From the NCBI RefSeq assembly GCF_050946405.1, contig NZ_JBMNUS010000013.1:71443-135442 (forward strand): DNA of 64,000 bases, written 5' to 3'. Made by a program: the position numbers and the translations under genes. How positions within the stretch are numbered: the first letter of the stretch is position 1; every line of letters starts with the position of its first letter. The notes under the pieces were generated by a model that made no database searches, was not told the DNA's origin, and saw only the letters and a list, made by a program, of their open reading frames with translations. Source of the stretch: Pseudochelatococcus sp. Its GTDB lineage: Bacteria > Pseudomonadota > Alphaproteobacteria > Rhizobiales > Beijerinckiaceae. Of the stretch, positions 1-64,000 are shown piece after piece.

Positions 1-1
1 G

Positions 2-652
2 GCCGGCATGGCCGAATATGTCTGCGCCGGCGTCCTGCTCCTTCACCGCGATCTGATCGGCTACATCGCCGATCAGCGGAACGGGCGCTGGAACCCGCGG
101 CCGATCGTGCCGGCGGAGCAGCGGTGCGTCGGCGTCATGGGGCTCGGCGCGCTGGGCATGGCCGTCCTCGCGCCGCTGAAGGCGCTCGGCTTTCGGCTTG
201 CCGGATGGAACCGCTCGTCGCGCTCCATCGAGGGCGTCGAGACCTACGCGGGCGCGCAGGAGCGCGACGCCTTTCTCGCCCGGTGCGACATCCTGGTCTG
301 CCTGCTGCCGCTGACGCCCGAGACGCGCGGCTGCCTGAACGCCGATCTGTTCGCGAGACTGCCCGAGGGCGCCGGCATCGTGAACGTGGGGCGCGGCGGC
401 CATCTGGTCGAGGCGGATCTTCTGGCGGCGCTGGATCGCGGGCGGATCGGCGGCGCCGTTCTCGACGTCTTCGCGCAGGAGCCGCTGCCGCAGGAGCATC
501 GGTTCTGGCATCATCCGCGCGTGTTCCTGACCCCGCACATGGCCAGCATGACGCAGCCCGAGGGCGGCGCGCGCGCCGTCATCGCCAACATCCGCCGCCA
601 TCGCGCCGGCGAGCCGCTGCTCAACCGTGTCGACCGCTCGCGCGGCTATTGA
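2..652 (+). CDS. D-isomer-specific 2-hydroxyacid dehydrogenase (glyoxylate/hydroxypyruvate reductase-like), 5'-truncated by window edge
   Basis: ORF 8..652 translation carries the NAD-binding Rossmann GxGxxG (GVMGLGALG) and catalytic region (GRGGHL...TPHMAS) of the 2-hydroxyacid dehydrogenase family; no plausible N-terminus in window, so gene starts upstream. Confidence 0.75.
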   Translation, partial: AGMAEYVCAGVLLLHRDLIGYIADQRNGRWNPRPIVPAEQRCVGVMGLGALGMAVLAPLKALGFRLAGWNRSSRSIEGVETYAGAQERDAFLARCDILVCLLPLTPETRGCLNADLFARLPEGAGIVNVGRGGHLVEADLLAALDRGRIGGAVLDVFAQEPLPQEHRFWHHPRVFLTPHMASMTQPEGGARAVIANIRRHRAGEPLLNRVDRSRGY

Positions 653-678
653 GGCGAGGCATGGGGAACGTCGCCAGC

Positions 679-1641
679 TCACGCCTTGCCGCCGACGATG
701 TTCCCCAGCTCCAGCTCGGGGTAGAGCGCATCGACGACGCTGACGTCGTGGCGCAGCTCGGCGATGATCCAGTCCTGCACGGCGGTGACGATGGGCCGCA
801 GCGGCTTGCGGCGCGAGCGGACGAACTGGCAGCGCCGCTGCGTCGTCGTCACGCGCGTGCCGGCCGGCACCAGCGCCCGCGTCCGCAGCCAGTGGGCGAC
901 GACATTGAGCCAGCCCAGCGCGACGCCCTGCCCGAGCAGCGCCGCCTGCACGACGATGGCGTAATCGAGGAAATTCATGGAATCGAAGCGCGTCGAATCG
1001 GCGCCCTCGCCGGCGAAGAACAGGCTCGACCACGCCGTGTGCCTGTCATCGGGGTCCGCCAGCATGTCGATGTCGCGGCTGTCGCCGCGATGCCGCAGAT
1101 GGTTTTCCCGATAATCGGCGTTGCTGATGGGAATCAGGATTTCCGGCATGATGTCGGCCGCTTCGTGCCGGGGATCGGGCGCGCTCACGAAGCGCATCCC
1201 GATGTCGACGTCGTGCACCTCGCCGGCCAGCTCGCCCATGACCAGTTGAAACCGCAGATCGACGGTCGGGAAAGTGCGTTTGAAATCCGCCATGCGCGGC
1301 ATCATCCAGTGCGTCGTGAAGCCCGTCGAGACGGACAACGTCACCGTCTCGATGCCGGTCTTGTGATCCTCGATCTCGCGCAGCGCATTCTCGATGCCGG
1401 AAAAACCGCGCGCGATGGCGTCGAACAGGATGCGCCCCGGCCCCGTCAGCGTCGCGCCGCCGGCCTGGCGCGCGAACAGCGCGACATCGAGATGTTCCTC
1501 CAGCCGCGAGACCATGCGGCTCACCGCGGCGGGGGTGACGTTCAGCTCCTCCGCCGCTTTCGAGAAGTTGCCGCAGCGCGCTGCGGCCTCGAAAGTGAAG
1601 AGGCTGTTCATGGAAGGAAGGCGGCGTCTGAGTTTGTCCAT
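679..1641 (-). CDS. LysR-family transcriptional regulator (GcvA-like)
   Basis: N-terminus MDKLRRRLPSMNSLFTFEAAARCGNFSKAAEELNVTPAAVSRMV is a classic GcvA-type LysR HTH; ORF-track start at 1656 is a TTG, ATG at 1641 preferred; C-terminal substrate-binding domain present. Confidence 0.8.
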   Translation of the reverse strand: MDKLRRRLPSMNSLFTFEAAARCGNFSKAAEELNVTPAAVSRMVSRLEEHLDVALFARQAGGATLTGPGRILFDAIARGFSGIENALREIEDHKTGIETVTLSVSTGFTTHWMMPRMADFKRTFPTVDLRFQLVMGELAGEVHDVDIGMRFVSAPDPRHEAADIMPEILIPISNADYRENHLRHRGDSRDIDMLADPDDRHTAWSSLFFAGEGADSTRFDSMNFLDYAIVVQAALLGQGVALGWLNVVAHWLRTRALVPAGTRVTTTQRRCQFVRSRRKPLRPIVTAVQDWIIAELRHDVSVVDALYPELELGNIVGGKA

Positions 1642-1653
1642 TACATCATGTAA
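1641..1653. promoter_or_regulatory. T-N11-A palindrome TTACATCATGTAA (LysR-type box) at LysR start / divergent promoter
   Basis: 6-bp inverted arms TTACAT/ATGTAA with T-N11-A spacing read directly in sequence between divergent LysR and ABC-ATPase genes. Confidence 0.3.
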
Positions 1654-1874
1654 CAACGGAGTGGATTATTTTTCAATTGCCTCGGTGACGGAACTTTGAT
1701 GAGGTAAGGACAACGAGGCGTTCAACGGCCTTAATTTATAACAAACAAGGGGAGCGCGGCAGCAGGCGACGACCGGAATATGGTCGAACATGCCGCTTGT
1801 TGTGCAGTTTCTTGCTCGTTCTGGTGTCAGTTGCATTTCAATGCTTCTGAACAGGCAATCTGTAGTGGGATAGC

Positions 1875-2963
1875 ATGGCGAAACTATCATTCCGGGAGCC
1901 CGTTGGCGTATCCGTGCGCTCGGCGACGAAATCTTACGGCGGCTTTCTCGCGCTGGACGACGTGAGCCTCGAAGTGGCTCCGGGCGAGTTCGTCTCCATT
2001 CTCGGGCCGTCGGGTTCCGGCAAGACGACGTTTCTCGGCATTCTGGGCGGTTTCGTGCAGCCGACGTCGGGGAGCATCCATCTGGGATCGGTGGATATTA
2101 CATTCGCGCCGCCGCACAAGCGGGACATCGGCATCGTGTTCCAGAACTACGCGCTGTTCCCGCACATGAGCGTGGCCGACAACATCACGTTTCCGCTGCG
2201 GGCGCGGCATCTGCCGAAGGCGCAATGGGCCGACAAGCTGGAGGCGGCGCTCGCCATGGTGGAGCTGTCGGGCTACGGCGGACGGCAGATCCACGAGCTT
2301 TCGGGCGGGCAGCGTCAGCGCGTGGCGCTGGCGCGGGCGATGATCTTCGAGCCGCGTCTGATCCTGATGGACGAACCGCTGTCGGCCCTCGACAAGCAGT
2401 TGCGCGAGACCATGCAGATCGAGCTGAAGCAGCTCCACAGGAAGCTCGACGCGACCATCATCTACGTCACCCACGACCAGCGCGAGGCGCTGACGATGAG
2501 CGACCGGATCGCGATCATGAACAAGGGCCGCATCGCCCAGATCGATACGCCCGAACGGCTGCACGACCGGCCGGCGGATTCCTTCGTCGCGAGCTTCATC
2601 GGCGAGGCGACGCTGCTGCCCGTAACCAGGGAGAGCGACGACACCGTCGTGCTCGGCGACACGCGCCTGCGTTCCGCGCAGCCCGTGCCGCGCGGCGATC
2701 GGCTGTTCCTCGCGGTGCATTCGGAAAAGCTCGTCGTCGCCGGCGAGGAGGGCGGCGAAACGCCCAACCTGCTGCGCGCGACCGTGACGGATACGCTTTA
2801 TCAGGGAGAAAGCATCCGTGTCTTCATCAGGCTCGGCAGCGGCGACCAGCTCAGTCTGCGGCTGCCGAGCAACCATTCCGGCCGGCGGCTTCTGAGGCAG
2901 CCCGGCGAATCCATTACGGTTGCGCTGCACCCGGACGACACCGTCGTGGTGCCGCAGGCGTAA
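1875..2963 (+). CDS. ABC transporter ATP-binding protein (PotA/ spermidine-putrescine type with C-terminal TOBE domain)
   Basis: Walker A GPSGSGKTT, signature LSGGQRQR, Walker B ILMDEPLSALD, H-loop; C-terminal regulatory TOBE-like extension. Confidence 0.85.
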   Translation: MAKLSFREPVGVSVRSATKSYGGFLALDDVSLEVAPGEFVSILGPSGSGKTTFLGILGGFVQPTSGSIHLGSVDITFAPPHKRDIGIVFQNYALFPHMSVADNITFPLRARHLPKAQWADKLEAALAMVELSGYGGRQIHELSGGQRQRVALARAMIFEPRLILMDEPLSALDKQLRETMQIELKQLHRKLDATIIYVTHDQREALTMSDRIAIMNKGRIAQIDTPERLHDRPADSFVASFIGEATLLPVTRESDDTVVLGDTRLRSAQPVPRGDRLFLAVHSEKLVVAGEEGGETPNLLRATVTDTLYQGESIRVFIRLGSGDQLSLRLPSNHSGRRLLRQPGESITVALHPDDTVVVPQA

Positions 2964-3096
2964 CGCGCTTCCGGGGAGGCGCCGCGCCGCCCTCCCGGAA
3001 CGACAATCGACGAAAGAAGACGAAACTCCGGGCGGGCGGGCGTTCGCCGGCGGCACGCGCGCATGCGCCCTCGTTCTTGCGGAAAGGCTATCGTAA

Positions 3097-3822
3097 ATGA
3101 AAATCACCGATTTCAAGGTCCTGACCTTCGACGTGGTCGGAACGCTGATCGACTTCGAGACGGGCGTGCTGGAAGCCGTGCGCGCGCTCGGGGGAGACAA
3201 GGCCCGGCAGGCGACGGACGACGAGATCTTCCAGCCGTATCTGCGCGGCCGGGCGAAGTTCTACGGCCGCTCGTCCTCGGCGATGAAGGATGTCTATCTG
3301 TCGCTGGCCGCCGAGACCGGATACCGCGCCGACGACGCCACCGCCGACGCCTTCCAGCTCGCCGTGCTGCGCTGGCCCGCCTTCGCGGATTCGGTCGCGG
3401 CGCTGGCCCGCCTGCGCCGCAATTTCCGCCTCGTCGCCATGACGAACGCCGACCGCACGGCCTTTTCCGCCTATGCCGAAACGCTCGGCAATCCGTTCCA
3501 CGACAGCGTGACCTGCGACGACACCGGCTATGCCAAGCCCGCGCCGGAGTTCTTCGCCTTCAACAAGGGCCGGCAATCGGCCGCCGGCTTCAGGCAGTCC
3601 GAGATCCTGCATGTGGCGCAGAGCCAGTATCACGATATCGGCATCGCCCGCGAGCTGGGCTATGCGACGTGCTGGATCGAGCGCCGGCAGGGCTTGCAGG
3701 GCTTCGGCGGCACGCCCGAGCCCAGGGAGGTGACGAAGCCCGACTTCCACTTCTCCAGCCTGAAGCAGCTCGCCGACGCCGTCGACGCCGAACACGCCCT
3801 CGACCGCAAAGTTGCGGCCTGA
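3097..3822 (+). CDS. HAD-superfamily hydrolase, haloacid dehalogenase type II-like
   Basis: N-terminal DxxGTL motif (FDVVGTLIDFE), KPAPE motif, C-terminal Dxxx(S/A)...D typical of HAD-IA / L-2-haloacid dehalogenase family. Confidence 0.75.
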   Translation: MKITDFKVLTFDVVGTLIDFETGVLEAVRALGGDKARQATDDEIFQPYLRGRAKFYGRSSSAMKDVYLSLAAETGYRADDATADAFQLAVLRWPAFADSVAALARLRRNFRLVAMTNADRTAFSAYAETLGNPFHDSVTCDDTGYAKPAPEFFAFNKGRQSAAGFRQSEILHVAQSQYHDIGIARELGYATCWIERRQGLQGFGGTPEPREVTKPDFHFSSLKQLADAVDAEHALDRKVAA

Positions 3823-3845
3823 AGGCCCGAAGCAGGGTGACGATC

Positions 3846-5147
3846 ATGGGCTCCCCACCGTTTCCGGATATCCGCTCGCTGTGGCAGGACACCGCCGCCG
3901 CCCGGCCCGCCTTCGGGCGGCTGGCGGGAGAGCATCGCTACGACGTGGCGATCGTCGGCGGCGGCTACACGGGGCTCAGCACCGCGCGCTATCTCGCCCT
4001 CGCCGGCTTGCGCCCGATCGTGCTGGAGGCAAGCCGCATCGGGTGGGGGGCGAGCGGCCGCAACGGCGGCGTCGTTTCCGGCAAGTTCCGCATCAGCTAC
4101 CCGGACATCGCCGCCCGTTTCGGCACGGAAACCGCGCGGCGGATGCACGACCTCGCGCTGGAGGCGATCGATCATGTGGGCGAGCTGACGCGGGTCTACG
4201 GCATCGCCGCCGCGGATTACCGGCCCAACGGCTCGCTGCGCTGCGCCCACAACGCCGTGAGCCTCGAGGCGCTGAAGCGCGAAACCCTGTGGCTGCGGCA
4301 GGAGCTGGGCGACACCGCCTGTTCCATCCTTTCCGCCGGGGCGGTGGCGGAAGAAACCGGCTCGCGCGATTTCGTCGGCGGCATGCTCAACACGCATGGC
4401 GGCATCGTTCACCCGCTGAATTTCGCCCTCGGACTGGCGGGCGGCCTCAAGGACGCGGGCGTCATCATCGCCGAGCAATCGCCCGTTACCGGCATTCGCC
4501 GCGATGAAAACGGCGTCGTCGTGGAAACGCCGGAAGGCGCGGTCAGGGCGCGCCAGGCCGTGATCGCCACGGACGGCTATTCCGATCTCACGGCGGCGAC
4601 GGCGGGCGTGCGCAAGGCGATCATCCCCTTCCGGTCGGCGATGATCGCCACGGAGCCCCTTGCCGGGACGCCCGGCGAGGGATTGTTGCGGACCGACCGC
4701 AGCTACACGGAGACGCGGCGCATGATGCGCTGGTTCCGCAAGTTCGACGGCCGGTTGCTGTATGGCGGCCGGGGCGCCTTCGGCAAGCAGGATTCGGAGA
4801 GCGCCTTCACCGCCCTGCGCAACGCGATGGTGCGCCAGTTCCCGGAGCTCGAATCCGTGCGGGTCACGCATCGCTGGTCCGGGCTGGTGGCGATGACGCT
4901 CGACAGCCTGCCCCATGCGGGCCGGCTCGACGACCGCATCGTGTATTGCCTCGGCTATAACGGCACGGGCGTCGCCATGGCCTCCAACATGGGCCGTTAC
5001 GTCGCGCGCATCGTCACCGGCGAGCGGCCGGATGTCGGCCTCGTGTCGGCGCTGCCGCTGAAGAACGTGCCGTTCTACACCCTGCGGGAGCCGGCCGTGA
5101 GGCTCGTGGCGGGATGGTATCAGTTCCTCGACGCCATCGGCCGCTAG
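3846..5147 (+). CDS. FAD-dependent oxidoreductase (gamma-glutamylputrescine oxidase PuuB / DAO family)
   Basis: ATG at 3846 inside long read-through ORF 3063..5147; N-terminal dinucleotide-binding motif VAIVGGGYTGLSTARYLA; DAO-family length. Confidence 0.8.
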   Translation: MGSPPFPDIRSLWQDTAAARPAFGRLAGEHRYDVAIVGGGYTGLSTARYLALAGLRPIVLEASRIGWGASGRNGGVVSGKFRISYPDIAARFGTETARRMHDLALEAIDHVGELTRVYGIAAADYRPNGSLRCAHNAVSLEALKRETLWLRQELGDTACSILSAGAVAEETGSRDFVGGMLNTHGGIVHPLNFALGLAGGLKDAGVIIAEQSPVTGIRRDENGVVVETPEGAVRARQAVIATDGYSDLTAATAGVRKAIIPFRSAMIATEPLAGTPGEGLLRTDRSYTETRRMMRWFRKFDGRLLYGGRGAFGKQDSESAFTALRNAMVRQFPELESVRVTHRWSGLVAMTLDSLPHAGRLDDRIVYCLGYNGTGVAMASNMGRYVARIVTGERPDVGLVSALPLKNVPFYTLREPAVRLVAGWYQFLDAIGR

Positions 5148-5277
5148 GGTGTGTTCCGGTTGGCGCGGGAGAAACATGGAGCGTTTCAGGGGAGGCTGCC
5201 GAACGAAAAAATATAAAGCGGCTGTCACGACCGTGCGGCCGGCAAATGCATCCGGAAAAGACCAGAGGAGAATAACG

Positions 5278-6318
5278 ATGATCGTGAAATTTACGCTGCT
5301 GACGATGCTGTCTTCCGTCGCCGCCCTCGCGGCCGGGACGGCGAGCGCGCAACAGATAACCTTCGTGTCGCAGGGGGGCGCCTATCAGGAGGCCCAGACC
5401 AGGGCGATTCTGGACCCCGTGGCGCAGTTGCTCGGCATCACCATCCGGCAGGACAGCTCGCCCGACGCCTGGCCCGTGATCCGCACCCAGGCGGCGACGG
5501 GAAAACCCATCTGGGACGTGATCGACACGCCGACGAAGGATTGCGTCCGGGGCGGCGAGCAGGGCTTCATCGAGAAGCTGGATTTTTCCCGGATTCCGAA
5601 TGCCGCCGACCTGCCGGAGCAGTACAAGAGCCCGTATTCCGTCGCTTATGAGTTCTATTCGAGCGTTCTCGCCTACAACAAGGACAAGTACGGCGATAAC
5701 CCGCCGCAGGGCTGGGCGGATTTCTGGAACGTGGAAAAGTTCCCCGGCACCCGCGCCCTGCGCAATCATCCGCTGGCGACGCTCGAGGCGGCGCTGATCG
5801 CCGATGGCGTTGCGCGCGACCAGCTCTATCCGCTGGATGTCGACCGCGCCTTCAGGAAGCTGGAGCAGATCAAGCCGCATGTCACCGTCTGGTGGACGTC
5901 CGGTGCGCAATCGGCCCAGCTTCTAGCCGACGGCGAGGCGGATCTGGTGATGGCGTGGAACGGCCGCGTGGCGGCCGTGCAGAAGGAAGGCGCGCCGGTG
6001 GGCTTCACCTTCGGCGACGGCCTGCTGCAATACACCTCGCTGTGCATCCTGAAGAACGCGCCGAATCTGGATACGGCGGTTCAATTCGTGAATGCCGCGC
6101 TGACGCCCGACATCCAGGCCAATTTCCCGACCTATATCGACTACGGCCCGGCCAATCCCGCCGCCTACGGCACCGGCAAGATCAGCCCGGAGCGCGCGGC
6201 GCAACTGCCGAGCTCTCCCGCGAACACAGCCGTGCAGGCGTTGATCTCCGAAGAATGGTGGAGCTCGCCGGCGGGCGAGGAGGCGCAGCGGCGCTGGGCC
6301 TCGTTCATCCAGCGCTGA
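5278..6318 (+). CDS. ABC transporter periplasmic substrate-binding protein (PotD/PotF polyamine-type)
   Basis: ATG 5278 preceded by AGGAG; signal peptide MIVKFTLLTMLSSVAALAAGTASA; PotD-family body. Confidence 0.8.
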   Translation: MIVKFTLLTMLSSVAALAAGTASAQQITFVSQGGAYQEAQTRAILDPVAQLLGITIRQDSSPDAWPVIRTQAATGKPIWDVIDTPTKDCVRGGEQGFIEKLDFSRIPNAADLPEQYKSPYSVAYEFYSSVLAYNKDKYGDNPPQGWADFWNVEKFPGTRALRNHPLATLEAALIADGVARDQLYPLDVDRAFRKLEQIKPHVTVWWTSGAQSAQLLADGEADLVMAWNGRVAAVQKEGAPVGFTFGDGLLQYTSLCILKNAPNLDTAVQFVNAALTPDIQANFPTYIDYGPANPAAYGTGKISPERAAQLPSSPANTAVQALISEEWWSSPAGEEAQRRWASFIQR

Positions 6319-6382
6319 TCGTCGCCGACGCGGGGCGGCTTGCCGCCCCGCGCCTTTCGCTTCCATCGATGGAGGAATAACC

Positions 6383-7255
6383 ATGGCCGCCTGCCCTCCG
6401 GGTCCCGCAGTCCTTCATGAGCGGCGCGAACAGCGGCTGACGTTGCTGCTGCTCGCGCCGGCGCTCGCGGTCGTCGTCTGCCTGCTCGTGCTGCCGCTGC
6501 TCTGGCTGGCGTGGCAGTCGATCCGGGGCGACGGCGGCTTCACGCTGGTGAACTACCAGCGGTTTCTGACCGACGACATCTATCTGATCTCGTTTCTTCA
6601 GACCTTTCGGATCGCCGTGACGGTGACGGTCGCGACGCTGCTGCTCGGGTATCCGGTGGCCTATGCCGCCGCGCTGGCGCCGCGGCAATGGAGCCTGCTC
6701 ATCCTGGCGGCCGTGGTGCTGCCCTTCTGGACGAGCGTGCTGGTGCGCGCCTATGCCTGGCTCATCCTGCTGCAAAGGCGCGGCCTCGTGAATTCGGCAT
6801 TGACCGATCTCGGGTTGATCGACAGCCCGCTGCTGCTCGTCAACAACGAGTTCGGCACGGTGCTGGCGACGATACACATCCTGCTGCCGTTCATGGTGCT
6901 GCCGCTCTACGCCACCATGCAGAAGATCCCGCGCGAGCTGACGATGGCGGGCGCGAGTCTCGGCGGCAGCCCCTTCTTCGTCTTCACGCGCGTCTTCCTG
7001 CCGCTGTCCCTGCCGGGTGCGATCGCGGGCATGGTGCTGGTGTTCGTGCTGACGCTCGGTTTCTACATCACGCCGGAACTGCTCGGCGGCGGGCGCACCT
7101 TCATGGTGTCGATGCTGGTGTCGCGCAATATCGAACTCTATCACGAATGGGGCGCGGCCTCGTCCATCAGCATGGTGCTGCTCGCCAGCGTGTTCCTGAT
7201 CTTCCGTCTGTCGACAAGGCTCGTTCCCTTCGAGCGCATCATGGGTACGAGGTGA
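6383..7255 (+). CDS. ABC transporter permease (PotB-like)
   Basis: Six predicted TM segments, EAA-like loop; follows SBP gene. Confidence 0.8.
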   Translation: MAACPPGPAVLHERREQRLTLLLLAPALAVVVCLLVLPLLWLAWQSIRGDGGFTLVNYQRFLTDDIYLISFLQTFRIAVTVTVATLLLGYPVAYAAALAPRQWSLLILAAVVLPFWTSVLVRAYAWLILLQRRGLVNSALTDLGLIDSPLLLVNNEFGTVLATIHILLPFMVLPLYATMQKIPRELTMAGASLGGSPFFVFTRVFLPLSLPGAIAGMVLVFVLTLGFYITPELLGGGRTFMVSMLVSRNIELYHEWGAASSISMVLLASVFLIFRLSTRLVPFERIMGTR

Positions 7256-7258
7256 GCC

Positions 7259-8056
7259 ATGATACCCTCCCGTTTCTTCCTCTACGGCTTTGTCGCGCTG
7301 GTGCTCGTGTGGCTGATGGTCCCCGTCGTGATCATCGTGCCGATGTCGTTCTCGGATTCGCGCTTTCTCGCCTTTCCGCCGCCGGCGTGGTCGCTGCGCT
7401 GGTACGAGGCCTATCTGGGCAGCGCGGCGTGGATGCAGGCCACGCGCGTGAGCCTCATCGTCGCCTTCGCCAGCGCCGTCATCGCCACCGTCATGGGCAC
7501 CGCCGCCGCCTATGCGCTCAACATGACATCCTCCCGGCTGGTGCGTAACCTGCAAGTGATCCTGTTCCTGCCGCTCGTCGTGCCGATCGTCATCACGGCC
7601 GTGGGCATCTTCTTCATCTACGCCAACACCGGCCTGCTGGCGACGATGACGGGGCTCATCCTCGCCAACGTCATGCTGGGGCTGCCTTATGTGGTGACGT
7701 CGGTGCTGGTGGGCCTGCGCAAGTTCGATCCCGTGCAGGAAATGGTGTCGCGCAGCCTCGGCATGAACAGGTTCCGCACGTTCTTCATCGTGACCCTGCC
7801 GCAGATCCGGCCGAGCGTGATTTCCGGCATGCTGTTCGCCTTCATCTCCGCGCTCGACGAAACCGTCGTCGCGTTGTTCATCTCCGGCGGCGAATACCAG
7901 ACGCTGACCAAGCGCATGTTCACCGCCCTGCGGGACGAGATCGACCCGACCATCGCGGCCATCAGCTCCCTGCTGACGGCGACGTCCTTCATCATGGTGA
8001 TGCTGCTGTCGCTCAACGCGCGCAGCGCCGGGAACAGGCGGAACGAGGCGGCATGA
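7259..8056 (+). CDS. ABC transporter permease (PotC-like)
   Basis: Hydrophobic multi-TM protein immediately after first permease; 4-bp gap. Confidence 0.8.
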   Translation: MIPSRFFLYGFVALVLVWLMVPVVIIVPMSFSDSRFLAFPPPAWSLRWYEAYLGSAAWMQATRVSLIVAFASAVIATVMGTAAAYALNMTSSRLVRNLQVILFLPLVVPIVITAVGIFFIYANTGLLATMTGLILANVMLGLPYVVTSVLVGLRKFDPVQEMVSRSLGMNRFRTFFIVTLPQIRPSVISGMLFAFISALDETVVALFISGGEYQTLTKRMFTALRDEIDPTIAAISSLLTATSFIMVMLLSLNARSAGNRRNEAA

Positions 8057-9741
8057 TGGCCGATCATCTCATTCTGGGCGGCGGGTCTGCGGGCTGCGTG
8101 CTGGCGGCGCGGCTTTCGGAGGATGCGCGGCGCGCCGTGATTCTGGTGGAGGCGGGCCGCAACATCGCCGCGGACGACGTTCCCGACGATATCCGCAGCC
8201 GCTATCCGGGCCGGGCCTATCTCGACACCTCCAACATATGGCAGGCGCTGCGGGCGCTGATGGGCGAGGCCATGCCGCGCCCGTCGCGGCGCTACGAGCA
8301 GGCGCGGCTGCTGGGCGGCGGCTCCGCCATCAACGCGCTGATGGCGAACCGGGGTGCGCCGGCGGATTACGACGAATGGGAGGCGCTCGGCGCCGCCGGC
8401 TGGAACTGGGACGCCTGCCTGCCCTTCTTCCTCGGCATCGAGGCCGACCGCGATTTCGACGGCCCGCTGCATGGCGCGAACGGCCCGCTCTCCATCCGCC
8501 GCATCGGCGACGACAGGATATCGCCATTCGTGGATGCGGTGCTGAAAACGCTCGACGCGCGCGGCCATCCGCAGCGTGCCGACCAGAACGGCGTCTGGCA
8601 GGACGGTGCGTTTCGCGGCGCCGTCGCCGTGAGCGACGCGGGCGAGCGGCTGCCCACGTCCATCGCCTATCTCACGCCGGAGGTCCGGCGCCGGCCCAAT
8701 CTCACGCTGCTCACCGGCCATCAGGCCGCCCGCATTCTCTTCGACGGCCGGCGGGCCGTGGGGGCGGAGATCGTCGGCCCGGACGGCGGTTCGCGCACGA
8801 TCCGCGCGCGCGAGGTCATCGTCGCGGCGGGCGCGATCCATACGCCGGCGCTGTTGCTGCGCTCGGGCGTCGGCCAGCCGGAGGCGCTGCGCGATATCGG
8901 CGTTCCGGTCGTGGCGTCCGCCGCGGGCGTGGGGCGCAACCTGATGGAGCATCCCTCCATCGCCGTCGCCGCCTATCTGCCGCCGGCGATGCGCGCGCCC
9001 GACCCGCGCGAGCACCATGAACAGGGCGTGTGGCGCTACTCCTCCGGCCTGCCGGAGACGCCGGCGGGCGACATGCACGCCGCCATCCTGTCGCGTTCCG
9101 GCTGGCATTCGGTGGGCGGGCGCATCGGCAGCCTGTTCTTCTGGGTCAACAAGTCGTACTCGCGCGGCTTTCTGAAGCTCGCGGACGCCGATCCCCGCGC
9201 CGAGCCCTTCGTCGATTTCCGCATGCTGTCCGACGCGCGCGATCTGGAGCGGCTGAAGACGGCGCTCCGGCTGGGCGCGGAAGTGCTCGCCGATCCGCGC
9301 CTTGCCGGCGGCATCGGCCCGGTCTTCCCGTCGAGCTATACGCCGCGCGTGGCGAAGATCGCGCTTCCCGGCCGCTGGAACGCCTTCCAGCGCGGCCTTC
9401 TCGCGGCGATGCTCGACGGGGCGGGGCCTCTGCGCGGCGCGCTCATCCATGCGCTCGTGACCCTCGGGACGACGATGGACGGCCTGCTGCGGGACGACGG
9501 GGCGCTGACGGATTTCGTGCGCCGCAACGTCGGCGGCACCTGGCACGCCTCCGGCACCTGCCGCATGGGCGCGGATGGCGATCCCGAAGCCGTCACCACG
9601 CCGCGGGGCAAGGTGCGGGGCGTCGAGGGCCTGCGCATCGCGGACGCCTCGCTCATGCCGTCGATTCCCCGTGCAAACACCAACATTCCGACGATCATGA
9701 TCGCGGAACGCATTGCCGATTTCGTCCGCAAGGGGTTTTAA
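8053..9741 (+). CDS. GMC-family FAD oxidoreductase (choline/alcohol dehydrogenase-like)
   Basis: N-terminal ILGGGSAGCVLAARLSED FAD motif, GMC signature regions, catalytic His-containing C-terminus (GTCRMG); ATGA overlap with upstream permease. Confidence 0.85.
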   Translation: MMADHLILGGGSAGCVLAARLSEDARRAVILVEAGRNIAADDVPDDIRSRYPGRAYLDTSNIWQALRALMGEAMPRPSRRYEQARLLGGGSAINALMANRGAPADYDEWEALGAAGWNWDACLPFFLGIEADRDFDGPLHGANGPLSIRRIGDDRISPFVDAVLKTLDARGHPQRADQNGVWQDGAFRGAVAVSDAGERLPTSIAYLTPEVRRRPNLTLLTGHQAARILFDGRRAVGAEIVGPDGGSRTIRAREVIVAAGAIHTPALLLRSGVGQPEALRDIGVPVVASAAGVGRNLMEHPSIAVAAYLPPAMRAPDPREHHEQGVWRYSSGLPETPAGDMHAAILSRSGWHSVGGRIGSLFFWVNKSYSRGFLKLADADPRAEPFVDFRMLSDARDLERLKTALRLGAEVLADPRLAGGIGPVFPSSYTPRVAKIALPGRWNAFQRGLLAAMLDGAGPLRGALIHALVTLGTTMDGLLRDDGALTDFVRRNVGGTWHASGTCRMGADGDPEAVTTPRGKVRGVEGLRIADASLMPSIPRANTNIPTIMIAERIADFVRKGF

Positions 9742-9774
9742 AAGGGTGTCATTCATCCACGGGGAGCAGACGAC

Positions 9775-11202
9775 ATGAAGAACGCACATCACTTCTACAT
9801 CGACGGCGCCTGGGTTGCCCCTCTGGGCGGGAGCGCGCTCGACGTCATCGATCCGGCCACGGAGCAGCCGTTCGCCTCGATCGCGCTCGGCACGGCGGCC
9901 GACGCCCGGCGTGCCGTCGCCGCCGCCCGCAAGGCGTTCCCAGCCTTCTCACAAAGCCCGCGCGCCGACAGGCTGGCGCTGCTCGAGCGCATCGCGGAAA
10001 TCCTCAAGCGGCGCAACGACGAGATCGGCGACATCATCTCGCGCGAGATGGGCGCTCCCCGGCAAATGGCGCGCGAGGAACAGGCGGGCAGCGGACGCTA
10101 CCATTTCAGGGAAACGATCCGCGCCTTCCGCGATTTCTCCTTCGAATACATGCAGGGTTCCACGCGCATCGTGCATGAGGCGGCCGGCGTCGTGGCCATG
10201 ATCACGCCGTGGAACTGGCCGCTCAACCAGATCGCCTGCAAGGTCGCGCCGGCGCTCGCCACCGGCTGCACGATGGTGCTGAAACCTTCCGAGATCGCAC
10301 CCCTCAACGCCGTGATCTTCGCGGAAGTGCTGGAAGAGGCGGGCGTGCCGCCGGGCGTGTTCAATCTCGTGCACGGCGACGGGCCGACCGTGGGCGCGGC
10401 GCTGTCGAGCGATCCCGACGTCGACATGGTGTCGTTCACCGGTTCCACCCGCGCCGGCATCGCCGTGGCGCACGCGGCGGCGCCCACGGTGAAGCGGGTG
10501 CATCAGGAACTGGGCGGCAAGTCGCCCAACATCGTCCTGCGAAGCGCGCCGTTCGAGGAGGCCGTGCGCGCGGGCGTTCTCAAGTGCTTCGACAATTCCG
10601 GCCAGTCGTGCAACGCGCCGACGCGCATGCTGGTGCCGCAGGAGCGCATGGACGACGCCGTCCGCATCGCCGCCGCCGCGGCGGACGCCCTGCGTGTCGG
10701 CCCGCCCGACGCGGCCGACACCGACCTCGGCCCGGTCGTCAGCCGCGCCCAGTTCGACCGCATCCAGGCGCTGATCGCCAGGGGCATCGAGGAAGGCGCG
10801 GAACTGGCCGCCGGCGGTCCCGGCCGGCCGGTGCACCTCAATGCGGGCTACTACGTCCGCCCGACGGTGTTCGGGCGCGTCACCAATGACATGACCATCG
10901 CGCGGGAGGAGATTTTCGGGCCGGTCCTCTCCATCATCGGCTACGGCGCCACGGAGGAGGCGGTGGCCATCGCCAACGATACGCCCTACGGTCTTGCCGC
11001 CTATGTGCAGGGCGCGCAGGAAGAGGCGCGCTCGCTTGCCCCGCTGCTGCGCGCCGGCGTGGTGCGGCTGAATGCCTCCGCCTGGGACGGCGCGGCGCCG
11101 TTCGGCGGCTACAAGCAATCCGGCAACGGGCGCGAATACGGCCGGTTCGGCCTGCACGAGTTCAGCGAGATCAAGGCCGTCGTCGGCTTCGACGAGGCGT
11201 GA
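9775..11202 (+). CDS. NAD(P)-dependent aldehyde dehydrogenase
   Basis: ALDH family motifs (ELGGKSP, catalytic Cys in SGQSCNAP context). Confidence 0.85.
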   Translation: MKNAHHFYIDGAWVAPLGGSALDVIDPATEQPFASIALGTAADARRAVAAARKAFPAFSQSPRADRLALLERIAEILKRRNDEIGDIISREMGAPRQMAREEQAGSGRYHFRETIRAFRDFSFEYMQGSTRIVHEAAGVVAMITPWNWPLNQIACKVAPALATGCTMVLKPSEIAPLNAVIFAEVLEEAGVPPGVFNLVHGDGPTVGAALSSDPDVDMVSFTGSTRAGIAVAHAAAPTVKRVHQELGGKSPNIVLRSAPFEEAVRAGVLKCFDNSGQSCNAPTRMLVPQERMDDAVRIAAAAADALRVGPPDAADTDLGPVVSRAQFDRIQALIARGIEEGAELAAGGPGRPVHLNAGYYVRPTVFGRVTNDMTIAREEIFGPVLSIIGYGATEEAVAIANDTPYGLAAYVQGAQEEARSLAPLLRAGVVRLNASAWDGAAPFGGYKQSGNGREYGRFGLHEFSEIKAVVGFDEA

Positions 11203-11240
11203 AAACGGCCGGCGACGGGCCATCATCAGGGGAAAGAACG

Positions 11241-12698
11241 ATGCTTGAGCTTCAGGATGCTTCGCTTCTCGTGTCCCGCTGCCTGATCGGCGGCGAATGG
11301 ATCGCGGGGGGCGGCGAGACGGTCGCGGTCGACGATCCGGCGACGGGCGGGATCGTCGGCCATGTGCCGGCCGCCGGGGAAGCGGAAACCGCGCAGGCGA
11401 TAGCCGCCGCCGCCACGGCGCTGAAGGAATGGCGCAAGCGCCCCGCCGCCGAGCGGGCGGCGCTGCTGGAACGCTGGCACGAACTCGTCCTCGCCAATGT
11501 CGAGGATCTCGCGCGCATCATGACGGCGGAGCAGGGCAAGCCGTTGCCGGAAGCGCGGGACGAGATCCGCTATGGCGCGTCCTTCATCAAGTGGTTCGCC
11601 GAGGAGGCGCGCCGCATCCACGGCGGCACGGTGCCCGCGCCCGCGAGCGACCGGCGCATCCTGACGCTGAAGGAGCCGGTCGGCGTCTGCGCCATCATCA
11701 CGCCGTGGAATTTTCCCAACGCCATGATCACCCGCAAGGTGGCGCCGGCGCTGGCGGCGGGCTGCACGGTGATCGTCAAGCCGTCCGAGTTCACGCCCTA
11801 TTCGGCGCTGGCGCTCGGCGTGCTGGCGGAGCGCGCGGGCATTCCCGGCGGCGTGATCAACATTCTCACCGGGCTGCCGCAGGCCATCGGCAAGACCCTG
11901 CTGGACAGCGACATCGTGCGCAAGGTGTCGTTCACCGGCTCCACGCGCGTGGGCTCGCTGCTGATGGCCGGCAGCGCGCCGACGGTCAAGCGGCTGTCGC
12001 TGGAACTGGGCGGCAACGCGCCCTTCATCGTCTTCGACGACGCCGATCTCGATGCCGCCGTCGAGGGCGCGCTGGCGTCGAAGTTCCGCAACGGCGGGCA
12101 GACCTGCGTCTGCGCCAACCGCCTGCTGGTGCACGAGCGCATCTACGACGCTTTCGCCGACAGGCTGGCGCAGCGGGTGAACGCGCTGAAGGTGGGGCCG
12201 GGCTTCGCCGAGGGCACGCAGATCGGCCCCATGATCAACGACGCCGCCGTGGAGAAGATCAACGACCACGTGGCGGACGCGCTGGCGCGGGGCGCCCGCA
12301 ACCTGACGCCGCGGACCGATCTGCCGCAGGGGCGCCGCTACGTCGCGCCCGTGGTGCTCGCCGATGCGGCCGCCGGCATGCGCCTCGCGGATGAGGAAAC
12401 CTTCGGCCCCGTGGCGCCGCTGTTCAGGTTCCGCACCGACGACGAGGCGATCGCCTTCGCCAACGGCACGCCCTTCGGCCTTGCCGCCTACTTCTTCACG
12501 CAGAACCTCAAGCGCGCCTTCACGGTGGGCGAGGCGCTGGAATTCGGCATGGTGGGGCTCAACACGGGCAGCATTTCCATGGCGGTCGCGCCGTTCGGCG
12601 GCGTGAAGCAATCGGGGCTCGGCCGGGAAGGCGGGCGCGAGGGCATCGAGGAATATCTTGAGACGAAGGCGTTCCACATCGGCGGCCTGAACGGCTGA
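11241..12698 (+). CDS. gabD: succinate-semialdehyde dehydrogenase (GabD-like ALDH)
   Basis: ATG 11241 inside ORF 11199..12698; ITPWNFP, ELGGNAP, catalytic Cys GQTCVCANR - strong SSADH-like pattern. Confidence 0.75.
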   Translation: MLELQDASLLVSRCLIGGEWIAGGGETVAVDDPATGGIVGHVPAAGEAETAQAIAAAATALKEWRKRPAAERAALLERWHELVLANVEDLARIMTAEQGKPLPEARDEIRYGASFIKWFAEEARRIHGGTVPAPASDRRILTLKEPVGVCAIITPWNFPNAMITRKVAPALAAGCTVIVKPSEFTPYSALALGVLAERAGIPGGVINILTGLPQAIGKTLLDSDIVRKVSFTGSTRVGSLLMAGSAPTVKRLSLELGGNAPFIVFDDADLDAAVEGALASKFRNGGQTCVCANRLLVHERIYDAFADRLAQRVNALKVGPGFAEGTQIGPMINDAAVEKINDHVADALARGARNLTPRTDLPQGRRYVAPVVLADAAAGMRLADEETFGPVAPLFRFRTDDEAIAFANGTPFGLAAYFFTQNLKRAFTVGEALEFGMVGLNTGSISMAVAPFGGVKQSGLGREGGREGIEEYLETKAFHIGGLNG

Positions 12699-12716
12699 AG
12701 CCTCCACGGAGTTGAG

Positions 12717-13793
12717 ATGAGCGACAGAACTTATGACATCGCGGTGATTCCCGGCGACGGCATCGGCAAGGAGGTGATGCCGGAGGGCGTGCGCGCGCTG
12801 GAAGCCGCCGCGCGCCGCTTCGGCTTCGGCATCAGGCAGACGTGGCACGATTTCGCCAGTTGCGATTACTACGCGAAGCACGGAAGCATGATGCCGGAGG
12901 ACTGGAAGGAGCGCCTGGGCCGCCCGTCCGCGTTGTTCTTCGGCGCGGTGGGCTGGCCGGATACGGTGCCCGATCATGTATCGCTGTGGGGATCGCTGCT
13001 GCAATTCCGCCGCGAATACGATCAATACGTCAACCTGCGGCCGGTACGCCTGATGGAGGGCGTGCCTTGCCCGCTCGCCGGTCGCAAGCCGGGCGACATC
13101 GATTTCTGGGTGGTGCGCGAGAACACGGAAGGCGAGTATTCGTCCGTCGGCGGGCGCATGTTCGCCGGCACGGAGCGCGAGATCGTGTTGCAGGAAACGG
13201 TGATGACGCGCCACGGCGTCGACCGCATCCTGCGCTTCGCCTTCGAGCTGGCCCGGAAGCGCCCGCGCCGGCAACTGACGTCGGCCACCAAATCGAACGG
13301 CATCGCCATCACCATGCCCTATTGGGACGAGCGGGTGGAGGCCATCGGCGCGGAATATCCCGAAGTGGCGCACAACAAGTTCCACATCGATATCCTCACC
13401 GCCAACTTCGTTCTCAAGCCGCAGATCTTCGATGTCGTCGTCGGCTCCAACCTGTTCGGCGACATCCTGTCCGATCTCGGCCCGGCGTGCGCCGGCACCA
13501 TCGGCATCGCGCCGTCCGGCAACATCAATCCCGAGGGCGATCATCCGTCGCTGTTCGAGCCCGTGCACGGCTCGGCGCCGGACATCGCCGGCCGGAACGT
13601 CGCCAACCCGATCGGACAGATATGGTCGGCGGCGATGATGCTCGACCATCTCGGCGAGGCGGAAGCCGCTGCGGCCATCGTGCAGGCCATCGAGGCGGTG
13701 CTGAAGGAGCCCGCCTTGCGCACCCGCGATCTCGGCGGCCGCGCCGATACCGTCACATGCGGCAAGGCGATCGCCGACGCCATCGGCGGATAG
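12717..13793 (+). CDS. tartrate dehydrogenase/decarboxylase (TtuC; isocitrate/isopropylmalate dehydrogenase family)
   Basis: Begins DIAVIPGDGIGKEV, contains NLFGDILSDL motif of beta-decarboxylating dehydrogenases; length and N-terminus typical of TtuC/D-malate DH. Confidence 0.75.
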   Translation: MSDRTYDIAVIPGDGIGKEVMPEGVRALEAAARRFGFGIRQTWHDFASCDYYAKHGSMMPEDWKERLGRPSALFFGAVGWPDTVPDHVSLWGSLLQFRREYDQYVNLRPVRLMEGVPCPLAGRKPGDIDFWVVRENTEGEYSSVGGRMFAGTEREIVLQETVMTRHGVDRILRFAFELARKRPRRQLTSATKSNGIAITMPYWDERVEAIGAEYPEVAHNKFHIDILTANFVLKPQIFDVVVGSNLFGDILSDLGPACAGTIGIAPSGNINPEGDHPSLFEPVHGSAPDIAGRNVANPIGQIWSAAMMLDHLGEAEAAAAIVQAIEAVLKEPALRTRDLGGRADTVTCGKAIADAIGG

Positions 13794-13801
13794 AGCATCG
13801 T

Positions 13802-13831
13802 GCGTTCAAGCCGATCGATCGGCTTGAACGC
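13802..13831. terminator. 30-bp perfect palindrome GCGTTCAAGCCGATC|GATCGGCTTGAACGC (hairpin) right after TtuC stop
   Basis: Read directly: perfect 15+15 inverted repeat 8 bp downstream of stop; no strong U-tract, so may be protein-binding site or terminator. Confidence 0.45.
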
Positions 13832-13930
13832 AAATTGCTCCGGTGTCGGTAAAATATATTTCAAATCAGCAGGATGCGGGACTTCCGCGTTTCGGGAAAA
13901 CGCGGAAGTCCCCTGAACGGGAGAAGCTGG

Positions 13931-14284
13931 ATGAGCAACCTGATCGTGTTCGACCTTGAGAACCTCGGCGCGCCCGAGGAGAGCGAGGCCGCGCCGGAGC
14001 GCCTTGTCGAAGGCCGGCCGACCTACAAGACGTGGGAGAAGGATGTCGTCGACGACGGGCGCATCCGTTCCGGCGTGTGGGAAGCGACGCCCGGCGCCAC
14101 CCGCTCCGTGAAGGGCGAGACGTGGGAGTTCTGCACGATCCTCTCCGGCGTCGTCGAACTGGCGGAAGAGGGCGGCGAGACCCGCCGCCTTGCGGCGGGC
14201 GACACGTTCATCATGCGGCCGGGTTTCGTCGGCGTGTGGCGCACCATCGAGACGGTGCGCAAGCTGTGGGTGATCGTTTCCTGA
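13931..14284 (+). CDS. cupin-domain protein (DUF861/EutQ-like)
   Basis: Small beta-barrel cupin signature G..W....G (GVWEATPGATRS...GETWEF...DTFIMRPG); ATG 13931 chosen inside ORF 13874..14284. Confidence 0.6.
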   Translation: MSNLIVFDLENLGAPEESEAAPERLVEGRPTYKTWEKDVVDDGRIRSGVWEATPGATRSVKGETWEFCTILSGVVELAEEGGETRRLAAGDTFIMRPGFVGVWRTIETVRKLWVIVS

Positions 14285-14388
14285 TACCCGCACGGCCGGG
14301 TTTGCGACCGCGCCGGCCCTGCTCAAGCCCGCGCGCAGGTCATCGGGCCGGATCGCGTCGATCCGGCCCTTTTTCTTCGCCGCGTCGA

Positions 14389-15729
14389 TTACTGTGCGCG
14401 GTTGAGCGCATCGCCGAGGACGGACACGATCTCGCCGATCTGCTCGCGCTCCACGATCAGCGGCGGCGACAGCGCGATGATGTCGCCGGTGACGCGGATC
14501 AGCACGCCCCGGTTGAGGCAGTCGATGAACACGTCATACGCGCGCGCGCCGGCGGCGCCGGGGCGGGAGGAAAGCTCGATGCCCGCGACGAGGCCGAGGA
14601 CGCGGATGTCGATGACGTTCGCGGCGCTCTTCAGGCTGAAGATCGCCTCCTGCCATTCTTCCGCGAGGCTCGCGCCGCGCGTCAGCAGGCCCTCGTCGGC
14701 GTAGATGTCGAGCGTCGCGATGCCGGCGGCGCAGGCGGCGGGGTGGCCCGAATAGGTGTAGCCGTGGAAAAGCTCGATGGCCGCCTCGGGGCCGGTCATC
14801 AGCGCGTCGTGCACCTTCCGCTGCACGAACACGGCGCCCATCGGAATGGTGCCGTTGGTCAGGCCCTTGGCGGTCGTCACGATATCCGGCGTGACGCCGA
14901 AGTAGTCCGTGGCGAAGGGCGTGCCGAGACGCCCGAAGCCGGTGATCACCTCGTCGAAGATGAGCAGGATGCCGTGGCGCGTCGCGATTTCGCGCAGGCG
15001 CTCCAGATACCCCTTCGGCGGCGGCAGCACGCCCGCCGACCCCGCGAGCGGCTCCACGATGACGGCGGCGATGGTTTCCGCGCCGTGCAGCGCCACCAGC
15101 CGCTCGAGATCGTCGGCCAGTTCCGCGCCGTGCTCGGGCAGGCCCTTCGTGAAGGCGTTGCGGGCGGGGTCATGGGTGTGGCGCAGATGGTCGGCGCCCG
15201 GCAGCAGCGGAAACACGCGCCGGTTGTTGACCAGCCCGCCGACCGAAAGGCCGCCGAAGCCGACGCCGTGATACCCGCGCTCGCGGCCGATGACGCGCGT
15301 GCGCGTGCCCTGCCCGATGGCGCGCTGGTAGGCGATGGCGATCTTCAGCGCCGTGTCGACCGATTCCGAGCCCGAATTGGTGAAGAAGATGCGGTCGAGC
15401 TGCGCGTCCGCGCCGCCCGGCGCGACGGCGGCGAGGCGCTCGGCGAACTCGAAGGCGATCGGATGGCCCATCTGGAACGAGGGGGCGTAATCGAGCGTGG
15501 CGAGCTGGCGCTCCACCGCCGCCGTGATCTGCCGCCGCCCGTGACCGGCGTTGACGCACCACAGGCCGGCCGTGCCGTCCAGCACGCGGCGGCCGTCGAC
15601 CGTGGTGTAGTGCATGCCCTCCGCCGCGGCCAGCAGGCGCGGCGCCTTCTTGAATTGCCGATTGGCGGTGAAGGGCATCCAGTAGTTGTCGAGGGACGGC
15701 GTGTTCGGCCTGTCGGCGGCGGTCGTCAT
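14389..15729 (-). CDS. omega-amino acid:pyruvate aminotransferase (class III PLP; beta-alanine-pyruvate transaminase BauA-like)
   Basis: Start MTTAADRPNT...SLDNYWMPFTANRQF (BauA-like N-terminus) at 15729 within longer ORF 14389..16452; PLP lysine region DIVTTAKG; class III AT motifs. Confidence 0.85.
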   Translation of the reverse strand: MTTAADRPNTPSLDNYWMPFTANRQFKKAPRLLAAAEGMHYTTVDGRRVLDGTAGLWCVNAGHGRRQITAAVERQLATLDYAPSFQMGHPIAFEFAERLAAVAPGGADAQLDRIFFTNSGSESVDTALKIAIAYQRAIGQGTRTRVIGRERGYHGVGFGGLSVGGLVNNRRVFPLLPGADHLRHTHDPARNAFTKGLPEHGAELADDLERLVALHGAETIAAVIVEPLAGSAGVLPPPKGYLERLREIATRHGILLIFDEVITGFGRLGTPFATDYFGVTPDIVTTAKGLTNGTIPMGAVFVQRKVHDALMTGPEAAIELFHGYTYSGHPAACAAGIATLDIYADEGLLTRGASLAEEWQEAIFSLKSAANVIDIRVLGLVAGIELSSRPGAAGARAYDVFIDCLNRGVLIRVTGDIIALSPPLIVEREQIGEIVSVLGDALNRAQ

Positions 15730-15966
15730 GATGAAAGCTCCTCTGGCGGTTTTTCCCGTGGCGGGTGCAGGCAGCGTAATCACGGTTATGATTTGCCAAC
15801 AAGTCCTTTTCTGATGACTGATAACACGTTGAAATATATGGTGGTGCGCGTGGCCGTGTTTCGGTTTTCGAAACGGCTGCAACGCCGGAGGCTTTTCGGT
15901 CTGACGCGTTTTTCTCGCGCGGAGCGGCATCCGCTTCGCTTGGAAACGCTTTATCGCGGGGAGGGA

Positions 15967-16518
15967 ATGTTGATCGACGATCTCGGCGGCCGGCTGCGCT
16001 ACGTCCGCACGCTTCACAATCTGTCGCAGCGGGAACTCGCCAAGCGGGTCGGCGTCACCAATTCCACCATCTCGCTGATCGAATCCAACACCAGCAACCC
16101 CTCGGTGGGCGCGCTGAAGCGCATTCTGGACGGCATCCCGATCAGCCTCGCGGACTTTTTCGGCCTTGAGCCGGCCGCGCCGAAGAAGGCGTTCTACCGC
16201 GAGGACGAGATGGTCGAGATCGGCAAGGGGCCGATATCCTACCGGCAGATCGGCGAGAACCTCGTGGGCCGCGCCATGCAGATTCTCAGGGAGCGTTACC
16301 AGCCCGGCGCGGATACAGGGGTGATTCCGCTGGTTCACGACGGCGAGGAAGGCGGCGTCGTTCTCAGCGGGCGGCTGGAGGTGACGGTGGACGGCGAGCG
16401 GCGCATTCTCGGCCCCGGCGACGCCTATTACTTCGAAAGTCGCCGCCCGCACCGCTTCCGCTGTCTCGGTCCCGTGCCGTGCGAGGTCGTGAGCGCCTGC
16501 ACGCCGCCTACATTCTAG
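15967..16518 (+). CDS. XRE-family HTH regulator with C-terminal cupin sensor domain (PuuR-like)
   Basis: HTH LSQRELAKRVGVTNSTISLIE plus C-terminal cupin (GVVLSGRLEVTVDGE...GDAYYF); ATG 15967 preceded by GGAGGG; only the last 183 aa of ORF 14032..16518 are credible. Confidence 0.8.
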   Translation: MLIDDLGGRLRYVRTLHNLSQRELAKRVGVTNSTISLIESNTSNPSVGALKRILDGIPISLADFFGLEPAAPKKAFYREDEMVEIGKGPISYRQIGENLVGRAMQILRERYQPGADTGVIPLVHDGEEGGVVLSGRLEVTVDGERRILGPGDAYYFESRRPHRFRCLGPVPCEVVSACTPPTF

Positions 16519-16566
16519 AGCGCGCTCCGTTCAAACGGAGAAGGAGTTTCCGGCGAGGCAGCCGGC

Positions 16567-17034
16567 TCATGTTCCGCGTCCGCGGGCGCGGGCGGCGAGC
16601 GCGTTGCGGATCGCGAAGCTCGAATGGATGCGCGACACGCCGGGCAGCGTCGACAGGATTTCGGTGTGAACGCGCTCGAACGCGGCGGCGTTCTCCACCT
16701 CCAAGCGCAGCAGGTAGTCGGCCGAACCCGTCATCAGATAGCACTCGCGAATCTCGGGATGCTTGCGCACCGCCGTCTCGAAACGGGCGAGATAATCTTC
16801 CGTCTGCCGCTCCAGCGTGATGTTGACGATGACGGCCATGGTGGCGTCCGGCAGCGCGTGGTCGATGATGGCCGTGTAGCCGCGAATCACGCCGCTGTGT
16901 TCGAGCTGCCTGATCCGCCGCAGGCAGGCGGAAGGCGACAGGCCGACTTCCCCGGCGAGTCTCGCGTTGCTCATGCGCGCGTCGAGACGCAGCAGGCGAA
17001 TGATGTTGCGGTCGACGGTGTCCAGGCCAGTCAT
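16567..17034 (-). CDS. Lrp/AsnC-family transcriptional regulator (DadR-like, divergent from alr-dadA)
   Basis: MTGLDTVDRNIIRLLRLDARMSNARLAGEVGLSPSACLRRIRQLE HTH_AsnC + RAM domain; divergent arrangement typical of dad loci. Confidence 0.85.
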   Translation of the reverse strand: MTGLDTVDRNIIRLLRLDARMSNARLAGEVGLSPSACLRRIRQLEHSGVIRGYTAIIDHALPDATMAVIVNITLERQTEDYLARFETAVRKHPEIRECYLMTGSADYLLRLEVENAAAFERVHTEILSTLPGVSRIHSSFAIRNALAARARGRGT

Positions 17035-17197
17035 GCAATAACCTTCCAATTCATCGTTTATTATTGCATGGAATTTCCATTGTTGAAACGATCGTGTGCA
17101 GTTTGCGCATCCATTGCGCGATCGTTGCGGTAGGCTCAATGCCGTTTCGCGGGGCTGCCCTTCGGGGTGGGCGCGGCCCTGCGCCGGGGGTGTTTTT

Positions 17198-18346
17198 ATG
17201 GTCGAAGACGTTTCTCCTGCCGTTGCGCGGCAGATATCCTGCGGCATCCTGACGGTCGATCTCGACGCGCTGGCGCGCAATTATCGCGCGCTGCGCGAGC
17301 GGCTCGCGGGCGTCGCCGCCGGGGCCGTCGTCAAGGCGGATGCCTATGGTCTCGGCGCGGAACAGGTCGCGCCCGTGCTCTATGATACCGGCTGCCGCGA
17401 CTTCTTCGTCGCCCATCTCGGCGAGGCGCTCGCGCTGCGGCCGGCACTGGATGATGACGCGCGGCTCTACGTATTGAACGGCCTGCTGCCGGGAGCGGAG
17501 AACCTGTGCGCCGACGCCGGTATCGTGCCCGTTCTCAACACGCCCGAGCAGGTGGCGAACTGGGCGGCGACGGCGCGGGCGCGCGGCCGGGAACTGCCGG
17601 CGGTGCTCCAGTTCGATACCGGCATGTCGCGGCTCGGGCTCTCCGGCGGCGAGGCGCAGGCGCTCGCGGCCGATCCCGCGCGGCTCGCCGGCGTGCGCGT
17701 CGCTTATCTGATGAGCCATCTCGCCTGCGCCGACGAGCCCGACAACCCGCAGAACGCCGATCAACTCGCGGCGATGCGCCGTTTCGCCGCCCTCTTTCCG
17801 GGGGTGCCGCCGTGCTTCGCCAATTCCGGCGGCATCTTTCTCGGCGCGGATTATCACGGCGCGCTGGCGCGCCCCGGCATCGCGCTCTACGGCGGCGCGC
17901 CGGCGGCGGGCGACGTCAACCCGATGGAACCGGTCGTGCGGCTCGACGTGCGCGTGATCCAGACCCGCACGGTGCCCGCCGGCGCCCGCGTCGGCTACGG
18001 CGGCGCCCACGTCACGGCGGGCGAAACGCGCCTCGCCACGATCGCGGCGGGTTATGCGGACGGCCTCTCCCGCCACCTCGGCGGTCGCGGCGCGGTTTAC
18101 GTCGACGGCGTGCGCCTGCCGATCGCCGGGCGCGTGTCGATGGACAGCATCACCGTCGACATATCGGCGCTGCCGCCGGGAACGTTGACGACCGGCAGCC
18201 TCGTGGAAGTGATCGGCCCGCATCAGACGCTGGAAGACGTCGCGGAAGCGGCCGGAACCATCGCCTACGAAATTCTGACCGCCCTCGGGTGGCGCTACCA
18301 TCGCGACTACGTTCGGACAGCGGAAAAAAACAGGGGAACCGCATGA
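17198..18346 (+). CDS. alr: alanine racemase (catabolic, DadX-like)
   Basis: PLP-binding N-terminus [10 protein letters not shown] (Lys in AVVKADAYG), racemase C-terminal beta domain; ATG 17198 within ORF 17096..18346. Confidence 0.85.
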
Positions 18347-19602
18347 ACATCGTCATTCTCGGCGCGGGCGTGATCGGCGTCACCTCCGCCTATTATCTCG
18401 CCAGGGCGGGCCACAAGGTGACGGTGCTCGACCGCCAGCCCGGCCCGGCGCTCGAAACGAGCTTCGCCAACGCCGGCGAGATATCGCCCGGCTACGCCGC
18501 GCCATGGGCCGCGCCGGGCATTCCGCTCAAGGCGCTCAAGTGGCTGTTCATGACGCATGCGCCGCTGGTGATCCGCCCGCTGCCGGCCCTTGCCGCGTGG
18601 CGCTGGATGTTCGCCATGCTGCGCGAGTGCTCCGATGAGCGCTACAAGATCAACAAGGGGCGGATGGTGCGCCTGGCGGAATACAGCCGCGATTGCCTCA
18701 TCGTGCTGCGTGAGGAAACCGGCATCGCCTATGATCACCGCACGCAGGGCACCTTGCAGGTCTTCCGCACGCAAAAGCAGTTCGACGGCATCGCCAAGGA
18801 CATCGCGGTGCTGAAGGCGGACGGCGTGCCGTTCGAGGTGCTGGATGCGGCGGGCTGCGTCGCGGCGGAACCCGGCCTCGCGGGGGCGCGGGAGAAGATC
18901 GTCGGCGGCCTGCGCCTGCCCCACGACGAAACCGGCGATTGCTTCAAGTTCACCAACGAACTGCACCGGATCTGCGAGGGGCTCGGCGTCACGTTCCGCT
19001 TCGGCGTCGACATCCGCCGCCTGCGGGTGGCGGGCGGGCGCATCGCCGCCGTCGAAACGGCGGCCGGCGACGTCACCGCCGATGTTTTCGTCGCCGCGCT
19101 CGGCAGCTACGCGCCGGCGCTGCTCGCGCCGCTCGGCCTGCGCCTGCCGGTCTATCCGGTGAAGGGCTACTCGATCACGCTGCCCGTTGTCGACGAGGCC
19201 CGCGCGCCGGTTTCCACGGTGATGGACGAGACCTACAAGGTGGCGATCACGCGGCTCGGCGACCGCATCCGCGTGGGCGGCATGGCGGAGATCGCCGGCT
19301 TCAACCTCGATCTGCCGCCGGCGCGGCGCGCCACCCTCGAACATTCGGCCGAAGACCTTTTCGGCGGCGCGGGAGACCGGCAGCGGGCGACCTTCTGGAG
19401 CGGCCTGCGGCCGATGACGCCGGACGGCACGCCGGCCATCGGCCCGACGCGCTACGCGAATCTCTTCCTCAACGCCGGCCACGGCACGCTCGGCTGGACC
19501 ATGTCCTGCGGTTCGGGCCGCGTGTTGGCCGATCTCGTCGGGGGAACGAAGCCCGATATCGAAACGGCGGACCTCGCGCCCGGCCGCTACGAATCGCGCT
19601 GA
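18343..19602 (+). CDS. dadA: D-amino acid dehydrogenase small subunit
   Basis: [34 protein letters not shown] motif; DadA family length; ATGA overlap with alr stop. Confidence 0.85.
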
Positions 19603-19664
19603 CGCAGCCGGAATGTCCCTTCGTTACGATTGAAATGTAACGGCCGTTGCATTATAGGGGTGCC

Positions 19665-20207
19665 ATGGTTTCCTTGGCATGGCTCCTCCTGACCTACAAG
19701 GTCCCCCCCGATCCCGCCGCGCGGCGGGTCGCGCTCTGGCGCAAGCTGAAGGGCATGGGCGCGGTCTATCTGCAAAACGGCGTCTGCCTGCTGCCGAAGA
19801 CCGACGATCACGCCCGCCGCCTGAAGATGATCGGGAACGACGTCGCCGAAATGGGCGGCGAGGCGGTCATTCTCGAAACCGTGGCGCTGGATCGCGGGCA
19901 GGAGGAAAAGGTCGTCGCGCGATTCAGGGCCGACCGCGACGAGCAATACCGGGAGTTCCTCGGGCGCTGCGCCGATTTCGAGGCGGAAATCGCCAAGGAA
20001 ATCGCCATCGGGAAATTCACCTACGCCGAGCTGGAGGAAGAGGACACCGACCTGAAGAAGCTTCAGGGGTGGCTGGAGAAGATCAGGAAGCTCGACTTCT
20101 ACGGCGCGCTGCTGGCGGAGGAAGCCGCCTCTCGCCTGCGAGCCTGCGAGGCGGTGCTCGAAAGCTATGCGCAGCGCGTCTTCGACGCCCATGACGAGAA
20201 CCGGTAG
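19665..20207 (+). CDS. ChrB-domain (chromate-resistance regulator-like) protein
   Basis: Sequence resembles ChrB N-terminal domain (LLTYKVPPDPAARRVALWRKLKGMGAVYLQNGVCLLP); short single-domain form. Confidence 0.55.
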   Translation: MVSLAWLLLTYKVPPDPAARRVALWRKLKGMGAVYLQNGVCLLPKTDDHARRLKMIGNDVAEMGGEAVILETVALDRGQEEKVVARFRADRDEQYREFLGRCADFEAEIAKEIAIGKFTYAELEEEDTDLKKLQGWLEKIRKLDFYGALLAEEAASRLRACEAVLESYAQRVFDAHDENR

Positions 20208-20208
20208 T

Positions 20209-21429
20209 ATGGGCATTTTCAGGCGCGACGACGAGATGAAGGCATCGGCCGGCCGGCGCGGCATTCCCGCGGGCGTCTGGGCGCTCGGCTTTGTCTCCAT
20301 GCTGATGGATATCTCCTCCGAGATGATCCATGCGTTGCTGCCGGTCTACATGGTGGCGGTGCTCGGCACCTCCATGCTGACCGTCGGCATCATCGAAGGC
20401 ATCGCGGAGGCGACGGCCGCGATCACCAGGATCTTCTCCGGCGCGCTCAGCGACCGGCTCGGCCGGCGCAAGTTCCTCGCCGCGCTGGGCTACGGCCTCG
20501 CGGCCTTCACCAAGCCGATCTTTCCGCTGGCGCCGTCGATCGGCTGGCTCGTCGCCGCCCGTTTCATCGACCGCGTCGGCAAGGGCATTCGCGGGGCGCC
20601 GCGCGATGCGCTGGTCGCGGACATCGCGCCGCCCGAACTGCGCGGCGCGAGCTTCGGCCTGCGCCAGTCGCTCGACACGGTCGGCGCGTTCATCGGCCCG
20701 CTGCTCGCCATCGGCCTGATGTGGCTGACGGCGGATCATTTCCGGACGGTGTTCTGGATCGCGGTGATTCCGGCTTTCCTGTCGCTTGCCGTCATCCTCT
20801 TCGCGGTGAAGGAGCCGGAGCGGCCGCAGGAGCTGCGCCGCGTCCGCATGCCGCTGCGGCGCGAGGAACTGCGCCGCCTTGGCGCGGGCTACTGGCGGGT
20901 GGTCGCCGTCGCCGCCGTCTTCACGCTCGCCCGCTTCAGCGAGGCTTTCCTGATCCTGAAGGCGCAGTCCATCGGGCTGCCGCTGGCTCTCGTGCCGGTC
21001 GTTCTCGTCCTCATGAGCCTGGCCTATTCGTTGTCCGCCTATCCGGCGGGCGTGCTGTCGGACAGGATGGACCGGACGGCGATCCTGATCTGCGGCCTCG
21101 GCCTGCTCATCCTGGCCGATCTGGTGCTTGCCTTCGCCGGCGGGCTTGTCGGCCTGGGGATCGGCGTCGTGCTGTGGGGCCTGCACATGGGGCTGTCGCA
21201 GGGCATCCTGGCCACGCTCGTCGCGGATACGGCGCCGGCGGAACTGCGCGGGACGGCGTTCGGCATGTTCAATCTCGTGACCGGGTTCGCGCTGCTGGCC
21301 GCGAGCGTCATTGCGGGCGGTCTGTGGGATCTCGCCGGGCCGCGCGGCACGTTCCTCACCGGCGCGGCTTTCGCCACGCTGACGGTGGCGGGGCTGGCGA
21401 CATTGCGGCATCGGCGAGGCTCTCGCTGA
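20209..21429 (+). CDS. MFS transporter
   Basis: 12 predicted TM helices, MFS loop motif GALSDRLGRRK; start 1 nt after ChrB-like stop. Confidence 0.8.
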   Translation: MGIFRRDDEMKASAGRRGIPAGVWALGFVSMLMDISSEMIHALLPVYMVAVLGTSMLTVGIIEGIAEATAAITRIFSGALSDRLGRRKFLAALGYGLAAFTKPIFPLAPSIGWLVAARFIDRVGKGIRGAPRDALVADIAPPELRGASFGLRQSLDTVGAFIGPLLAIGLMWLTADHFRTVFWIAVIPAFLSLAVILFAVKEPERPQELRRVRMPLRREELRRLGAGYWRVVAVAAVFTLARFSEAFLILKAQSIGLPLALVPVVLVLMSLAYSLSAYPAGVLSDRMDRTAILICGLGLLILADLVLAFAGGLVGLGIGVVLWGLHMGLSQGILATLVADTAPAELRGTAFGMFNLVTGFALLAASVIAGGLWDLAGPRGTFLTGAAFATLTVAGLATLRHRRGSR

Positions 21430-21632
21430 AGCCGTGCCGGGGCGCAAGAAATGTCGCATTCTGGCGGCGGCCGCCGCCGCCGACCGTGCGGATATCGGAT
21501 GGAATCGACACGGCCATGCCGTTCAGCGCCGGCACGGAGCGCGTTAACGCTCCTGAAATTTCACGCATTTTCACGGATATTCAAGAGGTGCCTCATCAAT
21601 GGGCAGAGACTGCCTAATGGGTAGTCACATCG

Positions 21633-21663
21633 GCAAAAATTGCATGATAACGACAAAAATTGC
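21633..21663. promoter_or_regulatory. Direct repeat (G/A)CAAAAATTGC x2, 20-bp register, 50-80 bp upstream of megasynthetase start; AT-rich promoter region
   Basis: gcaaaaattgc at 21633-21643 and acaaaaattgc at 21653-21663 read in sequence; also TTTCACG x2 at ~21557/21568. Confidence 0.4.
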
Positions 21664-21711
21664 GTCGCGGGGAGAGGCGGGCGCTTGCGTCGTCATCTCC
21701 CATATCGTTAC

Positions 21712-23470
21712 ATGTCGGCGACAATCAGGCAGACTTTCCCCTCCCGATCGGATCAGCCGTTCATGTGCTCGTTCAAAGCGCCGTCGACGCTCAATGACGC
21801 CCTTGTCTCAAATGCGGGCGTGTCGGAGATCGGAGTTGCGGGCATTGGCGATCCGCCGCGCGGCGTGACCTTTTTCGGGGCCGACCGCCAGCTCACGCAT
21901 GTTTCCTACGCGCAGTTGCTCGACCGCTCCCGCCGCTGGCTGTGGCATCTGACGCAGGGCGGCGTCCGCCCCGGCGACGAGGTGCTGATCGTCACCGACG
22001 ACCTGCCGCTGTTCACGACGGTTTTCTGGGCCTGCGTGCTCGGCGGCATCGTCGCCGTGCCGGTCTCGACACCCACGAACGACGAGGGGGCGCTCAAGAT
22101 CGCGCGTATCCGGGGCGTTCTGCGGCGTCCGTGGATCGTCTCGGACGCGCGGGTGCATGCTCGCCTCGCCGCCGTCGCGGACGGGATCGCGCCGGAACGC
22201 ACGGCGTGCGCCGGCGAGCGCTCGATCGCGGTTCCCGGCGTCGTGCTCGATTGTCCGGCGGCGCCGGTGGCATCCGTGGCGGCGTCGGATGTGGCCTTCA
22301 TCCAGTTTTCCTCCGGCTCGACGGGCGCGCCGAAGGGCGTGATCGTCACCCACGCCAACCTGATCGCCAATTGCACGGCCATTCTCAAGGGCATCCTTGC
22401 GAACGCGCCCGGTGAAAACGGAGAAGCCGCGCGCCTGTTGAGCTGGATGCCGCTGACGCATGACTTCGGCCTCATCTGGTTCCACATCCTGCCGACCGTC
22501 TTCGGGCTGGATCACGGCCTCGTCCCGACGAAGCTCTTCGTGCGCAACCCGCTGGTGTGGATGCAGGCGGCCTCCGACATGAAGGCGAGCGTGCTCGGCG
22601 GGCCGAATTTCTCTTACCGGCATTTCCTCAAGCATTTCGATGCCGGCAAGCCGCGCGACTGGGATCTGTCGCCGGTCCGCGTCATCGCCAACGGCGCGGA
22701 GCCCATCTCCTGCGAACTGGCGGAGGAGTTCACCGCGGCGCTCGCGCCTTGCGGACTCGATCGCGGGGCGATGACCGCCGCCTACGGGCTGGCGGAAGGC
22801 ACGCTGGTGGTGAGCATGGCGCAGCCCGGCGCGGGGCTCGGCCGGATTTCCGTCGACCGCAACCGCGTCAATCCCGGCGAGCGCGTCGCGCCGCTGGATG
22901 AAGGCGATGACGCCGCGGTGAGTTTCGCGGATGTCGGGACGCCGCTGGATTGCGTGTCGCTGCGCGTTGTCGACGAGGCGGGGCTGCCCTGCGCCGACGA
23001 TGTGGTCGGCCGCTTGCAGATAACCGGCGCGAGCGTGACCGCCGGTTACTACAACGACGACGAGGCGACGCGCGCCGCCTTCACGGCGGACGGCTGGCTG
23101 GATACGGGCGATCTGGGCTTCATGCGCGCCGGGCGTCTCGTCGTCACGGGCCGCCGCAAGGACGTGATCATCGTCAACGGGGTGAACTACTATCCGCAGG
23201 ACATCGAGCGCGTGGCCGGCGAGGCGGAAGGGCTCGACCTCAACATGGTGGTCGCCGGCGCGATCCCGCGCGGGGTTCTCGGCGAGGATCGGGAAGGCGT
23301 CGTGCTGTTCGTGCTGTTCCGGCGCGAGGTGGAGCGGTTCCTCCCGCTCGCCCGCGAGGTGCGCGACCGCGTGCTGCGCGAGATCGGCATTCCCGTCGAT
23401 CGCGTCATTCCGGTGGCCCGCATCGCCAAGACGACGAGCGGCAAGGTGCAGCGCTTTCAGATGGTGGGGC
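21712..23470 (+). other. domain: fatty acyl-AMP ligase (FAAL/AL) starter
   Basis: AMP-binding core FSSGSTGAPKG, no upstream C domain, followed by ACP - MycA-like loading. Confidence 0.75.
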
Positions 23471-26400
23471 AGTTCGTCGCCGGTGCGTTCGATGAAGCGT
23501 TGCGCGCGCTCGATGCGGCGGATGCGGCCGAGGGCGCCGCGCTGCGCCGGGCGTGGGAGCGGGGCGACGAGGCCGCGCTGGTGGCGGAACTGGCGGCGTG
23601 GGGCGCGCGCATCGTGCCGGGCGGCGCGCTCGATCCGGGCCGGCCGCTCATGGAAAGCGGCTTCACGTCGCTGCGTCTCGTCGAACTGATGCGGCGCATC
23701 GGCCGCGCGCTCTCGCTGGACCTGCCGGTCACGCTCGCCTTCGAACAGCCGACGCTGGCGGCGCTCGCCGGCGCGCTCGTGCGCCTGCGCAGCGCCGATG
23801 CCGCGCCTGCGGAAGCGCCGCGCGCCGCGCCGGCGGCGGAGCGGGCGCGGATCGGCATCACCGGGCTGGCCTGCCGCCTGCCCGGCGGCGTTGAAAGCCC
23901 GGCCGGCTTCTGGCGGCTGCTTGAAGGCGGCGTCGATGCGACGGCGCCGGTCGCGCCCGGCCGCTGGCCGGCTTACGACGCCAGCCTGACCGTGACCGAT
24001 CGCGGCGGCTATCTGGCGGATATCGAAACCTTTCCGGCCCGGTTCTTCAATCTGACGCAGGTGGAGGCCGATGCCGTCGACCCGCAGCAACGGCTGCTGC
24101 TCATGACGGCCTGGGAGGCGCTGGAGCACGCGGGGATCGATCCGCTGTCGCTGAAGGGATCGCGCACCGGCGTGTTCGTGGGCATCAGCCCCGGCGATTA
24201 CGTGCAGGCGCAGGCGCGCGCCGGCCGGCTCGACGCCATCGGCCCGCATGCGTTTCTCGGCAGCGCAACGAGCGTCGCGGCCGGGCGCATCGCCTATGTG
24301 CTGGGGCTGGAGGGGCCGGCGCTGGCCGTCGACACGGCCTGTTCGTCGGCGCTCGCGGCGCTCCATCTCGCGGTGCGGGCGCTGCGGGCCGGCGAGTGCG
24401 ACCGCGCGCTGGTGGCGGGCGTCAATCTCATCCTCGGCCCCGAGATGCATGTGGGCCTCAGCCGCATGAACGCGCTGTCGCCCGCGGGGCGCTGCCGGGC
24501 TTTCGACGCGGCGGCGGACGGCTACGCGCGCGGCGAGGGCTGCGTCACGCTCGTGCTGGAGCGTCTCGATGCCGGAGATGCGCCACGTCCGCTCGCCCTT
24601 GTGCGCGGCACGGGCCTCAACCACGACGGCGCGTCGAACGGGCTCACCGCGCCCAACGGCGCGGCCCAGCGGGCGGTGATCGCCGCCGCGCTCGCGGATG
24701 CGGGCCTTGCGCCGGCCGATGTCGACTATGTGGAGGCGCACGGCACCGGCACGCCGCTCGGCGACCCGATCGAGGCGATGGCGCTGGCGGAAGCCTACGG
24801 CGCGGGGCGCGACGGCGAGCTGCGCGTCGGCTCCGTCAAGACCAACATCGGCCATCTGGAGGCCGCCGCCGGTCTTGCCGGCCTCGCCAAGGCGGTGCTC
24901 GCGCTCCGGCATGGCAGCCTGCCGGCCTCGCTGCATTTCGAGACGCCCAATCCGCTGATTCCGTGGCCGCAACTGCCCCTGCGCGTCGTCGACCGCGCCG
25001 AGCCGTGGCCGGCCGTGGCCGGGCGGGTGCGCCGGGCCGGCGTCAGCGCCTTCGGCATGAGCGGCACCAACGCGCATGTCATCATCGAGGAAGCACCGCC
25101 GGCGCCCGTGCCCGCGCATGACGACGCGCGGGCGACGGTGCTGCCGGTTTCCGCGCGCACGCCGGAGGAATGCGCCGCGCTGGCGGAGCGTTACGCGGCC
25201 GCGCTGGAGCGCGCCGACAGCGGCCGCATGCACGATCTGGCCCGCACGGCAGCGTGCGGCCGGGCGGCGATGGCGCATCGGCTGGCGGTGACGGGACGCG
25301 ATCCGGCGGAACTCGCCGCGAAGTTGCGGGCGAAGGCCGCCGCCGGGGCTGGCAGGCCCGATGCCGGCGCGCCCGTCGTCTTCCTGCTGCCGGGGCAGGG
25401 GGCGCATGCGCCGGAGGCGGTGCGCGCGCTCCATGCGCGCGAGCGCGTGTTCCGTGAGACGCTGGATGCGGCCGATGCGGCGCTTGAGGGCTTTCTGGAC
25501 CGGCGCCTGACCGATCTCCTGCTGTCGCCGGAGGGCGCGCCGCTTCTGGGGCGCACGGCCTACAACCAGCCGGCGACGGTGGCGGTGTCGCTGGCGGTGG
25601 CGGCGATGCTGCGGGCGTTCGGCGTGCGGCCCGATGCGGTCATCGGGCATTCGGCCGGCGAGATCGCGGCGGCGGCGCTCGCGGGCATGCTGGATCTGCC
25701 CACGGCGGTGCGGTTCGCGGCGGCGCGCGGCGCGGCCATGCAGGCGCTCGACGGCGGCGCGATGATCGCGGTGCGCGCGCCGGCGCAGACGATCAACGAC
25801 GTGATTGCGCAGACCCTGGCGCGGGTCGAGGGCGTGGGCGTCGCCGCCTGGAACGCGCCGGCGCGCGTCACGCTGTCGGGGCCGCGCGAGGCGGTGGCGC
25901 GGGCGGCCGCCGTCCTGCGCGAGGCAGGCGCGCGCGTGGCAGAGCTGCGCGTGGCGGAGCTGGACGTGTCGCACGCCTTCCACTCGCCGATGATGGACGG
26001 CGCGCTCGCCCCCATCCGCGAACTTGCCGCCGGCCTCACGGTGAGCGCGGCGACGGGGCGCATGATTTCCACGCTGACGGGCGGGCCGGTCGATGCCGGG
26101 GCGCTGCGCGATCCCGCCTATTGGGCGCGGCAGGCGCGCGAGCCGGTGGCCTTTGCCGCCGCCGTGTCGGCGGTGGGGGGCGATGCGCCCGACCGCGTCG
26201 ATCCGGTTCTGATCGATCTTGGCGCGCGGCCGGTGCTGGCGCCGCTCGCGGCGGAGGTGCTGCCGCAGGCGCGCTGCCTCGCCGTCTGCGACGCGCGCCG
26301 GCCCGACGAGCGGCTCATCGAGACGCTGGGCGAACTGTTCGAAGCCGGCCGGCCCGTGGCATGGCCCGCCGTCTTCGCGGAGCGTCCCGGCCGGCTCGCG

Positions 26401-29400
26401 GAAGCGCCGACCTATCCCTTCATCGGCAAGACGCGCGTGCTGCCGACGGCCGGTGCGGATTCCCGCGCCGGCGAAGCGCAGGCGGCCGGCCGGGCGGAAG
26501 CGCTGCCCGTGCCCGCGGCGACAGCCCCGGTGGCGGGGCGCGAGGCGGTTGCGCACGTCATCCGCAGCGTCCTGCGCGGCGTCGCCGGGCTCCAGCCGGA
26601 GGAGGTGGCGGGCGATGCGACATGGTTCAGCCTCGGCCTCGATTCGCTGCTGATCGTCCAGCTCCAGCAGGCGCTGGCGCGCGAATACGCCATCGACCTG
26701 CCGCTCGCCGCCGTCATGGAGAACGGCGATACGCTCGACCGGCTCGTGACCCTCGTGGTGGAGCGCCTGCCCCGCGTGGCGCAAGCGCCGGTGGAAGCGC
26801 CCGTTATGGAGACGCCCGCTGCGGCGGCGGCTGGCGGCGAAGGCGTCGAGGGGCTTCTCGCCCGGCAGATCGACGCCATGAGCGCGCTGTTCAGCCAGCA
26901 ACTCGCGTTGCTTCAGGGCGGAGTCCGGCCGGCGGTTTCGACGCCCGCCGCTATCCCGGACGTCGCAGTCGCCGGGCCGGCCCCGGCCGCGCCGAAACGC
27001 GAGATCAAGGGCCTGTTCAAGGCGCTGCCGGCGCGCAGGGAGCAGGCGAATCCGGCGCAGGAGGCGCATGTGCGCCGCCTTGCCGCCGCCTTCAACGCCC
27101 GCACGCGCTCCTCGAAGGAGCATACGGCTGCCTATCGTGGCGTCTACGCCAACCCGCGCGCCGTGATCGGCTTCCGCCCCGAGTGGAAGGAGCTGAACTA
27201 CCCCCTGCATGTGGAGCGGGCGGAAGGGCCGTATGTGTGGGATATCGACGGCCATCGTTATGTCGACATCACCATGGGTTTCGGCGTGACGCTGTTTGGC
27301 CACAACCCGCCCTTCGTGCGCGAGGCGCTGGCGGCGGAGCTTGCCGCCGGCTTTCCCGTCGGCCCGCAGAGCGCGCGGGCCGGGCGGGTCGCCGCCATGA
27401 TCAGCGCCATGACCGGCGTGGAGCGGGTGGCGCTGTTCACCACCGGCAGCGAGGCCGTCATGGTCGCGCTGCGGCTGGCGCGCGCGAAAACCGGCCGGCG
27501 CAAGATCGTGACCTTCGTCAATTCCTATCACGGCACGTTCGACGGCGTGCTGGCGGTGGGCTGGACCGAGGGCGCGCGCGTGACGACCATGCCCGTGAGC
27601 GAAGGTACGCCGCAAGGCATGGTCGATGACGTGATCGTGCTGCGCTACGGCGATCCGGCCGCGCTCGACGTCATCCGCCAGCACCTCGCCGAACTGGCGG
27701 CCGTGGTGGTGGAGCCGGTGCAGAGCCGCGACCCGGCGGTGCAGCCGCGCGCCTTCCTGCACGAGTTGCGGGCGCTGACGGCGCAGGCGGGCGTCGCGCT
27801 CGTTTTCGACGAGACGATCACCGGCTTTCGCGTGCATCCCGGCGGGGCGCAACGCCATTTCGGCATCGAGGCCGATATCGTCACCTACGGCAAGGTCGTC
27901 GGCGGCGGCATGCCGATCGGCGTCGTCTCGGGAAGGCGGCATTATCTCGACGGCGTCGACGGCGGCGACTGGCAGTATGGCGACGATTCCGTTCCTTCCG
28001 CCCGCACCGCCTTCGTGGCCGGCACCTTCAACAACCATCCCCTGACGGCGGCGGCGGCGGAGGCGGTGCTGAAGCACCTCGCCGCCGAGGGGCCGCAGTT
28101 GCAGGAGCGGCTGAACGCCCGCACCGCCGCGATGTGCGCCGAGCTAGACGCCCTGTTCGCGGCCGAGGACGTGCCCGTCCGCATGGCGCATTTCAGCTCG
28201 CTGTTCCGTTTCGAGTTCGCCGGCGACACCGAGATCCTCAACTATCACCTGCTCAACAACGGCGTTTTCGTCTGGGAGGGGCGCAACTGCTTCCTCTCCA
28301 CCGCCCACAGCGACGACGACATCCGCTTCATCGTCGAGGCGGTGCGCAAGGGCATCGCGGAGATGCGGGCCGGCGGATGGCTGCCGCCGTCGCCGGGCCG
28401 CGCCGCGCCCGAGGCGCGCCAAGAGCATGGTGCGCGCGAGGAGGCAGGACCGGCGCCGCTCGGCCGGGGGCAGGGCGAGATGCTGGCGCTGCTCGAAGCG
28501 CGGCCGGAGGCGACGCTCGCCTATAACGAGATGGTGGCCTTCGCGCTCGACGGCCCGCTCGACCGGGAGGCGCTGCGCCGCGCCTTCGCCGGGCTCGTGC
28601 GGCGCCACGAGGCGCTGCGTTGCGCGGGCATCGACGAGACCGGCTGGCGCGCGGCGGCTCTTCCGCCCGCCGACCTGCCGGCGGAAGAGCCGGCCGAAGA
28701 AGGAGCGGTGATGGCGCGCCTGGCGCGCGAACTCGAAACGCCGTTCGATCTGCAACGCGGGCCGCTCATGCGCGCGCTGCTGCTGCGCCTTGCGCCGCAG
28801 CGGCATGTGGTGGCTTTCACCGTGCATCACATCGTCGCCGACGGCTGGTCGCTCGGCCTGATGGCGGGCGAACTCGCGGCGCTTTACGCCGCCGAACGGG
28901 CCGGCGTGGCGGCGGCGCTGCCGCCGGCCGAATCGTTCCGCGCCTTCGTCGCCTGGACGCAGGGCTTGGACGGCGGCGCGTCTCCGATGGCGGAAGACAG
29001 CGCGCCCGTCGTCCTGCCGGCCGCCGATTTCCCGCATCGCGCGTCCTTCCGCGGCGGGCGCGTCCACCGCCGCCTGTCGGCGGGCGGGCGGGAAGGCGAA
29101 GGCGTGTTCGATGCCGCGAGGCGTTTCGCGCGCGCGCATGACACAAGCCCGTTCACGGTGCTGCTCGCGGCCTATGCGCTGCTGCTCGGCCGCCTGTCGG
29201 ACCAGCGCCGGCTGACCATCGGCATTCCCGTCGCCGGCCATACGGAGGCCGGCTTGCCGGTGATGGTGGGGCAGGCGTCGGCGGTGCTGCCGCTGACGCT
29301 GGAACTCGATCCGCAAGCGGATTTCGCAGCCCTCGTTGCCCATGTGAAGGCGGCGCTGGCCGATGCCCGGCACGGCGTCGGCGGGCTCTTCACCGCGCAG

Positions 29401-32400
29401 GGCGGGCGGGGCACCGATGTCAACGTGCTGTTCAACCTCGACCGCGGTTTCCGGCTCGATTTCGAGGGATTGGGGCTGACGTGGATATCGCCTCCGGTCA
29501 GCCGGCCGAAAAAGGACCTGTTCCTCAACGTGCTGGAGCTGAACGGCGAAGCGCTGCTCGATCTCGATCATGACGGTGCGCTGGGCGATTCCGCCACGGC
29601 GGAGCGCTGGCTCGATTCCTTCCTGTCGCTGCTCGCCGAGGGGCTGCGCGCGCCCGCGACGCCGATCGCGCGCCTGCCGCTCTCCGCCGCTGACCGGGCG
29701 GCACAGGCGGATGATGTGCGCACGCGCGACGGCTTCGGCGCGCCGGCCGCCATCGGCACGGTCGCGCCGGTGGAGGCGCGCGACGATGCGGGGCTTTGGG
29801 CCGACACGGGGCGGCTCGGCCGGCTGCGGGCGGATGGCGGCGTCGAGGTGCTGGGCGAGGCGCGGCGTTTCCTGCGCACGCGCGGCGGCTGGCTCGATCT
29901 CGACCTTCCGGCGCGGGTGCTGCGGGAACACCCGGCGCTGGCCGATGCCGCCGTGATCGCGGAATCCGGCGGGCTGACCGCCTTCGTGACGCCGCGCGCG
30001 GGCGGGCAGGTCGACGGGCAGGCGCTCGCCGCCTATGCGGCGCTGCGGCTGCCGCCCGAGGCGCGGCCGGCCGCCTTCGTCGTGACGGATATCGCGCGCG
30101 ATGCCGGGGGGCGCGCCCTCCTGCGCGCCGATCACGGCGAGCGTCTCGCCACGCGCGCCCTCACGCCCGCCCGCACCGATGCGGAGAAGGCGGTCGCGGC
30201 GATCTGGGCCGAGGTTCTCGGGCTGGAGGAAGTCGGCGTCCTCGACAGCTTCTTCGACCTCGGCGGTCACAGCCTCAAGGCGCTCGCCATCCTCGCGCGC
30301 GTCGAGGCGCGGCTCGGGCGCACCGTGCGGCTGCGCGCCTTCTTCGAGGAGCCGACCGTGGCGGGGCTCGCGTCACGTCTGGGCGCGGGCGAGGCGCATG
30401 CCGTCATTCCGACCGCGGCACCGGCGGCGCATTATCCGGCGTCGAACGCGCAGGCGCGGCTGTGGATGCTCGACCGGATCGATCCCGGCCTTGCCGCCTA
30501 CAACATCGGCTTTTCGCTGCGCAGCGCCGCGCCTCTCGACGAAACCGCGCTGCGGATCGCGCTGGCGGGCCTCGCCGGGCGGCACGAGAGCCTGCGCACG
30601 GCGCTCATCGACCATGACGGCCTGCCGCGCCAGACGATCCTGCCCGCGTTGCAGCCCGAGCTGCGCATCGAGGATGCGGTGGGCGCGGACGCGGCGGCGC
30701 TCGTCGCGCGGGAGCGGGCCATCGCCGCCGAGCCCTTCGCGCTGGAGCGCGCGCCGCTCTGGCGGGCGGTGCTGCTGCGCGGGGGGCAAGGGGATATCGA
30801 GCCGGCGGGCGACCGTCTGGTGTTCGTGCTGCATCATGCCATTGCCGATGTGTGGTCGGTCGGCGTTTTCGTGCGGGATTTTCTGGCGTTGTACGCAGAG
30901 GCCGGCGGCGCACGGCTGCCGGCGCTGGCGCTGCAATACCGGGATTATGCGGTCTGGCAGGTGGGGCGGCCGGAGCCGCATCTTGACTGGTGGGTCGCGG
31001 CGCTGGCGGATGCGCCCCGGCTGGAGCTGCGGCCCGACCGGCCGCGCCCGCCGCTCAAGACCTTCAACGGCGATCATGTCGTTCTCGATGTGCCGGGGCC
31101 GGTCGCGGCGGCCCTCAAGGCGCTTGCCGCCGTCAACGGCGCGAGCGCGTTCACGGCGGTGGTCGCGGCGCTCTGCAACCTGCTGTGGGAAGAGACGGAG
31201 GCGCGCGACATCGTCATCGGCACGGTGACGGCGGGGCGCGACCATCCGGCGCTCGCGGACCAGATCGGTTTCTTCGTCAACACGCTGGCGCTGCGCGCGC
31301 GGGTGGCGCCGGAGGCGGGCTTCCTGCCGCTGCTCGCGGGCGTGCGCGATGCGCTGCTGGCGGCGGCCGAACATGGCGATACGCCGCTCGACCGGGTGGT
31401 CGAGGCGTTGAACCGCCCGCGCGATCCGGCGCGCAATCCGCTGTTCGAGGTCGTCGTGGTCATGGACGACCGCGAGGAGATCGACCGGCTGCTCGCCGGC
31501 ACCGGCTTCGCGCTCGCGGAAATCGACACGGCGACGGCGCAGTTCGACCTCACGCTTTATGTCACCGACGGCGCGGACGGCATCCGCATCAAGGCGACCT
31601 ACAATACCGACCTGTTCGACCGCGCCCGCATCGAGGGACTGATGGCGCGGCTGGCGGGGCTGATGGCGGGGGCGGCCGCCGATCCGGCGCGCGCGCTCGC
31701 CGCGCGGGCGCAGGGGGGCAGGGCGGCGCATGGTTCCGCGCCTGGCCAACGGCAAGGCTACGCGCCGTCGCGCCATCAGGAGCGGCTGTGGTTCGTGGAT
31801 CACTTCGAGCGCGGCGTGCTCTATCCGTCCGGGCCGACCTATTACAACATGCCGTTCGTGGTGCGCGTCGACGGCGCGGTCGATGCCGCGCGGCTCGCGG
31901 CTGCCGCTGCGGCGCTTGCGGCGCGGCATGAGGCGCTGCGCGCGGCGCTCGTCACGCAGGGCGACCGTCCGGCCGTCGAGGTCGCGGCGGCTGCGGCGCT
32001 GCCGGTTGCGGAGATTGCGGCGCCGGCGGGGGCGGGGCTTGCCGCAGTCGAGGAGGCGAGCCGCGCGGCCTTCGACCTCGATACGCCGCCGCTCGCCCGT
32101 CTGACGCTCTGCCGCGAGGCGGGGAGCGGCGCCTGCTGGCTCGCCCTGACGGTTCATCACGCCATGGGCGACCGGGCGGCGCTGCGCACGCTGGCGGAGG
32201 AACTCGCCCGCCTTTATGCCGACCCGGCCGCCGCCCTGCCGGAAATCCGCCCCTTCGGCGCGGCCCATGCGCTGCCGGAGCGGGCGGTGGAGGCCGGCCA
32301 TGAGGCGGATGCCGCCTATTGGCGCGAGGCGCTGGCGGGCGTTTCCGCGCTCGTGCTGCCGACGGACCGGCCCCGCCCCGCGATCCACACCTTCACGGCG

Positions 32401-35400
32401 GGCCGCGTCGCGGGGCGGCTCGACGCGGCGCTGCGCGGGCGGATCGACGCGCTGGCGGCGGCGCTCGGCGTGAGCCGGGCGGATGTGCTGCGCGCCGGTT
32501 ATCAGGCGTTGCTGCATCGTCTTTCCGGCCAGCGGGATGTCGTCATCGGCGAGACCGTGCAGCCGCCGCAACCGGCGCGGACGGTCGGGCCGCTCGCCAA
32601 TCTCCTGCCCTTGCGGCTCGACGTGGAGGCCGGCGAGGGCTTTGCCGCGCTGGTGCGGCGCGCGGCGGCGCGGCGGCAGGCGGATGCGGCGCATGGCGCG
32701 ATCCCCTTCGATCTGCTGGTGCTGGCGGTGAAGCCGCGCAACGACATGAGCCGCACGGCGCTGTTCGATGTGCTGTTCCACCATGAGAATGCGACCGCCG
32801 CCCTGCCGGCCGGGTGGGCGGCGGTCGACACCGGGCTCGGCTGGGGCAAGTACGATTTCGTGCTGTCCGTGGTGCCGGATGGCGACGGGCTGGCGGTGAG
32901 CCTCGTCTACAACCGCGACCTTTTCGACGCCGCCAGCGCGCAGGCCGTCCACGCGCGCTACGGGCAACTGCTGGCGGCGGCGCTGGCGCAGCCGGAGCGG
33001 CCGCTGTCTGCGCTCGACATCATGCTGCCGGGAGAGCGCGCGGCGCTGCTGGCCGAAGCCGGCGAGGTGGCCGATTACCCGCGCGGCCTCACGCTCACGG
33101 CGCGTTTCGAGGAGATGGCGGCGCGCCACGGGGCGCGCATCGCCGTCACCGACACCGACGGGGAACTGACCTATGCGGCGCTCGACGCGCGCGCCAACCG
33201 GCTGGCGCATCGCCTGCGCGCGCTCGGCGCGGGACCGGAGGCGCTGGTCGGGCTGTTCGTGGGGCGCACCTGGCGCATTCCCGCTGGCATTCTCGGCATT
33301 CTCAAGGCGGGCGCGGGCTATGTGCCGATCGATCCCGCCTATCCCGACGAGCGCATCCGCTTCATGGTGGCGGATTCGGGCATGCGGCTCATCGTCACCG
33401 ACGCTGAAAACGCGGCGGCGGCGCACCGCCTCGGCATTGCTACGGTGGTGATCGATGATCTGGCGGAGGACCTGCCCGTCGCGGCGACACCCGAAAATGC
33501 CGCGCCCGAAAATGCTGCGCCCGAGAACGTCGCTTACGTCATCTACACGTCCGGTTCCACCGGCATGCCCAAGGGCTGCGTCATCGAGCACCGCAACGTC
33601 ATCCAGCTCTTCTTCCACGAGGGGCGGCCGTTCGCCTTCGGGCCGGATGACGTGTGGAGCCTGTTCCACTCCGCCTGTTTCGACTTCTCGACGTGGGAGA
33701 TCTACGGCGCGCTGCTCTTCGGCGGCCGGCTCGTCGTCGTGCCGCAGGCGCTGACGCGTGAGCCCGCCGCCTTTCTGGAACTCGTCGCCCGCGAGGGGGT
33801 GACGGTGCTGAGCCAGACGCCGACCGCCTTTTACGGGCTGATCGAGGCGGCCCGGCAGCGCCCCGGCCTGCATCTTGCGCTGCGCGAGATCGTCTTCGGC
33901 GGGGAAGCGCTGGCGCCGGCCCGGCTTGCCCCGTGGCGGGCGCTCCACCCGGCCGCGCGCCTCGTCAACATGTACGGCATCACCGAAACGACGGTGCATG
34001 TGACGTTCAGGGAGATCGGCGACGCCGAGATCGCGGAGGGCCGCAGCGTCATCGGCCGGCCGCTGCCGTCCTGCGGCGTGTTGCTCGTCGGCCCCGATCT
34101 CGCGCCCTGCCCGCGGGGCGTGGCCGGCGAGATCGTGGTCGCGGGCCACGGCGTCGCCCGCCGCTACCTGAACCGGCCGGAACTCACGGCGGAGCGCTTC
34201 ATCGCGCACCCGGACCTGCCCGGCGGGCGCGTCTACCGCTCCGGCGATCTCGGCCGGATCGGGCTTGACGGCGAGCTGGTCTATCTCGGCCGCATGGACG
34301 ATCAGGTCAAGATACGCGGCTTTCGCATCGAGCCTGGCGAGATCGAGCGCCGGCTGGTCGCGCATCCCGCGATCCGCGATGCGGCCGTTCTCGCCGAGGG
34401 CGGCGAGGGCGGCGAGGGCGCGGCGGGCGAGAGCCTCTGCGCCTGTGTCGTCACCGATGCGCCGCCCGGCCGCGAGGAGCTGTTTCACTATCTGGCGGAC
34501 AAGCTGCCCGACTACATGATTCCGTCGCGCTTCCTGCGCGTGGCGCGCATCCCGCTCACGGCCAACGGCAAGGCGGACCGCCGGCGGCTCGCGGCGGAGG
34601 GCGGCGAGGCGATCGGCGCGGGGGGCGGCGCGGAGGAAGGCCGGGCGCCGCGAACGCCACTGCAAAAGGCGGTGGCGCGCATCTGGTGCGAGGTGCTGGG
34701 CGTGCCGCAGGTGGGGCTCGACGACAATTTCTTCGCGCTCGGCGGCCATAGCCTCAAGGCCAATCAGGTCGTGGTGCGCATCCGCCAGCGCCTCGGCGGC
34801 AGTCTCGACCTGCGCGATTTCTTCAGCGCGCAGACGCTCGCCGTGCTGGTCGAGCTGATCGAGCGGCGCGGGCTCGGCGCGGCGGGCACTATTGCCCCGG
34901 CGCCGTCCGCGCCCGACTATCCGCTCTCCTTCGCGCAGCGCCGGCTGTGGCTGGTGCAGAACATGAACCCCGATAGGGTGGCCTACAACATGGCCGGCGC
35001 CTTCGTCGTGGAGGGGGCCGTCGACCGGGAGCGGCTGGCGGCGGCGTTCCGGGCGCTGGCGGTGCGCCACGAGATCCTGCGCACGCGCTTCGTCTCGCGC
35101 CACGGCGAGCCCCGGCAGGTGGTGGATGCCGGCATCGACGGGCATATGGCGGTGTTCGAGGCCGGCCATGACGCGGGAAGCGGCGGGATGGCGGCCGTGG
35201 AGCGGCTGCTCGCGGCGGAGCTTCGCCATGTCTTCGATCTCGCGCGCGGGCCGCTGGCGCGGGTGCATCTGGCGGAGCTGCCCGTCAAAGGGCACGGCGG
35301 CTGCGCCATCATCATCAACCTGCATCATATCGTCTCCGACGGCTGGTCGGTGACGGTCATGCTGCGCGAGCTGGAGGCGCTCTACCGCGCGGCGCTGGCT

Positions 35401-36354
35401 GCGCCGCAGGCGACGCCGGCGGAGATCGCGGCGCGGGCCGGGCTGCCGGCGCTGCCGGTCCAGTACCGGGACTATGCCTTGTGGCAGCACGGCGAGGCGG
35501 CGGGCGAAGGGTTGCGGGCGGCCCGCTCCTACTGGCTCGCCCGCTTCGAGGACGAGGCGCCGGCGCTGGAACTGCCGGCCGACCGGCCGCGTCCGCATAC
35601 GCCCGGCGGGGCCGGCGCCATCGTGCATGCCGTGCTCGACGAGGAACTGACGCAGGCGCTGAGGGACCTCGCGCGCCGCCACGACATGAGCCTGTTCGGC
35701 GTGCTCGCCGCGCTCGTGCGGGTGCAGCTCGCGCTCCTGTCGGGGCAGGACGACATCACCATCGGCACGCCGGTCGCCGGCCGCAACCTGCTGGAGCTGG
35801 AGGGGCAGATCGGCTTCTACCTCAACCTGCTGGCGCTGCGCGGCCGCATCGGGCCGCAGGATGCCTTCGGCGATGTCCTGAAGGCGGAGCGCACCCTGGT
35901 GCTCGACGCCTTCGCCCATGAAGCCTGTCCGTTCGACCTCCTGGTCGGGGAGCTGGGCGTCACGCCGGAGCGCGGCCGCCATCCGCTTTTCGACGTGCTG
36001 ATCATTCTCCAGAACAACGAGCCCGTGCGCCTCGACCTTGCCGGGAGCCGGGGCGCGCCGCTGCGCGATACCAGCATCAGCGCCAAATACGATCTCAACT
36101 ATATGTTCGAGGACCGGCCGGCGCTCGAACTGCTGCTGGAATACGCGGCGGATCTTTTCGATGCGGACACGGCCCGCCGCATCGCCGGGGATTTCGTCGC
36201 CCTCGCGCGGGCGGTCGCCGCCGATCCCTCCATCGGCGTCGACAGCCTGCGGGATCGCATGCAGCGGGCCGTGCCGCCGCCGGATGCGCCAGCGGCGGAT
36301 GTGCTGGCGCATGACGCGGCGCATGGTGCGGCTTTTGCCGATGACGGGTGGTGA
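21712..36354 (+). CDS. Hybrid PKS/NRPS megasynthetase: FAAL-ACP-KS-AT-ACP-AMT-C-(A remnant)-PCP-C-C-A-PCP-C (about 4880 aa)
   Basis: Uninterrupted 14.7 kb ORF; motifs read directly: FSSGSTGAPKG (acyl-AMP ligase), GFTSL and LGLDSL carrier serines, DTACSS/HGTGT (KS), GHSAGE + HAFH (malonyl AT), GSA-aminotransferase-like PLP domain (YGKVVGGG), four condensation domains with HHxxxD(G) motifs, complete A domain (YTSGSTGMPKG...NGKADRR), FFxLGGHSL PCPs. ATG 21712 (MSATIRQ...) preferred over ORF-track start 21640. Confidence 0.9.
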   Translation: MSATIRQTFPSRSDQPFMCSFKAPSTLNDALVSNAGVSEIGVAGIGDPPRGVTFFGADRQLTHVSYAQLLDRSRRWLWHLTQGGVRPGDEVLIVTDDLPLFTTVFWACVLGGIVAVPVSTPTNDEGALKIARIRGVLRRPWIVSDARVHARLAAVADGIAPERTACAGERSIAVPGVVLDCPAAPVASVAASDVAFIQFSSGSTGAPKGVIVTHANLIANCTAILKGILANAPGENGEAARLLSWMPLTHDFGLIWFHILPTVFGLDHGLVPTKLFVRNPLVWMQAASDMKASVLGGPNFSYRHFLKHFDAGKPRDWDLSPVRVIANGAEPISCELAEEFTAALAPCGLDRGAMTAAYGLAEGTLVVSMAQPGAGLGRISVDRNRVNPGERVAPLDEGDDAAVSFADVGTPLDCVSLRVVDEAGLPCADDVVGRLQITGASVTAGYYNDDEATRAAFTADGWLDTGDLGFMRAGRLVVTGRRKDVIIVNGVNYYPQDIERVAGEAEGLDLNMVVAGAIPRGVLGEDREGVVLFVLFRREVERFLPLAREVRDRVLREIGIPVDRVIPVARIAKTTSGKVQRFQMVGQFVAGAFDEALRALDAADAAEGAALRRAWERGDEAALVAELAAWGARIVPGGALDPGRPLMESGFTSLRLVELMRRIGRALSLDLPVTLAFEQPTLAALAGALVRLRSADAAPAEAPRAAPAAERARIGITGLACRLPGGVESPAGFWRLLEGGVDATAPVAPGRWPAYDASLTVTDRGGYLADIETFPARFFNLTQVEADAVDPQQRLLLMTAWEALEHAGIDPLSLKGSRTGVFVGISPGDYVQAQARAGRLDAIGPHAFLGSATSVAAGRIAYVLGLEGPALAVDTACSSALAALHLAVRALRAGECDRALVAGVNLILGPEMHVGLSRMNALSPAGRCRAFDAAADGYARGEGCVTLVLERLDAGDAPRPLALVRGTGLNHDGASNGLTAPNGAAQRAVIAAALADAGLAPADVDYVEAHGTGTPLGDPIEAMALAEAYGAGRDGELRVGSVKTNIGHLEAAAGLAGLAKAVLALRHGSLPASLHFETPNPLIPWPQLPLRVVDRAEPWPAVAGRVRRAGVSAFGMSGTNAHVIIEEAPPAPVPAHDDARATVLPVSARTPEECAALAERYAAALERADSGRMHDLARTAACGRAAMAHRLAVTGRDPAELAAKLRAKAAAGAGRPDAGAPVVFLLPGQGAHAPEAVRALHARERVFRETLDAADAALEGFLDRRLTDLLLSPEGAPLLGRTAYNQPATVAVSLAVAAMLRAFGVRPDAVIGHSAGEIAAAALAGMLDLPTAVRFAAARGAAMQALDGGAMIAVRAPAQTINDVIAQTLARVEGVGVAAWNAPARVTLSGPREAVARAAAVLREAGARVAELRVAELDVSHAFHSPMMDGALAPIRELAAGLTVSAATGRMISTLTGGPVDAGALRDPAYWARQAREPVAFAAAVSAVGGDAPDRVDPVLIDLGARPVLAPLAAEVLPQARCLAVCDARRPDERLIETLGELFEAGRPVAWPAVFAERPGRLAEAPTYPFIGKTRVLPTAGADSRAGEAQAAGRAEALPVPAATAPVAGREAVAHVIRSVLRGVAGLQPEEVAGDATWFSLGLDSLLIVQLQQALAREYAIDLPLAAVMENGDTLDRLVTLVVERLPRVAQAPVEAPVMETPAAAAAGGEGVEGLLARQIDAMSALFSQQLALLQGGVRPAVSTPAAIPDVAVAGPAPAAPKREIKGLFKALPARREQANPAQEAHVRRLAAAFNARTRSSKEHTAAYRGVYANPRAVIGFRPEWKELNYPLHVERAEGPYVWDIDGHRYVDITMGFGVTLFGHNPPFVREALAAELAAGFPVGPQSARAGRVAAMISAMTGVERVALFTTGSEAVMVALRLARAKTGRRKIVTFVNSYHGTFDGVLAVGWTEGARVTTMPVSEGTPQGMVDDVIVLRYGDPAALDVIRQHLAELAAVVVEPVQSRDPAVQPRAFLHELRALTAQAGVALVFDETITGFRVHPGGAQRHFGIEADIVTYGKVVGGGMPIGVVSGRRHYLDGVDGGDWQYGDDSVPSARTAFVAGTFNNHPLTAAAAEAVLKHLAAEGPQLQERLNARTAAMCAELDALFAAEDVPVRMAHFSSLFRFEFAGDTEILNYHLLNNGVFVWEGRNCFLSTAHSDDDIRFIVEAVRKGIAEMRAGGWLPPSPGRAAPEARQEHGAREEAGPAPLGRGQGEMLALLEARPEATLAYNEMVAFALDGPLDREALRRAFAGLVRRHEALRCAGIDETGWRAAALPPADLPAEEPAEEGAVMARLARELETPFDLQRGPLMRALLLRLAPQRHVVAFTVHHIVADGWSLGLMAGELAALYAAERAGVAAALPPAESFRAFVAWTQGLDGGASPMAEDSAPVVLPAADFPHRASFRGGRVHRRLSAGGREGEGVFDAARRFARAHDTSPFTVLLAAYALLLGRLSDQRRLTIGIPVAGHTEAGLPVMVGQASAVLPLTLELDPQADFAALVAHVKAALADARHGVGGLFTAQGGRGTDVNVLFNLDRGFRLDFEGLGLTWISPPVSRPKKDLFLNVLELNGEALLDLDHDGALGDSATAERWLDSFLSLLAEGLRAPATPIARLPLSAADRAAQADDVRTRDGFGAPAAIGTVAPVEARDDAGLWADTGRLGRLRADGGVEVLGEARRFLRTRGGWLDLDLPARVLREHPALADAAVIAESGGLTAFVTPRAGGQVDGQALAAYAALRLPPEARPAAFVVTDIARDAGGRALLRADHGERLATRALTPARTDAEKAVAAIWAEVLGLEEVGVLDSFFDLGGHSLKALAILARVEARLGRTVRLRAFFEEPTVAGLASRLGAGEAHAVIPTAAPAAHYPASNAQARLWMLDRIDPGLAAYNIGFSLRSAAPLDETALRIALAGLAGRHESLRTALIDHDGLPRQTILPALQPELRIEDAVGADAAALVARERAIAAEPFALERAPLWRAVLLRGGQGDIEPAGDRLVFVLHHAIADVWSVGVFVRDFLALYAEAGGARLPALALQYRDYAVWQVGRPEPHLDWWVAALADAPRLELRPDRPRPPLKTFNGDHVVLDVPGPVAAALKALAAVNGASAFTAVVAALCNLLWEETEARDIVIGTVTAGRDHPALADQIGFFVNTLALRARVAPEAGFLPLLAGVRDALLAAAEHGDTPLDRVVEALNRPRDPARNPLFEVVVVMDDREEIDRLLAGTGFALAEIDTATAQFDLTLYVTDGADGIRIKATYNTDLFDRARIEGLMARLAGLMAGAAADPARALAARAQGGRAAHGSAPGQRQGYAPSRHQERLWFVDHFERGVLYPSGPTYYNMPFVVRVDGAVDAARLAAAAAALAARHEALRAALVTQGDRPAVEVAAAAALPVAEIAAPAGAGLAAVEEASRAAFDLDTPPLARLTLCREAGSGACWLALTVHHAMGDRAALRTLAEELARLYADPAAALPEIRPFGAAHALPERAVEAGHEADAAYWREALAGVSALVLPTDRPRPAIHTFTAGRVAGRLDAALRGRIDALAAALGVSRADVLRAGYQALLHRLSGQRDVVIGETVQPPQPARTVGPLANLLPLRLDVEAGEGFAALVRRAAARRQADAAHGAIPFDLLVLAVKPRNDMSRTALFDVLFHHENATAALPAGWAAVDTGLGWGKYDFVLSVVPDGDGLAVSLVYNRDLFDAASAQAVHARYGQLLAAALAQPERPLSALDIMLPGERAALLAEAGEVADYPRGLTLTARFEEMAARHGARIAVTDTDGELTYAALDARANRLAHRLRALGAGPEALVGLFVGRTWRIPAGILGILKAGAGYVPIDPAYPDERIRFMVADSGMRLIVTDAENAAAAHRLGIATVVIDDLAEDLPVAATPENAAPENAAPENVAYVIYTSGSTGMPKGCVIEHRNVIQLFFHEGRPFAFGPDDVWSLFHSACFDFSTWEIYGALLFGGRLVVVPQALTREPAAFLELVAREGVTVLSQTPTAFYGLIEAARQRPGLHLALREIVFGGEALAPARLAPWRALHPAARLVNMYGITETTVHVTFREIGDAEIAEGRSVIGRPLPSCGVLLVGPDLAPCPRGVAGEIVVAGHGVARRYLNRPELTAERFIAHPDLPGGRVYRSGDLGRIGLDGELVYLGRMDDQVKIRGFRIEPGEIERRLVAHPAIRDAAVLAEGGEGGEGAAGESLCACVVTDAPPGREELFHYLADKLPDYMIPSRFLRVARIPLTANGKADRRRLAAEGGEAIGAGGGAEEGRAPRTPLQKAVARIWCEVLGVPQVGLDDNFFALGGHSLKANQVVVRIRQRLGGSLDLRDFFSAQTLAVLVELIERRGLGAAGTIAPAPSAPDYPLSFAQRRLWLVQNMNPDRVAYNMAGAFVVEGAVDRERLAAAFRALAVRHEILRTRFVSRHGEPRQVVDAGIDGHMAVFEAGHDAGSGGMAAVERLLAAELRHVFDLARGPLARVHLAELPVKGHGGCAIIINLHHIVSDGWSVTVMLRELEALYRAALAAPQATPAEIAARAGLPALPVQYRDYALWQHGEAAGEGLRAARSYWLARFEDEAPALELPADRPRPHTPGGAGAIVHAVLDEELTQALRDLARRHDMSLFGVLAALVRVQLALLSGQDDITIGTPVAGRNLLELEGQIGFYLNLLALRGRIGPQDAFGDVLKAERTLVLDAFAHEACPFDLLVGELGVTPERGRHPLFDVLIILQNNEPVRLDLAGSRGAPLRDTSISAKYDLNYMFEDRPALELLLEYAADLFDADTARRIAGDFVALARAVAADPSIGVDSLRDRMQRAVPPPDAPAADVLAHDAAHGAAFADDGW
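23840..26380 (+). other. domains: ketosynthase (Cys at ~24340) + malonyl-specific acyltransferase (GHSAGE ~25650, HAFH ~25975); no KR/DH/ER
   Basis: DTACSSAL, EAHGTGTPLGDPIE, NIGHLEAAAG; GHSAGEIAAAALAG; VSHAFHSPMM. Confidence 0.85.
27000..28370 (+). other. domain: PLP-dependent aminotransferase (AMT; glutamate-1-semialdehyde aminomutase-like) embedded in PKS
   Basis: HemL-like motifs ...GFGVTLFGHNPPF..., DETITGFR, YGKVVGGGMP; positioned after ACP2 exactly as in mycosubtilin MycA. Confidence 0.8.
28460..30390 (+). other. module 1: C - degenerate A (only ~170 aa A8-A10-like C-terminal subdomain, 29641..30150) - PCP
   Basis: C domain HHIVADGWS ~28825; after C-A linker (LSAADRAAQ) the sequence jumps to an Asub-like stretch (TGRLGRLRADGGVEVLGEA...LPARVLREHPALADAAVI) with no A1-A7 core; PCP FFDLGGHSLKAL ~30255. 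Confidence 0.7.
30420..33010 (+). other. tandem condensation didomain C2 (HHAIADVWS ~30830) - C3 (HHAMGDR ~32155)
   Basis: Two full-length (~430 aa each) C-domain-like regions back to back, each starting with SxAQxRLW-type C1 motif and containing His-motif; no carrier or A domain between. Confidence 0.7.
33090..36351 (+). other. module 2 A-PCP (YTSGSTGMPKG ~33545; FDFSTWE pocket) and terminal C4 (HHIVSDGWS ~35325) that must pair in trans with next NRPS
   Basis: Complete A1-A10 motif set; PCP FFALGGHSLKANQ ~34730; ORF ends in C domain. Confidence 0.8.
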
Positions 36355-36357
36355 GCC

Positions 36358-38247
36358 ATGTGCGGCATCGTGGGATTTCTCGACCGGGATGGCGCGCCGC
36401 GCCCGCACGATCTGCTGCGCCGCATGGCGGAGGCCGTGCGCCACCGGGGGCCGGATGACGAGGGCTTCTTCACCGGCGACGATATCGGTCTCGGGTTCCG
36501 CCGTCTGTCGATCGTCGATCTGGAAGGCGGGCGGCAGCCGATGTTCGCCGGCGACGGGCGTGTGGCGGCCATCTGCAACGGCGAGATCTACAACCACGCC
36601 GAGCTGCGGGCCGATCTCACGGCGCGCGGCCACCGCTTCCGCACGCGCTGCGACACGGAGGTGATTCCGGCGCTGTTCCTCGAATACGGGCTCGACTTTC
36701 CGCGCCGCATCAATGGCCAGTTCGCCTTTGCCGTCTACGATCGGGAGACGCGCCGGCTGGTGCTGGGGCGCGACCATGTGGGCATCGCGCCGCTGTTTCA
36801 TGCCGAGGTCGGCGGGCTGCTGTTGTTCGGCTCGGAAATCCGGGCGCTGCTGTGCCATCCGGGCCTTGCCCGCGATGTCGACCTGACGGCGCTCGACCAG
36901 ATCCTGACCTTTCCGGGGCTGGTGAGCCCGCGCACGATCCTGGCGAACGTGCGCGCGCTGCCGCCGGGGCATCTGCTGGTGGCCGATCCCGGCCGGCCGC
37001 CGCGCCTCGATCGCTTCTGGGATCTCGATTTTCCGCGCCATGATGAGTTTCCGCGCCATGACGAGATCGGCCCGCCCGGCCGGGCGGACGATTACGTCGA
37101 CGAGCTGGACGCCGCGTTGCGGCAGGCGGTGCGCTACCGGTTGCAGGCCGATGTGCCGGTCGCCGGCTATCTGAGCGGCGGCCTCGACAGTTCGCTCGTC
37201 GCCGCCATCGTCGCCGATCTGGAGCCGGGGGCCACGCGGCATACGTTCTCCATCACCTTTCCCGACAGGGCGATCGACGAGCGCGAGCCGCAGCGCCTCG
37301 TCGCGGCGAGGCTCGGCACCGCCCATCACGAGCGGGAGATCGATCCCGCGCGACTCGCCGCCGGGCTCGACCGCATCGTGGGCTGTGCCGAAGCGCCGCT
37401 GCGCGAATCCTATAACGTATGCTCGCTGCATCTGTCGGGCATGGTGCGCGAGGCCGGGCTCAAGGTGGTGCTCACCGGCGAGGGCGCGGACGAGCTTTTC
37501 GGCGGCTATGTGGGCTACAGGCTCGATGCGGAGCGCGCGCCTGACGCGGACGACCCTTACGATCTCGACGCGCTGATCGAGGGCGAGTGGCGCGAGCGCC
37601 TGTGGGGAGACAGCCGTTTCTTCTACGAGAAGGATTATGGCGCGAGCCGCGACATCCGCCGCGAACTCTACGCGCCGGCGCTGGCCGAGCGCTTCGAGGC
37701 GTTCGACTGCCTCGCCCATCCGCTTGTCGACCGCGCGCAGATCGAGGGCCGGCATCCGTTTCATATCCGCTCGTATCTCGATTTCAAGCTGCGCCTGGCC
37801 GATCATCTGCTGGCGGATCACGGCGACAGGGTGAGCTTCGCCAATTCCGTCGAGGCGCGCTATCCGTTTCTGGACATCGGCGTCATCGACGTGGCGCGCC
37901 GCATCCCGCCCGCCCTCATGGTGCATCAGGGCGAGGAAAAGCATATCCTCAAGCGTCTCGCCCGGCGCTACCTGCCGGCGCAGATCGTGGAGCGCAAGAA
38001 GTTCAGCTTCGTCGCCCAGAGCAGCGCCACGCTGCTGCGCGAGGGCGTGCCGCGCGTGCGCGAGGTGCTCGACGAGGCACGCGTCGCGGCGGACGGCTAC
38101 TTCAGCCCGGAGGCGGTCGCGCATCTCAAGCAGCGGCACGCCGCGCCGGGCGCGGAACTCAACCAGACCTTCGAAGACGACTTCCTGATGGTCGCACTGA
38201 CCTTCGGGATCCTGCGCGAACAATTCGATCTGCCGAAACTCTCATGA
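36358..38247 (+). CDS. asparagine synthetase (glutamine-hydrolysing) family amidotransferase, AsnB-like
   Basis: N-terminal MCGIVGF (Cys2 Ntn glutaminase), PP-loop SGGLDSS in C-terminal synthetase domain; starts 3 nt after megasynthetase stop, stop overlaps next NRPS start (ATGA). Confidence 0.85.
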   Translation: MCGIVGFLDRDGAPRPHDLLRRMAEAVRHRGPDDEGFFTGDDIGLGFRRLSIVDLEGGRQPMFAGDGRVAAICNGEIYNHAELRADLTARGHRFRTRCDTEVIPALFLEYGLDFPRRINGQFAFAVYDRETRRLVLGRDHVGIAPLFHAEVGGLLLFGSEIRALLCHPGLARDVDLTALDQILTFPGLVSPRTILANVRALPPGHLLVADPGRPPRLDRFWDLDFPRHDEFPRHDEIGPPGRADDYVDELDAALRQAVRYRLQADVPVAGYLSGGLDSSLVAAIVADLEPGATRHTFSITFPDRAIDEREPQRLVAARLGTAHHEREIDPARLAAGLDRIVGCAEAPLRESYNVCSLHLSGMVREAGLKVVLTGEGADELFGGYVGYRLDAERAPDADDPYDLDALIEGEWRERLWGDSRFFYEKDYGASRDIRRELYAPALAERFEAFDCLAHPLVDRAQIEGRHPFHIRSYLDFKLRLADHLLADHGDRVSFANSVEARYPFLDIGVIDVARRIPPALMVHQGEEKHILKRLARRYLPAQIVERKKFSFVAQSSATLLREGVPRVREVLDEARVAADGYFSPEAVAHLKQRHAAPGAELNQTFEDDFLMVALTFGILREQFDLPKLS

Positions 38248-41200
38248 CAGGACAAGGCCCCGTGCACTCCACCATGCAGCCTCCCGTGCAGCGTCCCATG
38301 CAGCGTAGCTCCTACGTCGACCGGTTCGAGGAGAATGCACGGGCGCGCCCCGCCGCCGCCGCGCTGGCGACGGCGGCGGGTGAAGTGTCCTACGGCGCGC
38401 TCGACGCGCGGGCGCAGCGCCTCGCCCGGCGGCTCGCGCGGCTGGGGGCGGGGAAGGGCGTCATCGTCGGCCTGTTTCTGGACGCCGACGAAACCTATGT
38501 CGCGGCGCTGCTCGGCGCCGGCAAGACGGGCGGCGCCTTCCTGCCGCTGCCGCCGGACCTGCCGCCGCTGCGCGTCGCCGCCTGCCTCGCCAAAGCGGAA
38601 TGCGGGATCGTCGTGACGCTGGGCCGCCACCGCGCCGCGCTGGATGCGGCGCTGGCTGAAGCCGGCCGATCGGTCGCGGTCATCGAGGCGGATGCGCCGG
38701 ACGATGCCGGCGACGCCGCGCCGGTGGCGCGCGCCATCGGCCCTCACGATCCCTGCTACGTCATGTTCACGTCGGGCTCCACCGGCGCGCCGAAGGCCAT
38801 TCTGGGGCCGCATCGCAGCCTCTCCCACTTCCTGCGCTGGGAGGTCGGCGAGTTCGGGCTGGATGAGACGGTGCGCGGCTCGTGGCTCGCGCCCGTCACC
38901 TTCGATGTCAGCCTGCGCGACATCCTCGTGCCGCTCATGGCCGGGGGCACGCTCTGCATTCCCGATGCCGAGACGCGGATGGTGCCGCGCAAGCTGGTCG
39001 ACTGGCTGGCGCGCGAAAAGGTGACGCTGGTGCATTGCGTGCCGACGGTGCTGCGCCTGATCACGCGCGAGCTGGCCGACCGCGGCGGCGATGCCGGCCT
39101 TGCGGTGCGTCATCTGCTGGTGGCGGGCGAGCCGCTGCTCGGCGCGGATGTCGCGGCCTGGCGGGCGGCGGCAGGCGGGCGCGCCGAGGTCGTGAACCTC
39201 TATGGCCCGTCGGAAACCACGCTGGCGAAGGTGTTCCACCGCATCGGCGAATTGCCCGCCGATCCGCGGCGGGTGCTGCCCATCGGCCGGCCGCTGCCCG
39301 ACACATCGGTGCTCGTTCTTTCCAACGGCCGGCTTTGCGGCCCGCAGCAGATCGGCGAGATCCACATCCGCACCGCCTATCCCTCGCTCGGCTACCTGAA
39401 CGACGCGGCGCTGACGGCGGCGAGCTTCATCCGCAATCCGCTCGGCAACGACGATGCCGACATCGTCTACAAGACCGGCGATCTGGGGCGCTACCTGCCG
39501 GACGGCACCGTCGAATGCCTCGGCCGGCAGGACAATCAGGTCAAGGTCAATGGCGTGCGCATCGAGCTTGCCGAGATCGAGGTCGCGCTGCGCGCCGTCG
39601 CGGGCATCGCCAAAGCGGCGGCGGCGGTGCATGCGGGCGGCGGGGCCGATCCCGTGCTCGTGGGTTATTATGTGCCGGATGCCGGCGCGGCGCCGTCGGC
39701 GGAGGCGATCAAGGCGCAGCTCGGGCGCATCCTGCCGGCGGCCATGCTGCCGCACGTGCTGGTGCGTCTCGACGACCTGCCGCGCACCATCAGCGGCAAG
39801 CTCAATCGCAAGGCGTTGCCGCGCCCGGAGGAGCTGTTCTACGCCGAGCATGCCTATGTGGCGCCGCAGGGCGAGACGGAAGACAAGCTCGCGGCCATCT
39901 GGCGCGAGATCTTCGGCCTGACGCGCGTCGGCGTCGAGACCGCCTTTCACGATTTCGGCGGCGACAGCCTGCGGGCGATCCGCGCCGTGCAGAAGATCTT
40001 CCAGACATTCTCCGTCGAGATCAGCCTGAAGGATTTTCTCGCCGCCGCGACGATCCGGGAACTGGCGCGCCTCGTCGCGGCCGCAGTCCCCGCGCCGGTG
40101 AGCGCCATTGCGCGCGCGGCCGATGCGGCAAGCTATCCCGCCACCCCGGCCCAGAACCGGCTGTGGCGTCTCGACCGGCTCGGCATCGCCCCCACCGCCT
40201 ACAATCTGACGGAAGCGTGCGAGCTGCTGGGGCCGGTGAACGAGGCGGCGCTGGAGCGCGCCTTTCGCGACCTGATCGGCCGCCACGAATCGCTGCGCAC
40301 CACATTCGAGGAGGATGCGGACGGCAACGCGCGCCAGATCGTGCACCATGACACGCCCTGGCGGCTCGAACGCGTCGACCTGCGCCGCCATGCGGAGCCG
40401 GACCGCGCCGCCGCGCTGCTGGCGCGGGACAATGCCGGGCATCGCTTCGACCTGCATCGCGGCCCGCTGCTGCGCGTCGTGCTCGCCCGCCTGCCGGATG
40501 CGGAGGGCGCGGCGCGGCATGTGCTGCTGTTCAACATTCATCACATCGTCGCCGACGTGTGGTCGCTCGGCGTGCTGGTGCGCGAGGTGGCGGCGCTCTA
40601 TGCGGCGGCACTCGCCGGCCGCGACGCCGGCCTTGCGCCGCCGGCGCTGCAATTGCGGGATGTGGCCGTGTGGCAGGCCGGGCGGGCGGCCGCCGGCGCG
40701 CTGGACGGCGACCGCGCCTATTGGCTGGAGCGCTTCTCCGCGCTGCCCGCGCCGCTCGACCTGCCGGCCGACCGGCCGCGCCCGCCGGTGCAGACCTTCA
40801 ACGGCACCACGCGGCGCTTCCGCCTGCCGGCGGACCTGACCGGGCAGCTCGACGGCCTCGCGCGCCGGCACGGCACGACGCGCTTCGCCGTGGTCACGGC
40901 GCTGACGAAGGCGCTGCTGCACCGTTATACCGGACAGACGGATATCGTCGTCGGCAGCCCCGTCGCCGGCCGCACGGATGCGGCGCTGGCGGACCAGATC
41001 GGCTATTACGTCAACACGCTCGCGCTGCGCGACACTGCGGAGGCGGGAGCGCGCTTCGCCGACCTGCTCGCGCGCGTGGCGGCGACGGTGCGCGAGGGGC
41101 TCGCGCATCAGGATTACCCGTTCGACGCGCTGGTGCAGGAACTGCCGCTCGAACGCGACATGAGCCGCTCGCCGCTGTTCGACGTCATGGTCGTCGACCA

Positions 41201-44200
41201 CGCCTTCGAGGATGGCGACCTGCGGCTGGAGGGCGTGCGCGTCATGCCCTTCGGCGACCGGAACGCCTGGAACTTCAGCCGTTTCGATCTCGTCTTCCAT
41301 TTTCAGGACGAGGCGGACGAGCTGGTGCTCGATCTCAACTACAACACCGACCTGTTCGACGATGCGCGCATCCTGCGCATGGGCGCGCATTTTGCGGAGC
41401 TGGCGCGCGCCGCAGCCGGCGACGAGTCGCAGGCTGTCGGGGAACTTAACCTGCTGCCGGCGGACGAAAGCCGGGAACTGGCCGCTTTCACGCACGGGCC
41501 GGTCGTGGCGCGCGATGCGGCGGCGACCATCGTCTCGACCTTCGTGGCGGCGGCGCGCCGTCACGCCGGGCGCCCCGCCGTCATCGATGCCGGAGGGCGC
41601 GTGCTCTCCTATGGCGCGCTCGACGGGGCGACGGACCGGCTGGCGCACGATCTCATCGCGGCGCATGGCGTCGCCCCCGGCGAGCGCGTGGCGGTGTTCG
41701 CGAGGCGCACGCCGGAATCGGTCGCCGCCATGCTCGCGGTGATGAAGGCCGGCGGCGTCTATGTGCCGATCGATCCCGACTATCCGGCCGCGCGGATACG
41801 GTTCATGCTGCGCCAGGCCGGCTGCCGGCTGGCGCTCGCCGACAGCGGGGCGGCCCCGGTCGCGGATGTGCAGGTCGTCGCCGTCGCGCCCCGGCTCGCG
41901 GCCGGCGACGCGGCGCAGCCCGTCGACCGCAGCGGCGCGGGCGAGGCGGCCTATGTGATCTTCACCTCCGGGTCGTCGGGCGAGCCGAAGGGGGTGGCGG
42001 TCGCCCACGGCGGTTTCGTCAACATGTCGTCGGGGCAGATCGCCCTTTTCGGACTCACGCCCGAGGACCGGGTGTTGCAGTTCGCCTCGCCGTCCTTCGA
42101 CGCCTCGCTCGCCAACATGTTCATGGCGCTGTTCAGCGGCGCGGCGGTGGTGCTGCCGTCTGCCGGCGACATCAAGAACACGGCCGATTTCCTGGCGCTG
42201 CTGGCGCGGAGCGGCACCACGGCGCTCACCCTGCCGCCGACCTATCTGCGCGCGCTGCGGCGGGCGGAACTGGCCGGGGTGAGGGTGCTCATCACGGCGG
42301 GCGAGGAAGCGCCGGCCGCCGACCTGCTCCATTACGCGCAGCGGCTCGCCGCCTTCAACGCCTACGGCCCGACGGAGTTTTCGGTCTGCGCCACGGTGCA
42401 TGAGGTCAGCGAGCGAGACCGCGACCGCCTGCGCCTGCCCATCGGCCGGCCGTTGCCGAATACGAGCGTGCATGTTCTCGATGCCGCGCTCAAGCCCGTC
42501 CCGGTCGGGATCGCGGGGGAAATCTGGCTCGGCGGCAGCGGGCTCGCGCTCGGCTACGAGGGCGATGCGGCGCAGACCGCCGCGCGCTTCGTCACGCATC
42601 CGCACACGGGCGAGCGCCTCTACCGCACCGGCGATCGCGGCGCGTGGCGCGAGGACGGCGCGGTCGATTTCCTCGGCCGCGCCGACGATCAGGTGAAGGT
42701 GGCGGGCCACCGCATCGAGCCGGGCGAGATCGAGGCGGCGATGCGCGCGGTGCCGGGCGTGCGCGACGCCCATGTCGCCACAGTGGCGCGGGCCGACGGC
42801 TCCGCCGCGCTCGCCGCCTGGTACTGCGCGGACGAGCGCGTGGAGCTGTGGCCTTCGGTGGCGGAGTTCTACGTCTACGACGACATCGCCTATGGCAGCA
42901 TGGCCGCCGACGAGGGGCGCAACCGGCGCTACCGCGAGGCTTTCGCGCGCCACCTGCCCGGCAGGACGGTGGTGGATATCGGCACCGGGCCGGTGGCTAT
43001 CCTCGCGCGCCTCGCCATCGAGGCCGGCGCGCGCAAGGTCTACGCCATCGACAGGCTGGAGGCGACGGCGCGCAAGGCGCGGGAGACCGTGGCGGCGCTC
43101 GGCCTCGACGACCGCATCACGGTGATCCACGGCGACGCCCTGACCCTGGAGCTGCCCGAGACGGTGGATTTCTGCATCTCCGAGATCGTCGGCGCCATCG
43201 GCGGGGCGGAGGGCGCGGCGCGCATCATCAACGGCGCGCGCCGCTACCTGAAGGACCCGGCGGCCATGCTGCCGCAGTTCAGCGACACGCGCATCGCGGC
43301 GCTGGCGCTGCCTCACGACCGGCTCGCGCCGGGCTTTTCGGACATCGCGGCGCATTACGTCGACAAGATCTTCGCGGAGGTCGGCCAGCCGTTCGACCTG
43401 CGCCTGTGCCTCAAGAACCTGCCGCGCGAGGCCATCGTCTCCACCGACGCGCCGTTCGAATATCTGGACTACACGCGCGAGGTGCCGGTCGAGGCGACGC
43501 ACACGGTCGAACTCGTCGTCACGCGGGACAGCGAGATCACCGGCTTCCTCGTCTGGCTGCGGCTCGGCGTCGATGCGGATGCGGTGGTGGATATTCTCGA
43601 CAACCCCGGAAGCTGGCTGCCGGTGTGGCTGCCGGCCTTCGCCGTGCCGGTCGCGGTGGCGGCGGGCGACCGCATCGCCATCACCATCGCGCGGCGGCTT
43701 TGCGGCAACGGTTTCAACGTCGACTTCTTCCTCGACGGCACGGTGACGCGGGCGGCCGGCGAGGCGGTGCCGTTCGCCTGCCGCAGCGCGCATTTCGGCG
43801 ACGGCTTCCGCCGCACGCCCTTCCATGCGGGGCTGTTCGCGGGGGAAGGGGTGCCGCGCTTCGAGGCGCCGACGCCGGCCGTGGTGCGCCGTCACCTGCT
43901 GGGCGCGGTGCCGGCGCATGCCGTTCCGTCCTTCCTCGTGCCGCTCGACAGGCTGCCGGTGACGATCAACGGCAAGATCGATCGCGCCGCCCTGCCGGCC
44001 CCCGGCGATGTCGCGGAAGGAGCGCGCCGGGGAGAGGCGCTTGCGCCGCAGACGCCGCTGGAGCGGCAGGTGCTGGATGTGTGGCGCGAGATCATGAGCC
44101 GGCCGGACATGACGGCGGGCGATGATTTTTTCAGCATGGGCGGCGATTCCATCCGCGCCATCCAGATCGTCTCGCGCCTGCGCCAGCTCGGCTGGAAAGC

Positions 44201-45683
44201 CGAAATCCGCGACGTGTTCCAGAATCCGACCGTCGCGCAGTTTGCGGGCGTTCTCGCGCCGGTACGCGCGCGGGCCGATCAGGGCGCGGTTGTCGGCCCC
44301 GCGCCGCTGACGCCGGTGCAGCGCTGGTTTCTCGAAACGAGCGTGCGGCCGGACCATTTCAACCAGGCGGTGGTGTTGCATGCGGAGGCGATCGACGCGG
44401 CCGCGGCCCAGGCGGCGCTCGAAGCCGTCTGGCGTCATCACGACGCCCTGCGCGCGGTCTTCACCCATGATGGCGGCGGCTGGTCGCAGTCCCTGCTCCC
44501 GCCCGGCGAGCCGCCCCGCGTGGTGGAGATCGCAGCCGATGATCCGGCCGCCTTCGCGGAGGCGGCGCGCGCCGTACAGGCGGGTTTCCGCATCGACCGG
44601 GGGCCGCTGCTCGTGGCGGCGCTGCTGGCGCGCGGCGCGGCGACGACGGAGGATGCAGGGGGAAGCCGGCTGCTGCTCTGCGCGCACCATCTCGTGATGG
44701 ATATCGTGTCGTGGGGCATCCTGATCGAGGACTTCACGGCGGCCTACCTGGCTCATCAGGACGGCACGACGCCGCGCCTGCCGGACAAGACGGATTCCTG
44801 CCGCGACCATGCGCGGGCGCTGGAATCGATCGCGGCGCGGGTGGACTGGACCGGCCGGCTCGGCTACTGGCGCGCGCTGGAGCGGGATGCGCCGCTGCTG
44901 CCGGGCTTCGCCGGCCCGTTCCGCGTCGCGGATGCGTTCACCCTCCAGGGTGTGCTGGCCGCCGGGGTGACGGCGGCGCTGCTCGGCCCGGCCAATCACG
45001 CCTATACGACGGGAACGGAAGACCTGCTGCTCGCCGCTCTTGCTCTCGCGATCGAGCGGCATTTCAGCCGCGCCGGGGCGCTGGTGACGGTCGAGAGCCA
45101 CGGCCGCGAATACCCGCTGGCCGATCTTCTCGGCGATGGCGAGGCGCCCGACGTCACCCGCACGGTCGGCTGGTTCACGGCCTTCCATCCGTTCCGGCTG
45201 GAGGCGGCGTCCGGGATCGGCGAGACCGTGCGCGGCGTCAAGGAGGCGCTGCGCCGCGTGCCGGATCGCGGCTGGAGCCATCTCCTGATGCGGACGCTGC
45301 CGGCGGAATGGGTGGTGCCGGACCTGCGGCCGCAGATCGGCTTCAACTATCTCGGTCAGATGCGTTCGGCCCCCGCCGGCGTCGGCCCCTTCGCCGTCGA
45401 CTGGGACGCGCCCGGCGGCGCGGTGGCGGCGGATGCGCACCGTCCGCATGCGATCGACGTGCTGGCCATGGCGGTGGACGGGGAGCTGCGCGTCAGCCTC
45501 GACGTCGACGAGGCGGCGATCGGACGGGAGGCGGGCGAGGTGCTGCTGCGCCGCTTCCTCGCGGCGATCGAGGAAGTCGTCGCCCATTGCCTCGCGCGGG
45601 AAACCGCCGAGCTTACCCCGTCCGACATGACCTACGACAAGCTGTCGCTGGACGATCTCGATCGTCTGCTGCTGGCCGAATGA
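38244..45683 (+). CDS. NRPS: A-PCP-C-A(embedded PRMT-like MT)-PCP-E (about 2479 aa)
   Basis: ATG 38244 (MTGQGP...) within ORF 37587..45683; A3 FTSGSTGAPKA ~38770, PCP FGGDSL ~39960, C HHIVADVWS ~40540, A4 FTSGSSGEPKG ~41960 with A8 QVKVAGHRIEPGEIE ~42700 and A9/A10 (LPVTINGKIDR) ~43960 separated by ~360 aa insert, PCP FFSMGGDSIRAIQ ~44130, epimerase signature PLTPVQRWF / HHLVMDIVSW ~44300/44685. Confidence 0.9.
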   Translation: MTGQGPVHSTMQPPVQRPMQRSSYVDRFEENARARPAAAALATAAGEVSYGALDARAQRLARRLARLGAGKGVIVGLFLDADETYVAALLGAGKTGGAFLPLPPDLPPLRVAACLAKAECGIVVTLGRHRAALDAALAEAGRSVAVIEADAPDDAGDAAPVARAIGPHDPCYVMFTSGSTGAPKAILGPHRSLSHFLRWEVGEFGLDETVRGSWLAPVTFDVSLRDILVPLMAGGTLCIPDAETRMVPRKLVDWLAREKVTLVHCVPTVLRLITRELADRGGDAGLAVRHLLVAGEPLLGADVAAWRAAAGGRAEVVNLYGPSETTLAKVFHRIGELPADPRRVLPIGRPLPDTSVLVLSNGRLCGPQQIGEIHIRTAYPSLGYLNDAALTAASFIRNPLGNDDADIVYKTGDLGRYLPDGTVECLGRQDNQVKVNGVRIELAEIEVALRAVAGIAKAAAAVHAGGGADPVLVGYYVPDAGAAPSAEAIKAQLGRILPAAMLPHVLVRLDDLPRTISGKLNRKALPRPEELFYAEHAYVAPQGETEDKLAAIWREIFGLTRVGVETAFHDFGGDSLRAIRAVQKIFQTFSVEISLKDFLAAATIRELARLVAAAVPAPVSAIARAADAASYPATPAQNRLWRLDRLGIAPTAYNLTEACELLGPVNEAALERAFRDLIGRHESLRTTFEEDADGNARQIVHHDTPWRLERVDLRRHAEPDRAAALLARDNAGHRFDLHRGPLLRVVLARLPDAEGAARHVLLFNIHHIVADVWSLGVLVREVAALYAAALAGRDAGLAPPALQLRDVAVWQAGRAAAGALDGDRAYWLERFSALPAPLDLPADRPRPPVQTFNGTTRRFRLPADLTGQLDGLARRHGTTRFAVVTALTKALLHRYTGQTDIVVGSPVAGRTDAALADQIGYYVNTLALRDTAEAGARFADLLARVAATVREGLAHQDYPFDALVQELPLERDMSRSPLFDVMVVDHAFEDGDLRLEGVRVMPFGDRNAWNFSRFDLVFHFQDEADELVLDLNYNTDLFDDARILRMGAHFAELARAAAGDESQAVGELNLLPADESRELAAFTHGPVVARDAAATIVSTFVAAARRHAGRPAVIDAGGRVLSYGALDGATDRLAHDLIAAHGVAPGERVAVFARRTPESVAAMLAVMKAGGVYVPIDPDYPAARIRFMLRQAGCRLALADSGAAPVADVQVVAVAPRLAAGDAAQPVDRSGAGEAAYVIFTSGSSGEPKGVAVAHGGFVNMSSGQIALFGLTPEDRVLQFASPSFDASLANMFMALFSGAAVVLPSAGDIKNTADFLALLARSGTTALTLPPTYLRALRRAELAGVRVLITAGEEAPAADLLHYAQRLAAFNAYGPTEFSVCATVHEVSERDRDRLRLPIGRPLPNTSVHVLDAALKPVPVGIAGEIWLGGSGLALGYEGDAAQTAARFVTHPHTGERLYRTGDRGAWREDGAVDFLGRADDQVKVAGHRIEPGEIEAAMRAVPGVRDAHVATVARADGSAALAAWYCADERVELWPSVAEFYVYDDIAYGSMAADEGRNRRYREAFARHLPGRTVVDIGTGPVAILARLAIEAGARKVYAIDRLEATARKARETVAALGLDDRITVIHGDALTLELPETVDFCISEIVGAIGGAEGAARIINGARRYLKDPAAMLPQFSDTRIAALALPHDRLAPGFSDIAAHYVDKIFAEVGQPFDLRLCLKNLPREAIVSTDAPFEYLDYTREVPVEATHTVELVVTRDSEITGFLVWLRLGVDADAVVDILDNPGSWLPVWLPAFAVPVAVAAGDRIAITIARRLCGNGFNVDFFLDGTVTRAAGEAVPFACRSAHFGDGFRRTPFHAGLFAGEGVPRFEAPTPAVVRRHLLGAVPAHAVPSFLVPLDRLPVTINGKIDRAALPAPGDVAEGARRGEALAPQTPLERQVLDVWREIMSRPDMTAGDDFFSMGGDSIRAIQIVSRLRQLGWKAEIRDVFQNPTVAQFAGVLAPVRARADQGAVVGPAPLTPVQRWFLETSVRPDHFNQAVVLHAEAIDAAAAQAALEAVWRHHDALRAVFTHDGGGWSQSLLPPGEPPRVVEIAADDPAAFAEAARAVQAGFRIDRGPLLVAALLARGAATTEDAGGSRLLLCAHHLVMDIVSWGILIEDFTAAYLAHQDGTTPRLPDKTDSCRDHARALESIAARVDWTGRLGYWRALERDAPLLPGFAGPFRVADAFTLQGVLAAGVTAALLGPANHAYTTGTEDLLLAALALAIERHFSRAGALVTVESHGREYPLADLLGDGEAPDVTRTVGWFTAFHPFRLEAASGIGETVRGVKEALRRVPDRGWSHLLMRTLPAEWVVPDLRPQIGFNYLGQMRSAPAGVGPFAVDWDAPGGAVAADAHRPHAIDVLAMAVDGELRVSLDVDEAAIGREAGEVLLRRFLAAIEEVVAHCLARETAELTPSDMTYDKLSLDDLDRLLLAE
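42835..43900 (+). other. domain: methyltransferase with PRMT-like signatures inserted between A8 and A9 of A4
   Basis: SAM motif I VVDIGTGPVAIL; PRMT-like pre-motif DEGRNRRYREAF (cf. Dxx RTxxYxxAI); double-E loop ISEIVGAIGGAEG with two Glu 9 apart as in PRMT1 SEWMGYxLxxE; TH-x loop ATHT. Confidence 0.6.
44290..45680 (+). other. domain: epimerization (E) domain terminating NRPS2, with short acidic C-terminal tail (possible COM/docking)
   Basis: LTPVQRWFLE start, HHLVMDIVSW His motif typical of E not C domains; tail TPSDMTYDKLSLDDLDRLLLAE. Confidence 0.7.
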
Positions 45684-45723
45684 GGAGCGGAACGATGCGC
45701 GCCGGGCGGCTCGGGAGGGAGCC

Positions 45724-47364
45724 ATGAAGCTTCTGGATCTGCTGCGCAAGGAAGCGGGCATCGGCGGGCCGCGCTTCATCGGTTTCGCTGCCCTGTCGGG
45801 CCTGTCCAACGCCGCCATTCTGGCCATCATCAACCTTGCCGCCAGCAATGCGAGCGACAAGGGGGAGAATTTTCACAATCTGATCCTGTTCGGTCTCGCC
45901 ATCGCCGTCTTCGTCGTCACGCAGCGCGCGCTGATGATCGAGGTCTGCGAGAAGGTGGAGTTGCTGATCGACCGCATCCGGGTGCGGCTGATCGAGCGGG
46001 CGCGGCGGGCGGAGTTTCTGGAGCTGGAGGAGATCGGCCGTTCGGAGATCTACGCCTGCCTCACCCGCGAGACGCAGATCCTGTCGCAGGCGGCGCCCAA
46101 TGTCGTGATCGGGTTGCAGTCGGCTATCCTCGTGGTGTTCACGCTGCTTTACATGGCCTTTCTGTCGCAGACGGCCTTCTGGCTGTCGGTCGGCTTCACC
46201 GTCGTCGGCGCGATGATCCATCTGTCGCGCTCGGCGGAGGTCAAGCGCGAGCTGCGCGCCGCCTTCGAATGCGAGAACGCGCTGATCGAAAGCCTCGGCG
46301 ACATGCTCGACGGCTTCAAGGAAGTGAAGATGAGCACCGGCCGCTCCGCCGACATCGCGCACAGGATCGCGGAGATTTCGGCGCGGGTCGGCCGGATGCG
46401 AATCAGGACGCAGACGCTCTACGCGACGGATTTCGTGATGTCGCAGGTCACGTTCTTCATCATGACCGGCATCATGGTGTTCGTCGTGCCGACCATCAGC
46501 GACGCCTATATCGAGGTGGTGGTGATGACGACCACCGCGAGCCTGTTCCTGATCGGCCCGGTGTCGAACGTGGTCGGCAGCCTGCCCATCTTCTCCAACG
46601 CCAACGCCGCGGCGGAGAACGTGATGGCGCTGGAGGAGCGGCTCGGGCGCGTCAACGGCGAGGTGCGGGACGCCGGCGGCGGCTTCCCCGACTTCCGGCG
46701 GATCGCGCTCCAGGGAGCGAGTTTTTCGCACCGGCCTTCCGGCGGCGACAAGGGGTTCGCGGTCGGTCCGGTCGATTTCACGGTGGAGCGGGGAAAGACG
46801 ATCTTCCTCACCGGCGGCAACGGCTCCGGCAAGACCACGTTCATCCGCCTGCTGGTGGGGCTCTATCCGCCGGGCGGCGGCGTCATCCGCGTGGACGGCG
46901 CGCCCGTCGGCCCGGCCAATGCCGCCGATTACCGCAACCTGTTCTCCGTGATCTTCTCGGACAACCATCTGTTCACGGAGCTTTACGGCATCCCCTCCAT
47001 TGATGCCGATCAGGCGGCGGAATTGTTCGCGCTGCTCGAAATGCAGCACAAATCGCAGATCGCCGGCCGTCGCTTCACCACGGTGCGGCTTTCCGGCGGA
47101 CAGCGCAAGCGGCTCGCCCTCATCGCCGCCCTGCTGGAGAAACGGCCCGTCTGCGTGTTCGACGAATGGGCGGCGGATCAGGACCCGTATTTCCGCGAGA
47201 AATTCTACAGGATTATACTTCCGCGCCTGAAGGAAAAAGGCGTCACCGTCATCGCGATTACTCACGATGACGCCTATTTTGACATGGCCGATGTCCACAT
47301 CCACATGGACAATGGGCATCTGACCGTCGTGAAGGACGAATCCGTTCTTGAGGGAACCACCTGA
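45724..47364 (+). CDS. ABC transporter, fused permease-ATPase, cyclic-peptide exporter family (SyrD/ PvdE/YojI-like)
   Basis: N-terminal 6-TM domain then Walker A GGNGSGKTT, signature LSGGQRKR, Walker B VCVFDEWAADQD; SD GGGAGGGA upstream. Confidence 0.85.
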   Translation: MKLLDLLRKEAGIGGPRFIGFAALSGLSNAAILAIINLAASNASDKGENFHNLILFGLAIAVFVVTQRALMIEVCEKVELLIDRIRVRLIERARRAEFLELEEIGRSEIYACLTRETQILSQAAPNVVIGLQSAILVVFTLLYMAFLSQTAFWLSVGFTVVGAMIHLSRSAEVKRELRAAFECENALIESLGDMLDGFKEVKMSTGRSADIAHRIAEISARVGRMRIRTQTLYATDFVMSQVTFFIMTGIMVFVVPTISDAYIEVVVMTTTASLFLIGPVSNVVGSLPIFSNANAAAENVMALEERLGRVNGEVRDAGGGFPDFRRIALQGASFSHRPSGGDKGFAVGPVDFTVERGKTIFLTGGNGSGKTTFIRLLVGLYPPGGGVIRVDGAPVGPANAADYRNLFSVIFSDNHLFTELYGIPSIDADQAAELFALLEMQHKSQIAGRRFTTVRLSGGQRKRLALIAALLEKRPVCVFDEWAADQDPYFREKFYRIILPRLKEKGVTVIAITHDDAYFDMADVHIHMDNGHLTVVKDESVLEGTT

Positions 47365-47410
47365 ACAGGCGGTTGCGTTTTGACGAGAGGCATGCAGGGG
47401 AATGACGATC

Positions 47411-50400
47411 ATGCTCGGGACATCGCAATGGCGTGAGGGCGGCGGAAGGTGGCTGCGCCGGTTCGCGCTCGGATCGGCCGCCGCGGCGGCGGTGACGGGA
47501 ACGGCGCTGGCCGCCGATGTTTCGCAGGTGGGGCCGGTCTTGCAGGGGTTTCTCGATGCGACGGCCTCGCAAGGCACGCTTCAGGGGGTCGCGATCGGCG
47601 TCGACCTGCCGGGTGGCGAAGGGAGCTGGTTCGGCGGGGGCGGCTATCGCGACATCGCCCGCACCGAGCCGCTCGGCGCCGACCTGCAATTCCGCATCGG
47701 CAGCGCGTCGAAGACCTTCACCGGCACGGCGGTGTTGCAGCAGGTGGATCAGGGGCTGATCGGGCTCGGCGATTCGATCGACAAATGGGTGCCCGATCTC
47801 AACGTGCCCGGCGGCGACCGGATCACCGTCGAGAACCTGCTCAGCATGACGAGCGGCATTCCCGACTATCTGGGCGCGGAGTCGATCCATAGCCCCGGTA
47901 ATACGATATTGCAGGAATGGGCCAACTTCCACGGCCCGGCCGGTTCCCACGGCAACGCCGACTACACGCCCGAGCAGCTCGTGGGCGCGGTGGTCGACAG
48001 TCTCGGGGCCAGCTTCGGGCCGGTCGGCGAGATGTTCTATTCCAACACCAATTTCGCCCTGCTCGGCATCATCGCGCAACGCGCGTCGTGCCTCGGAGCC
48101 TCCGGTTGCCGGACGATCGACGAAATGGTCAACGGCATCGCCGCTTCCATGGGGCTTGCCGACACGGTCTTTCCCGCTTCGTCCGCCTTCACGGCGCCTT
48201 ATGCGGAAACGGCGCAGGTCGTCATCGGCGACGCTTCCTATTACGGCGTTCCGCCCGGCAGCAGCTTCGACATGACCTTCCTCGATCCGCGCGTGCCGTG
48301 GGCGGCGGGCGCGGTGTTGTCGACGCCGGCGGATGAACTGAAATGGGTGCGCCAGCTCGCGACCAACAGCGACGGGCTGCTGTCGGCGCAGACGCAGGCC
48401 GAGCGTGTCGGCGTGGCGGAGCCCGGCGAGGTGAGCGGCGTGCCGGTGTTCTACGGCCTCGCCCTCTATGCCATGCCCGGCGTGGGGAGCGGCACCTATC
48501 TGACCGGCCACAGCGGGCTGATCGGCGGCGACACGGCGTCGCTGTTCTACAATCCGGCGCTGGACGTGGCCTATGCCGTCAATTTTCTCGGCTATCAGGC
48601 CAATGCATTGCCATGGTTTCCGCTCTACGGCGCCTCCGACGCCCTGGGCCGTTACGTTTATGCGGGAAGGGAAGGGGGCAATTACAGCTCCGTCATGATC
48701 CTGTGGGCGCTCGACCGCAACGTCACGCTGGCGCTCACCGCGCAGGGCTCGTGCAGCTACGGGGCCGGCCCGCAGGGCGCGGGCGGCGACAGGACCTGTG
48801 CGGGCGACAGCGTGCGCACGACGCCGATCGCCGTCACTGATGGCACGCTGACCATCGCCCCGTCCCACCTGACCATGGGCAATTACTACATCGATCCCGT
48901 CACCGGCGCCGTTTCGCTGGCGCAGGTGGCGCGGCCGAGCCTTGCGATGTTCGGCAGCCATTCCGCCGCGGTGGCGTTGCAGGGCGGGGCCTCGCTCGTG
49001 CTGCCGCAAGGGGCGACGGCCGAGCTGTGGGGCACGAACTCCGCCACCGTCAGCATGACCGGCGCGGACAATGCCGCGCACATCGGCGGCACGCTTCTCA
49101 CCTACGGCGTGGATTCGGTGGCGGTGCGGATTATGGGCGACCGCAACCGGGTGAACGTGCTGCCGACCGGCGCTGTGGTCGGCGCCAGCGCGCCCGCCAT
49201 CGCCATGAGCGGCCGCGACAACGCCGCCGTCATCGGCGGCAGCGTGACGACCTACGGCCACGGCATCGAGCGGATCGCCATCGCGGGCGAAGGCGGCGGC
49301 AATCGCGTGGAGGTGGAGCCCACCGGCTATGTCGGCGGCGACATCGCGCTCGCCGGCGACGGCAACCGGGTGAGGGTCGACGGCATCGTCTCGGGCCATG
49401 TGCCGATGGCGGGAGGCGACGCGGTGCTGAGCGGCGAGGGCGTGATCACCGGCGTCGTGGGCGGCGGCGGCACGGTGGCGCCGGGCAATGGCATCGGCAC
49501 GCTTACCGTCGGCGGCTATGCCGGGCGCGATACCCGGCTGATGATCGAGACCGGGCCGGGCGGCGCGAGCGACCTGCTCGCGGTGGCTGGCCCCGCTTCC
49601 CTGACCGGCGGCAGCCTGCATGTCACGCCGCCGCCGGCGGCGGCGAGCGGCATCTACAATGTCCTCTCCGCCGGCGCGGTGGAAGGGGCGTTCGCCGCCG
49701 CCACCACCGGCGGCCGCGTGGGCCTTGGCGTGCAATACACGCCGACGGCGGTCAATGTCGCGGCGGTCAACCCCTTCCTGTTCGATGCGGCGGTGCGCAC
49801 CGGCGCGGCCGATACCCTGCGCAATCTCGACCTGTTCGAGGAGCGGGCGGCGGCGTTCGCCGCTTCAGCTACTTCCGCCGCGCCGGCCGGTGCGGCACGT
49901 GGGCCTGCCGCCGGCGCGCAGGCCGAAAACCTGAAGGAATGGTTCTCGCGGCGCGGCGCGTCGGCGGCGGGTTCCCGCGCGGCGGGGGCGGCGGTCTGGG
50001 CTTCGGCCTACGGCGCCTTCGACCGCCATGCCGCGGATGGGCCGGTGCCGACCATCGCGTCGGAGGGCGGCGGCGTCGCGGTGGGCGCCGATGCCGAACC
50101 CCTGCCCGGCCTGCTTGTGGGCGCGATGGGCGCCTACAGCCGCACCCAGGCGACGACGCCGGCGAATCCGGGAATGAAGTTCTCCTCCGACGCCTACAAG
50201 GCCGGCGTCTACGGCGCTTACGAGGCCGGGCGCGTGCTGTTCAGCGCCTCGCTGCTCGCCGGCCGGGGCGACGACACCACCACGCGCGCGGTGGAATCGG
50301 GAGCGCTCGCCGGTGTGGCGCAGGGCAGCTTCGACGATTTCCGCCTCGCCGCCCGCGTGGGGGCGCGCGCGACCTTCGATGTGGGCGCGGGCGTGCGCCT

Positions 50401-50836
50401 GACGCCGCGCGCCGCCGTCACGCTGCTGCGGATCGAGCAGGACGCCCATCGCGAGATCGGCGGCATTCCGGGCTACGGCTTCGGCATCGGCATCGGGGCA
50501 AGCACGTATGAACAGGTGCGGTCCGAGGCATCCCTTGCGGTTGCGAAGACTTTCGACGTTTCCCTGGGCGGCTGGAGCGGCCGGCTCACGGGCGAGCTTC
50601 GCGCCGGCCTCGCGCGCGACATCGTGCTGAAGAGCGCGAACGGATGGGTCGACGTGCCCGGTTTCAGCCCCGTCGTCACCGGCGGCTTCAAGCGGAACGC
50701 CTGGGTGATGCCGGTCGGCGGCCGGCTGGAGCTGGCGGCGAGCGACTCGCTCTCCGTCTTCGCCGCCTACGATGGCGCGTTCTCCAGCCTCGGTGGCGTC
50801 AATACGGTGCGCGGCGGCTTACACTGGCGTTTCTGA
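47411..50836 (+). CDS. autotransporter with beta-lactamase-fold (S12 peptidase / class C PBP-like, PF00144-type) passenger
   Basis: Signal peptide; SxxK (GSASKTF) and YxN (YSNTNF) catalytic motifs of class C beta-lactamase/DD-peptidase/D-aminopeptidase fold; central passenger repeats incl. GNGIGTLTVGGY (PATR-like); C-terminal ~280 aa beta-barrel ending ...LHWRF (aromatic terminus). ATG 47411 preferred over 47402 for SD spacing. Confidence 0.8.
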   Translation: MLGTSQWREGGGRWLRRFALGSAAAAAVTGTALAADVSQVGPVLQGFLDATASQGTLQGVAIGVDLPGGEGSWFGGGGYRDIARTEPLGADLQFRIGSASKTFTGTAVLQQVDQGLIGLGDSIDKWVPDLNVPGGDRITVENLLSMTSGIPDYLGAESIHSPGNTILQEWANFHGPAGSHGNADYTPEQLVGAVVDSLGASFGPVGEMFYSNTNFALLGIIAQRASCLGASGCRTIDEMVNGIAASMGLADTVFPASSAFTAPYAETAQVVIGDASYYGVPPGSSFDMTFLDPRVPWAAGAVLSTPADELKWVRQLATNSDGLLSAQTQAERVGVAEPGEVSGVPVFYGLALYAMPGVGSGTYLTGHSGLIGGDTASLFYNPALDVAYAVNFLGYQANALPWFPLYGASDALGRYVYAGREGGNYSSVMILWALDRNVTLALTAQGSCSYGAGPQGAGGDRTCAGDSVRTTPIAVTDGTLTIAPSHLTMGNYYIDPVTGAVSLAQVARPSLAMFGSHSAAVALQGGASLVLPQGATAELWGTNSATVSMTGADNAAHIGGTLLTYGVDSVAVRIMGDRNRVNVLPTGAVVGASAPAIAMSGRDNAAVIGGSVTTYGHGIERIAIAGEGGGNRVEVEPTGYVGGDIALAGDGNRVRVDGIVSGHVPMAGGDAVLSGEGVITGVVGGGGTVAPGNGIGTLTVGGYAGRDTRLMIETGPGGASDLLAVAGPASLTGGSLHVTPPPAAASGIYNVLSAGAVEGAFAAATTGGRVGLGVQYTPTAVNVAAVNPFLFDAAVRTGAADTLRNLDLFEERAAAFAASATSAAPAGAARGPAAGAQAENLKEWFSRRGASAAGSRAAGAAVWASAYGAFDRHAADGPVPTIASEGGGVAVGADAEPLPGLLVGAMGAYSRTQATTPANPGMKFSSDAYKAGVYGAYEAGRVLFSASLLAGRGDDTTTRAVESGALAGVAQGSFDDFRLAARVGARATFDVGAGVRLTPRAAVTLLRIEQDAHREIGGIPGYGFGIGIGASTYEQVRSEASLAVAKTFDVSLGGWSGRLTGELRAGLARDIVLKSANGWVDVPGFSPVVTGGFKRNAWVMPVGGRLELAASDSLSVFAAYDGAFSSLGGVNTVRGGLHWRF

Positions 50837-51541
50837 CCGGGTGTTTCCGAGCCGCATATGCGCGAGGACTTGCGCGTGAAACTCGTCCGCGTTCTCGCGC
50901 AGGAAGAAGTGCCCGCCCGCGATCGTCACCAGCTCGAAACCATCGCCCGCGACCGCCGCCCAGCCGGCGATCTCGCGCGGCGAGACGAGCGGATCGTCCG
51001 CGCCGGCGAAGGCGACGACCGGACAGGTCAGGCGCTCGACCGGAAAGGGCAGGGACGTTTCCGCCAGGGCGAAATCCGCCCTGAGCGTGCGCTCGAACAA
51101 TTCTCGGAACTCCGCGTTGCGCACGATTTCCTCCGGCGTGCCGTTGTAGGAGGACAGCCGGCGCCAGAATTCTTCGGAAGGCAGGTCATGCAGCGGCGGC
51201 ATGCGGGGCGGGGCGCCGGGAGGGCGATGCGCGGCGACCATGACGCAGGCGGGCGCGGGAAGACCGAGACGATCCGCCGCCCGCGCGAGACAATAGGCGA
51301 CGCGCGCGCCAAGCGAGTAGCCGAGCAGGACGTAGGGACGATCGAGCAGCGGCGTGAGCGCCTCGATGAGGCGCGCCAGCAGGAGGGGCATCGAGGCAAT
51401 GGGGGTCTCCGAAAAGCGGCTTTCGCGGCCGGGGAACTGCGCGGGCAGGACTTCGAGCCGCTCATGAGCGCGCGCATGCGCCCGCAATCCGGCGAAGGCG
51501 GATACGCCGCCACCCGCGAAGGGCAGACAGATCAGCCGCAT
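50819..51541 (-). CDS. type II thioesterase (editing TE)
   Basis: MRLICLPFAGGG... GYSLGA (GxSxG) ... alpha/beta hydrolase; start 51541 chosen (typical TEII N-terminus) inside ORF 50819..51703; 18-bp convergent overlap with autotransporter stop. Confidence 0.75.
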   Translation of the reverse strand: MRLICLPFAGGGVSAFAGLRAHARAHERLEVLPAQFPGRESRFSETPIASMPLLLARLIEALTPLLDRPYVLLGYSLGARVAYCLARAADRLGLPAPACVMVAAHRPPGAPPRMPPLHDLPSEEFWRRLSSYNGTPEEIVRNAEFRELFERTLRADFALAETSLPFPVERLTCPVVAFAGADDPLVSPREIAGWAAVAGDGFELVTIAGGHFFLRENADEFHAQVLAHMRLGNTRSETPV

Positions 51542-51882
51542 GGCAGGGCGACCCGTACCCCCGGCGGCGGGAAACCAACGGCGCATGGCCGCAGCAGAGA
51601 CGGACGGTTCCGCTCCTTCTTCGCCAGCAGCGGTAATGTCTCTCTCCATTGCCATCATGTCTTCGGGGTATCGGATCGTGCGCATTATTATAGCAGGCGA
51701 CAAAGGTATAGCTCTCGACTCCGATGGTCAACTATGATAGGTGTAGGATATTACTTTCATGAAATAGAAAGTGTTCTGGACAGTGTGCGCCGGTTGCGTC
51801 GGGGCGGGGCCTGAAAGCGGTGGGCGGTGGACTGTCACGGTTGCGAATTCCATCTCGTTTCATACTCCCGGAGGAGAGCATC

Positions 51883-52512
51883 ATGGTTGCCGAGGCGCAG
51901 AACAGTGTCGGGGAAGAAGTCGCGGCAGCCGAGCCTGCCAGCCGCCAGAAGGCCGAGCAGATCATTCGCAAATATACGCTGTGGGCGACGGGCGCGGGCC
52001 TCATTCCGGTTCCCGTGCTGGACGCCGTCGGCGTGGCGGGCGTGCAATATGCGCTGGTCAACGATCTGGCGTCGCTCTACGGCGTGCCGTTCTCGAAGGA
52101 GCGCGTGCGCGCGCTCGTCGCCGGCCTGGTCGGCGGCGGCGTTCCGGCGCTGCTGACCACCGGCGGGCTCGCCAGCGCGGCGAAGGCCGTTCCGTTCGTG
52201 GGCTCGCTGCTCGGCGCGGCGGTGTTTCCCGCGCTTTCGGCCGCCGCGACCGTGGCGCTCGGCCGGGTGTTCACGCAGCACTTCGAGGCCGGCGGCACGC
52301 TGCTTGACTTCGACGCCGAGAAGACGCGCGCTTTCTTCGCGGAAGAGTTCGAGAACGCCCGCAAGGAAGTGGGCGAGACGCTGGCAAGCGCGGGTGTCGG
52401 CGTGGCCGGAAAAGCCAAGGCGGCAGATGCCCCGGCTGCTCCCGTTCCTGCCGCCGCTGCTCCTGCTTCGGCGGCGAAGAAGGAAACGGCTGCCGCGCCC
52501 GCCGCCGTGTGA
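51883..52512 (+). CDS. hypothetical membrane-associated protein, DUF697/YcjF-like
   Basis: ATG 51883 after GGAGGAG; segment IRKYTLWATGAGLIPVPVLDAVGVAGVQYALVNDLASLYG resembles DUF697 core; Ala/Pro-rich tail. Confidence 0.5.
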   Translation: MVAEAQNSVGEEVAAAEPASRQKAEQIIRKYTLWATGAGLIPVPVLDAVGVAGVQYALVNDLASLYGVPFSKERVRALVAGLVGGGVPALLTTGGLASAAKAVPFVGSLLGAAVFPALSAAATVALGRVFTQHFEAGGTLLDFDAEKTRAFFAEEFENARKEVGETLASAGVGVAGKAKAADAPAAPVPAAAAPASAAKKETAAAPAAV

Positions 52513-52625
52513 GGCTGCGAGCGCGTCGGCATCGTGCCGGCGCGCCTTGCCGGAATGGGCGCCTTCCGATCGTAACGGGTGGGAGACACGCTGACGCCGG
52601 GGCGGGTTGACGAGAAAGAACGCGA

Positions 52626-52817
52626 ATGGCTGTCGTCATTTACTTTATGCTGTGCGTGCTTGTCGGGATACTCGGCCTCGGTTATTGGGGCGGCTTTCTT
52701 CTGTACTTCATTCTCGCGCTCGCCATGACGCCGCTTGTCGCCTTGCTGGTGCTCATCATCGTGGGATCGAGCGAGGGGCGGCGCGGCTTCGCGCGGTTCA
52801 GGAAGCCGGAGCCCTGA
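52626..52817 (+). CDS. small hydrophobic protein (63 aa, two TM helices)
   Basis: Two clear hydrophobic helices, basic C-terminus; codon usage consistent with genome; directly upstream of SPFH gene (NfeD-like position). Confidence 0.4.
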   Translation: MAVVIYFMLCVLVGILGLGYWGGFLLYFILALAMTPLVALLVLIIVGSSEGRRGFARFRKPEP

Positions 52818-52914
52818 CGATATCCCTGCCCGCATGGCCGGGCGCGGCCGGGTTGCGCCGCGCATTCGATGAACGTTCATGGCCGGCCTTGCCGCCGGTG
52901 CGTCACGGAAGACG

Positions 52915-54318
52915 ATGACACAACAAGATCTTTTCACCCCGGATGCCGGTGTCGCGCCTGCGCGGCACTGGCGCCGGTTTCGTCTGCCGCGCCGCCGCGA
53001 TCTTATGCTGTGCGTGCTTGTCGTGCTGCTTTGCGTGACGTTTCTCGCGCCCTACATGGTCGTCAATATTCCGGCCGGGTCCGCCGGCGTGATATGGCGT
53101 CGCTTCGGCGGAGGCACCGATACGGAGATGGTGCTGCACGAGGGCATCGCGCTGATCTGGCCGTGGAACCGCGTGCAGCTCTATGACCTGCGTCTCCAGA
53201 GCGAAAGCATCGATATCGTCGCGATTTCCCAGGACGGGCTGAACATCACCATCGGCCTGACCTTCCGCTGGTTCGTCAACCCCAAGTTCGTCGGCTGGTT
53301 GCACAAGATCGCGGGCCCCCAATACATGCAAAGAATTCTCCTGCCGGAACTGAACTCATCGACAAGACAGGAGTTTTCGAAGTTCAGGATGGTGGATTAT
53401 TATGGCCCGAACCGGGAAGAAATGCTTTCCCGCGTTTACAGCACCGTCGTCGATCGCGGATTTCCCAACTTCATTTTCGCGCCGAAGGATCTCGATACGG
53501 TCAATGCCGGTCTCAAGGTCAACGACGGCCTGATCATGCTGACCGATGTCCTGATTCGCGAAGTGGTGATGCCGCCCCGCGTCGTTGCCGCGGTGCAGGC
53601 GAAAATCGAGCAGCAGCAACTCGTTCAGGAAATGCAGCACCGGGTGGAGCGCGAGCGCTTCGAGAACCAGCGCAAGGAAATCGAGGCGGAAGGGATTCGC
53701 AAGTTTCAGCAGATCGTGCAGACGGGGATTTCCGAAGCCTATCTCAAGTGGCGCGGCATCGAGGCGACGGTCCTGCTGGCGAACTCGCCCAATGCCAAGA
53801 CGATCGTTCTCGGCGGCAACGGCGGCCTGCCTCTCATTCTGAACACCGGCGACGCGGGGACGCCGGCGGCGGTTGCGGCCGCGCCGTCCGCGCCTCCCGC
53901 CCCCGAGGGCAAGAACGGCGCGGCCAGATATCTCGGTTCCGTCGACATCTCGCGGCCGGACATGCGCAATCGGGAATCGAAGGGATTGGGCCTCGGCGCG
54001 ACGCTGCATCCGGCGCAGGGCGCGTGGTCCCGCGATGTCGCCGCCATCGGGCCTACCGCGACCTCCGGCATCGCCGGTTCCGCGAACGCGGCCGGCCCTG
54101 ACGCGAGCCGGGTTCCCGGCGTTTCTCCCGCCGGCCCCGGCAATGTGGAGGCCGGCGCGCTGTCGATGCCCGCGCCGCGTCCGCCGGGCGTGCTGCCGAT
54201 CATGTCGCCGTTCATCGGCGTCGGCGGCACGGTTTCGTTCTGGCAGAAGCTTTCCAGCCTCTTCGGTATCGCGGACCCGCCCGGCGGGCAGGCCGAGACC
54301 GGGCCGCCCACGCCCTGA
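52915..54318 (+). CDS. SPFH/band-7 (stomatin/prohibitin/flotillin-like) membrane protein with long Pro/Ala/Gly-rich C-terminal tail
   Basis: N-terminal TM helix then band-7 core (VIWRRFGGGTDTEMVLHEGIALIWPWNRVQLYDLRLQ...), coiled-coil EQQQLVQEMQHRVERERFENQRKEIEAEGIRKF; disordered tail ~170 aa. Confidence 0.75.
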   Translation: MTQQDLFTPDAGVAPARHWRRFRLPRRRDLMLCVLVVLLCVTFLAPYMVVNIPAGSAGVIWRRFGGGTDTEMVLHEGIALIWPWNRVQLYDLRLQSESIDIVAISQDGLNITIGLTFRWFVNPKFVGWLHKIAGPQYMQRILLPELNSSTRQEFSKFRMVDYYGPNREEMLSRVYSTVVDRGFPNFIFAPKDLDTVNAGLKVNDGLIMLTDVLIREVVMPPRVVAAVQAKIEQQQLVQEMQHRVERERFENQRKEIEAEGIRKFQQIVQTGISEAYLKWRGIEATVLLANSPNAKTIVLGGNGGLPLILNTGDAGTPAAVAAAPSAPPAPEGKNGAARYLGSVDISRPDMRNRESKGLGLGATLHPAQGAWSRDVAAIGPTATSGIAGSANAAGPDASRVPGVSPAGPGNVEAGALSMPAPRPPGVLPIMSPFIGVGGTVSFWQKLSSLFGIADPPGGQAETGPPTP

Positions 54319-54397
54319 TCCGGCCGGGCACATGTCCGCGGCGGGCCGGCAGCGGGCAGGACGTCACCAGCAACTTCCAAACCGTAATGGCGAAACC

Positions 54398-57300
54398 GTG
54401 CTCTCCCGCGACAACATCAAGGACATCTATCCGCTGACGCCTTTTCAGGAAGGGGTCGTCTTTCACGATCTCATGGAGCGCGAGGCGGCGCACGAGGGCC
54501 AGCGCGCCTACTTTCAGCAGATGAGCTTCACCGTGCGCGGGCCGCTGGATATCGCGGCCTTCCGGCGCGCCTGGCAATTCCTGGTGGACCGGCATGACGT
54601 GCTGCGCACCGTCTTCCGGCCGACAGGCGCGGAGCGGCCGTTGCAAATCGTGCTGAAGGCGCGTGAACTCGTGCCGGATGTCGTCGACTGCCGCGCTCTC
54701 GGCCCGGATGCCGCCGGCGCGACCTGCGAGCGCTACGAGGCGGAGCAGCGGCAGCGCCCGTTCGATCTGCGGCGCGACCTGCTGGTGCGGCTCGGCCTGC
54801 TGCTGATCGCCCCGGAGGAGACCCGCGTCGTGTTCGGCTTCCATCATGTGCTGATGGACGGCTGGTGCATCGGCATCTTGCAGGACGACCTGACGCGCGC
54901 CTATCAGGCTTTTACGCGCGGCGATGCGCCGCGTCTGCCCGCCGCCGTTCAGTTCGGCGGTTTCGTCAAGGCGAGCGAGCGGCGGCGCACGGCGCGGGCG
55001 CTGGATTTCTGGCGCGATTATCTCGCGGATTACGAGACCGCCGTGGCGCTCCCCGGCCGCCGCCCCGTCGCCCTCGACGGGCCGCGGGACAGCCTCACGC
55101 ACGAGGCGGCGCTGGGCGAGGCGCTGACGGCGCAACTCGATGCGCGGGCGCGCGCGCTCGGGGTGACGCCGGGCACGCTGGCGCAGGCGCTCTGGGGCGT
55201 GCTGCTGGCGAAGATGGAGAATCGGCGGGATGTCGTCTTCGGCACCATGGCCTCGACGCGCCTGCCCGATCTTCCGGGCGGCGAGGCCGTGCTGGGGCCG
55301 TGCATCGGCATGCTGCCGCTGCGCATCCGCTACGCGCCATCCGAAACCTTCGCGGAACTCGTGGCGCAGGTCCATGCGCAACGGCCCGGCTGGCTCGGGC
55401 ACGTGCATTGCGCGCTGGCCGACATCCAGCAGGCGAGCGCGCCGCGCGGCGCGTTGATCGGACATTATTTCGTCTATGAGAACTACCCGCTCGACGCGCG
55501 TTTCCGGGGCGAGGCGCAGGTGCTCGCGCCCGGCGTGACGATCCATGACGTGCGGATGTTCCAGACCGGCAATTACGATTTCGGGGCGCTCATGCTGCCG
55601 GGCGAAAGCGCGCGCCTCGTGTTGACCTTCAACAGCCGGGCGGTCGATCCGGCGGCCGTGGCGCGCATCGGGCGCTGGTTCGTGCGGCTGGCGCGGCAGG
55701 CCGCCGGGGAGCCGGACTGCGCCATCGATGCCATGACCCTGCTCGATGACGAAGAGGCGGCGCGAATCGAGGCGTGGGGCCGGGGGGCGGAGCCCGGCGT
55801 GCTTGCGCCCGACATCGCGGCGCTGCGGCGCGATGTCGTGGCCCGTAGGGGCGAGGCCCCGGCTGTGCGGGCCGGCGGGCGCACGCTCTCGCACGCGGAA
55901 CTGGAAGCGCGGGCGCGCGGGCTCGCGGCCTGGTTTCGCCGCGCGCACGGGATCGGGCCGGGCGATCCGGTCGCGCTGCATCTGCCTGCCGGAGAGGGGC
56001 TGGTGACGGCGATGCTGGCCTGCCTGCTGCTCGGCGCGCCGTTCGTGCCGCTCGACCCCGGCAATCCGGCGCTGCGCACGGCCCATATCCTGAAGGACAG
56101 CGGGGCGCGGCTCGTGCTGGCGCAGGGCGCGCTGCCGGAAGAGGCGGCGGCCGGCGTGCCGGTGGCGCAATCGCCGGCCGATCCCGGCGCGCTCGACGGG
56201 GAAGCGCTGCCGGCCGTCGACGCCGACGCGACGGCCTACATCATCTATACTTCCGGCACGACGGGCGTGCCGAAGGGGGTGCGCGTCGGCCAGTCCGCGC
56301 TCATCAATTATGTCGGCTGGTTCGGCACGCTGTCCGGCGCCGGGCCTGACATGCGCACGGCGCTCGTGACCTCGGCGGCCTTCGATCTCGGCTATACCGG
56401 CCTGTTCGGCGCGCTGCTCGGCGGCGGCTGCGTGTCGCTTCCCGACGAGGACGAGCGCCGCGATCCGGCCCATGTGCTCGCCCTGCTGGCCGACCACGGC
56501 ATCATGGTGCTCAAGACGACGCCCTCCTATCTGTCGATGCTCCTCGCGACGCCGGGCGGGGAGGCGCGTCTTGCCGGGGCGGGCGCGCTGCGCCTGCTGC
56601 TGCTCGGCGGCGAGCCGCAGAATTTCGCCGAGCTGCGGCGTCTGCGGCAACGGCTTCCGGGCCTGCGCATCTACAATCATTACGGGCCGACCGAGGCCAC
56701 CATCGGCTGCGCCGCCGGCCCGCTCGACGATCTGGCGGATCGCGGCGAGGGGCCGCAACGTCTCGGCCGGCCGATCGCGGGCGTGCGCCTTTTCGTGTGT
56801 GACGCCGCGCTGCGGCCCGTGCCGCCCGGCGTGCCGGGCGAACTGCTCGTGGCCGGGCGCGGCCTCGCGCAGGGATATGTGAACGCCTCGCCCGCCGACG
56901 CCGCCCGCTTCGCCGTCCTGCCATGGTGCGGCGGGCTGCGCGTCTACCGCACCGGCGACCGCGTGCGCTGGGCCGATGACGGCACGCTGGAGTTTCTCGG
57001 GCGCGTCGACGATCAGGTGAAGGTGCGCGGCTATCGCGTCTCGCTGAAGGAGGTCGAGGCGGCGCTGACGGCGCTTGAGTGCGTGCGTGACGCGGCGGTG
57101 GTGACGGATGCGCGCGGCGGCGCGACCGAGCTTGTCGCCTATGTCGTCCCGGAAGGGGAAAGGCCGGAAGGGGAAACGACGCCGGCCGCCATCCGCGCCG
57201 CTCTGGCGCGGCGTCTGCCGCCGCCGATGATACCGGCGCGCTTCATCGCCGTGTCGCGCTTCCCGCTGACCGCCAACGGCAAGACCGACCGCAAGGCGCT

Positions 57301-58387
57301 GACCGAACACCGGCGGCCGCAGGCTCCCGCGCCCGGAGCGCCGGAGGCGGGAAACGAGACGGAGGAGAAACTGCGCGCGATCTGGCGCGAGGTGCTGTTT
57401 CTCGACCATGTGGGCCTCGACGACGATTTCTTCGCGCTCGGCGGCCACAGCCTGAAGGCGATCCTCGTCGCCTCGAAGGCGCGGGCGGTGTTCGAACGCC
57501 CGCTCACGCTGCGCAGCCTGTTCGATCACCCCACCGTGCGCCGACTCGCCGTGCATATTGTCGGCGGCGCCACGCCCACGCCTGTCGGCGGCGATCGGGT
57601 GCTGCCGCTGCGCGCGGGATCGTCCGACGCGCCGCTCGCCGTCTTTTTCCCGCCGGCGCTCGGCACGTCGACCCCCTACCGCGATCTGGTCGAGCCTCTC
57701 GCGGGCGATGTCGCCTGCATCGGGATGCAGGCGCCGGGTTTCGACCGCGACGAGCCGTTCGCGGAAAATGTGGCGGACTGCGCCGGACATTTCGTGCGGG
57801 CCTTGCGGCCGCTGATCGGACAGGGGCGGAGACTTCGACTGGTCGGCTGGTCCATGGGTGCGCATTTCGCACTGGAGACGGCGTTGCAGTTGGAGGCGGA
57901 AAACGGAGGGCATCGGAGCCCGGCGCTCGAACTGATCCTGCTGGACAGCGCCCCGCCGGCGGCGGACGACGGAACGAACGATGCGTCGGACGGCTTGCCG
58001 GGCTTCGCGGCGTTACGCACGCGCCCTTATTGGGGCCGCGTGCTGGCGATCATGGATGCGATGCCCCCGGCCGATCTCGCGCGCATCGAGCGTCTCGCCC
58101 GGCACAATCATGCCGCGGTGCGGCGACATCGCTTCACCGGCGTCGTTCACAGCCCCGTCACCTGCCTGGAGGCCGCCGATGCGCTTCCCCGCGCGGGCAT
58201 GGAAGGCTTCCGCCGATTCGCGGCCGGGCGATTCGCCGTGCATGAGGTCGGTGGCGATCATTACTCGATGTTCCATCCGCCGCATCTGAACACGGTGCTG
58301 TCGTGGCTTGAACAACTGCTGACGGCCAGCGGCAGCGGCGCGGGCGCGACACCGGCCGCCAGCGCACCGGGATCGCTGACGGCATAG
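54398..58387 (+). CDS. NRPS termination module: C-A-PCP-TE (about 1330 aa)
   Basis: C domain IKDIYPLTPFQEG start and HHVLMDGWC ~54850; A YTSGTTGVPKG ~56250 ... NGKTDRKAL; PCP FFALGGHSLKAIL ~57440; thioesterase GWSMGA ~57850. Start: GTG 54398 (gives MLSRDNIKDIYPLTPFQEG) or ATG 54332; ORF-track start 53873 overlaps SPFH gene and is rejected. Confidence 0.85.
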   Translation: MLSRDNIKDIYPLTPFQEGVVFHDLMEREAAHEGQRAYFQQMSFTVRGPLDIAAFRRAWQFLVDRHDVLRTVFRPTGAERPLQIVLKARELVPDVVDCRALGPDAAGATCERYEAEQRQRPFDLRRDLLVRLGLLLIAPEETRVVFGFHHVLMDGWCIGILQDDLTRAYQAFTRGDAPRLPAAVQFGGFVKASERRRTARALDFWRDYLADYETAVALPGRRPVALDGPRDSLTHEAALGEALTAQLDARARALGVTPGTLAQALWGVLLAKMENRRDVVFGTMASTRLPDLPGGEAVLGPCIGMLPLRIRYAPSETFAELVAQVHAQRPGWLGHVHCALADIQQASAPRGALIGHYFVYENYPLDARFRGEAQVLAPGVTIHDVRMFQTGNYDFGALMLPGESARLVLTFNSRAVDPAAVARIGRWFVRLARQAAGEPDCAIDAMTLLDDEEAARIEAWGRGAEPGVLAPDIAALRRDVVARRGEAPAVRAGGRTLSHAELEARARGLAAWFRRAHGIGPGDPVALHLPAGEGLVTAMLACLLLGAPFVPLDPGNPALRTAHILKDSGARLVLAQGALPEEAAAGVPVAQSPADPGALDGEALPAVDADATAYIIYTSGTTGVPKGVRVGQSALINYVGWFGTLSGAGPDMRTALVTSAAFDLGYTGLFGALLGGGCVSLPDEDERRDPAHVLALLADHGIMVLKTTPSYLSMLLATPGGEARLAGAGALRLLLLGGEPQNFAELRRLRQRLPGLRIYNHYGPTEATIGCAAGPLDDLADRGEGPQRLGRPIAGVRLFVCDAALRPVPPGVPGELLVAGRGLAQGYVNASPADAARFAVLPWCGGLRVYRTGDRVRWADDGTLEFLGRVDDQVKVRGYRVSLKEVEAALTALECVRDAAVVTDARGGATELVAYVVPEGERPEGETTPAAIRAALARRLPPPMIPARFIAVSRFPLTANGKTDRKALTEHRRPQAPAPGAPEAGNETEEKLRAIWREVLFLDHVGLDDDFFALGGHSLKAILVASKARAVFERPLTLRSLFDHPTVRRLAVHIVGGATPTPVGGDRVLPLRAGSSDAPLAVFFPPALGTSTPYRDLVEPLAGDVACIGMQAPGFDRDEPFAENVADCAGHFVRALRPLIGQGRRLRLVGWSMGAHFALETALQLEAENGGHRSPALELILLDSAPPAADDGTNDASDGLPGFAALRTRPYWGRVLAIMDAMPPADLARIERLARHNHAAVRRHRFTGVVHSPVTCLEAADALPRAGMEGFRRFAAGRFAVHEVGGDHYSMFHPPHLNTVLSWLEQLLTASGSGAGATPAASAPGSLTA

Positions 58388-59166
58388 GCGGTGAGGCGCG
58401 GCCGCTCGCCGGCGCGCAGGAGCATGGTGAGCGCGAAGGCGTGGCCCGAAGCGAGCAGACCGCTCTGGACGTGCCAGACGCCCGCGCGGCGCAGGTCTTC
58501 GTCGAGATGGGCGAAGCCGAGACGGGTGAAGCCGAGACTGGCGAAGGTTGGCTGATCGAGCGAGAAACCGGCGCAGGTCAGCGGGCGGGAAAGGCCCTGG
58601 CCAAGGCCCTTCACCACGCTTTCCTTCAGCGTCCACAGCCTGAAGAAGCGCTCCGCCATCGGTGTCGGGCAGTCGCCGTGAGCGGAATCCGGCTGGATGG
58701 GAGAGCGTTCCAGCGCGGCAAGGCCGGCCAGTTCCGCCGCCGTGCAGAAGCTTTGCGCCAGTTCGATCGTCGCCGTCGCCGGCGTCACGCGCTCGACATC
58801 GACGCCGGTCTCGCGGCCCTCGCACAACGCGACCGCCACGCAGCCCGCCGTGTGCGACAGGCTGAAGCGCACGTCAGGCATCCCCGGCGCGCGCACGATG
58901 CACGGCTTGCCGAGGGGCGAGGCGGTAAAGCGCCATGCCGCCGGCCCCGTTCCGGCGATATGGCGGGACAGCGCCCCCCGCAGCAGGCCGTGCGCGGCGA
59001 CGAATGTCTCGCGATCGCGCTCGAAACGGAAACGGCCCGCCCGCGCGGTCTCCTGCGCGTCGAGCCACGCTGCCGCCCGCCCGCCGGCGATCCCGGCCGG
59101 AGCCGCGATGTAAACCGATACCGGAATGTCCCGTATGGACGCCGGACTGTCGTGCATTATATCCAT
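58261..59166 (-). CDS. Sfp-type 4'-phosphopantetheinyl transferase
   Basis: PPTase motifs (GKPCI..., FSLSHTAGCVAVAL, WTLKESVVKGLG); ORF runs 127 bp into 3' end of NRPS3 on opposite strand. Confidence 0.75.
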   Translation of the reverse strand: MDIMHDSPASIRDIPVSVYIAAPAGIAGGRAAAWLDAQETARAGRFRFERDRETFVAAHGLLRGALSRHIAGTGPAAWRFTASPLGKPCIVRAPGMPDVRFSLSHTAGCVAVALCEGRETGVDVERVTPATATIELAQSFCTAAELAGLAALERSPIQPDSAHGDCPTPMAERFFRLWTLKESVVKGLGQGLSRPLTCAGFSLDQPTFASLGFTRLGFAHLDEDLRRAGVWHVQSGLLASGHAFALTMLLRAGERPRLTAYAVSDPGALAAGVAPAPLPLAVSSCSSHDSTVFRCGGWNIE

Positions 59167-59372
59167 ACCCGTTATCGCTTCGACGGAAAAACCACCGGAA
59201 AACCCTTATGCCGGCGGATGGCGGGACGCATCCTATCATGCGCGGCCGGGCGGGCGCGACGGCGCAGGAATGCTCTTGACCGACGCAAGCGTTGACGCGA
59301 CGTTATCGCCGATGGTCGCCGCAATCTATGGCGCGGTGCGGTGATAGTATGACATTTATGCGGAGCGGTCGG

Positions 59373-60407
59373 ATGAAAATATGGTCGGGCTTTCCGGCGC
59401 TCGCGGCAGCGGCTTTCATGACGGGCTTGCCGGCAAATCCGCCGGCATGGGGAGCGGATGCGGCGCCGTTCGACCAGTCGCCCTATGAGCGGCCGGCGTC
59501 GCTCGTCGAGGTGGGCGATGGGCAACGGCTCAATCTCGTCTGCCGGGGCGAAGGTTTTCCGACGGTTCTTCTCGAAGCGGGTTTCGGCGAAAGCGCGGTG
59601 ACGTGGCGCGACGTTCAGCCGGAAATCGCCAAAGTGACGCGCGTCTGCGCCTATGACCGGGCCGGGCTCGGTTTCAGCGATCCCGCCAGGGCGGCGCAGG
59701 ATGTGGCGGGCATGGCCGCGCGGCTGCGGGCTCTTGTCGACGCGGGCGGTATCGGCCGCCCGTTCGTTTTGGTGGCGCATTCGATGGGCGGGTTGATCGC
59801 GGCCCGGTATGCCGACGAGAATCCGCGCGATCTGGCGGGGCTGGTGCTCGTCGATCCCGCCGTGGCGCATCAGGAGCGGCACATGGCCGCCGTCACCCGC
59901 TCCTATTTCATCGCGAACGCGCAGCAACGCGCCGTGATTCTCGCCTGTCTGGATGCCGCGAAAGCCGGCGATATGACGCCGGGCAGTTCTCTGCCGGCCG
60001 AATGCGGCAACCCGACACCCGGTGCCGGCCCGGTGCTGGCGGCGGCGGAAAGCGCGCGGATGAAGAAGGTTTCCTATTGGGAGGCGCTGCTTTCCGAACA
60101 TGAAAACATGTTCTCCATGCAGGAGGACAGCTCGACCGTGGATGACATCCAGCTCACCGGCTCCACCCGGCGATATGGAACCTTGCCGCTGATCGTTCTC
60201 ACCGCCGGGAATGCGTTGCCCGATATGCCGGAGGCCGAAAAAGACCCCGCCAATACATTGTGGATGAAGCTGCATGACGAACTGGCGGCGCGCTCCGACC
60301 GGGGCGTGAATCGCCTGGCCCCGCAATCGGGGCATTATATCCAGAACGACGCGCCGCAGGAGGTGATCGCGGCCGTGCTCGAAGTCGTCACCGCCACGCG
60401 GCGGTGA
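59373..60407 (+). CDS. secreted alpha/beta-hydrolase (esterase/lipase-like)
   Basis: ATG 59373 (MKIWSGFPALAAAAFMTGLPA signal peptide) within ORF 59292..60407; nucleophile elbow AHSMGG; antisense ORF 59172..60335 rejected. Confidence 0.7.
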   Translation: MKIWSGFPALAAAAFMTGLPANPPAWGADAAPFDQSPYERPASLVEVGDGQRLNLVCRGEGFPTVLLEAGFGESAVTWRDVQPEIAKVTRVCAYDRAGLGFSDPARAAQDVAGMAARLRALVDAGGIGRPFVLVAHSMGGLIAARYADENPRDLAGLVLVDPAVAHQERHMAAVTRSYFIANAQQRAVILACLDAAKAGDMTPGSSLPAECGNPTPGAGPVLAAAESARMKKVSYWEALLSEHENMFSMQEDSSTVDDIQLTGSTRRYGTLPLIVLTAGNALPDMPEAEKDPANTLWMKLHDELAARSDRGVNRLAPQSGHYIQNDAPQEVIAAVLEVVTATRR

Positions 60408-60432
60408 CAGTTCGCGGACAGCGCGCGAGCCC

Positions 60433-61446
60433 TTACCTGACCGGGCAGGAATTGCCGTTGGCGCTGTAATTGATGACCTTGATCTTGCCGCCGATGATGT
60501 CGTCTCGTATGGCGACGATCTTCTTTTCCATATCGGCTGTCACGAGCTTGCGGTTGTTGTCGTCCAGCGCCCAGTCGACGCCGCCTTCCTTCAGGCCGAG
60601 GGAGATGGTGCCCGGTTTCCAGGTGCCGTTCTTCGCATCCTGAAACGCACCGTAAACCGCGTTGTCGACGCGCTTGAGCATGGAGGTCAGCACCGTGCCG
60701 GGCTGTATGTGATTCTGGTTGCTGTCCACGCCGATGGCCAGTTTGCCCTTGTCCTTCGCCGCCTGCATCACGCCGATTCCGGTGCCGCCGGCGGCGGCGA
60801 AAATGACATCCACGCCGCGGCCGAACTGCGCGTCGGCAAGATCCGCGCCCTTCGCCGGGTCGCGCCACACGGAAGGGGTGGTGCCGACCATGTCCGCGAT
60901 ATATTCGATCTGCGGATTGATATATTTTCCTCCCTGGGCGTAACCGCAGCCGAAAGCTTGTATCGGCGGAATATCCATGCCGCCGATGAAGCCCAGCTTG
61001 CCGCTTTTCGAGGCCATCGCGGCCAGCGCACCCACGAGGAAGGAGCCTTCCTCGTCCTTGAACACGATCGACTGAACGTTCGGCGCCTCGATCACGGAAT
61101 CGATGATGACGAACTTCACGTCGGGAAACCGCGGCGCGACCTTTTCAAGCGCGGGCTTCTGCGCGGAGCCGACCGAGACCACCACGCTCACGCCGCGCCG
61201 GGCGAGATTGGTCAGCGCCTGTTCGCGCTGGTTCTCGCCGGTGATCTCGAATTCGCGATAAGCGGCGCCGGTTTCCTTCCTGAACCGCTCCGCGCCATTA
61301 TATGCGGCTTCGTTGAAGCTCTTGTCGAACTTGCCGCCCATGTCGAACACGATGGCCGGGCCGGAACTCTGGGCCGGAGCGGAGACGCTCGTCATCATTA
61401 AAGCAATTCCGGCAAAAGCCGATGCCGCAATTCCGATATGGCGCAT
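60433..61446 (-). CDS. BMP-family ABC substrate-binding lipoprotein (Med/TmpC, nucleoside-binding type)
   Basis: Signal peptide MRHIGIAASAFAGIALMMTSVSAPAQS; BMP family body (FVIIDSVIE..., GFIGGMDIPPI, AIGVDSNQ). Confidence 0.8.
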   Translation of the reverse strand: MRHIGIAASAFAGIALMMTSVSAPAQSSGPAIVFDMGGKFDKSFNEAAYNGAERFRKETGAAYREFEITGENQREQALTNLARRGVSVVVSVGSAQKPALEKVAPRFPDVKFVIIDSVIEAPNVQSIVFKDEEGSFLVGALAAMASKSGKLGFIGGMDIPPIQAFGCGYAQGGKYINPQIEYIADMVGTTPSVWRDPAKGADLADAQFGRGVDVIFAAAGGTGIGVMQAAKDKGKLAIGVDSNQNHIQPGTVLTSMLKRVDNAVYGAFQDAKNGTWKPGTISLGLKEGGVDWALDDNNRKLVTADMEKKIVAIRDDIIGGKIKVINYSANGNSCPVR

Positions 61447-61834
61447 GATCAATTCCTTTCGCTGACGGCCTCCGGCCGGAGCGCGGGTTCGCTCTTGTGA
61501 TGTCGGAGCGATTTCCCGATCAACGAAAGAGATCGAGAAATCGCTGAAAATCAAAGGCTTGTGTGTAGTTTGACCCGATATCCCGAAACGGTCGCGCTCC
61601 CGGAGTCTGGCCGATGAGACAAATATGGCGCGCTTACGTGGCCCTTTTACGAAACCGCCCGCAAGTTATGGGAGAAAATGTCCAGAGCAGCGCTAAAACG
61701 TTTAAAATGCATCGTAAATGTCAGATATGACATGAGAGATCACGGCGTGTATGGCGCAAATCGGTCATTATTATCACAAAACCGCAATGCTTCATGGCTA
61801 CTGTTTTTCGAGCAGTAGCGGAGAGGGTTCGGTT

Positions 61835-63853
61835 ATGGCGTTTTCTGGTCCCGCCATCGGCATTCGCGGCCGTTTGTGGTTGGCATTCGGCGTCATTTCG
61901 ACATTGCCGATTCTGGCGGCGCTGGTTGCGTGGCTGGCTTTCAACGATGTGGCCGAACGCATGGATCAGGTCGCCCAGCGGCGATTGCCGCAGATCGAGG
62001 CTGCGCTGCGGCTGGCCGCGACGGCGGAGCGGCTGGTCGGTTATGGTCCGCAGATCGTGGCGGCGCCGGGCGCCGATGCGCGCGAGGCCATCTGGCGGCG
62101 TGTCGATCCCATCCGGGATGAAGGCCGCAGCCTGATCGAAGCCCTGCGCGGCACGACGGATGCGGTGGAGATCACCGATTACATCTCGTATATCGACGAC
62201 ATGAGCCGGATGTTGACCGATATTCATAATCTGGTGAACGCCATTGGCGAAAACAGAGCCGAATTTGTCCGGCTGATGCAGAAGGTCGAGCCGGCGGCCG
62301 GTGATTTCGACCGGGTGGCGGAGCAACTGGACGATATCGAAGCCGGCGCCTTGCTCGGACAACTGAATGTAAAGCTGGTGGGCGCCTTGCTGGGCTTGCC
62401 GGTTCTGACCGATCTGGATGCGGTCGACCGCGCCAGAGCCGGCGTGGAGGAGCATCGGGCGGAGCTCGTGCGTCTGGTCGGGGGGCTGGAGGCGGCCGAT
62501 GCGGAGCGAATCGCGCCGGTTCGCGATGCGTGGCTGGCAGTTCTGGATGCCCAGCCGTTTCAGATGCAGAGCGATTTTCTGCTCGACGGGGAAGATCGCG
62601 ATCTGCTGCTCGTTTCAAACGCCACCGTTGCGGAGCGCCTGCGAGAGCGGACGGCCGGTCTGGTGGCGGACGCCAGCAACGGCGCGCGGGCGGCGGCCGC
62701 GGATGTGCGCACGGTCATTGCCGATGGCGTATGGAAGCTCTTCGGCGTCGCGATCGGCGCCGTGGTGCTGGCGATTGCAATCGGCTGGCTGTATGTCAAC
62801 CGCCTGCTCATCCGCAGCCTGACACGCCTCATCGATATCATGCGCCGGTTGTCGCAAGGCGAGCGCGAGATCGCGATTCCCGATCTGCACCGGCGCGACG
62901 AAATCGGCGCCATGGCCGCCGCGCTGGAGGTGTTCAAGCAAAATGCCATCGAGCGCCATCATCTGGAAGAGAATCAGCGCCATGCAAGCGAGGCCCAGGC
63001 GCAACGCGTTGATGCCGTCGAGGCGCTGATTCGCGATTTCGACGATGAGATGGTCAACGTGCTCGCCCTGATCAGGGCCTCGTCCGAATCGCTCGAGAGC
63101 ACCGCCCGATCCCTCAATACGACCGCGGACGCAAGCTCCGGCAATGTCGTCAATGTTTCGACGGCTGCCGAGCAGGCATCGGCAAACGTGCAGAATGTCG
63201 CATCGGCCTCTGAACAACTCGCCGCCTCGATCAACGAGATTTCCCGTCAGATCAGTGATTCGCGTCAGATCGCCGATCAGGCGCTCGCGTCCGTGCGCGA
63301 AACGGACGGCACGGCCCGTCAGCTTCTGAGCGCGAGCGAGCGAATCAACGAGATCGTGGCGCTGATCAGCACCATCGCCCAGCAAACGAATCTGCTGGCG
63401 CTTAACGCCACGATCGAGGCGGCCCGTGCGGGCAACGCCGGCAAGGGCTTCGCCGTGGTGGCGTCGGAGGTCAAGTCCCTGGCTGATCAGACCGAACGCG
63501 CGACGGGCGACATATCCGAGCATCTCAGAGCGATTCAGACGGTTTCGCAAACGGCCGTTTCCGCCATTCATGGCGTCGGCGAGATCATCGAGCGAATCAA
63601 CGTGATCTTTTCGGAGATCTCTCAGGCGGTATCGCAGCAAGGAGCTGCGACTCGCGAAATCGCCGAAAGCGTTCAGCAGGCGGCTACGGGCACGCAACAG
63701 GTTTCGGTGAAGATGCGGGATATTTCCCAGGGTGTGAGCGACACCCGCCAGCATGCCGCCGATGTGCTCGGTTCCGCCTCCGGGCTGGCGAAGGAAGCCC
63801 AGGGCGTGCGCCATACGGTCGAGCGATTTTTCGACGAAATCCGTGCTGCGTAA
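61835..63853 (+). CDS. methyl-accepting chemotaxis protein
   Basis: TM1 - periplasmic domain - TM2 - HAMP - MCP signalling domain with [31 protein letters not shown] highly conserved hairpin; ATG 61835 after GGAGAGGG. Confidence 0.85.
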
Positions 63854-64000
63854 GGCGTTGTGGGGATCGGACGTTCCTTTCGTCAAGAAAGTTTCATTTT
63901 TGGATTGACATGGATATTTGTGTGATCTAGATAGGGGTCACACCGGCGCTGCGGCTTACGAGTTTTGCGGCGACGGACTGGTTTTTCTTTAGGTTGCGTC

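Follow-up and report, generated by a model that had tools for sequence, protein, structure and literature searches.

An orphan hybrid PKS/NRPS gene cluster conserved in alphaproteobacteria and predicted to make a small lipopeptide based on a beta-amino fatty acid

Synthetases of the MycA type, including MycA itself, RmyA (ralsolamycin), Puw (puwainaphycin) and Lxa (laxaphycin), share a FAAL-ACP-KS-AT-ACP-AMT-C arrangement that passes a carrier-bound beta-amino fatty acid to NRPS modules; they have no KR, and their AMT is of the GSA-aminomutase type. The Bacillus systems have a trans-acting FenF. A proteobacterial case, RmyA of Ralstonia, has been published (PMC4989320), and laxaphycin A-type peptides begin with a beta-amino acid, X and Dhb (PMC7524897). 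In a 64,000-nucleotide stretch of a Pseudochelatococcus sp. MAG (the window), we have analyzed a cluster that has the same arrangement, and the predicted start of its product resembles that of laxaphycin A. The cluster differs from MycA-type systems in having five modules in three proteins instead of seven modules, an AT in cis, and a first NRPS module that lacks an A domain (A(Asn) in MycA). It also goes beyond them, with a tandem C pair, an AsnB, a PRMT-like MT, an S12 autotransporter and DUF697/SPFH genes.

Gene content and loading of the beta-amino fatty acid

Pfam and NCBIfam scans gave E-values from 1e-10 to 1e-268, which exclude chance for the gene and domain calls. They identified three synthetase genes (P1, P2 and P3), all with intact reading frames, together with genes for AsnB, an ABC exporter, an S12 autotransporter, a type II thioesterase, a DUF697 protein, a 63-aa membrane protein, an SPFH protein and a PPTase (Table 1). 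The domain strings of the three megasynthetases are those given by the first-pass annotation, and all listed genes and domains lie where it placed them; its gene list needed correction in that the type II thioesterase and the PPTase are on the minus strand. Motif inspection found catalytic motifs in the domains, and intergenic gaps of 3, -4, 40 and 37 bp show operon-like packing. No MbtH-like gene was found at the cluster. An alternative ATG of P1 at 21763 corresponds to a 4863-aa database protein, and the start of P3 is confirmed by an identical database protein. The flanks carry amino-acid/D-alanine catabolism genes with an Lrp-type regulator, ChrB/MFS, Bmp and MCP, and have no relation to the cluster.

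Table 1. Features of the cluster (positions in the window)
Feature	Position	Strand	Assignment
Whole cluster	21.7-59.2 kb (~38 kb)		Pseudochelatococcus sp. MAG; Pfam and NCBIfam
P1 megasynthetase	21712..36354	+	4880 aa, no internal stops
P1 FAAL	21892-23487	+	Pfam; best NCBIfam match of N-terminus is fatty acyl-AMP ligase
P1 ACP1	23617-23778	+	Pfam
P1 KS	23848-24942	+	Pfam; DTACSS/HGTGT/NIGH
P1 AT	25378-26241	+	Pfam; malonyl-type GHSAG..HAFH
P1 ACP2	26557-26754	+	Pfam
P1 AMT	27196-28272	+	Pfam; YGK, PLP lysine kept; GSA-aminomutase type
P1 C1	28480-29682	+	Pfam; directly after AMT
Vestigial A subdomain and PCP1	29779..30378	+	A7-A10 remnant fused to intact PCP1 (GGHSL)
Vestigial A subdomain	29779-30111	+	AMP-binding_C, E 2e-4
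PCP1	30190-30378	+	Pfam
Tandem C2-C3	30427..33051	+	Pfam
C2	30427-31698	+	canonical LCL-type; HHAIADVWS, YRDYAVW, IGFFVNTLALR
C3	31753-33051	+	divergent C, HHAMGDR; N-terminal signature HQERLWFVDHFERGVLY
P1 A(Thr)	33106-34572	+	code DFWSVGMVH
P1 PCP2	34669-34860	+	Pfam
P1 C4	34915-36246	+	Pfam
AsnB-type glutamine-dependent amidotransferase	36358..38247	+	Asn_synthase and GATase_7 (Pfam)
P2	38244..45683	+	2479 aa; A-PCP-C-A(MT)-PCP-E
P2 A1	38316-39800	+	code DVRHLALLA
P2 first PCP	39909-40103	+	Pfam
P2 C	40131-41480	+	Pfam
P2 A2 core	41547-42557	+	code DAATIAAVC
P2 PRMT-like MT insert	about 42741-43823	+	motif I and double-E loop
P2 A9/A10	43821-43988	+	A2 remainder after MT insert
P2 second PCP	44067-44252	+	Pfam
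P2 E	44286-45653	+	matches TIGR01720
SyrD/PvdE-type cyclic-peptide ABC exporter	45724..47364	+	TIGR01194, 313.8 (cut-off 286.2)
S12 serine hydrolase (beta-lactamase fold) with autotransporter beta-barrel	47402..50836	+	Pfam Beta-lactamase and Autotransporter; SASK, YSN
Type II thioesterase	50819..51703	-	GYSLG; Pfam Thioesterase, E 1.3e-30
DUF697	51820-52512	+	Pfam
63-aa hydrophobic membrane protein	52626-52817	+	ORF
SPFH/Band_7 protein	52879-54318	+	Pfam
P3	54332..58387	+	1351 aa; C-A-PCP-TE
P3 C	54419-55768	+	DCL-type, HHVLMDGWC
P3 A	55835-57283	+	code DLTKLGHIG, Asp
P3 PCP	57365-57556	+	Pfam
P3 TE	57644-58321	+	GWSMG
Sfp/HetI-type 4'-phosphopantetheinyl transferase	58261..59166	-	ACPS and AASDHPPT_N; HetI model, E 3e-21

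The KS motifs, the malonyl-type AT, the lack of any KR or DH between AT and ACP2 of P1, the PLP lysine of the AMT and the C domain after it all agree with the earlier proposal of a hybrid FAAL-PKS(AMT)/NRPS with MycA-type logic. In the pathway read from the sequence, the FAAL adenylates a fatty acid and places it on ACP1, and the KS with the malonyl-specific AT extends it by two carbons on ACP2. Since P1 has no KR, the beta-keto group stays; the PLP-dependent AMT turns it into a beta-amine, and C1 hands the acyl chain to PCP1. Such loading had been described as rare outside Firmicutes and cyanobacteria, a view that did not hold: among 8,000 candidates scored, the AMT-C(-A-PCP) architecture was found in at least 1,391 proteins (E<=1e-30) from Proteobacteria, Acidobacteriota, Bacteroidota, Gemmatimonadota and other groups. 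The nearest relatives of the AMT-C part outside the cluster family, again among the 8,000 candidates scored, are about 40% identical.

Downstream modules, accessory genes and release

The gene for AsnB begins 3 bp past P1, and its stop overlaps the ATG of P2 (ATGA); all related loci, even the distant L001 and L013, have it beside the P2 homologue. The enzyme would amidate a free carboxylate, either that of residue 3 or that of Asp; scoring as an ordinary asparagine synthase (TIGR01536, 434.7 against a cut-off of 267), it could merely supply Asn or ammonia. The code of P2 A1 is identical in all orthologous loci compared (up to 14) and probably specifies an unusual, acidic residue; we tentatively take it to be acidic and iso-linked from the codes of McyB2 and McyE. 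The P2 A2 code is invariant in 12-14 orthologous loci and differs only in the distant L001 and L018. The best solved relatives of the MT inserted in this domain are PRMT6 and CARM1 (E 2e-17). Because the MT is PRMT-like, O-methyl-Tyr is more likely than N-methylation, which suggests that the embedded MT O-methylates a Tyr-like residue. An arginine-methyltransferase-like MT similarly interrupts the A domain of a Tyr-type module in LynB3 (lyngbyapeptin B), where the authors presume Tyr O-methylation (PMC10127204); the role is a predicted one in both systems. LynB3 has a second, backbone N-MT, whereas P2 has the PRMT-like MT alone, followed by an E domain.

After X1, the residue on PCP1, the assembly line adds the Thr-coded residue (P1 A), the residue of P2 A1, a methylated and epimerised aromatic residue (P2 A2-MT-PCP-E) and Asp (P3), before release by the TE. 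Across orthologous loci (up to 14), any changes in the Thr and Asp codes stay inside the respective class, and the Asp code of P3 is conserved in L031, L038, L039 and L040. The predicted product thus comprises a beta-amino fatty acid, X1, a Thr-derived residue, an unusual residue that is probably acidic, an aromatic D-residue bearing a methyl group, and Asp. Five amino-acid carriers, one E domain and one methyltransferase fit the first-pass description of a beta-amino fatty acid plus five residues, with at least one D-residue and one methylated.

The ABC pump, identical to a protein named 'cyclic peptide export ABC transporter' in the Pseudochelatococcus sp. MAG, would export the lipopeptide. 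The best solved relative of the S12 domain is the alkaline D-peptidase 4y7p (E 4e-23), and ClbP is a weak match (E 3e-6). The NRP resistance peptidases TriF and BogQ and the prodrug peptidase ClbP are S12 D-stereospecific peptidases. Like them, the enzyme studied here has the beta-lactamase fold and the SxxK and YxN motifs of a serine hydrolase, and its gene belongs to an NRPS cluster with a D-residue in the predicted product; unlike those compared, it carries an autotransporter barrel, which would display it on the outer membrane or release it from there. Such a surface D-peptidase-like enzyme would process or detoxify the product at the D-residue. It is syntenic or cluster-linked in Methylobacterium, Xanthobacter, Azospirillum sp. 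TSH100 and Pseudochelatococcus B33. The type II thioesterase, at whose site the plus-strand ORF has no family match, is conserved in L007, L014, L031 and L040. The DUF697/63-aa/SPFH trio (51820..54318) lies immediately 5' of P3 in every orthologous cluster seen, with a BBP2_2 gene between the trio and P3 in L039 and L040; DUF697 and SPFH proteins would protect or organise the producer's membrane. ABC genes with DUF697 and/or SPFH genes also recur beside other NRPS genes. The PPTase gene is convergent with P3 and occupies the same position in L039 and L040.

The TE would close a macrolactam on the beta-amine, although this mode of ring closure is only an analogy with iturin. Hydrolysis and cyclisation by a TE cannot be told apart from sequence, and a linear, microginin-like product of the protease-inhibitor type, with a free N-terminal beta-amine and acted on by the S12 peptidases (in one cluster also by the S58 peptidase), is a possible but unlikely outcome. 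A DmpA/BapA-family S58 peptidase gene adjoins P1 in Roseixanthobacter liquoris, and some members of this family are peptidases with specificity for N-terminal beta-amino acids. Laxaphycins are also known in acyclic forms whose beta-amino acid is free (PMC7524897). However, the S58 gene was found in that one genome only, and characterised MycA-type systems (mycosubtilin/iturin, puwainaphycin, laxaphycin) mostly yield macrolactams.

The module without an adenylation domain and the tandem C domains

The earlier call of an A remnant in P1 proved real: A7 to A10 align with three intact A domains. The catalytic residues are gone in this alignment (TGD to TGR, degenerate A8, A10 Lys to Arg). The A-less module with its remnant is present in all orthologues; identity to orthologues is 55/44% for the remnant, the lowest of the segments scored from ACP2 to C4, and 75/71% for PCP1, whose serine is invariant. 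In WS9326A, thalassospiramide and pandorachelin biosynthesis, A-less C-PCP modules receive their residue in trans from an A(-PCP) unit that is either adjacent or free-standing, with thioesterase-like shuttles required in WS9326A (PMC7539972; PMC10510592; PMC13592322). The present cluster resembles these systems in its A-less module, accompanied by a type II thioesterase and by an A-PCP unit at an N-terminus, and differs in keeping a vestigial A C-terminal subdomain before the PCP, conserved across genera. We infer that PCP1 is charged in trans with X1. The neighbouring Thr-specific A domain would be the most likely loader, with the retained subdomain as a docking piece; alternatively, the P2 A1-PCP unit and the type II thioesterase would load it.

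The C-C pair of the first-pass annotation is a true tandem of C domains: the E-specific model TIGR01720 matches neither C2 nor C3, and both have HHxxxD. An E-C reading of the pair was rejected on the same evidence. Identity to orthologues (C2 69/62%, C3 63/60%) is the same as or above that of C1 and C4, and both HHxxxD active sites are invariant. Domains like C3 share the signature HQxRxWF[IVL][DE]xxE and were found in Chitinophaga silvisoli, Aliikangiella marina and a Pseudomonadota MAG; each one there follows a C domain and precedes an A domain whose code is DFWNIGMVH (P0371 in this search is the self-match of P1). The link to Thr involves three unrelated NRPSs in a protein set where Thr codes make up 4.7% of A domains. 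C3 belongs to a distinct, signature-defined subfamily, placed in every instance found just before Thr-specific A domains. AmbE (7r9x), the one solved dehydrating C domain, is absent from the PDB matches of C3 at E<=1e-5, and in PDB searches the starter C domains (RzmA, CDA) match C3 no better than LCL domains do; it is therefore neither close to AmbE nor starter-like.

Vibriobactin VibF, which we take to be Cy1-Cy2-A(Thr), is another case of paired domains before a Thr-specific A domain; C3 keeps HHxxxD and so is not a Cy domain. Two C-family domains before one A domain, or C domains outnumbering peptide bonds, are also seen in albopeptide AlbB, with its surplus dehydrating C domain, and in the tandem of icosalide IcoA (PMC10510592). 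In such pairs condensation falls to one domain, while its partner catalyses a second reaction, which may be ester formation, Ser/Thr dehydration or cyclodehydration. By comparison, C2 would form the peptide bond, and C3 would serve the Thr residue as an accessory member of the C family. Our leading guess for C3 is dehydration of Thr to dehydrobutyrine, with oxazoline formation or O-acylation as alternatives. Known dehydrating C domains lie downstream of the Ser/Thr-bearing carrier, whereas C3 lies upstream of the Thr A domain.

The cluster has five amino-acid carriers but six C domains that elongate, and C3 might instead work as a second chain-initiating C domain that N-acylates Thr-S-PCP2 with a unit, such as a second acyl chain, supplied in trans; C2 would then link the PCP1-bound chain to the acylated Thr, giving a branched or two-tailed product by six condensations. 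The A-adjacent C domain of the IcoA pair is an extra initiator (PMC10510592), and C3 is the divergent member and adjoins an A domain. We consider this icosalide-like reading improbable: the cluster has no free-standing carrier, acyl ligase or second FAAL, in PDB searches C3 shows no preference for starter domains, and its strict link with Thr-specific A domains points to Thr side-chain chemistry, not generic N-acylation. It is very unlikely that the cluster is decayed or silent, with the deleted A-domain core (the remnant lacks the A7, A8 and A10 catalytic residues) and the one C domain in excess of the required condensations as scars, and makes no product. Published NRPSs with A-less modules function (PMC10510592; PMC13592322), several genera retain the architecture at 48-65% identity, neither the PCP1 serine nor either HHxxxD motif varies, and C2 and C3 are as conserved as other C domains. 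The frameshifts or stops that the first-pass annotation named as signs of decay are absent from the ~26 kb of synthetase coding sequence.

Distribution and predicted product

The suggestion that the cluster might be strain-specific was not upheld, as it belongs to a family conserved in at least six alphaproteobacterial genera, cultured strains among them. The gene set occurs at 50-80% protein identity in Methylobacterium, Xanthobacter/Roseixanthobacter, Azospirillum, Bradyrhizobium and another Pseudochelatococcus. Gene order is the same in a JGI metagenome contig, a Rhizobiales MAG and Azospirillum agricola (P1 and P2 60-67%, AsnB 66-79%, ABC 67-74% identity), and is unchanged from AsnB to P3 in Methylobacterium frigidaeris and Methylobacterium sp. 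EM32. Further carriers are Xanthobacter/Roseixanthobacter, Bradyrhizobium, Azospirillum sp. TSH100 and Pseudochelatococcus sp. B33. A marinobactin- or pandorachelin-like amphiphilic siderophore, with a fatty tail and Asp/Thr ligands, is very unlikely: the predicted product is acidic (Asp, probably residue 3, Thr), a TauD-type dioxygenase gene adjoins P3 in Azospirillum sp. TSH100, and lipopeptide siderophores with A-less modules exist (pandorachelin, PMC13592322), but the window has no TauD, and neither the cluster nor the conserved core has genes for a TonB-dependent receptor, for ferric-siderophore uptake or for hydroxamate, catechol or diazeniumdiolate groups; what is conserved beside the synthetases is an exporter, a hydrolase resembling D-peptidases, and membrane proteins.

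A literature search found no paper on the cluster or its product, in keeping with the earlier expectation of an undescribed metabolite. The cluster is an orphan whose several unusual assembly-line features are conserved, and it is common to several genera of soil- and plant-associated alphaproteobacteria. On balance, we favour the view that it is functional and horizontally spread and that it would produce a small lipopeptide, anionic and assembled on a beta-amino fatty acid.

Architecture of the cluster and its loading module

Long unbroken plus-strand frames occupy 21.6-58.4 kb of the window (ORF listing combined with a third-codon-position GC filter), and the genes are exact sequence matches to NCBI proteins MGI6247449-68, whose source genome is a MAG. 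Pfam and NCBIfam scans of entire proteins and of overlapping pieces bore out the domain strings proposed in the first-pass annotation, including those of the three synthetase proteins P1, P2 and P3. The gene content of the flanks therefore sets the extent of the cluster at approximately 21.7-59.2 kb. Its GC content of 71-75%, versus 65-68% in the flanks, is compatible with horizontal transfer and equally with NRPS composition bias. Neither an MbtH-like gene nor tRNA or integration marks were found. The upstream racemase and oxidoreductase genes look like a dadAX-like D-alanine catabolic locus rather than a part of the cluster, and could in principle serve it as a D-amino-acid source.

Features of the cluster and its flanks, with C3-like domains of other proteins (window positions unless amino acids are stated)
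Feature	Position	Strand	Description
Upstream flank			Amino-acid/D-alanine catabolism (alanine racemase, D-amino-acid oxidoreductase, Lrp-type regulator), ChrB/MFS, solute uptake, oxidoreductases
D-alanine-type locus	14389-19602		Class III aminotransferase and Lrp/AsnC regulator (both minus strand), then alanine racemase and D-amino-acid dehydrogenase-type oxidoreductase
P1	21712-36354	+	FAAL, ACP, KS, AT, ACP, AMT; C1, A remnant, PCP1; C2, C3, A, PCP2, C4
C3 of P1	31753-33051		C3-like domain
C3-like domain, NRPS protein P0373	aa 3620-4031		
C3-like domain, NRPS protein P0498	aa 5390-5822		
C3-like domain, NRPS protein P0042	aa 1001-1442		
AsnB	36358-38247	+	Starts 3 bp after P1; stop overlaps P2 start codon
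P2	38244-45683	+	A-PCP-C-A(MT)-PCP-E
MT insert of P2	42741-43823		PRMT-like; between A8 and A9 of the second A domain (P2 A2)
ABC exporter	45724-47364		Fused ABC_membrane and ABC_tran; TIGR01194, 313.8 bits (cut-off 286.2)
S12 passenger domain	47402-48760		Joined to autotransporter barrel
Type II thioesterase		-	After the S12 autotransporter gene
DUF697, 63-aa hydrophobic ORF, SPFH protein	51820-54318		Upstream of P3
P3	54332-58387	+	C-A-PCP-TE, DCL-type C
PPTase		-	Sfp/HetI-type; last gene of the cluster
Downstream flank			Alpha/beta hydrolase, Bmp, MCP

The database version of P1 begins at the ATG at position 21763 and is 4863 residues long. Its N-terminus has fatty acyl-AMP ligase (FAAL) models as best NCBIfam matches (PRK09192, E 5e-99) and is followed by a PP-binding Pfam domain (residues 636-689). 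The KS motifs DTACSS, HGTGT and NIGH are present, as are the AT motifs GHSAG...HAFH, a mark of malonyl specificity. Pfam gave no KR or DH match in the loading part, and the spacing between AT and the second ACP is only ~105 residues, so neither domain is present; an active KS and a malonyl AT without KR, DH or ER would thus deliver a beta-keto acyl-ACP. The AMT domain (Aminotran_3, E 6e-51; class III PLP enzyme of the glutamate-1-semialdehyde aminomutase type, YGK lysine kept) comes directly after the second ACP, and C1, the first condensation domain (HHIVADG), begins ~70 residues further on. In every sequence test of the FAAL-ACP-KS-AT-ACP-AMT-C module type the loading part agrees with MycA, and it is predicted to make a beta-amino fatty acid as MycA does (PMC4219810, PMC4989320). 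This logic had been described to us as rare outside Firmicutes and cyanobacteria; instead, the AMT-C piece matched 1,391 proteins from many phyla at E<=1e-30 (8,000 candidates scored), and RmyA of Ralstonia is a published proteobacterial case (PMC4989320).

A module without an adenylation domain and a tandem condensation pair

The synthetases do not obey the collinear type I NRPS rule. Module 1 is C-(A remnant)-PCP with no A domain in cis, one module is divided between P1 (C4) and P2 (A-PCP), and there are six elongating C domains versus five amino-acid PCPs. The segment between C1 and PCP1, the first amino-acid carrier, can be aligned, over motifs A7 to A10, to the complete A domains found in P1, P2 and P3, with TGD changed to TGR, a degenerate A8 and the A10 lysine replaced by arginine. 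It is the C-terminal subdomain left from an A domain after deletion of the core.

Functional A-less modules are on record for WS9326A, thalassospiramide and pandorachelin (PMC7539972; PMC10510592; PMC13592322). Since the sole A domain of P1 is Thr-specific, the simplest model is that it would load both PCP1 and PCP2, the second carrier of P1, and the retained A subdomain may then be a docking piece for PCP1 loading. Alternatively, PCP1 could be charged by a WS9326A-like route involving the A1-PCP unit of P2 (A1 being its first A domain) and the conserved type II thioesterase.

The tandem pair consists of C2, which has the complete set of LCL motifs, and C3, in which HHxxxD is kept, GWS and YxDYAxW are missing and the N-terminus (HQERLWFVDHFERGVLY) is distinctive. 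In PDB searches both match LCL-type domains best, and LCL-type structures were the best matches for all three P1 C domains subtyped in this way, which excludes an E or Cy identity for C2 and C3. Reading the pair as E-C fails as well: neither domain matches the E-specific model TIGR01720 or has E motifs, both of which are found, within P2, in the last domain only.

We searched 1.84 billion cluster representatives exhaustively by phmmer with the segment from the A remnant through C3. The only end-to-end match was the window's own 50%-identity cluster, and continuous PCP-C-C matches were found in two giant NRPSs, from Chitinophaga silvisoli and Aliikangiella marina. Domain parsing of the 149 best matches (the window's own protein excluded) gave four tandem C-C pairs. 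In two of these the second member is C3-like, and in both an A domain with the code DFWNIGMVH comes next; Thr-type codes are carried by 39 of the 823 A domains in the same protein set. A shared N-terminal signature, HQxRxWF[IVL][DE]xxE, sets the C3-like domains apart as a group. It also occurs in a protein from a Pseudomonadota MAG with the order AMT-C-C3like-A(DFWNIGMVH), and save for these cases the signature is absent from other C domains among the proteins compared. In these proteins a C3-like domain always takes second place in a tandem C pair, with a Thr-code A domain next in all four independent contexts (the window and, outside it, the Chitinophaga, Aliikangiella and MAG proteins). From these four contexts we infer that C3 may be an accessory domain acting on the Thr residue.

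C3 shares one trait with dehydrating C domains (C_modAA/DHC, including the NocB-C5 type), being surplus to the peptide bonds and tied to a Ser/Thr-loading module, here one for Thr, and our leading guess is that it would dehydrate Thr to Dhb. Laxaphycin A-type peptides start with a beta-amino acid, X and Dhb, a likeness to the order predicted here. The guess is weakened by the distance of C3 from AmbE, whose structure 7r9x is not among the C3 matches in the PDB at E<=1e-5 (the best being LCL), and by its position, as the dehydrating C domains known so far follow the carrier that holds the residue to be dehydrated. VibF, with Cy1-Cy2-A(Thr), provides a tandem-domain precedent. Surplus dehydrating C domains have been described for albopeptide (PMC10880069) and a tandem C pair for icosalide (PMC10510592).

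Predicted residues, tailoring and export

Specificity residues were read from an alignment to the GrsA A4-A5 segment, with internally consistent numbering. By established Stachelhaus codes, DFWSVGMVH(K) in the P1 A domain specifies Thr, DLTKLGHIG(K) in P3 specifies Asp, and DAATIAAVC(K) in P2 A2 is an aromatic code of the Phe/Tyr type. DVRHLALLA(K) of P2 A1 has no known counterpart. Its Arg-239/His-278 pair may resemble that of the microcystin domains McyB2 and McyE (iso-linked D-MeAsp and D-Glu), a likeness that would point to a putative acidic, iso-linked residue 3. Literature searches for DVRHLALLAK and the microcystin codes gave no match, and a PDB search with P2 A1 gave no substrate clue. 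The P2 A1 code is identical across all orthologous loci, that of P2 A2 deviates only in the distant loci L001 and L018, and for Thr and Asp the codes differ among orthologues only at positions that preserve the same specificity; the product family is therefore well defined.

The model score of AsnB is that of a glutamine-hydrolysing asparagine synthase. Its gene shows translational coupling to P2 and adjoins the P2 homologue in every related locus, the two most distant included. None of the four A-domain codes is an Asn code. It is conceivable, at low confidence, that AsnB amidates residue 3 or Asp at a free carboxylate, or that it supplies a precursor.

The best solved relatives of the P2 methyltransferase are PRMT6 and CARM1 (E 2e-17), which sets it apart from the usual NRPS backbone N-methyltransferases. 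Its motifs include motif I (VVDIGTG), post-I and a double-E loop, ISEIVGAIGGAEG. In lyngbyapeptin biosynthesis, LynB3 carries an arginine-methyltransferase-like insert in a Tyr module and is presumed to O-methylate Tyr (PMC10127204). Given this parallel, residue 4, selected by P2 A2, is more likely to be O-methyl-D-Tyr than an N-methyl residue.

The ABC exporter scores above the curated cut-off and belongs to the cyclic peptide export family (SyrD/PvdE type). The nearest solved relative of the S12 domain is the alkaline D-peptidase 4y7p (E 4e-23), followed by DD-carboxypeptidases and a D-amino-acid amidase; the prodrug peptidase ClbP is a weak match (E 3e-6). SxxK and YSN are kept in the Azospirillum and Pseudochelatococcus B33 orthologues. 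Judging from the fusion to a barrel and the conservation with the cluster, the autotransporter probably acts outside the cell, cleaving the product at its D-residue to mature it or to protect the producer.

The DUF697, small ORF and SPFH genes lie immediately 5' of P3 in every orthologous cluster seen, with a BBP2_2 outer-membrane barrel gene, not found in the window, between the SPFH gene and P3 in two loci (L039, 8701-9981; L040, Roseixanthobacter liquoris, 8764-9981). A TIGR01194-type ABC gene with DUF697 and/or SPFH/Band_7 genes recurs beside otherwise unrelated NRPS genes (loci L018-L029) in Nitrospirillum, Arenibaculum, Sphingorhabdus, a Sphingomonadaceae MAG, Competibacteraceae and several MAGs, which suggests a reusable export or membrane-protection unit. 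The TE of P3 is of type I and carries GWSMG. P3 and the PPTase converge, and their frames share 127 bp at the 3' ends (58261-58387); the annotated overlap is ~100 bp in R. liquoris, and there is none in Pseudochelatococcus B33.

Conservation of the cluster and relation to known lipopeptides

Homologues were collected by searches with the AMT-C1-PCP1 piece, AsnB and P3; contig look-ups, a single genome scan using an ABC alignment and a check of synteny by tblastn came next. The cluster proved not to be strain-specific, since the same gene set is present in several other alphaproteobacterial genera. It was found in a JGI metagenome contig (identity of 65% for P1, 79% for AsnB and 74% for ABC), Rhizobiales bacterium 32-66-11, three Xanthobacter/Roseixanthobacter VTT strains, a Bradyrhizobium MAG, Pseudochelatococcus sp. 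B33, and Azospirillum agricola and Azospirillum sp. TSH100, with the autotransporter-to-P3 genes oriented divergently from P1. Methylobacterium frigidaeris JCM 32048 and Methylobacterium sp. EM32 keep the window order for AsnB, P2, ABC, S12 autotransporter, type II thioesterase (minus strand), DUF697, small ORF, SPFH and P3. A Burkholderiales MAG holds a fragment of the cluster, and an ENA contig, which is more distant, has the PKS as two genes.

A multiple alignment shows the A remnant, the PCP1 serine and HHxxxD of C1, C2 and C3 in all orthologues. Identity to two orthologues is 69/62% for C2, 63/60% for C3, 64/55% for C1 and 66/60% for C4, and lowest, 55/44%, for the A remnant. On this conservation we reject decay of the cluster, and the non-canonical layout is therefore a maintained design.

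Related loci also differ in detail. Genes for a Peptidase_S58 protein (DmpA/BapA family) and a second beta-lactamase-fold protein adjoin P1 in R. liquoris (L040, 17091-18209), and a TauD dioxygenase gene adjoins P3 in Azospirillum sp. TSH100 (L038, 14021-14992); none of these is in the window, and together with BBP2_2 they are lineage-specific extras. The ENA contig (L001, ERZ4231649, 6210-22597; ~48-58% identity) has its PKS divided between a FAAL-ACP-KS gene and an AT-ACP-AMT gene, the arrangement of the laxaphycin lxa cluster, with AsnB and a P2 homologue directly after them and a divergent upstream gene that opens with a C1-like domain and is cut off by the end of the contig. The P1 orthologue is broken within C2 into two overlapping genes in Rhizobiales bacterium 32-66-11 (L005, ~5050-5130) and Burkholderiales bacterium 12-64-5 (L002), the latter with further gaps of ~40 residues in C1 and ~70 in C2; these are probably assembly or frameshift artefacts of MAGs.

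Iturin synthetases (MycABC, ItuABC, BamABC) have seven modules on three proteins, the first with C-A(Asn)-PCP, a separate malonyl transacylase, and a TE that closes a macrolactam onto the beta-amino group (see also PMC4219810). The present cluster, with five modules, no A domain in module 1, no Asn code and its AT in cis, is not a member of that family. A siderophore is an unlikely product because the cluster has neither uptake nor chelating-group genes. We found no description in the literature of the cluster or a matching metabolite from the carrier genera Methylobacterium, Azospirillum and Xanthobacter.

The cluster is a real, intact and conserved orphan, a variant among lipopeptide clusters of the known FAAL-PKS(AMT)-NRPS kind. 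Unusual traits are the conserved A-less module, the Thr-linked extra C subfamily, the PRMT-like embedded MT, the coupled AsnB and the D-peptidase-like autotransporter, and they make it a good target for genome mining in cultured strains. A bolder combined reading, which we hold only tentatively and consider rather doubtful, is that C3-type domains represent a functional class within the condensation family that has yet to be described, standing between an ordinary C domain and an A domain for Thr and acting at the acceptor carrier in a reaction directed at Thr, such as dehydration, heterocyclisation or O-acylation. In combination with the A-less module sharing an A domain, AsnB-dependent on-line amidation and the surface-displayed D-peptidase, they would define a lipopeptide family of new structure, shared by plant-associated Methylobacterium, Azospirillum and Xanthobacter. 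The core logic is widespread, orphan NRPS clusters abound, and the more striking mechanistic readings are inferred; this is one orphan cluster family among many, of a known biosynthetic kind.

For enzymology, the cluster offers natural cases for the loading of an A-less module with a retained A subdomain, for the role of a Thr-linked extra C domain, and for a cluster-encoded, surface-displayed D-peptidase-like enzyme acting on its own product. Cultured carriers are M. frigidaeris JCM 32048, A. agricola CC-HIH038, Azospirillum sp. TSH100, R. liquoris VTT E-85238 and Pseudochelatococcus sp. B33. In Bacillus biocontrol strains, iturin-type beta-amino lipopeptides are major antifungal, membrane-active agents. 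A conserved counterpart in relatives of Methylobacterium, Azospirillum, Xanthobacter and Bradyrhizobium would point to an overlooked metabolite class in well-known plant-associated alphaproteobacteria.

What the first reader, a model, noticed from the sequence alone, without database searches (positions are those of the whole stretch)
21712..28370. Loading line makes a beta-amino acyl unit without reductive domains
FAAL activates a fatty acid onto ACP1. KS plus malonyl-AT extend it once to a beta-ketoacyl-ACP2. No KR/DH/ER is present, and the HemL-like AMT domain follows directly, so the beta-keto group is transaminated to a beta-amine. This is exactly the MycA chemistry, and the downstream C domain then acylates the next residue through this beta-amino acid.

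Separately, the AT shows the malonyl HAFH motif, and the KS has the full Cys-His-His triad, so it is an elongating rather than decarboxylating KS.
Basis: partly seen in the sequence, partly recalled or inferred. Interest (0 to 1): 0.55.

Follow-up and report, generated by a model that had tools for sequence, protein, structure and literature searches.

The report
MycA-like beta-amino fatty-acyl loading module
The start of a giant lipopeptide-synthesis gene carries every domain needed to turn a fatty acid into a beta-amino fatty acid, as in the Bacillus antifungal iturin/mycosubtilin system; this is a well-known type of machinery, here in an undescribed gene cluster of a soil alphaproteobacterium.

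Summary
One ORF (21640/21712-36354, + strand) begins with FAAL-ACP1-KS-AT-ACP2-AMT-C. Every catalytic motif is intact: the FAAL-type ~24-residue insertion, KS Cys-His-His, AT GHSxG and HAFH, both carrier serines, and the AMT PLP lysine and aspartate. AT to ACP2 is 106 aa and ACP2 to AMT is 101 aa, with no Pfam hit, so no KR, DH or ER can be present.

The AMT's best solved relative is the MycA aminotransferase domain (E 2.8e-156, 52% identity). The predicted chemistry, a fatty acid extended by two carbons and transaminated to a beta-aminoacyl thioester, is well supported. It is a known kind: about 96 of the 120 listed database homologues contain the AMT.

Two corrections apply.
- MycA/ItuA have no embedded AT and use FenF/ItuD in trans. 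Here the AT is in cis.
- The module after the AMT has no adenylation core (C1, a decayed A-subdomain remnant, then T1), and two more C domains precede the first real A domain. Which C domain makes the first amide bond is therefore unclear.

The same A-less C-T unit occurs in a Bacillus ItuA-like protein and in 19 of 76 AMT homologues that continue past the AMT.

The cluster is conserved in Methylobacterium, Xanthobacter and Rhizobiales genomes at 60-65% identity, and no description of it was found. It also holds an AsnB-type amidotransferase and an S12 D-peptidase-autotransporter. Verdict: new member of a known kind, low to moderate interest.

The parts
21712..36354 (+). Hybrid PKS-NRPS megasynthase gene. 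Domain order: FAAL-ACP1-KS-AT-ACP2-AMT-C1-(Asub remnant)-T1-C2-C3-A2-T2-C4. The ORF is open from the TTG at 21640; the likely start is the ATG at 21712.
   Evidence: collinear orthologues in L001-L004
21856..23517 (+). FAAL (fatty acyl-AMP ligase) domain, carrying a ~24-residue FAAL-type insertion after YGLAEG
   Evidence: PDB hits 3PBK, 3KXW, FadD32/23/28 and McyG. NCBIfam PRK09192 'fatty acyl-AMP ligase', 331.9 bits. 50 residues from YGLAE to VGTPL versus 26-27 in three of the cluster's four amino-acid A domains. Leu at the ItuAL-208 pocket position, as in MycA.
23617..23778 (+). ACP1, phosphopantetheine Ser677 at nt 23668
   Evidence: Pfam PP-binding; serine conserved in homologues
23848..24942 (+). 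Ketosynthase with Cys901, His1034 and His1072 (elongating type)
   Evidence: Pfam, E 7.5e-80 and 7.7e-45; motif alignment
25378..26241 (+). cis-acyltransferase with GHSAGE (Ser1338) and the HAFH malonyl signature
   Evidence: Pfam Acyl_transf_1, E 1.1e-38; absent from the Bacillus ItuA-like P0069
26557..26754 (+). ACP2, Ser1669 at nt 26644
   Evidence: Pfam PP-binding
27052..28395 (+). PLP-dependent aminotransferase (AMT) domain of MycA type, with Asp2057 and Lys2085
   Evidence: PDB 6KFM/6KFR/6KFU (MycA), E 2.8e-156, 524 bits, versus 199 bits for the best GSA aminomutase; 52% identity; Lys conserved
28480..29682 (+). C1, the condensation domain directly after the AMT, HHIVADG intact
   Evidence: Pfam; closest to post-AMT C domains of other synthetases, including the ItuA-like one
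29737..30144 (+). Remnant of an adenylation domain. Only the C-terminal subdomain is left and the core (A1 to about A5) is missing. The A10 lysine is lost in the window and in all four orthologues.
   Evidence: only AMP-binding_C, E 1.5e-4, and no PF00501 hit; alignment of orthologues
30190..30378 (+). T1, a PCP with no cognate A domain, Ser2878 at nt 30271
   Evidence: Pfam; 65-75% identical in the orthologues, as conserved as working domains
30427..33051 (+). Tandem condensation domains: C2 (LCL-like, HHAIADV) and C3 (atypical, HHAMGDR)
33106..36246 (+). A2 (Thr-like code DFWSVGMVHK), T2, C4
36358..38247 (+). AsnB-type glutamine-dependent amidotransferase (MCGI N-terminus). It is translationally coupled on both sides: it starts 4 nt after the megasynthase stop, and its stop overlaps the next ATG at 38244.
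   Evidence: Pfam; TIGR01536, 434.7 bits against a cut-off of 267.1; conserved at 65-80% in L001-L004 and absent from the other 77 loci
38244..45683 (+). NRPS: A3-T3-C5-A4(MT)-T4-E
47402..50836 (+). S12 (beta-lactamase fold) D-peptidase-like domain fused to an autotransporter beta-barrel
   Evidence: Pfam; best PDB hit is alkaline D-peptidase 4Y7P, 81.6 bits; conserved in the orthologous clusters
54332..58387 (+). Terminal NRPS: DCL-A5 (Asp-like code DLTKLGHICK)-T5-TE

Best explanation
The first ~2,250 residues of the megasynthase form an iturin/mycosubtilin-type loading line.
1. The FAAL domain adenylates a free carboxylic acid, most likely a long-chain fatty acid, and loads it on ACP1 without a CoA intermediate.
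2. The embedded AT loads malonate on ACP2.
3. The KS performs one decarboxylative condensation, giving a beta-ketoacyl-S-ACP2 that is two carbons longer.
4. No reducing domain exists, so the MycA-type PLP aminotransferase domain converts the beta-ketone into a beta-amine while the chain stays on ACP2.
5. The beta-aminoacyl chain then enters the NRPS part through C1.

Shown here: the presence, order and catalytic integrity of all domains, the absence of reductive domains, and specific homology to MycA.

Inferred: the nature and length of the acid, the amine donor (Gln in MycA), and the hand-off.

The hand-off is not a plain C-A-T step. C1 is followed by an A-domain remnant and T1, then C2 and C3, before the first A domain (Thr-like). 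I think the most likely route is that the chain passes through, or past, the conserved C1-T1 unit without gaining a residue, as it must in the Bacillus ItuA-like protein, and that the first amide bond is to the A2-loaded residue. The remaining modules (A3, N-methylating A4 plus E, Asp-like A5, TE) would give a small, probably cyclic, lipopeptide. The co-transcribed AsnB-type enzyme probably amidates a carboxylate of it.
For: - Domain order and boundaries.
- Catalytic residues, with conservation in orthologues and in ItuA-like, Cystobacter and Sphaerotilus homologues.
- FAAL character. The pocket-floor residue is Leu, as in MycA (read against PMC11751314).
- AMT: the MycA AMT is by far the best solved relative (524 versus 199 bits), at 52% identity.
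- No reductive domain.
- The FAAL-KS-AMT motif is an established route to beta-amino acyl starters (PMC4989320, PMC4219810, PMC11751314, PMC3870968).
- Hand-off: the A core is absent. There are five PCPs but four A domains and no free A domain in 64 kb.
- An A-less C-T unit directly after the AMT also occurs in the Bacillus ItuA-like P0069 and in 19 of 76 AMT homologues that continue past the AMT, usually with HHxxxDG intact.
- C1 and T1 are as conserved among five orthologous clusters as the working domains.
Against: - No product is known and nothing was tested biochemically.
- The FAAL domain scores as well against McyG, a phenylpropanoid-activating loading domain (223.9 bits), as against E. 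coli FAAL (222.8 bits). A non-fatty acid starter is therefore not excluded.
- The NCBIfam FAAL hit is below that model's curated whole-protein cut-off (331.9 versus 600).
- HAFH is a statistical signature, not proof of malonyl specificity.
- The relay or skip reading of C1-T1 rests on analogy. I know iturins as heptapeptides with seven A domains from my own knowledge and PMC3039948, not from a test here. No C domain is known to me that moves a chain to an unloaded carrier.
Confidence: 0.85

Rival explanations
1. The hand-off works. T1 is aminoacylated in trans, by one of the cluster's four A domains or by an enzyme encoded elsewhere. C1 couples the beta-amino acid to that residue, so the peptide has five residues rather than four.
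For: - C1 has an intact HHIVADG motif and T1 an intact GGHS serine, both conserved in five orthologues.
- The Asub remnant shows the module was once a complete C-A-T.
- Relatives at about 40% identity (Tistlia, L005) still have roughly 1.2 kb, the size of an A domain, between C1 and the Asub-like segment.
- Trans-loading of A-less modules is established NRPS biology (own knowledge).
Against: - No stand-alone A domain lies in the 64-kb window or in the flanks of L001-L004.
- The same A-less C-T unit sits in the Bacillus ItuA-like protein, whose heptapeptide products are fully accounted for by seven A domains (PMC3039948; own knowledge).
- This reading leaves the second of the two tandem C domains (C2, C3) without a role.
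Confidence: 0.3
2. The N-terminal adenylating domain activates a non-fatty carboxylic acid (aryl, phenylpropanoid or short-chain, as McyG does). The starter unit would then be a beta-amino aryl- or short-alkanoate rather than a beta-amino fatty acid.
For: McyG (4R0M) is among the top PDB hits, scoring the same as the bona fide FAALs.
Against: - The domain is 41-47% identical to the acyl-ligase domains of ItuA-like, Cystobacter and Sphaerotilus FAAL-KS-AMT proteins.
- It keeps the Leu/Arg pattern of MycA at the chain-length positions 208 and 287 (PMC11751314).
- Its best NCBIfam models are all fatty-acid ligases.
Confidence: 0.1
3. The AMT domain is inactive or does something other than beta-transamination, so a beta-ketoacyl chain is passed on.
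For: None specific. Some embedded Aminotran_3 domains have lost the Schiff-base lysine (PMC3870968).
Against: Lys2085 and Asp2057 are present and conserved. The domain aligns end to end with the MycA AMT at 52% identity, and at 77-81% with its orthologues, making it the best-conserved domain of the protein.
Confidence: 0.03

Closest known systems
MycA / ItuA / BmyA (Bacillus mycosubtilin, iturin and bacillomycin synthetase subunit A)
   Same: - Acyl ligase (FAAL)-ACP-KS-ACP-AMT-C order, with no reductive domains.
- AMT 52% identical to the crystallised MycA AMT, with the same PLP lysine motif.
- Leu at the chain-length position 208, as in MycA.
- An A-less C-T unit directly after the AMT, seen in the ItuA-like P0069.

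Sources; PMC11751314.
   Different: - The AT is embedded here. Bacillus uses the separate malonyl-CoA transacylase FenF/ItuD/BmyD.
- An Asub remnant lies between C1 and T1.
- Two C domains, not one, precede the first A domain.
- There are four A domains (Thr-like, unknown, aromatic with N-methylation, Asp-like) instead of the seven of the iturin heptapeptide.
- The host is a Gram-negative, roughly 70% G+C alphaproteobacterium.
- The cluster adds an AsnB-type gene and an S12 peptidase-autotransporter.
Uncharacterised cis-AT FAAL-ACP-KS-AT-ACP-AMT(-C-A-T) proteins, e.g. Sphaerotilus P0002, Cystobacter fuscus P0019, Melittangium P0018; this layout was listed for Pedobacter heparinus in PMC3870968
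   Same: Identical loading-line architecture including the cis-AT. About 70 of the 120 listed database homologues have it.
   Different: Most continue with a complete C-A-T module, or end after the AMT. Identity is 42-52% overall.
Puwainaphycin (PuwC/D/B/E) and ralsolamycin (RmyA) loading systems
   Same: A FAAL start, a PKS extension and an embedded class-III aminotransferase give a beta-amino fatty acid starter for an NRPS (PMC4219810, PMC4989320).
   Different: Those systems pair the AMT with a monooxygenase domain. In puwainaphycins this gives a 3-amino-2-hydroxy acyl unit. Puw also splits FAAL and ACP into separate proteins and adds a reducing PKS module. No oxygenase domain is present here.

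Membership tests
MycA/ItuA-type beta-amino-acyl loading line | N-terminal FAAL-type acyl ligase with the FAAL-specific insertion, followed by its own ACP | tested here: met
   FAAL relatives in the PDB and NCBIfam. A ~24-residue insertion relative to three of the cluster's NRPS A domains, of the same length as in the ItuA-like P0069. ACP1 Ser677 present. No direct comparison with a fatty acyl-CoA ligase was made.
MycA/ItuA-type beta-amino-acyl loading line | One elongating KS (Cys-His-His) and a second ACP, with no KR, DH or ER | tested here: met
   linkers of 106 and 101 aa only
MycA/ItuA-type beta-amino-acyl loading line | Malonyl supplied by a separate transacylase (FenF/ItuD), with no AT inside the protein | tested here: not met
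   An intact AT (GHSAGE, HAFH) is embedded. Bacillus and Paenibacillus homologues lack it. The chemistry is the same but the architecture differs.
MycA/ItuA-type beta-amino-acyl loading line | Embedded class-III (GSA-aminomutase-like) aminotransferase of the MycA clade with the PLP lysine, placed after ACP2 | tested here: met
   6KFM, E 2.8e-156; 52% identity; Lys2085 and Asp2057
MycA/ItuA-type beta-amino-acyl loading line | Glutamine as amine donor; the beta-ketoacyl-S-ACP as substrate | not testable with these tools
   Known for MycA only (Aron et al. 2005, as cited in PMC3870968)
MycA/ItuA-type beta-amino-acyl loading line | Condensation domain directly after the AMT with HHxxxDG | tested here: met
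   HHIVADG at aa 2396
Iturin-family lipopeptide synthetase (the product family) | Seven amino-acid modules giving an Asn-Tyr-Asn-...-type heptapeptide closed on the beta-amine | tested here: not met
   Only four amino-acid A domains, with Thr-like, unknown, aromatic and Asp-like codes. It should not be filed as an iturin cluster.
3-amino-2-hydroxy-acyl loading lines (puwainaphycin/ralsolamycin type) | Monooxygenase domain next to the AMT | tested here: not met
   No oxygenase family among the Pfam hits of the megasynthase

The most novel reading that the evidence does not exclude
The A-less C-T unit that follows the aminotransferase is not a dead module. It would be a functional relay or gate that takes the transaminated beta-aminoacyl chain from the PKS-type ACP to an NRPS-type PCP before the first peptide bond is made.

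Support:
- Such units occur in 19 of 76 AMT-containing synthetases that continue past the AMT, usually with intact HHxxxDG and serine. Both cis-AT and trans-AT lineages are represented, including a Bacillus ItuA-like protein.
- In the window's clade the unit arose by deleting the A core and leaving an Asub stump. wC1 is closest to post-AMT C domains that do have an A domain. Together these suggest repeated, independent loss.

If true, a C domain would be doing a carrier-to-carrier transfer without an aminoacyl acceptor.
Probability: 0.2. Interest if true: 0.55.

Novelty: new member of a known kind. Interest (0 to 1): 0.25.

Why it matters
The loading line itself teaches nothing new. FAAL-KS-AMT units are the textbook route to beta-amino fatty acid lipopeptides.

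Its value is practical. It marks an uncharacterised lipopeptide cluster, found so far in five clusters (this window plus four related genomes at 60-65% identity; the three identifiable ones are a Methylobacterium, a Xanthobacter and a Rhizobiales MAG). The product is probably a small, N-methylated, D-residue-containing cyclic lipopeptide with a beta-amino fatty acid.

The cluster also offers a tractable case of a recurring but little-discussed feature: a carrier domain with no adenylation partner directly after the aminotransferase. It is conserved together with an AsnB-type amidotransferase and a surface-exposed D-peptidase.

Tried and rejected
- **Megablast against PLSDB plasmids.** The flanks match Ancylobacter, Rhizobium and Agrobacterium replicons at 75-78%. 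The cluster matches nothing beyond short generic PKS/NRPS stretches. The source genome was not identified.
- **Best database relatives.** The best protein is only 60% identical, and the best genome locus is 65%.
- **AsnB-like gene as a beta-lactam synthetase acting on the beta-amino acid.** Rejected. It keeps the N-terminal Cys (MCGI), passes the TIGR01536 cut-off, and beta-lactam synthetase is only a 47-bit PDB hit.
- **S12 protein as a ClbP-like prodrug peptidase.** Weak. ClbP scores 27.8 bits against 81.6 for alkaline D-peptidase. Its role is left open.
- **C2 and the gene-3 terminal C as epimerases.** C2 has C-type motifs. The gene-3 terminal domain does look like an E domain, and the last gene starts with a DCL-type C.
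- **PDB searches with C1 and C3.** They returned ordinary C domains and gave no subtype clue.
- **Literature.** Searches found no description of this cluster, nor of AsnB paired with an A-less module. The original mycosubtilin paper (PMC23941) is not held, so I could not check how its authors treated the extra C-T unit.
- **Not run.** The representative-protein search, structure prediction and fold search, because no open question here depended on them.
Full report
**Anatomy**

The window is about 70% G+C. It holds one 4904-codon ORF on the + strand, 21640-36354, with an ATG at 21712. Pfam scans of the whole protein and of ten overlapping pieces give this order (aa numbered from 21640):

| Domain | Residues |
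|---|---|
| AMP-binding | 85-471 |
| ACP1 | 660-713 |
| KS | 737-1101 |
| KS-AT linker | 1103-1233 |
| AT | 1247-1534 |
| ACP2 | 1640-1705 |
| Aminotran_3 | 1852-2211 |
| C1 | 2281-2681 |
| AMP-binding_C fragment only | 2760-2817 |
| T1 | 2851-2913 |
| C2 | from 2930 |
| C3 | 3372-3804 |
| A2 | 3823-4311 |
| T2 | 4344-4407 |
| C4 | 4426-4869 |

**Checking each claim**

All catalytic residues were located and have DNA coordinates:
- ACP1 Ser677
- KS Cys901, His1034, His1072
- AT Ser1338 in GHSAGE, and HAFH at 1445
- ACP2 Ser1669
- AMT Asp2057 and Lys2085
- C1 HHIVADG

They are conserved in the orthologues and in Sphaerotilus, Cystobacter and Bacillus ItuA-like homologues.

The AT-to-ACP2 and ACP2-to-AMT linkers are 106 and 101 residues. 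Pfam finds only PP-binding and one sub-threshold ACP-family hit there, and nothing reductive. The first linker has no dinucleotide-binding motif and the second has a single chance GxGxxG match. A KR, DH or ER is excluded.

The first domain belongs to the FAAL group.
- Its solved relatives include E. coli FAAL 3PBK, Legionella 3KXW, FadD32/23/28 and McyG.
- Its best NCBIfam model is 'fatty acyl-AMP ligase', though below that model's curated cut-off.
- The segment between YGLAE and VGTPL is 50 residues, against 26-27 in three of the four amino-acid A domains of the same cluster. This is an insertion of about 24 residues where the FAAL-specific insertion lies (concept from PMC11837247).
- At the position that sets pocket depth in the iturin acyl ligase (residue 208, PMC11751314) the window has Leu, as MycA does. 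This is a weak hint of a long-chain substrate.

The aminotransferase domain aligns end to end with the crystallised MycA AMT (6KFM/6KFR/6KFU): E 2.8e-156 and 524 bits, against 199 bits for the best glutamate-1-semialdehyde aminomutase. It is 52% identical, and YGKVVGGG aligns with the MycA YGKIIGGG.

**What it is**

This is a mycosubtilin/iturin-type loading line. A carboxylic acid is adenylated and put on ACP1, extended once with malonate to a beta-ketoacyl-ACP2, and transaminated to a beta-aminoacyl thioester. The mechanism is described for iturin synthetase in PMC11751314 and PMC3039948. The amine donor of MycA is glutamine (Aron et al. 2005, cited in PMC3870968). [quoted passage not shown] It is common: about 96 of the 120 best database homologues contain the AMT, and most of those also have the cis-AT.

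**First correction: the AT**

The Bacillus and Paenibacillus ItuA/MycA-type homologues cover only about 52% of the query and lack PF00698. This fits their use of a separate malonyl-CoA transacylase (PMC11751314). In the window the AT is embedded, so the chemistry is MycA's but the architecture is the cis-AT variant.

**Second correction: the hand-off**

C1 is intact, but no adenylation core follows. Only a 135-150-residue stretch matches the C-terminal subdomain of an A domain, with recognisable but decayed A7/A8 motifs, and the A10 lysine is replaced. The window contains five PCPs, four amino-acid A domains and no free-standing A domain. After T1 come two condensation domains in tandem before the first A domain: C2 is LCL-like (HHAIADV) and C3 is atypical (HHAMGDR).

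This is not a sequencing artefact.
- Four orthologous clusters are collinear through C1, remnant, T1, C2 and C3. They are L002 (Methylobacterium sp. EM32), L003 (a Rhizobiales MAG), L004 (Xanthobacter sp. VTT E-85242) and L001 (GCA_977010415).
- In them C1 is 54-64% and T1 65-75% identical, as well kept as the working domains.
- Relatives at about 40% identity (Tistlia) have space for a full A domain there.

The same kind of A-less C-T unit also sits directly after the AMT in the Bacillus ItuA-like protein P0069 (AMT 1492-1934, C 1967-2380, T 2419-2486, then C-A-T). It occurs in 19 of the 76 AMT homologues that continue past the AMT, nearly always with HHxxxDG intact.

As far as I know from the literature, iturins need no residue from that unit. 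My preferred reading is therefore that the chain passes through or past C1-T1 without gaining a residue.

**Surroundings**

The megasynthase is followed 4 nt later by an AsnB-type amidotransferase. It has an N-terminal MCGI and scores 434.7 bits on TIGR01536 against a cut-off of 267.1. Its stop overlaps the ATG of the next NRPS gene.

Downstream genes:
- The next NRPS reads A3-T3-C5-A4(MT)-T4-E.
- An ABC transporter follows.
- Next is an S12 D-peptidase-like protein fused to an autotransporter barrel. Its best PDB hit is alkaline D-peptidase.
- DUF697 and SPFH proteins follow.
- The terminal NRPS reads DCL-A5-T5-TE.

Specificity codes were read by aligning to the PheA positions as I remember them, so treat them as approximate:
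- A2: DFWSVGMVHK (Thr-like)
- A3: DVRHLALL-K (unassigned)
- A4: DAATIAAVC- (aromatic)
- A5: DLTKLGHICK (Asp-like)

The AsnB gene and the S12 gene occur only with the four close orthologues, and in none of the other 77 fetched loci.

The flanking genes resemble Ancylobacter, Rhizobium and Agrobacterium replicons at 75-78%, so the source is a Hyphomicrobiales bacterium. No close match to the cluster exists in the plasmid collection. Literature searches found no description of it.

**Verdict**

It is a new member of a well-known kind, of low to moderate interest.

Noticed in passing
window 29737-30378: The first NRPS module has lost its adenylation core. Only a decayed C-terminal subdomain (A10 Lys replaced) remains before a well-conserved PCP. 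The state is conserved in four orthologous clusters. The window has five PCPs but four amino-acid A domains.
   Followed up: yes
proteins P0069, P0058, P0016, P0065 and others (homologues of window 21712-28368): An A-less C-T unit directly after the aminotransferase recurs in 19 of 76 AMT-containing synthetases that continue past the AMT. These include a Bacillus ItuA-like protein, whose product family needs no residue from it. In P0016 the unit is followed by a KS-AT module.
   Followed up: partly
window 30427-33051: Two condensation domains lie in tandem (C2 HHAIADV, C3 HHAMGDR with an unusual N-terminal motif LWFVDHFERGVLYPSGPTYY) before a Thr-like A domain. Their division of labour is unknown.
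   Followed up: partly
window 36358-38247: An AsnB-type glutamine amidotransferase gene is wedged inside a split NRPS module, between the C4 end of gene 1 and the A3 start of gene 3. It is translationally coupled (ATGA overlap at 38244) and is the best-conserved accessory gene of the cluster (65-80%).
   Followed up: partly
window 47402-50836: A beta-lactamase-fold S12 domain, closest to alkaline D-peptidase and D-Ala-D-Ala carboxypeptidases, is fused to an autotransporter beta-barrel. The fusion is conserved in the orthologous clusters. It could be a maturation or self-protection peptidase for a peptide containing a D-residue.
   Followed up: partly
window 38244-45683 and 54332-58387: Gene 3 ends in an epimerisation-type domain (PLTPVQRWF, HHLVMDIVSW). 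The last NRPS gene starts with a DCL-type C (YPLTPFQEGVVFH). A4 carries an embedded methyltransferase. The penultimate residue would therefore be N-methylated and D-configured.
   Followed up: partly
window 50858-54318 and 58441-60407: Genes for an unknown protein, DUF697 and SPFH/Band 7 lie between the NRPS genes. A gene with no Pfam hit and an alpha/beta hydrolase lie after the TE gene. DUF697 is also present in two of the orthologous clusters (L001, L002).
   Followed up: no
window 14389-16518: A second, free-standing class-III aminotransferase lies on the minus strand, 29% identical to the AMT domain. It overlaps a long plus-strand ORF whose only domains (HTH plus cupin) are at its C-terminal end, so that ORF is probably over-extended.
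   Followed up: no
window 21808-28077 (-), 30373-38223 (-), 38097-45860 (-): Very long antisense ORFs (2089-2616 aa) lie opposite the NRPS genes. They are the usual stop-codon-poor artefact of high-G+C coding DNA, not genes.
   Followed up: no
window 60000-64000: G+C drops from about 70% to about 60% after 60 kb, which probably marks the downstream edge of the cluster.
   Followed up: no

Follow-up and report, generated by a model that had tools for sequence, protein, structure and literature searches.

A retained adenylation-domain relic in the first amino-acid module of a Pseudochelatococcus lipopeptide synthetase, and the possible loading of its carrier in trans

How is a carrier charged when the adenylation (A) domain in front of it has lost its core? 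The 64,000-nucleotide stretch of Pseudochelatococcus sp. DNA analysed here (the window) raises this question through NRPS1, whose domains, according to Pfam, follow the order FAAL-ACP-KS-AT-ACP-AMT-C1-A*-T1-C2-C3-A2-T2-C4 (Table 1; A* denotes the relic). The initial annotation had described C1 and a carrier separated by only about 170 aa in an intact reading frame, and this was borne out: C1 ends at about residue 2681 and T1 starts at about residue 2851 (numbering from 21640), leaving a gap of 169 aa, and the peptide strings that it quoted lie in frame 1 of the ORF 21640-36354, which is in frame and contains the true NRPS1 start, a Met at 21763. The protein carries the JGI label 'iturin family lipopeptide synthetase A'.

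Table 1. Position of the features discussed, counted from the first letter of the window.
Feature	Coordinates	Strand	Evidence or remark
NRPS1 (hybrid PKS/NRPS, 4863 aa)	21763..36354	+	Pfam; identical to WP_433460181.1, Pseudochelatococcus sp. MAG
Class-III aminotransferase (AMT) domain	27067..28389	+	PF00202, 173.7 bits
C1 condensation domain	28507..29682	+	PF00668; HHIVADGWS 28825-28851
C-A linker stub (IARLPLSAADRAAQA)	29665..29709	+	alignment with intact A2 N-terminus and orthologues
Conserved 24-aa stretch (DDVRTRDGFGAPAAIGTVAPVEAR)	29710..29781	+	MAFFT onto xLDxxxxPxPxGVxGELxxxG
A*, Asub relic, A7 to A10	29803..30132	+	PF13193, PDB phmmer, custom HMM, AF2
A-T linker	30133..30189	+	least conserved stretch
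T1 carrier	30190..30396	+	PF00550, 59.4 bits
C2 condensation domain, canonical LCL-like	30427..31719	+	PF00668; HHAIADVWS 30832-30858
C3 condensation domain, divergent, fused to A2	31777..33009	+	PF00668, PDB matches; HHAMGDRAAL 32155-32184
A2 adenylation domain, complete	33037..34599	+	PF00501 and PF13193
AsnB-type glutamine-dependent amidotransferase	36358..38247	+	TIGR01536, 434.7 bits (cut-off 267.1)
NRPS2: A3-T3-C5-A4(MT insert)-T4-E	38262..45683	+	Pfam; gene start taken from L001
Type II thioesterase	50819..51703	-	PF00975, 107.7 bits
NRPS3: C7-A5-T5-TE	54329..58387 (start approximate)	+	Pfam
Sfp-type phosphopantetheinyl transferase	58261..59166	-	PF01648, 46.9 bits, and PF22624

Pfam searches on sub-segments followed Condensation to nucleotide ~29683 and placed PP-binding over the T1 region. 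The sole match in the gap was a borderline AMP-binding_C hit (PF13193, 23.7-25.1 bits with a cut-off of 24.5), and PF00501 (the AMP-binding core), for which the initial annotation had allowed an overlooked full-length domain, was not found between C1 and T1 even at E<=1. A custom profile made from 57 full A domains (520 positions) matched the relic at positions 400-500 only (E 5.6e-15), and phmmer against the PDB aligned it with NRPS A domains starting at the A7 motif. The A core, that is A1-A5 and the specificity pocket, is thus missing in frame, and Asub is kept between C and T. The missing part had been given as A1-A7 and the remnant as A8-A10; A8-A10 are indeed present, but the relic starts at A7, which is retained as ADTGR, and a relic of the A6 hairpin is possible as well.

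The motifs that remain are strongly altered. YxTGD of A7 has become ADTGR, with Arg in place of the catalytic Asp, GRxDxQVKIRG of A8 reads GEARRFLRTRG (Lys to Arg), and NGKxDR of A10 reads GGRALLR, where Lys is replaced by Arg beside a 3-aa deletion; all the orthologues have S, T or no residue in place of this Lys. With both the catalytic Asp and Lys replaced, A* is predicted to be catalytically dead. Its Asub core was modelled by AF2 with a pLDDT of about 89-96 as an Asub-like fold between C and T, and Foldseek aligned the model with full C-A-PCP modules across about 400 gap columns. Upstream of it, the C-A linker stub marks the N-terminal breakpoint of the lost core, and the 24-aa stretch that follows probably derives from the A6 beta-hairpin. 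The orthologues of this stretch in L087 and L088 read PIGVPAPL against the canonical PxGVxGEL, and the independent A* proteins P0083 and P0085 gave significant matches at positions 342-367 of the custom profile; with the same profile the A6 likeness of the window's own copy was not significant, and its AF2 pLDDT is 39-61.

A gap of this kind in a MAG could come from a collapsed repeat or a hidden frameshift, NRPS genes being repeat-rich, and assembly collapse had been named from the start as something that would undo the observation. We regard this as having a negligible probability: over 19.3 kb, 28460-30390 included, the sequence is identical in an independent Logan assembly (SRR31066337), and long internal repeats are absent, the sole internal DNA similarity of the region being 95 nt at 74% between T1 and T2. 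Furthermore, the C1-T1 spacing is just 510 nt, so an A core cannot hide in another frame, and the architecture is repeated at eight further loci in other organisms.

These loci, which share the order AMT-C1-A*-T1-C2-C3-A2, belong to Methylobacterium sp. EM32, Azospirillum sp. TSH100, Endothiovibrio diazotrophicus, a Rhizobiales MAG and four metagenome/Logan contigs (host orders of the family: Hyphomicrobiales, Rhodospirillales and Chromatiales). The relatives had been proposed as the place to look for an intact A domain at this site, and A* was found in 8/8 of them; it is thus kept in nine loci at identities as low as 36-40%, and more distant AMT-C relatives (Plantactinospora, cyanobacteria) have full C-A-T modules. 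AMT is 73-82% identical among the orthologues. The HHxxxDG motif of C1 (HHIVADGWS), a domain modelled with a pLDDT mostly of 85-97, and the Ser of GG(H/Q)SL in T1 do not vary among nine lineages that have reached, or nearly reached, synonymous saturation. In the window's own T1 the motif, GGHSL, is intact, the codon of the phosphopantetheine Ser lies at 30271-30273 inside FFDLGGHSLKAL, and the nearest carriers are T2 (55%) and then T5 (47%). In deep pairs dN/dS is 0.40-0.41 for A*, 0.15-0.32 for T1 and 0.25-0.38 for C1, so that the relic is under purifying selection in these comparisons, and the words 'vestigial' and 'clean deletion', in so far as they implied a recent lesion, do not hold.

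The same data bear on a second explanation, in which C1-A*-T1 no longer works and is passed over as a relic, ACP2 handing the beta-amino acyl chain directly to C2 or C3 for transfer to Thr on T2. We consider it improbable, as an unused segment of 640 aa would be expected to decay or vanish, whereas here the frame, HHIVADGWS and the T1 Ser have been kept and the deep-pair values for T1 and C1 are low. However, T1 is left with no cognate A domain, the surplus of C domains would permit such a bypass, and in the closest pair (L004 vs L085) A*-T1 evolves almost neutrally, with a dN/dS of 0.76 for A* and 1.09 for T1 against 0.13-0.14 for A2sub and T2, all of them from small counts. The A-T linker is 36% identical to that of L004 (dN/dS 0.92).

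A module in which only Asub is left of the A domain is a rare design that has already been described, in KtzH and in module 13 of GdnB, and the features of the KtzH-M3/GdnB-M13 type are found here: the A core is absent, Asub is kept, and C and T are competent by their motifs. According to the description in PMC10587159 (citing Strieker 2009), the kutzneride synthetase KtzH has a truncated, non-functional A* that is critical for the loading of the carrier in trans by KtzN. By that description both are internal elongation modules with a truncated A*, but KtzH has a dedicated loader, of which no stand-alone counterpart exists in this 64-kb window, and it belongs to an actinomycete depsipeptide, whereas ours is part of a proteobacterial FAAL-PKS-AMT lipopeptide line. 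In module 13 of GdnB (glidonin, C-A*-T-TE), A* is devoid of Acore and of the Stachelhaus residues and has only Asub; the peptide is released by a C domain that couples it to free putrescine, and A*T was judged to be structural (PMC10587159). The relic of the window, P0083 and P0085 all have this layout, and P0083, an independent protein, is likewise C-A*-T-TE. It could be argued from this that C1 joins the chain on ACP2 to an amine or amino acid from solution, A*-T1 being needed only for folding. Nevertheless, the GdnB module is terminal and carries a TE, whereas here the module is the first for an amino acid and is followed by C2-C3-A2-T2-C4 and by two more synthetases; were the chain coupled to a free amine, it would leave the enzyme and the domains further along would have no donor, so that such a role seems very unlikely to us.

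Up to C1 the line follows a logic identical to that of MycA/ItuA (mycosubtilin/iturin), with FAAL-ACP-KS-AT-ACP-AMT before the first C, and by analogy with MycA the AMT would supply the beta-amino fatty acyl donor to C1. After AMT, MycA/ItuA have a complete C-A-T that activates Asn, whereas here the A core is missing and a second and a third C follow T1. The proposal that this is a MycA-like Asn position thus stands as far as C1 only, since no Asn-type code was found among the A domains of the cluster. Alignment to GrsA-PheA gave the codes DFWSVGMVHK (A2), DVRHLALLAK (A3), DAATIAAVCK (A4) and DLTKLGHIGK (A5); from the reference codes we take A2 to be Thr-like and A5 to be Asp-like, A4 being aromatic and A3 unassigned. 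For the same reason the link suggested between the AsnB-type gene and the A-less module is speculative and circumstantial. The gene lies directly 3' of NRPS1 in seven further loci, that is, wherever the junction was seen, in strict synteny and with 65-80% protein identity, and its product has the N-terminal nucleophile (MCGIVG) and an intact PP-loop (SGGLDSS); in L068, however, a homologue also follows complete NRPS modules.

As the A-domain core has been lost, T1 would have to be loaded by another enzyme, and since no A domain can serve T1 in cis, loading in trans is the natural and, to us, the best reading. It had already been proposed in the initial annotation and agrees with the absence of the core and with C1 and T1 having kept their motifs; the loading, the loader and the substrate are what we infer. 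The candidate singled out then, a 'C-less' A3, is not an orphan because it pairs with C4: NRPS1 ends with C4 and NRPS2, whose E-type motif is HHLVMDIVSW, opens with A3-T3, the two proteins thereby sharing an ordinary split module, and A3 has no advantage as a candidate over A2 or A5. A search for stand-alone A domains or MbtH genes, which had also been advised, found none among all the sizeable ORFs of the window, which holds the complete cluster between flanks of unrelated primary metabolism; instead, four cis A domains are present. There is also no free A-T protein in the window, where A3-T3 forms the N-terminus of NRPS2 with further modules attached behind it, and no free A or A-T gene was seen in the partial views of the eight related loci.

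The C2-C3 tandem, the type II thioesterase and the phosphopantetheinyl transferase, all of which bear on the working of the module, did not appear in the initial annotation. C2, whose top PDB match is the Txo2 C domain (205 bits), lies directly 3' of T1 and so has a donor and lacks an acceptor carrier in cis, while C3 has T2 as its acceptor and lacks a donor carrier in cis. The C2 motif is kept in all eight lineages that gave a reading (in L082 the query did not find it) and HHxxxD of C3 in nine. It could therefore be proposed that T1 of a functional A* module is loaded by a protein from another part of the genome, either a dedicated stand-alone A domain like KtzN or Cal22/23 or an A-T didomain. 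The didomain could also provide the carrier missing between C2 and C3, so that a single external protein would resolve both the missing acceptor and the missing donor. Such separate loaders (KtzN, SyrB1, Alb04, Cal22/23; PMC10587159, PMC8949500, PMC7539972) are the textbook answer for A*/A-less modules. However, none is found in the window or in the partial views of the related loci, and a family spread over three orders could be expected to encode its loader itself, so that we consider this option unlikely.

We thus favour, with a probability of roughly 0.45, that C1-A*-T1 functions in elongation as a module of the A* type and that its T1 is loaded in trans by an enzyme of the cluster itself. 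T1 would be phosphopantetheinylated and would then receive its amino acid, most likely from an A domain of the assembly line that is used twice, either A2 (Thr-like) or A5 (Asp-like). The transfer could be direct, as CmnA-A1 loads CmnI (PMC12400406), or mediated by the type II thioesterase of the cluster, as for LgnD, whose A-less C1-T1 receives Thr through the TEII LgnA (PMC8748450). C1 would then join the residue on T1 to the beta-amino fatty acyl chain that FAAL-PKS-AMT builds, as in MycA. CmnI/CmnA-A1, SyrE-M9/SyrB1/SyrC and LgnD/LgnB/LgnA all have, as here, a carrier devoid of a cis A domain in an otherwise normal line (PMC12400406, PMC8949500, PMC8748450). In LgnD, too, C1-T1-C2 is an A-less first module followed by a C, compared to C1-A*-T1-C2 with a TEII in the cluster here, but the CmnI, SyrE-M9 and LgnD modules were described with no Asub relic and have known donors. 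The thioesterase of the window could shuttle aminoacyl groups or serve in editing, and may simply do the latter, unlike LgnA; a TEII also adjoins NRPS1 in L082 and follows the ABC gene in L090.

Several observations count for loading within the cluster: the absent A core and the replaced catalytic residues, the invariant C1 and T1 motifs, the order shared by eight loci, the deep dN/dS values, the confident Asub fold, and the lack of a free A domain or MbtH in a window that nevertheless has four cis A domains, a TEII and a PPTase. The KtzH/KtzN, CmnA-A1/CmnI and LgnA/LgnD precedents point the same way. Against it we count the near-neutral A*-T1 of L004/L085 (small counts), the glidonin A*-T judged structural next to a C domain that uses a free amine (PMC10587159), and the presence of only two carriers for C1, C2 and C3, all of which seem active, an excess of C domains that this model leaves unexplained. 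As the family occurs in two proteobacterial classes, the cluster is expected to be self-sufficient. Because it is kept in nine loci and under purifying selection in the deep comparisons, A* is best described as a retained Asub-type domain, which could separate C1 from T1 as a folded spacer or serve for docking between them and which, judging from its distribution, is ancestral to this gene-cluster family of Alpha- and Gammaproteobacteria.

The condensation domain C1 and the carrier domain T1 of NRPS1 are separated by the remnant of an adenylation domain, here called A*, of which the C-terminal subdomain (Asub) is left. The initial annotation had described C1, an A-less remnant and a PCP, with the A core absent, and this was borne out by Pfam, by a custom A-domain profile and by phmmer searches against PDB chains. 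According to Pfam, Condensation extends to about nt 29683, PP-binding falls on T1 and the sole match between them is AMP-binding_C (23.7–25.1 bits, with a cut-off of 24.5). AMP-binding (PF00501) was not reported between C1 and T1 even at E≤1, so the alternative of an overlooked full-length A domain at this site found no support. The custom profile, built from 57 complete A domains and covering 520 positions, matched the relic at positions 400–500 only (E 5.6e-15) and the intact A2 domain end to end. In the PDB search the alignments of the relic and T1 to the Asub-PCP of LgrA, PvdL, SrfA-C and others had the A7 motif as their exact starting point. The remnant had been read as A8–A10; its assignment to the C-terminal subdomain holds, its boundary does not, the true span being A7–A10 and, probably, the A6 hairpin. 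An ordinary C-A linker of 15 aa (IARLPLSAADRAAQA) is present 5' of the relic A7, and after it a 24-aa stretch aligns with the A6 hairpin (xLDxxxxPxPxGVxGELxxxG) and is strongly conserved in the closest orthologues, reading PIGVPAPL in L087 and L088. This likeness is suggestive only, as the custom profile leaves the window sequence unscored there; around 25 aa from A6 to A7 are also gone. Judging from the motifs, the catalytic residues are lost at A7 (YxTGD to ADTGR), A8 (GRxDxQVKIRG to GEARRFLRTRG) and A10 (NGKxDR to GGRALLR, with a 3-aa deletion). An AlphaFold2 model of C1-A*-T1 (53-sequence alignment) had a mean pLDDT of 81, with the C domain, the Asub core (~89–96) and T1 confident and the linker and hairpin low (39–61), and Foldseek aligned it to complete C-A-PCP modules (EntF, LgrA, SrfA-C) with ~400 gap columns in place of the A core. 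A derivation of A* from an A domain of the same cluster was considered and proved uninformative, with only 30–38% identity to any of them, and in a representative-library search only NRPS1's own cluster spanned the first 67 query residues.

A collapse of the assembly in a repetitive NRPS region had been raised as another explanation. Across 19.3 kb that take in the entire feature, the window and a Logan assembly of run SRR31066337 are identical. DNA similarity inside the region is limited to one 95-nt match between T1 and T2 (74%), and the same architecture is present in eight further loci; an assembly artefact is excluded. An A core hidden in another frame is impossible, because the C1-T1 spacing is just 510 nt.

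The window (G+C of 65–75%) carries a lipopeptide-type gene cluster, flanked by transport, redox, regulatory and chemotaxis genes (1–21.6 kb upstream and beyond 60.4 kb downstream). NRPS1 (WP_433460181.1, of a Pseudochelatococcus sp. MAG in Hyphomicrobiales, Chelatococcaceae; JGI name 'iturin family lipopeptide synthetase A') has the Pfam domain order FAAL-ACP-KS-AT-ACP-AMT-C1-[relic]-T1-C2-C3-A2-T2-C4, where AMT is an aminotransferase. The plus-strand ORFs 50858–51814 and 58441–59295 are Arg-rich and were discarded as spurious, the type II thioesterase (TEII) and PPTase genes lying opposite on the minus strand. The beta-lactamase/autotransporter gene is kept 3' of the ABC exporter in two Hyphomicrobiales-type loci (L085 and L087) and is not at that place in Azospirillum (L090).

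Features of the cluster in the window and in related loci
Locus	Feature	Position (nt)	Strand	Remark
Window	NRPS1	21640-36354		ORF; real start 21763; 4863 aa
Window	C2-C3 tandem	30427-33009		directly 3' of T1
Window	AsnB-type gene	36358-38247
Window	NRPS2	38262-45683
Window	A3	38262-39800		in NRPS2
Window	A4 interruption	~42700-43950		in NRPS2
Window	ABC exporter	45724-47364
Window	Beta-lactamase-fold/autotransporter protein	47402-50836		1144 aa; N-terminal beta-lactamase/PBP fold, C-terminal autotransporter beta-barrel
Window	Type II thioesterase	50819-51703	minus
Window	DUF697 and Band-7 genes			listed between type II thioesterase and NRPS3
Window	NRPS3	~54329-58387
Window	Sfp-type PPTase	58261-59166	minus
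Window	Alpha/beta-hydrolase	59292-60407		secreted
L004	AsnB-type gene	17706-19613
L085, L087, L088, L090-L092	AsnB-type gene	10001-~11875
L089	AsnB-type gene	2034-3905
L085	Beta-lactamase/autotransporter gene	from 21469
L087	Beta-lactamase/autotransporter gene	from 21092

Orthologous loci were collected by a genome scan, a metagenome scan and then the use of AsnB homologues as anchors. The genome scan yielded Methylobacterium sp. EM32 (L004, 62% identity, same relic), and the metagenome scan a more distant orthologue (L082, 42–50%). The other six, reached by the anchoring, are L085 (a JGI metagenome contig), L087 (the MAG 'Rhizobiales bacterium 32-66-11'), L088 and L091 (Logan contigs), L090 (Azospirillum sp. 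TSH100, GCA_003115975.1) and L092 (Endothiovibrio diazotrophicus, a gammaproteobacterium). All eight have AMT-C1-A*-T1-C2-C3, and seven continue with A2-T2-C4, AsnB and A3-T3, the L082 contig stopping inside C3. The C1 motif HHI(V/I)ADGWS and the T1 serine in GG(H/Q)SL (codon 30271–30273 in the window) are invariant across the set and the A10 lysine is replaced everywhere (by Ser, Thr or nothing), with pairwise identities of linker-A*-T1 down to 36–40%. Nei-Gojobori estimates of dN/dS for the window against L004 were 0.41 (A*), 0.32 (T1) and 0.38 (C1), and for L087 against L088 they were 0.40 (A*), 0.15 (T1), 0.17 (AMT) and 0.25 (C1). In the closest pair, L004 (11216–11917) against L085 (3358–4056), the values of 0.76 for A* (12 synonymous and 23 nonsynonymous changes) and 1.09 for T1 (3 and 9), beside 0.13 for the Asub of A2 and 0.14 for T2, rest on small counts and should not be over-read. 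These comparisons indicate that the relic is ancestral to the cluster family and conserved, under a long-term constraint clearly weaker than that on a working Asub, which fits a scaffold or docking role and not catalysis. Other contig matches that looked like A-less modules (whole query within ~2 kb) were rejected, L052 and L013 being ordinary Asub-T-C with the C domain matched to C1 out of order, and no close relative was found among PLSDB plasmids. NRPS1 of L087 is called as two genes, which is not a natural protein boundary between C2 and C3 and comes from a frameshift inside C2 (~5072), which may be an error of sequencing or may truly disrupt the domain.

More distant AMT-C relatives (Plantactinospora and three cyanobacteria) have the canonical AMT-C-A-T. 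A metagenome contig (L083, Ga0302320_10012342, 4160–14212) encodes KS-AT-AMT-luciferase-like monooxygenase-C-A-T with an A domain that is full length and degenerate, devoid of the P-loop, FDxS, NxYGPTE, TGD and the A10 Lys; with it, a first module after an AMT shows a dead A domain for the second time, probably independently of A*. Outside the cluster family, P0083 (L084, 1916–4990), a separate 1024-aa protein encoded near a tryptophan-halogenase gene, is C-A*-T-TE, and the A* of P0083 and of another independent protein, P0085, is significant at profile positions 342–367 plus 394/400–518, the same layout as in the window. The remnant made of hairpin and Asub is thus a recurring form.

Modules of this kind have been described. 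Module 13 of GdnB (glidonin) is C-A*-T-TE, its A* lacking Acore and Stachelhaus residues and consisting of Asub only; its C domain joins free putrescine, A*T being regarded as structural, and A* of this type is called rare (PMC10587159). Two cases have been characterised. Both modules have an Asub-only A*, whereas the glidonin module ends in TE and that of the window runs on to C2. Several loading routes are documented as well: the A-less carrier CmnI is loaded by the A domain of another module, CmnA-A1 (PMC12400406); SyrB1/SyrC combine an A-T protein and a shuttle, and an A-T protein complements an inactive A domain in the albicidin system (Alb04) (PMC8949500); Cal22/23 are stand-alone A domains acting as loaders (PMC7539972); and a TEII shifts Thr from LgnB-T0 to the A-less C1-T1 of LgnD (PMC8748450). 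Given the GdnB A* and these routes, the A* module of the window belongs to a kind already described and is not a new one.

The observation made in the initial annotation is confirmed and its interpretation partly supported. Its proposal that PCP1 is loaded in trans has become the best-supported reading: most likely C1-A*-T1 works and T1 is charged from elsewhere. No stand-alone A domain or MbtH gene was found in the window, which spans the entire cluster, and a six-frame scan for MbtH motifs in it gave nothing. The cluster family spans two proteobacterial classes and keeps its core gene set constant, which, together with the lack of those genes in the window, favours a loader encoded in the cluster. 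T1 would then be served by one of the four cis A domains, directly or via TEII. The secreted alpha/beta-hydrolase, with its signal peptide and Ser nucleophile, is unlikely to be a SyrC-like shuttle. A3 had been taken for a C-less orphan available to T1; in fact C4 at the end of NRPS1 and A3-T3 at the start of NRPS2 make up one module, split in the normal way between two proteins. Specificity codes were obtained by alignment to GrsA-PheA: A2 (DFWSVGMVHK) would be Thr-like, A4 (DAATIAAVCK) aromatic and A5 (DLTKLGHIGK) Asp-like, and the unusual code of A3 (DVRHLALLAK) is not known to match any other, the Arg in its pocket perhaps pointing to an acidic substrate. The core motifs of A3 are atypical (SGSTGAPKAILGPH, QVKVNGVRIE and TISGKLNRK). 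A methyltransferase matching Methyltransf_25/18 and, weakly, PRMT5 splits A4 between motifs A8 and A9, and an E domain (HHLVMDIVSW) follows the module. T1 is most similar to T2 (55%) and then to T5 (47%), which is weak evidence at best for a loader.

By profile and motifs the AsnB-type enzyme is a bona fide glutamine-dependent amidotransferase. Its gene lies between NRPS1 and NRPS2 in all seven further loci that reach this junction, with 65–80% identity, a degree of conservation above that of most NRPS domains. In a Burkholderiaceae MAG, complete modules are followed by a homologue with 50% identity. None of the A domains of the cluster has an Asn code, and the enzyme may plausibly make Asn from Asp, whether free, carrier-bound or in the peptide. 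Literature searches for an AsnB acting on carrier-bound Asp returned nothing relevant.

The C2-C3 tandem is shared by all eight further loci. HHxxxD is intact wherever it can be read (C1 and C3 in nine lineages, C2 in the eight other than L082). Three condensation domains, C1, C2 and C3, serve only T1 and T2; C2 has T1 as donor and no cis acceptor, and C3 has T2 as acceptor and no cis donor. C2 occupies the usual position of an E domain, yet by sequence it is of canonical LCL type (205 bits to the Txo2 C domain, with the C5 motif IGFFVNT); C3 is divergent. The arrangement implies either a carrier that acts in trans between C2 and C3 or a tailoring function for one of the two. Which of these holds has a direct bearing on the number of residues coming from the A*-module region, and is the most interesting loose end. 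A scheme joining these features dispenses with a dedicated loader, and we give it little chance of holding as a whole. The dead Asub would serve as a docking adaptor through which T1 borrows a core from among the A domains of the same line or takes its aminoacyl group via TEII; AsnB would convert T1-bound Asp, supplied by the Asp-type A5, to Asn, giving an iturin-like beta-amino-acyl-Asn start without an Asn-specific A domain; and C2-C3 would follow the same non-canonical logic, for instance with C2 as a tailoring C domain.

Finally, the segment from C1 to T1 is an A* (Asub-only) module conserved in an uncharacterised proteobacterial lipopeptide cluster family, for which our literature searches (Methylobacterium/Azospirillum) returned nothing relevant and no product. 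The A* design is fixed across the family, whose members come from Hyphomicrobiales, Rhodospirillales and Chromatiales, and the family offers nine natural sequences for asking why a dead Asub is kept, whether it is a scaffold or lets a foreign A core dock. Three of the carriers can be cultured (Azospirillum sp. TSH100, Methylobacterium sp. EM32 and Endothiovibrio diazotrophicus) and give access to tests of the loader, of what AsnB does and of the tandem C domains. In genome mining, the structures predicted for this family will fall short by at least one residue if the trans-loaded carrier is ignored.
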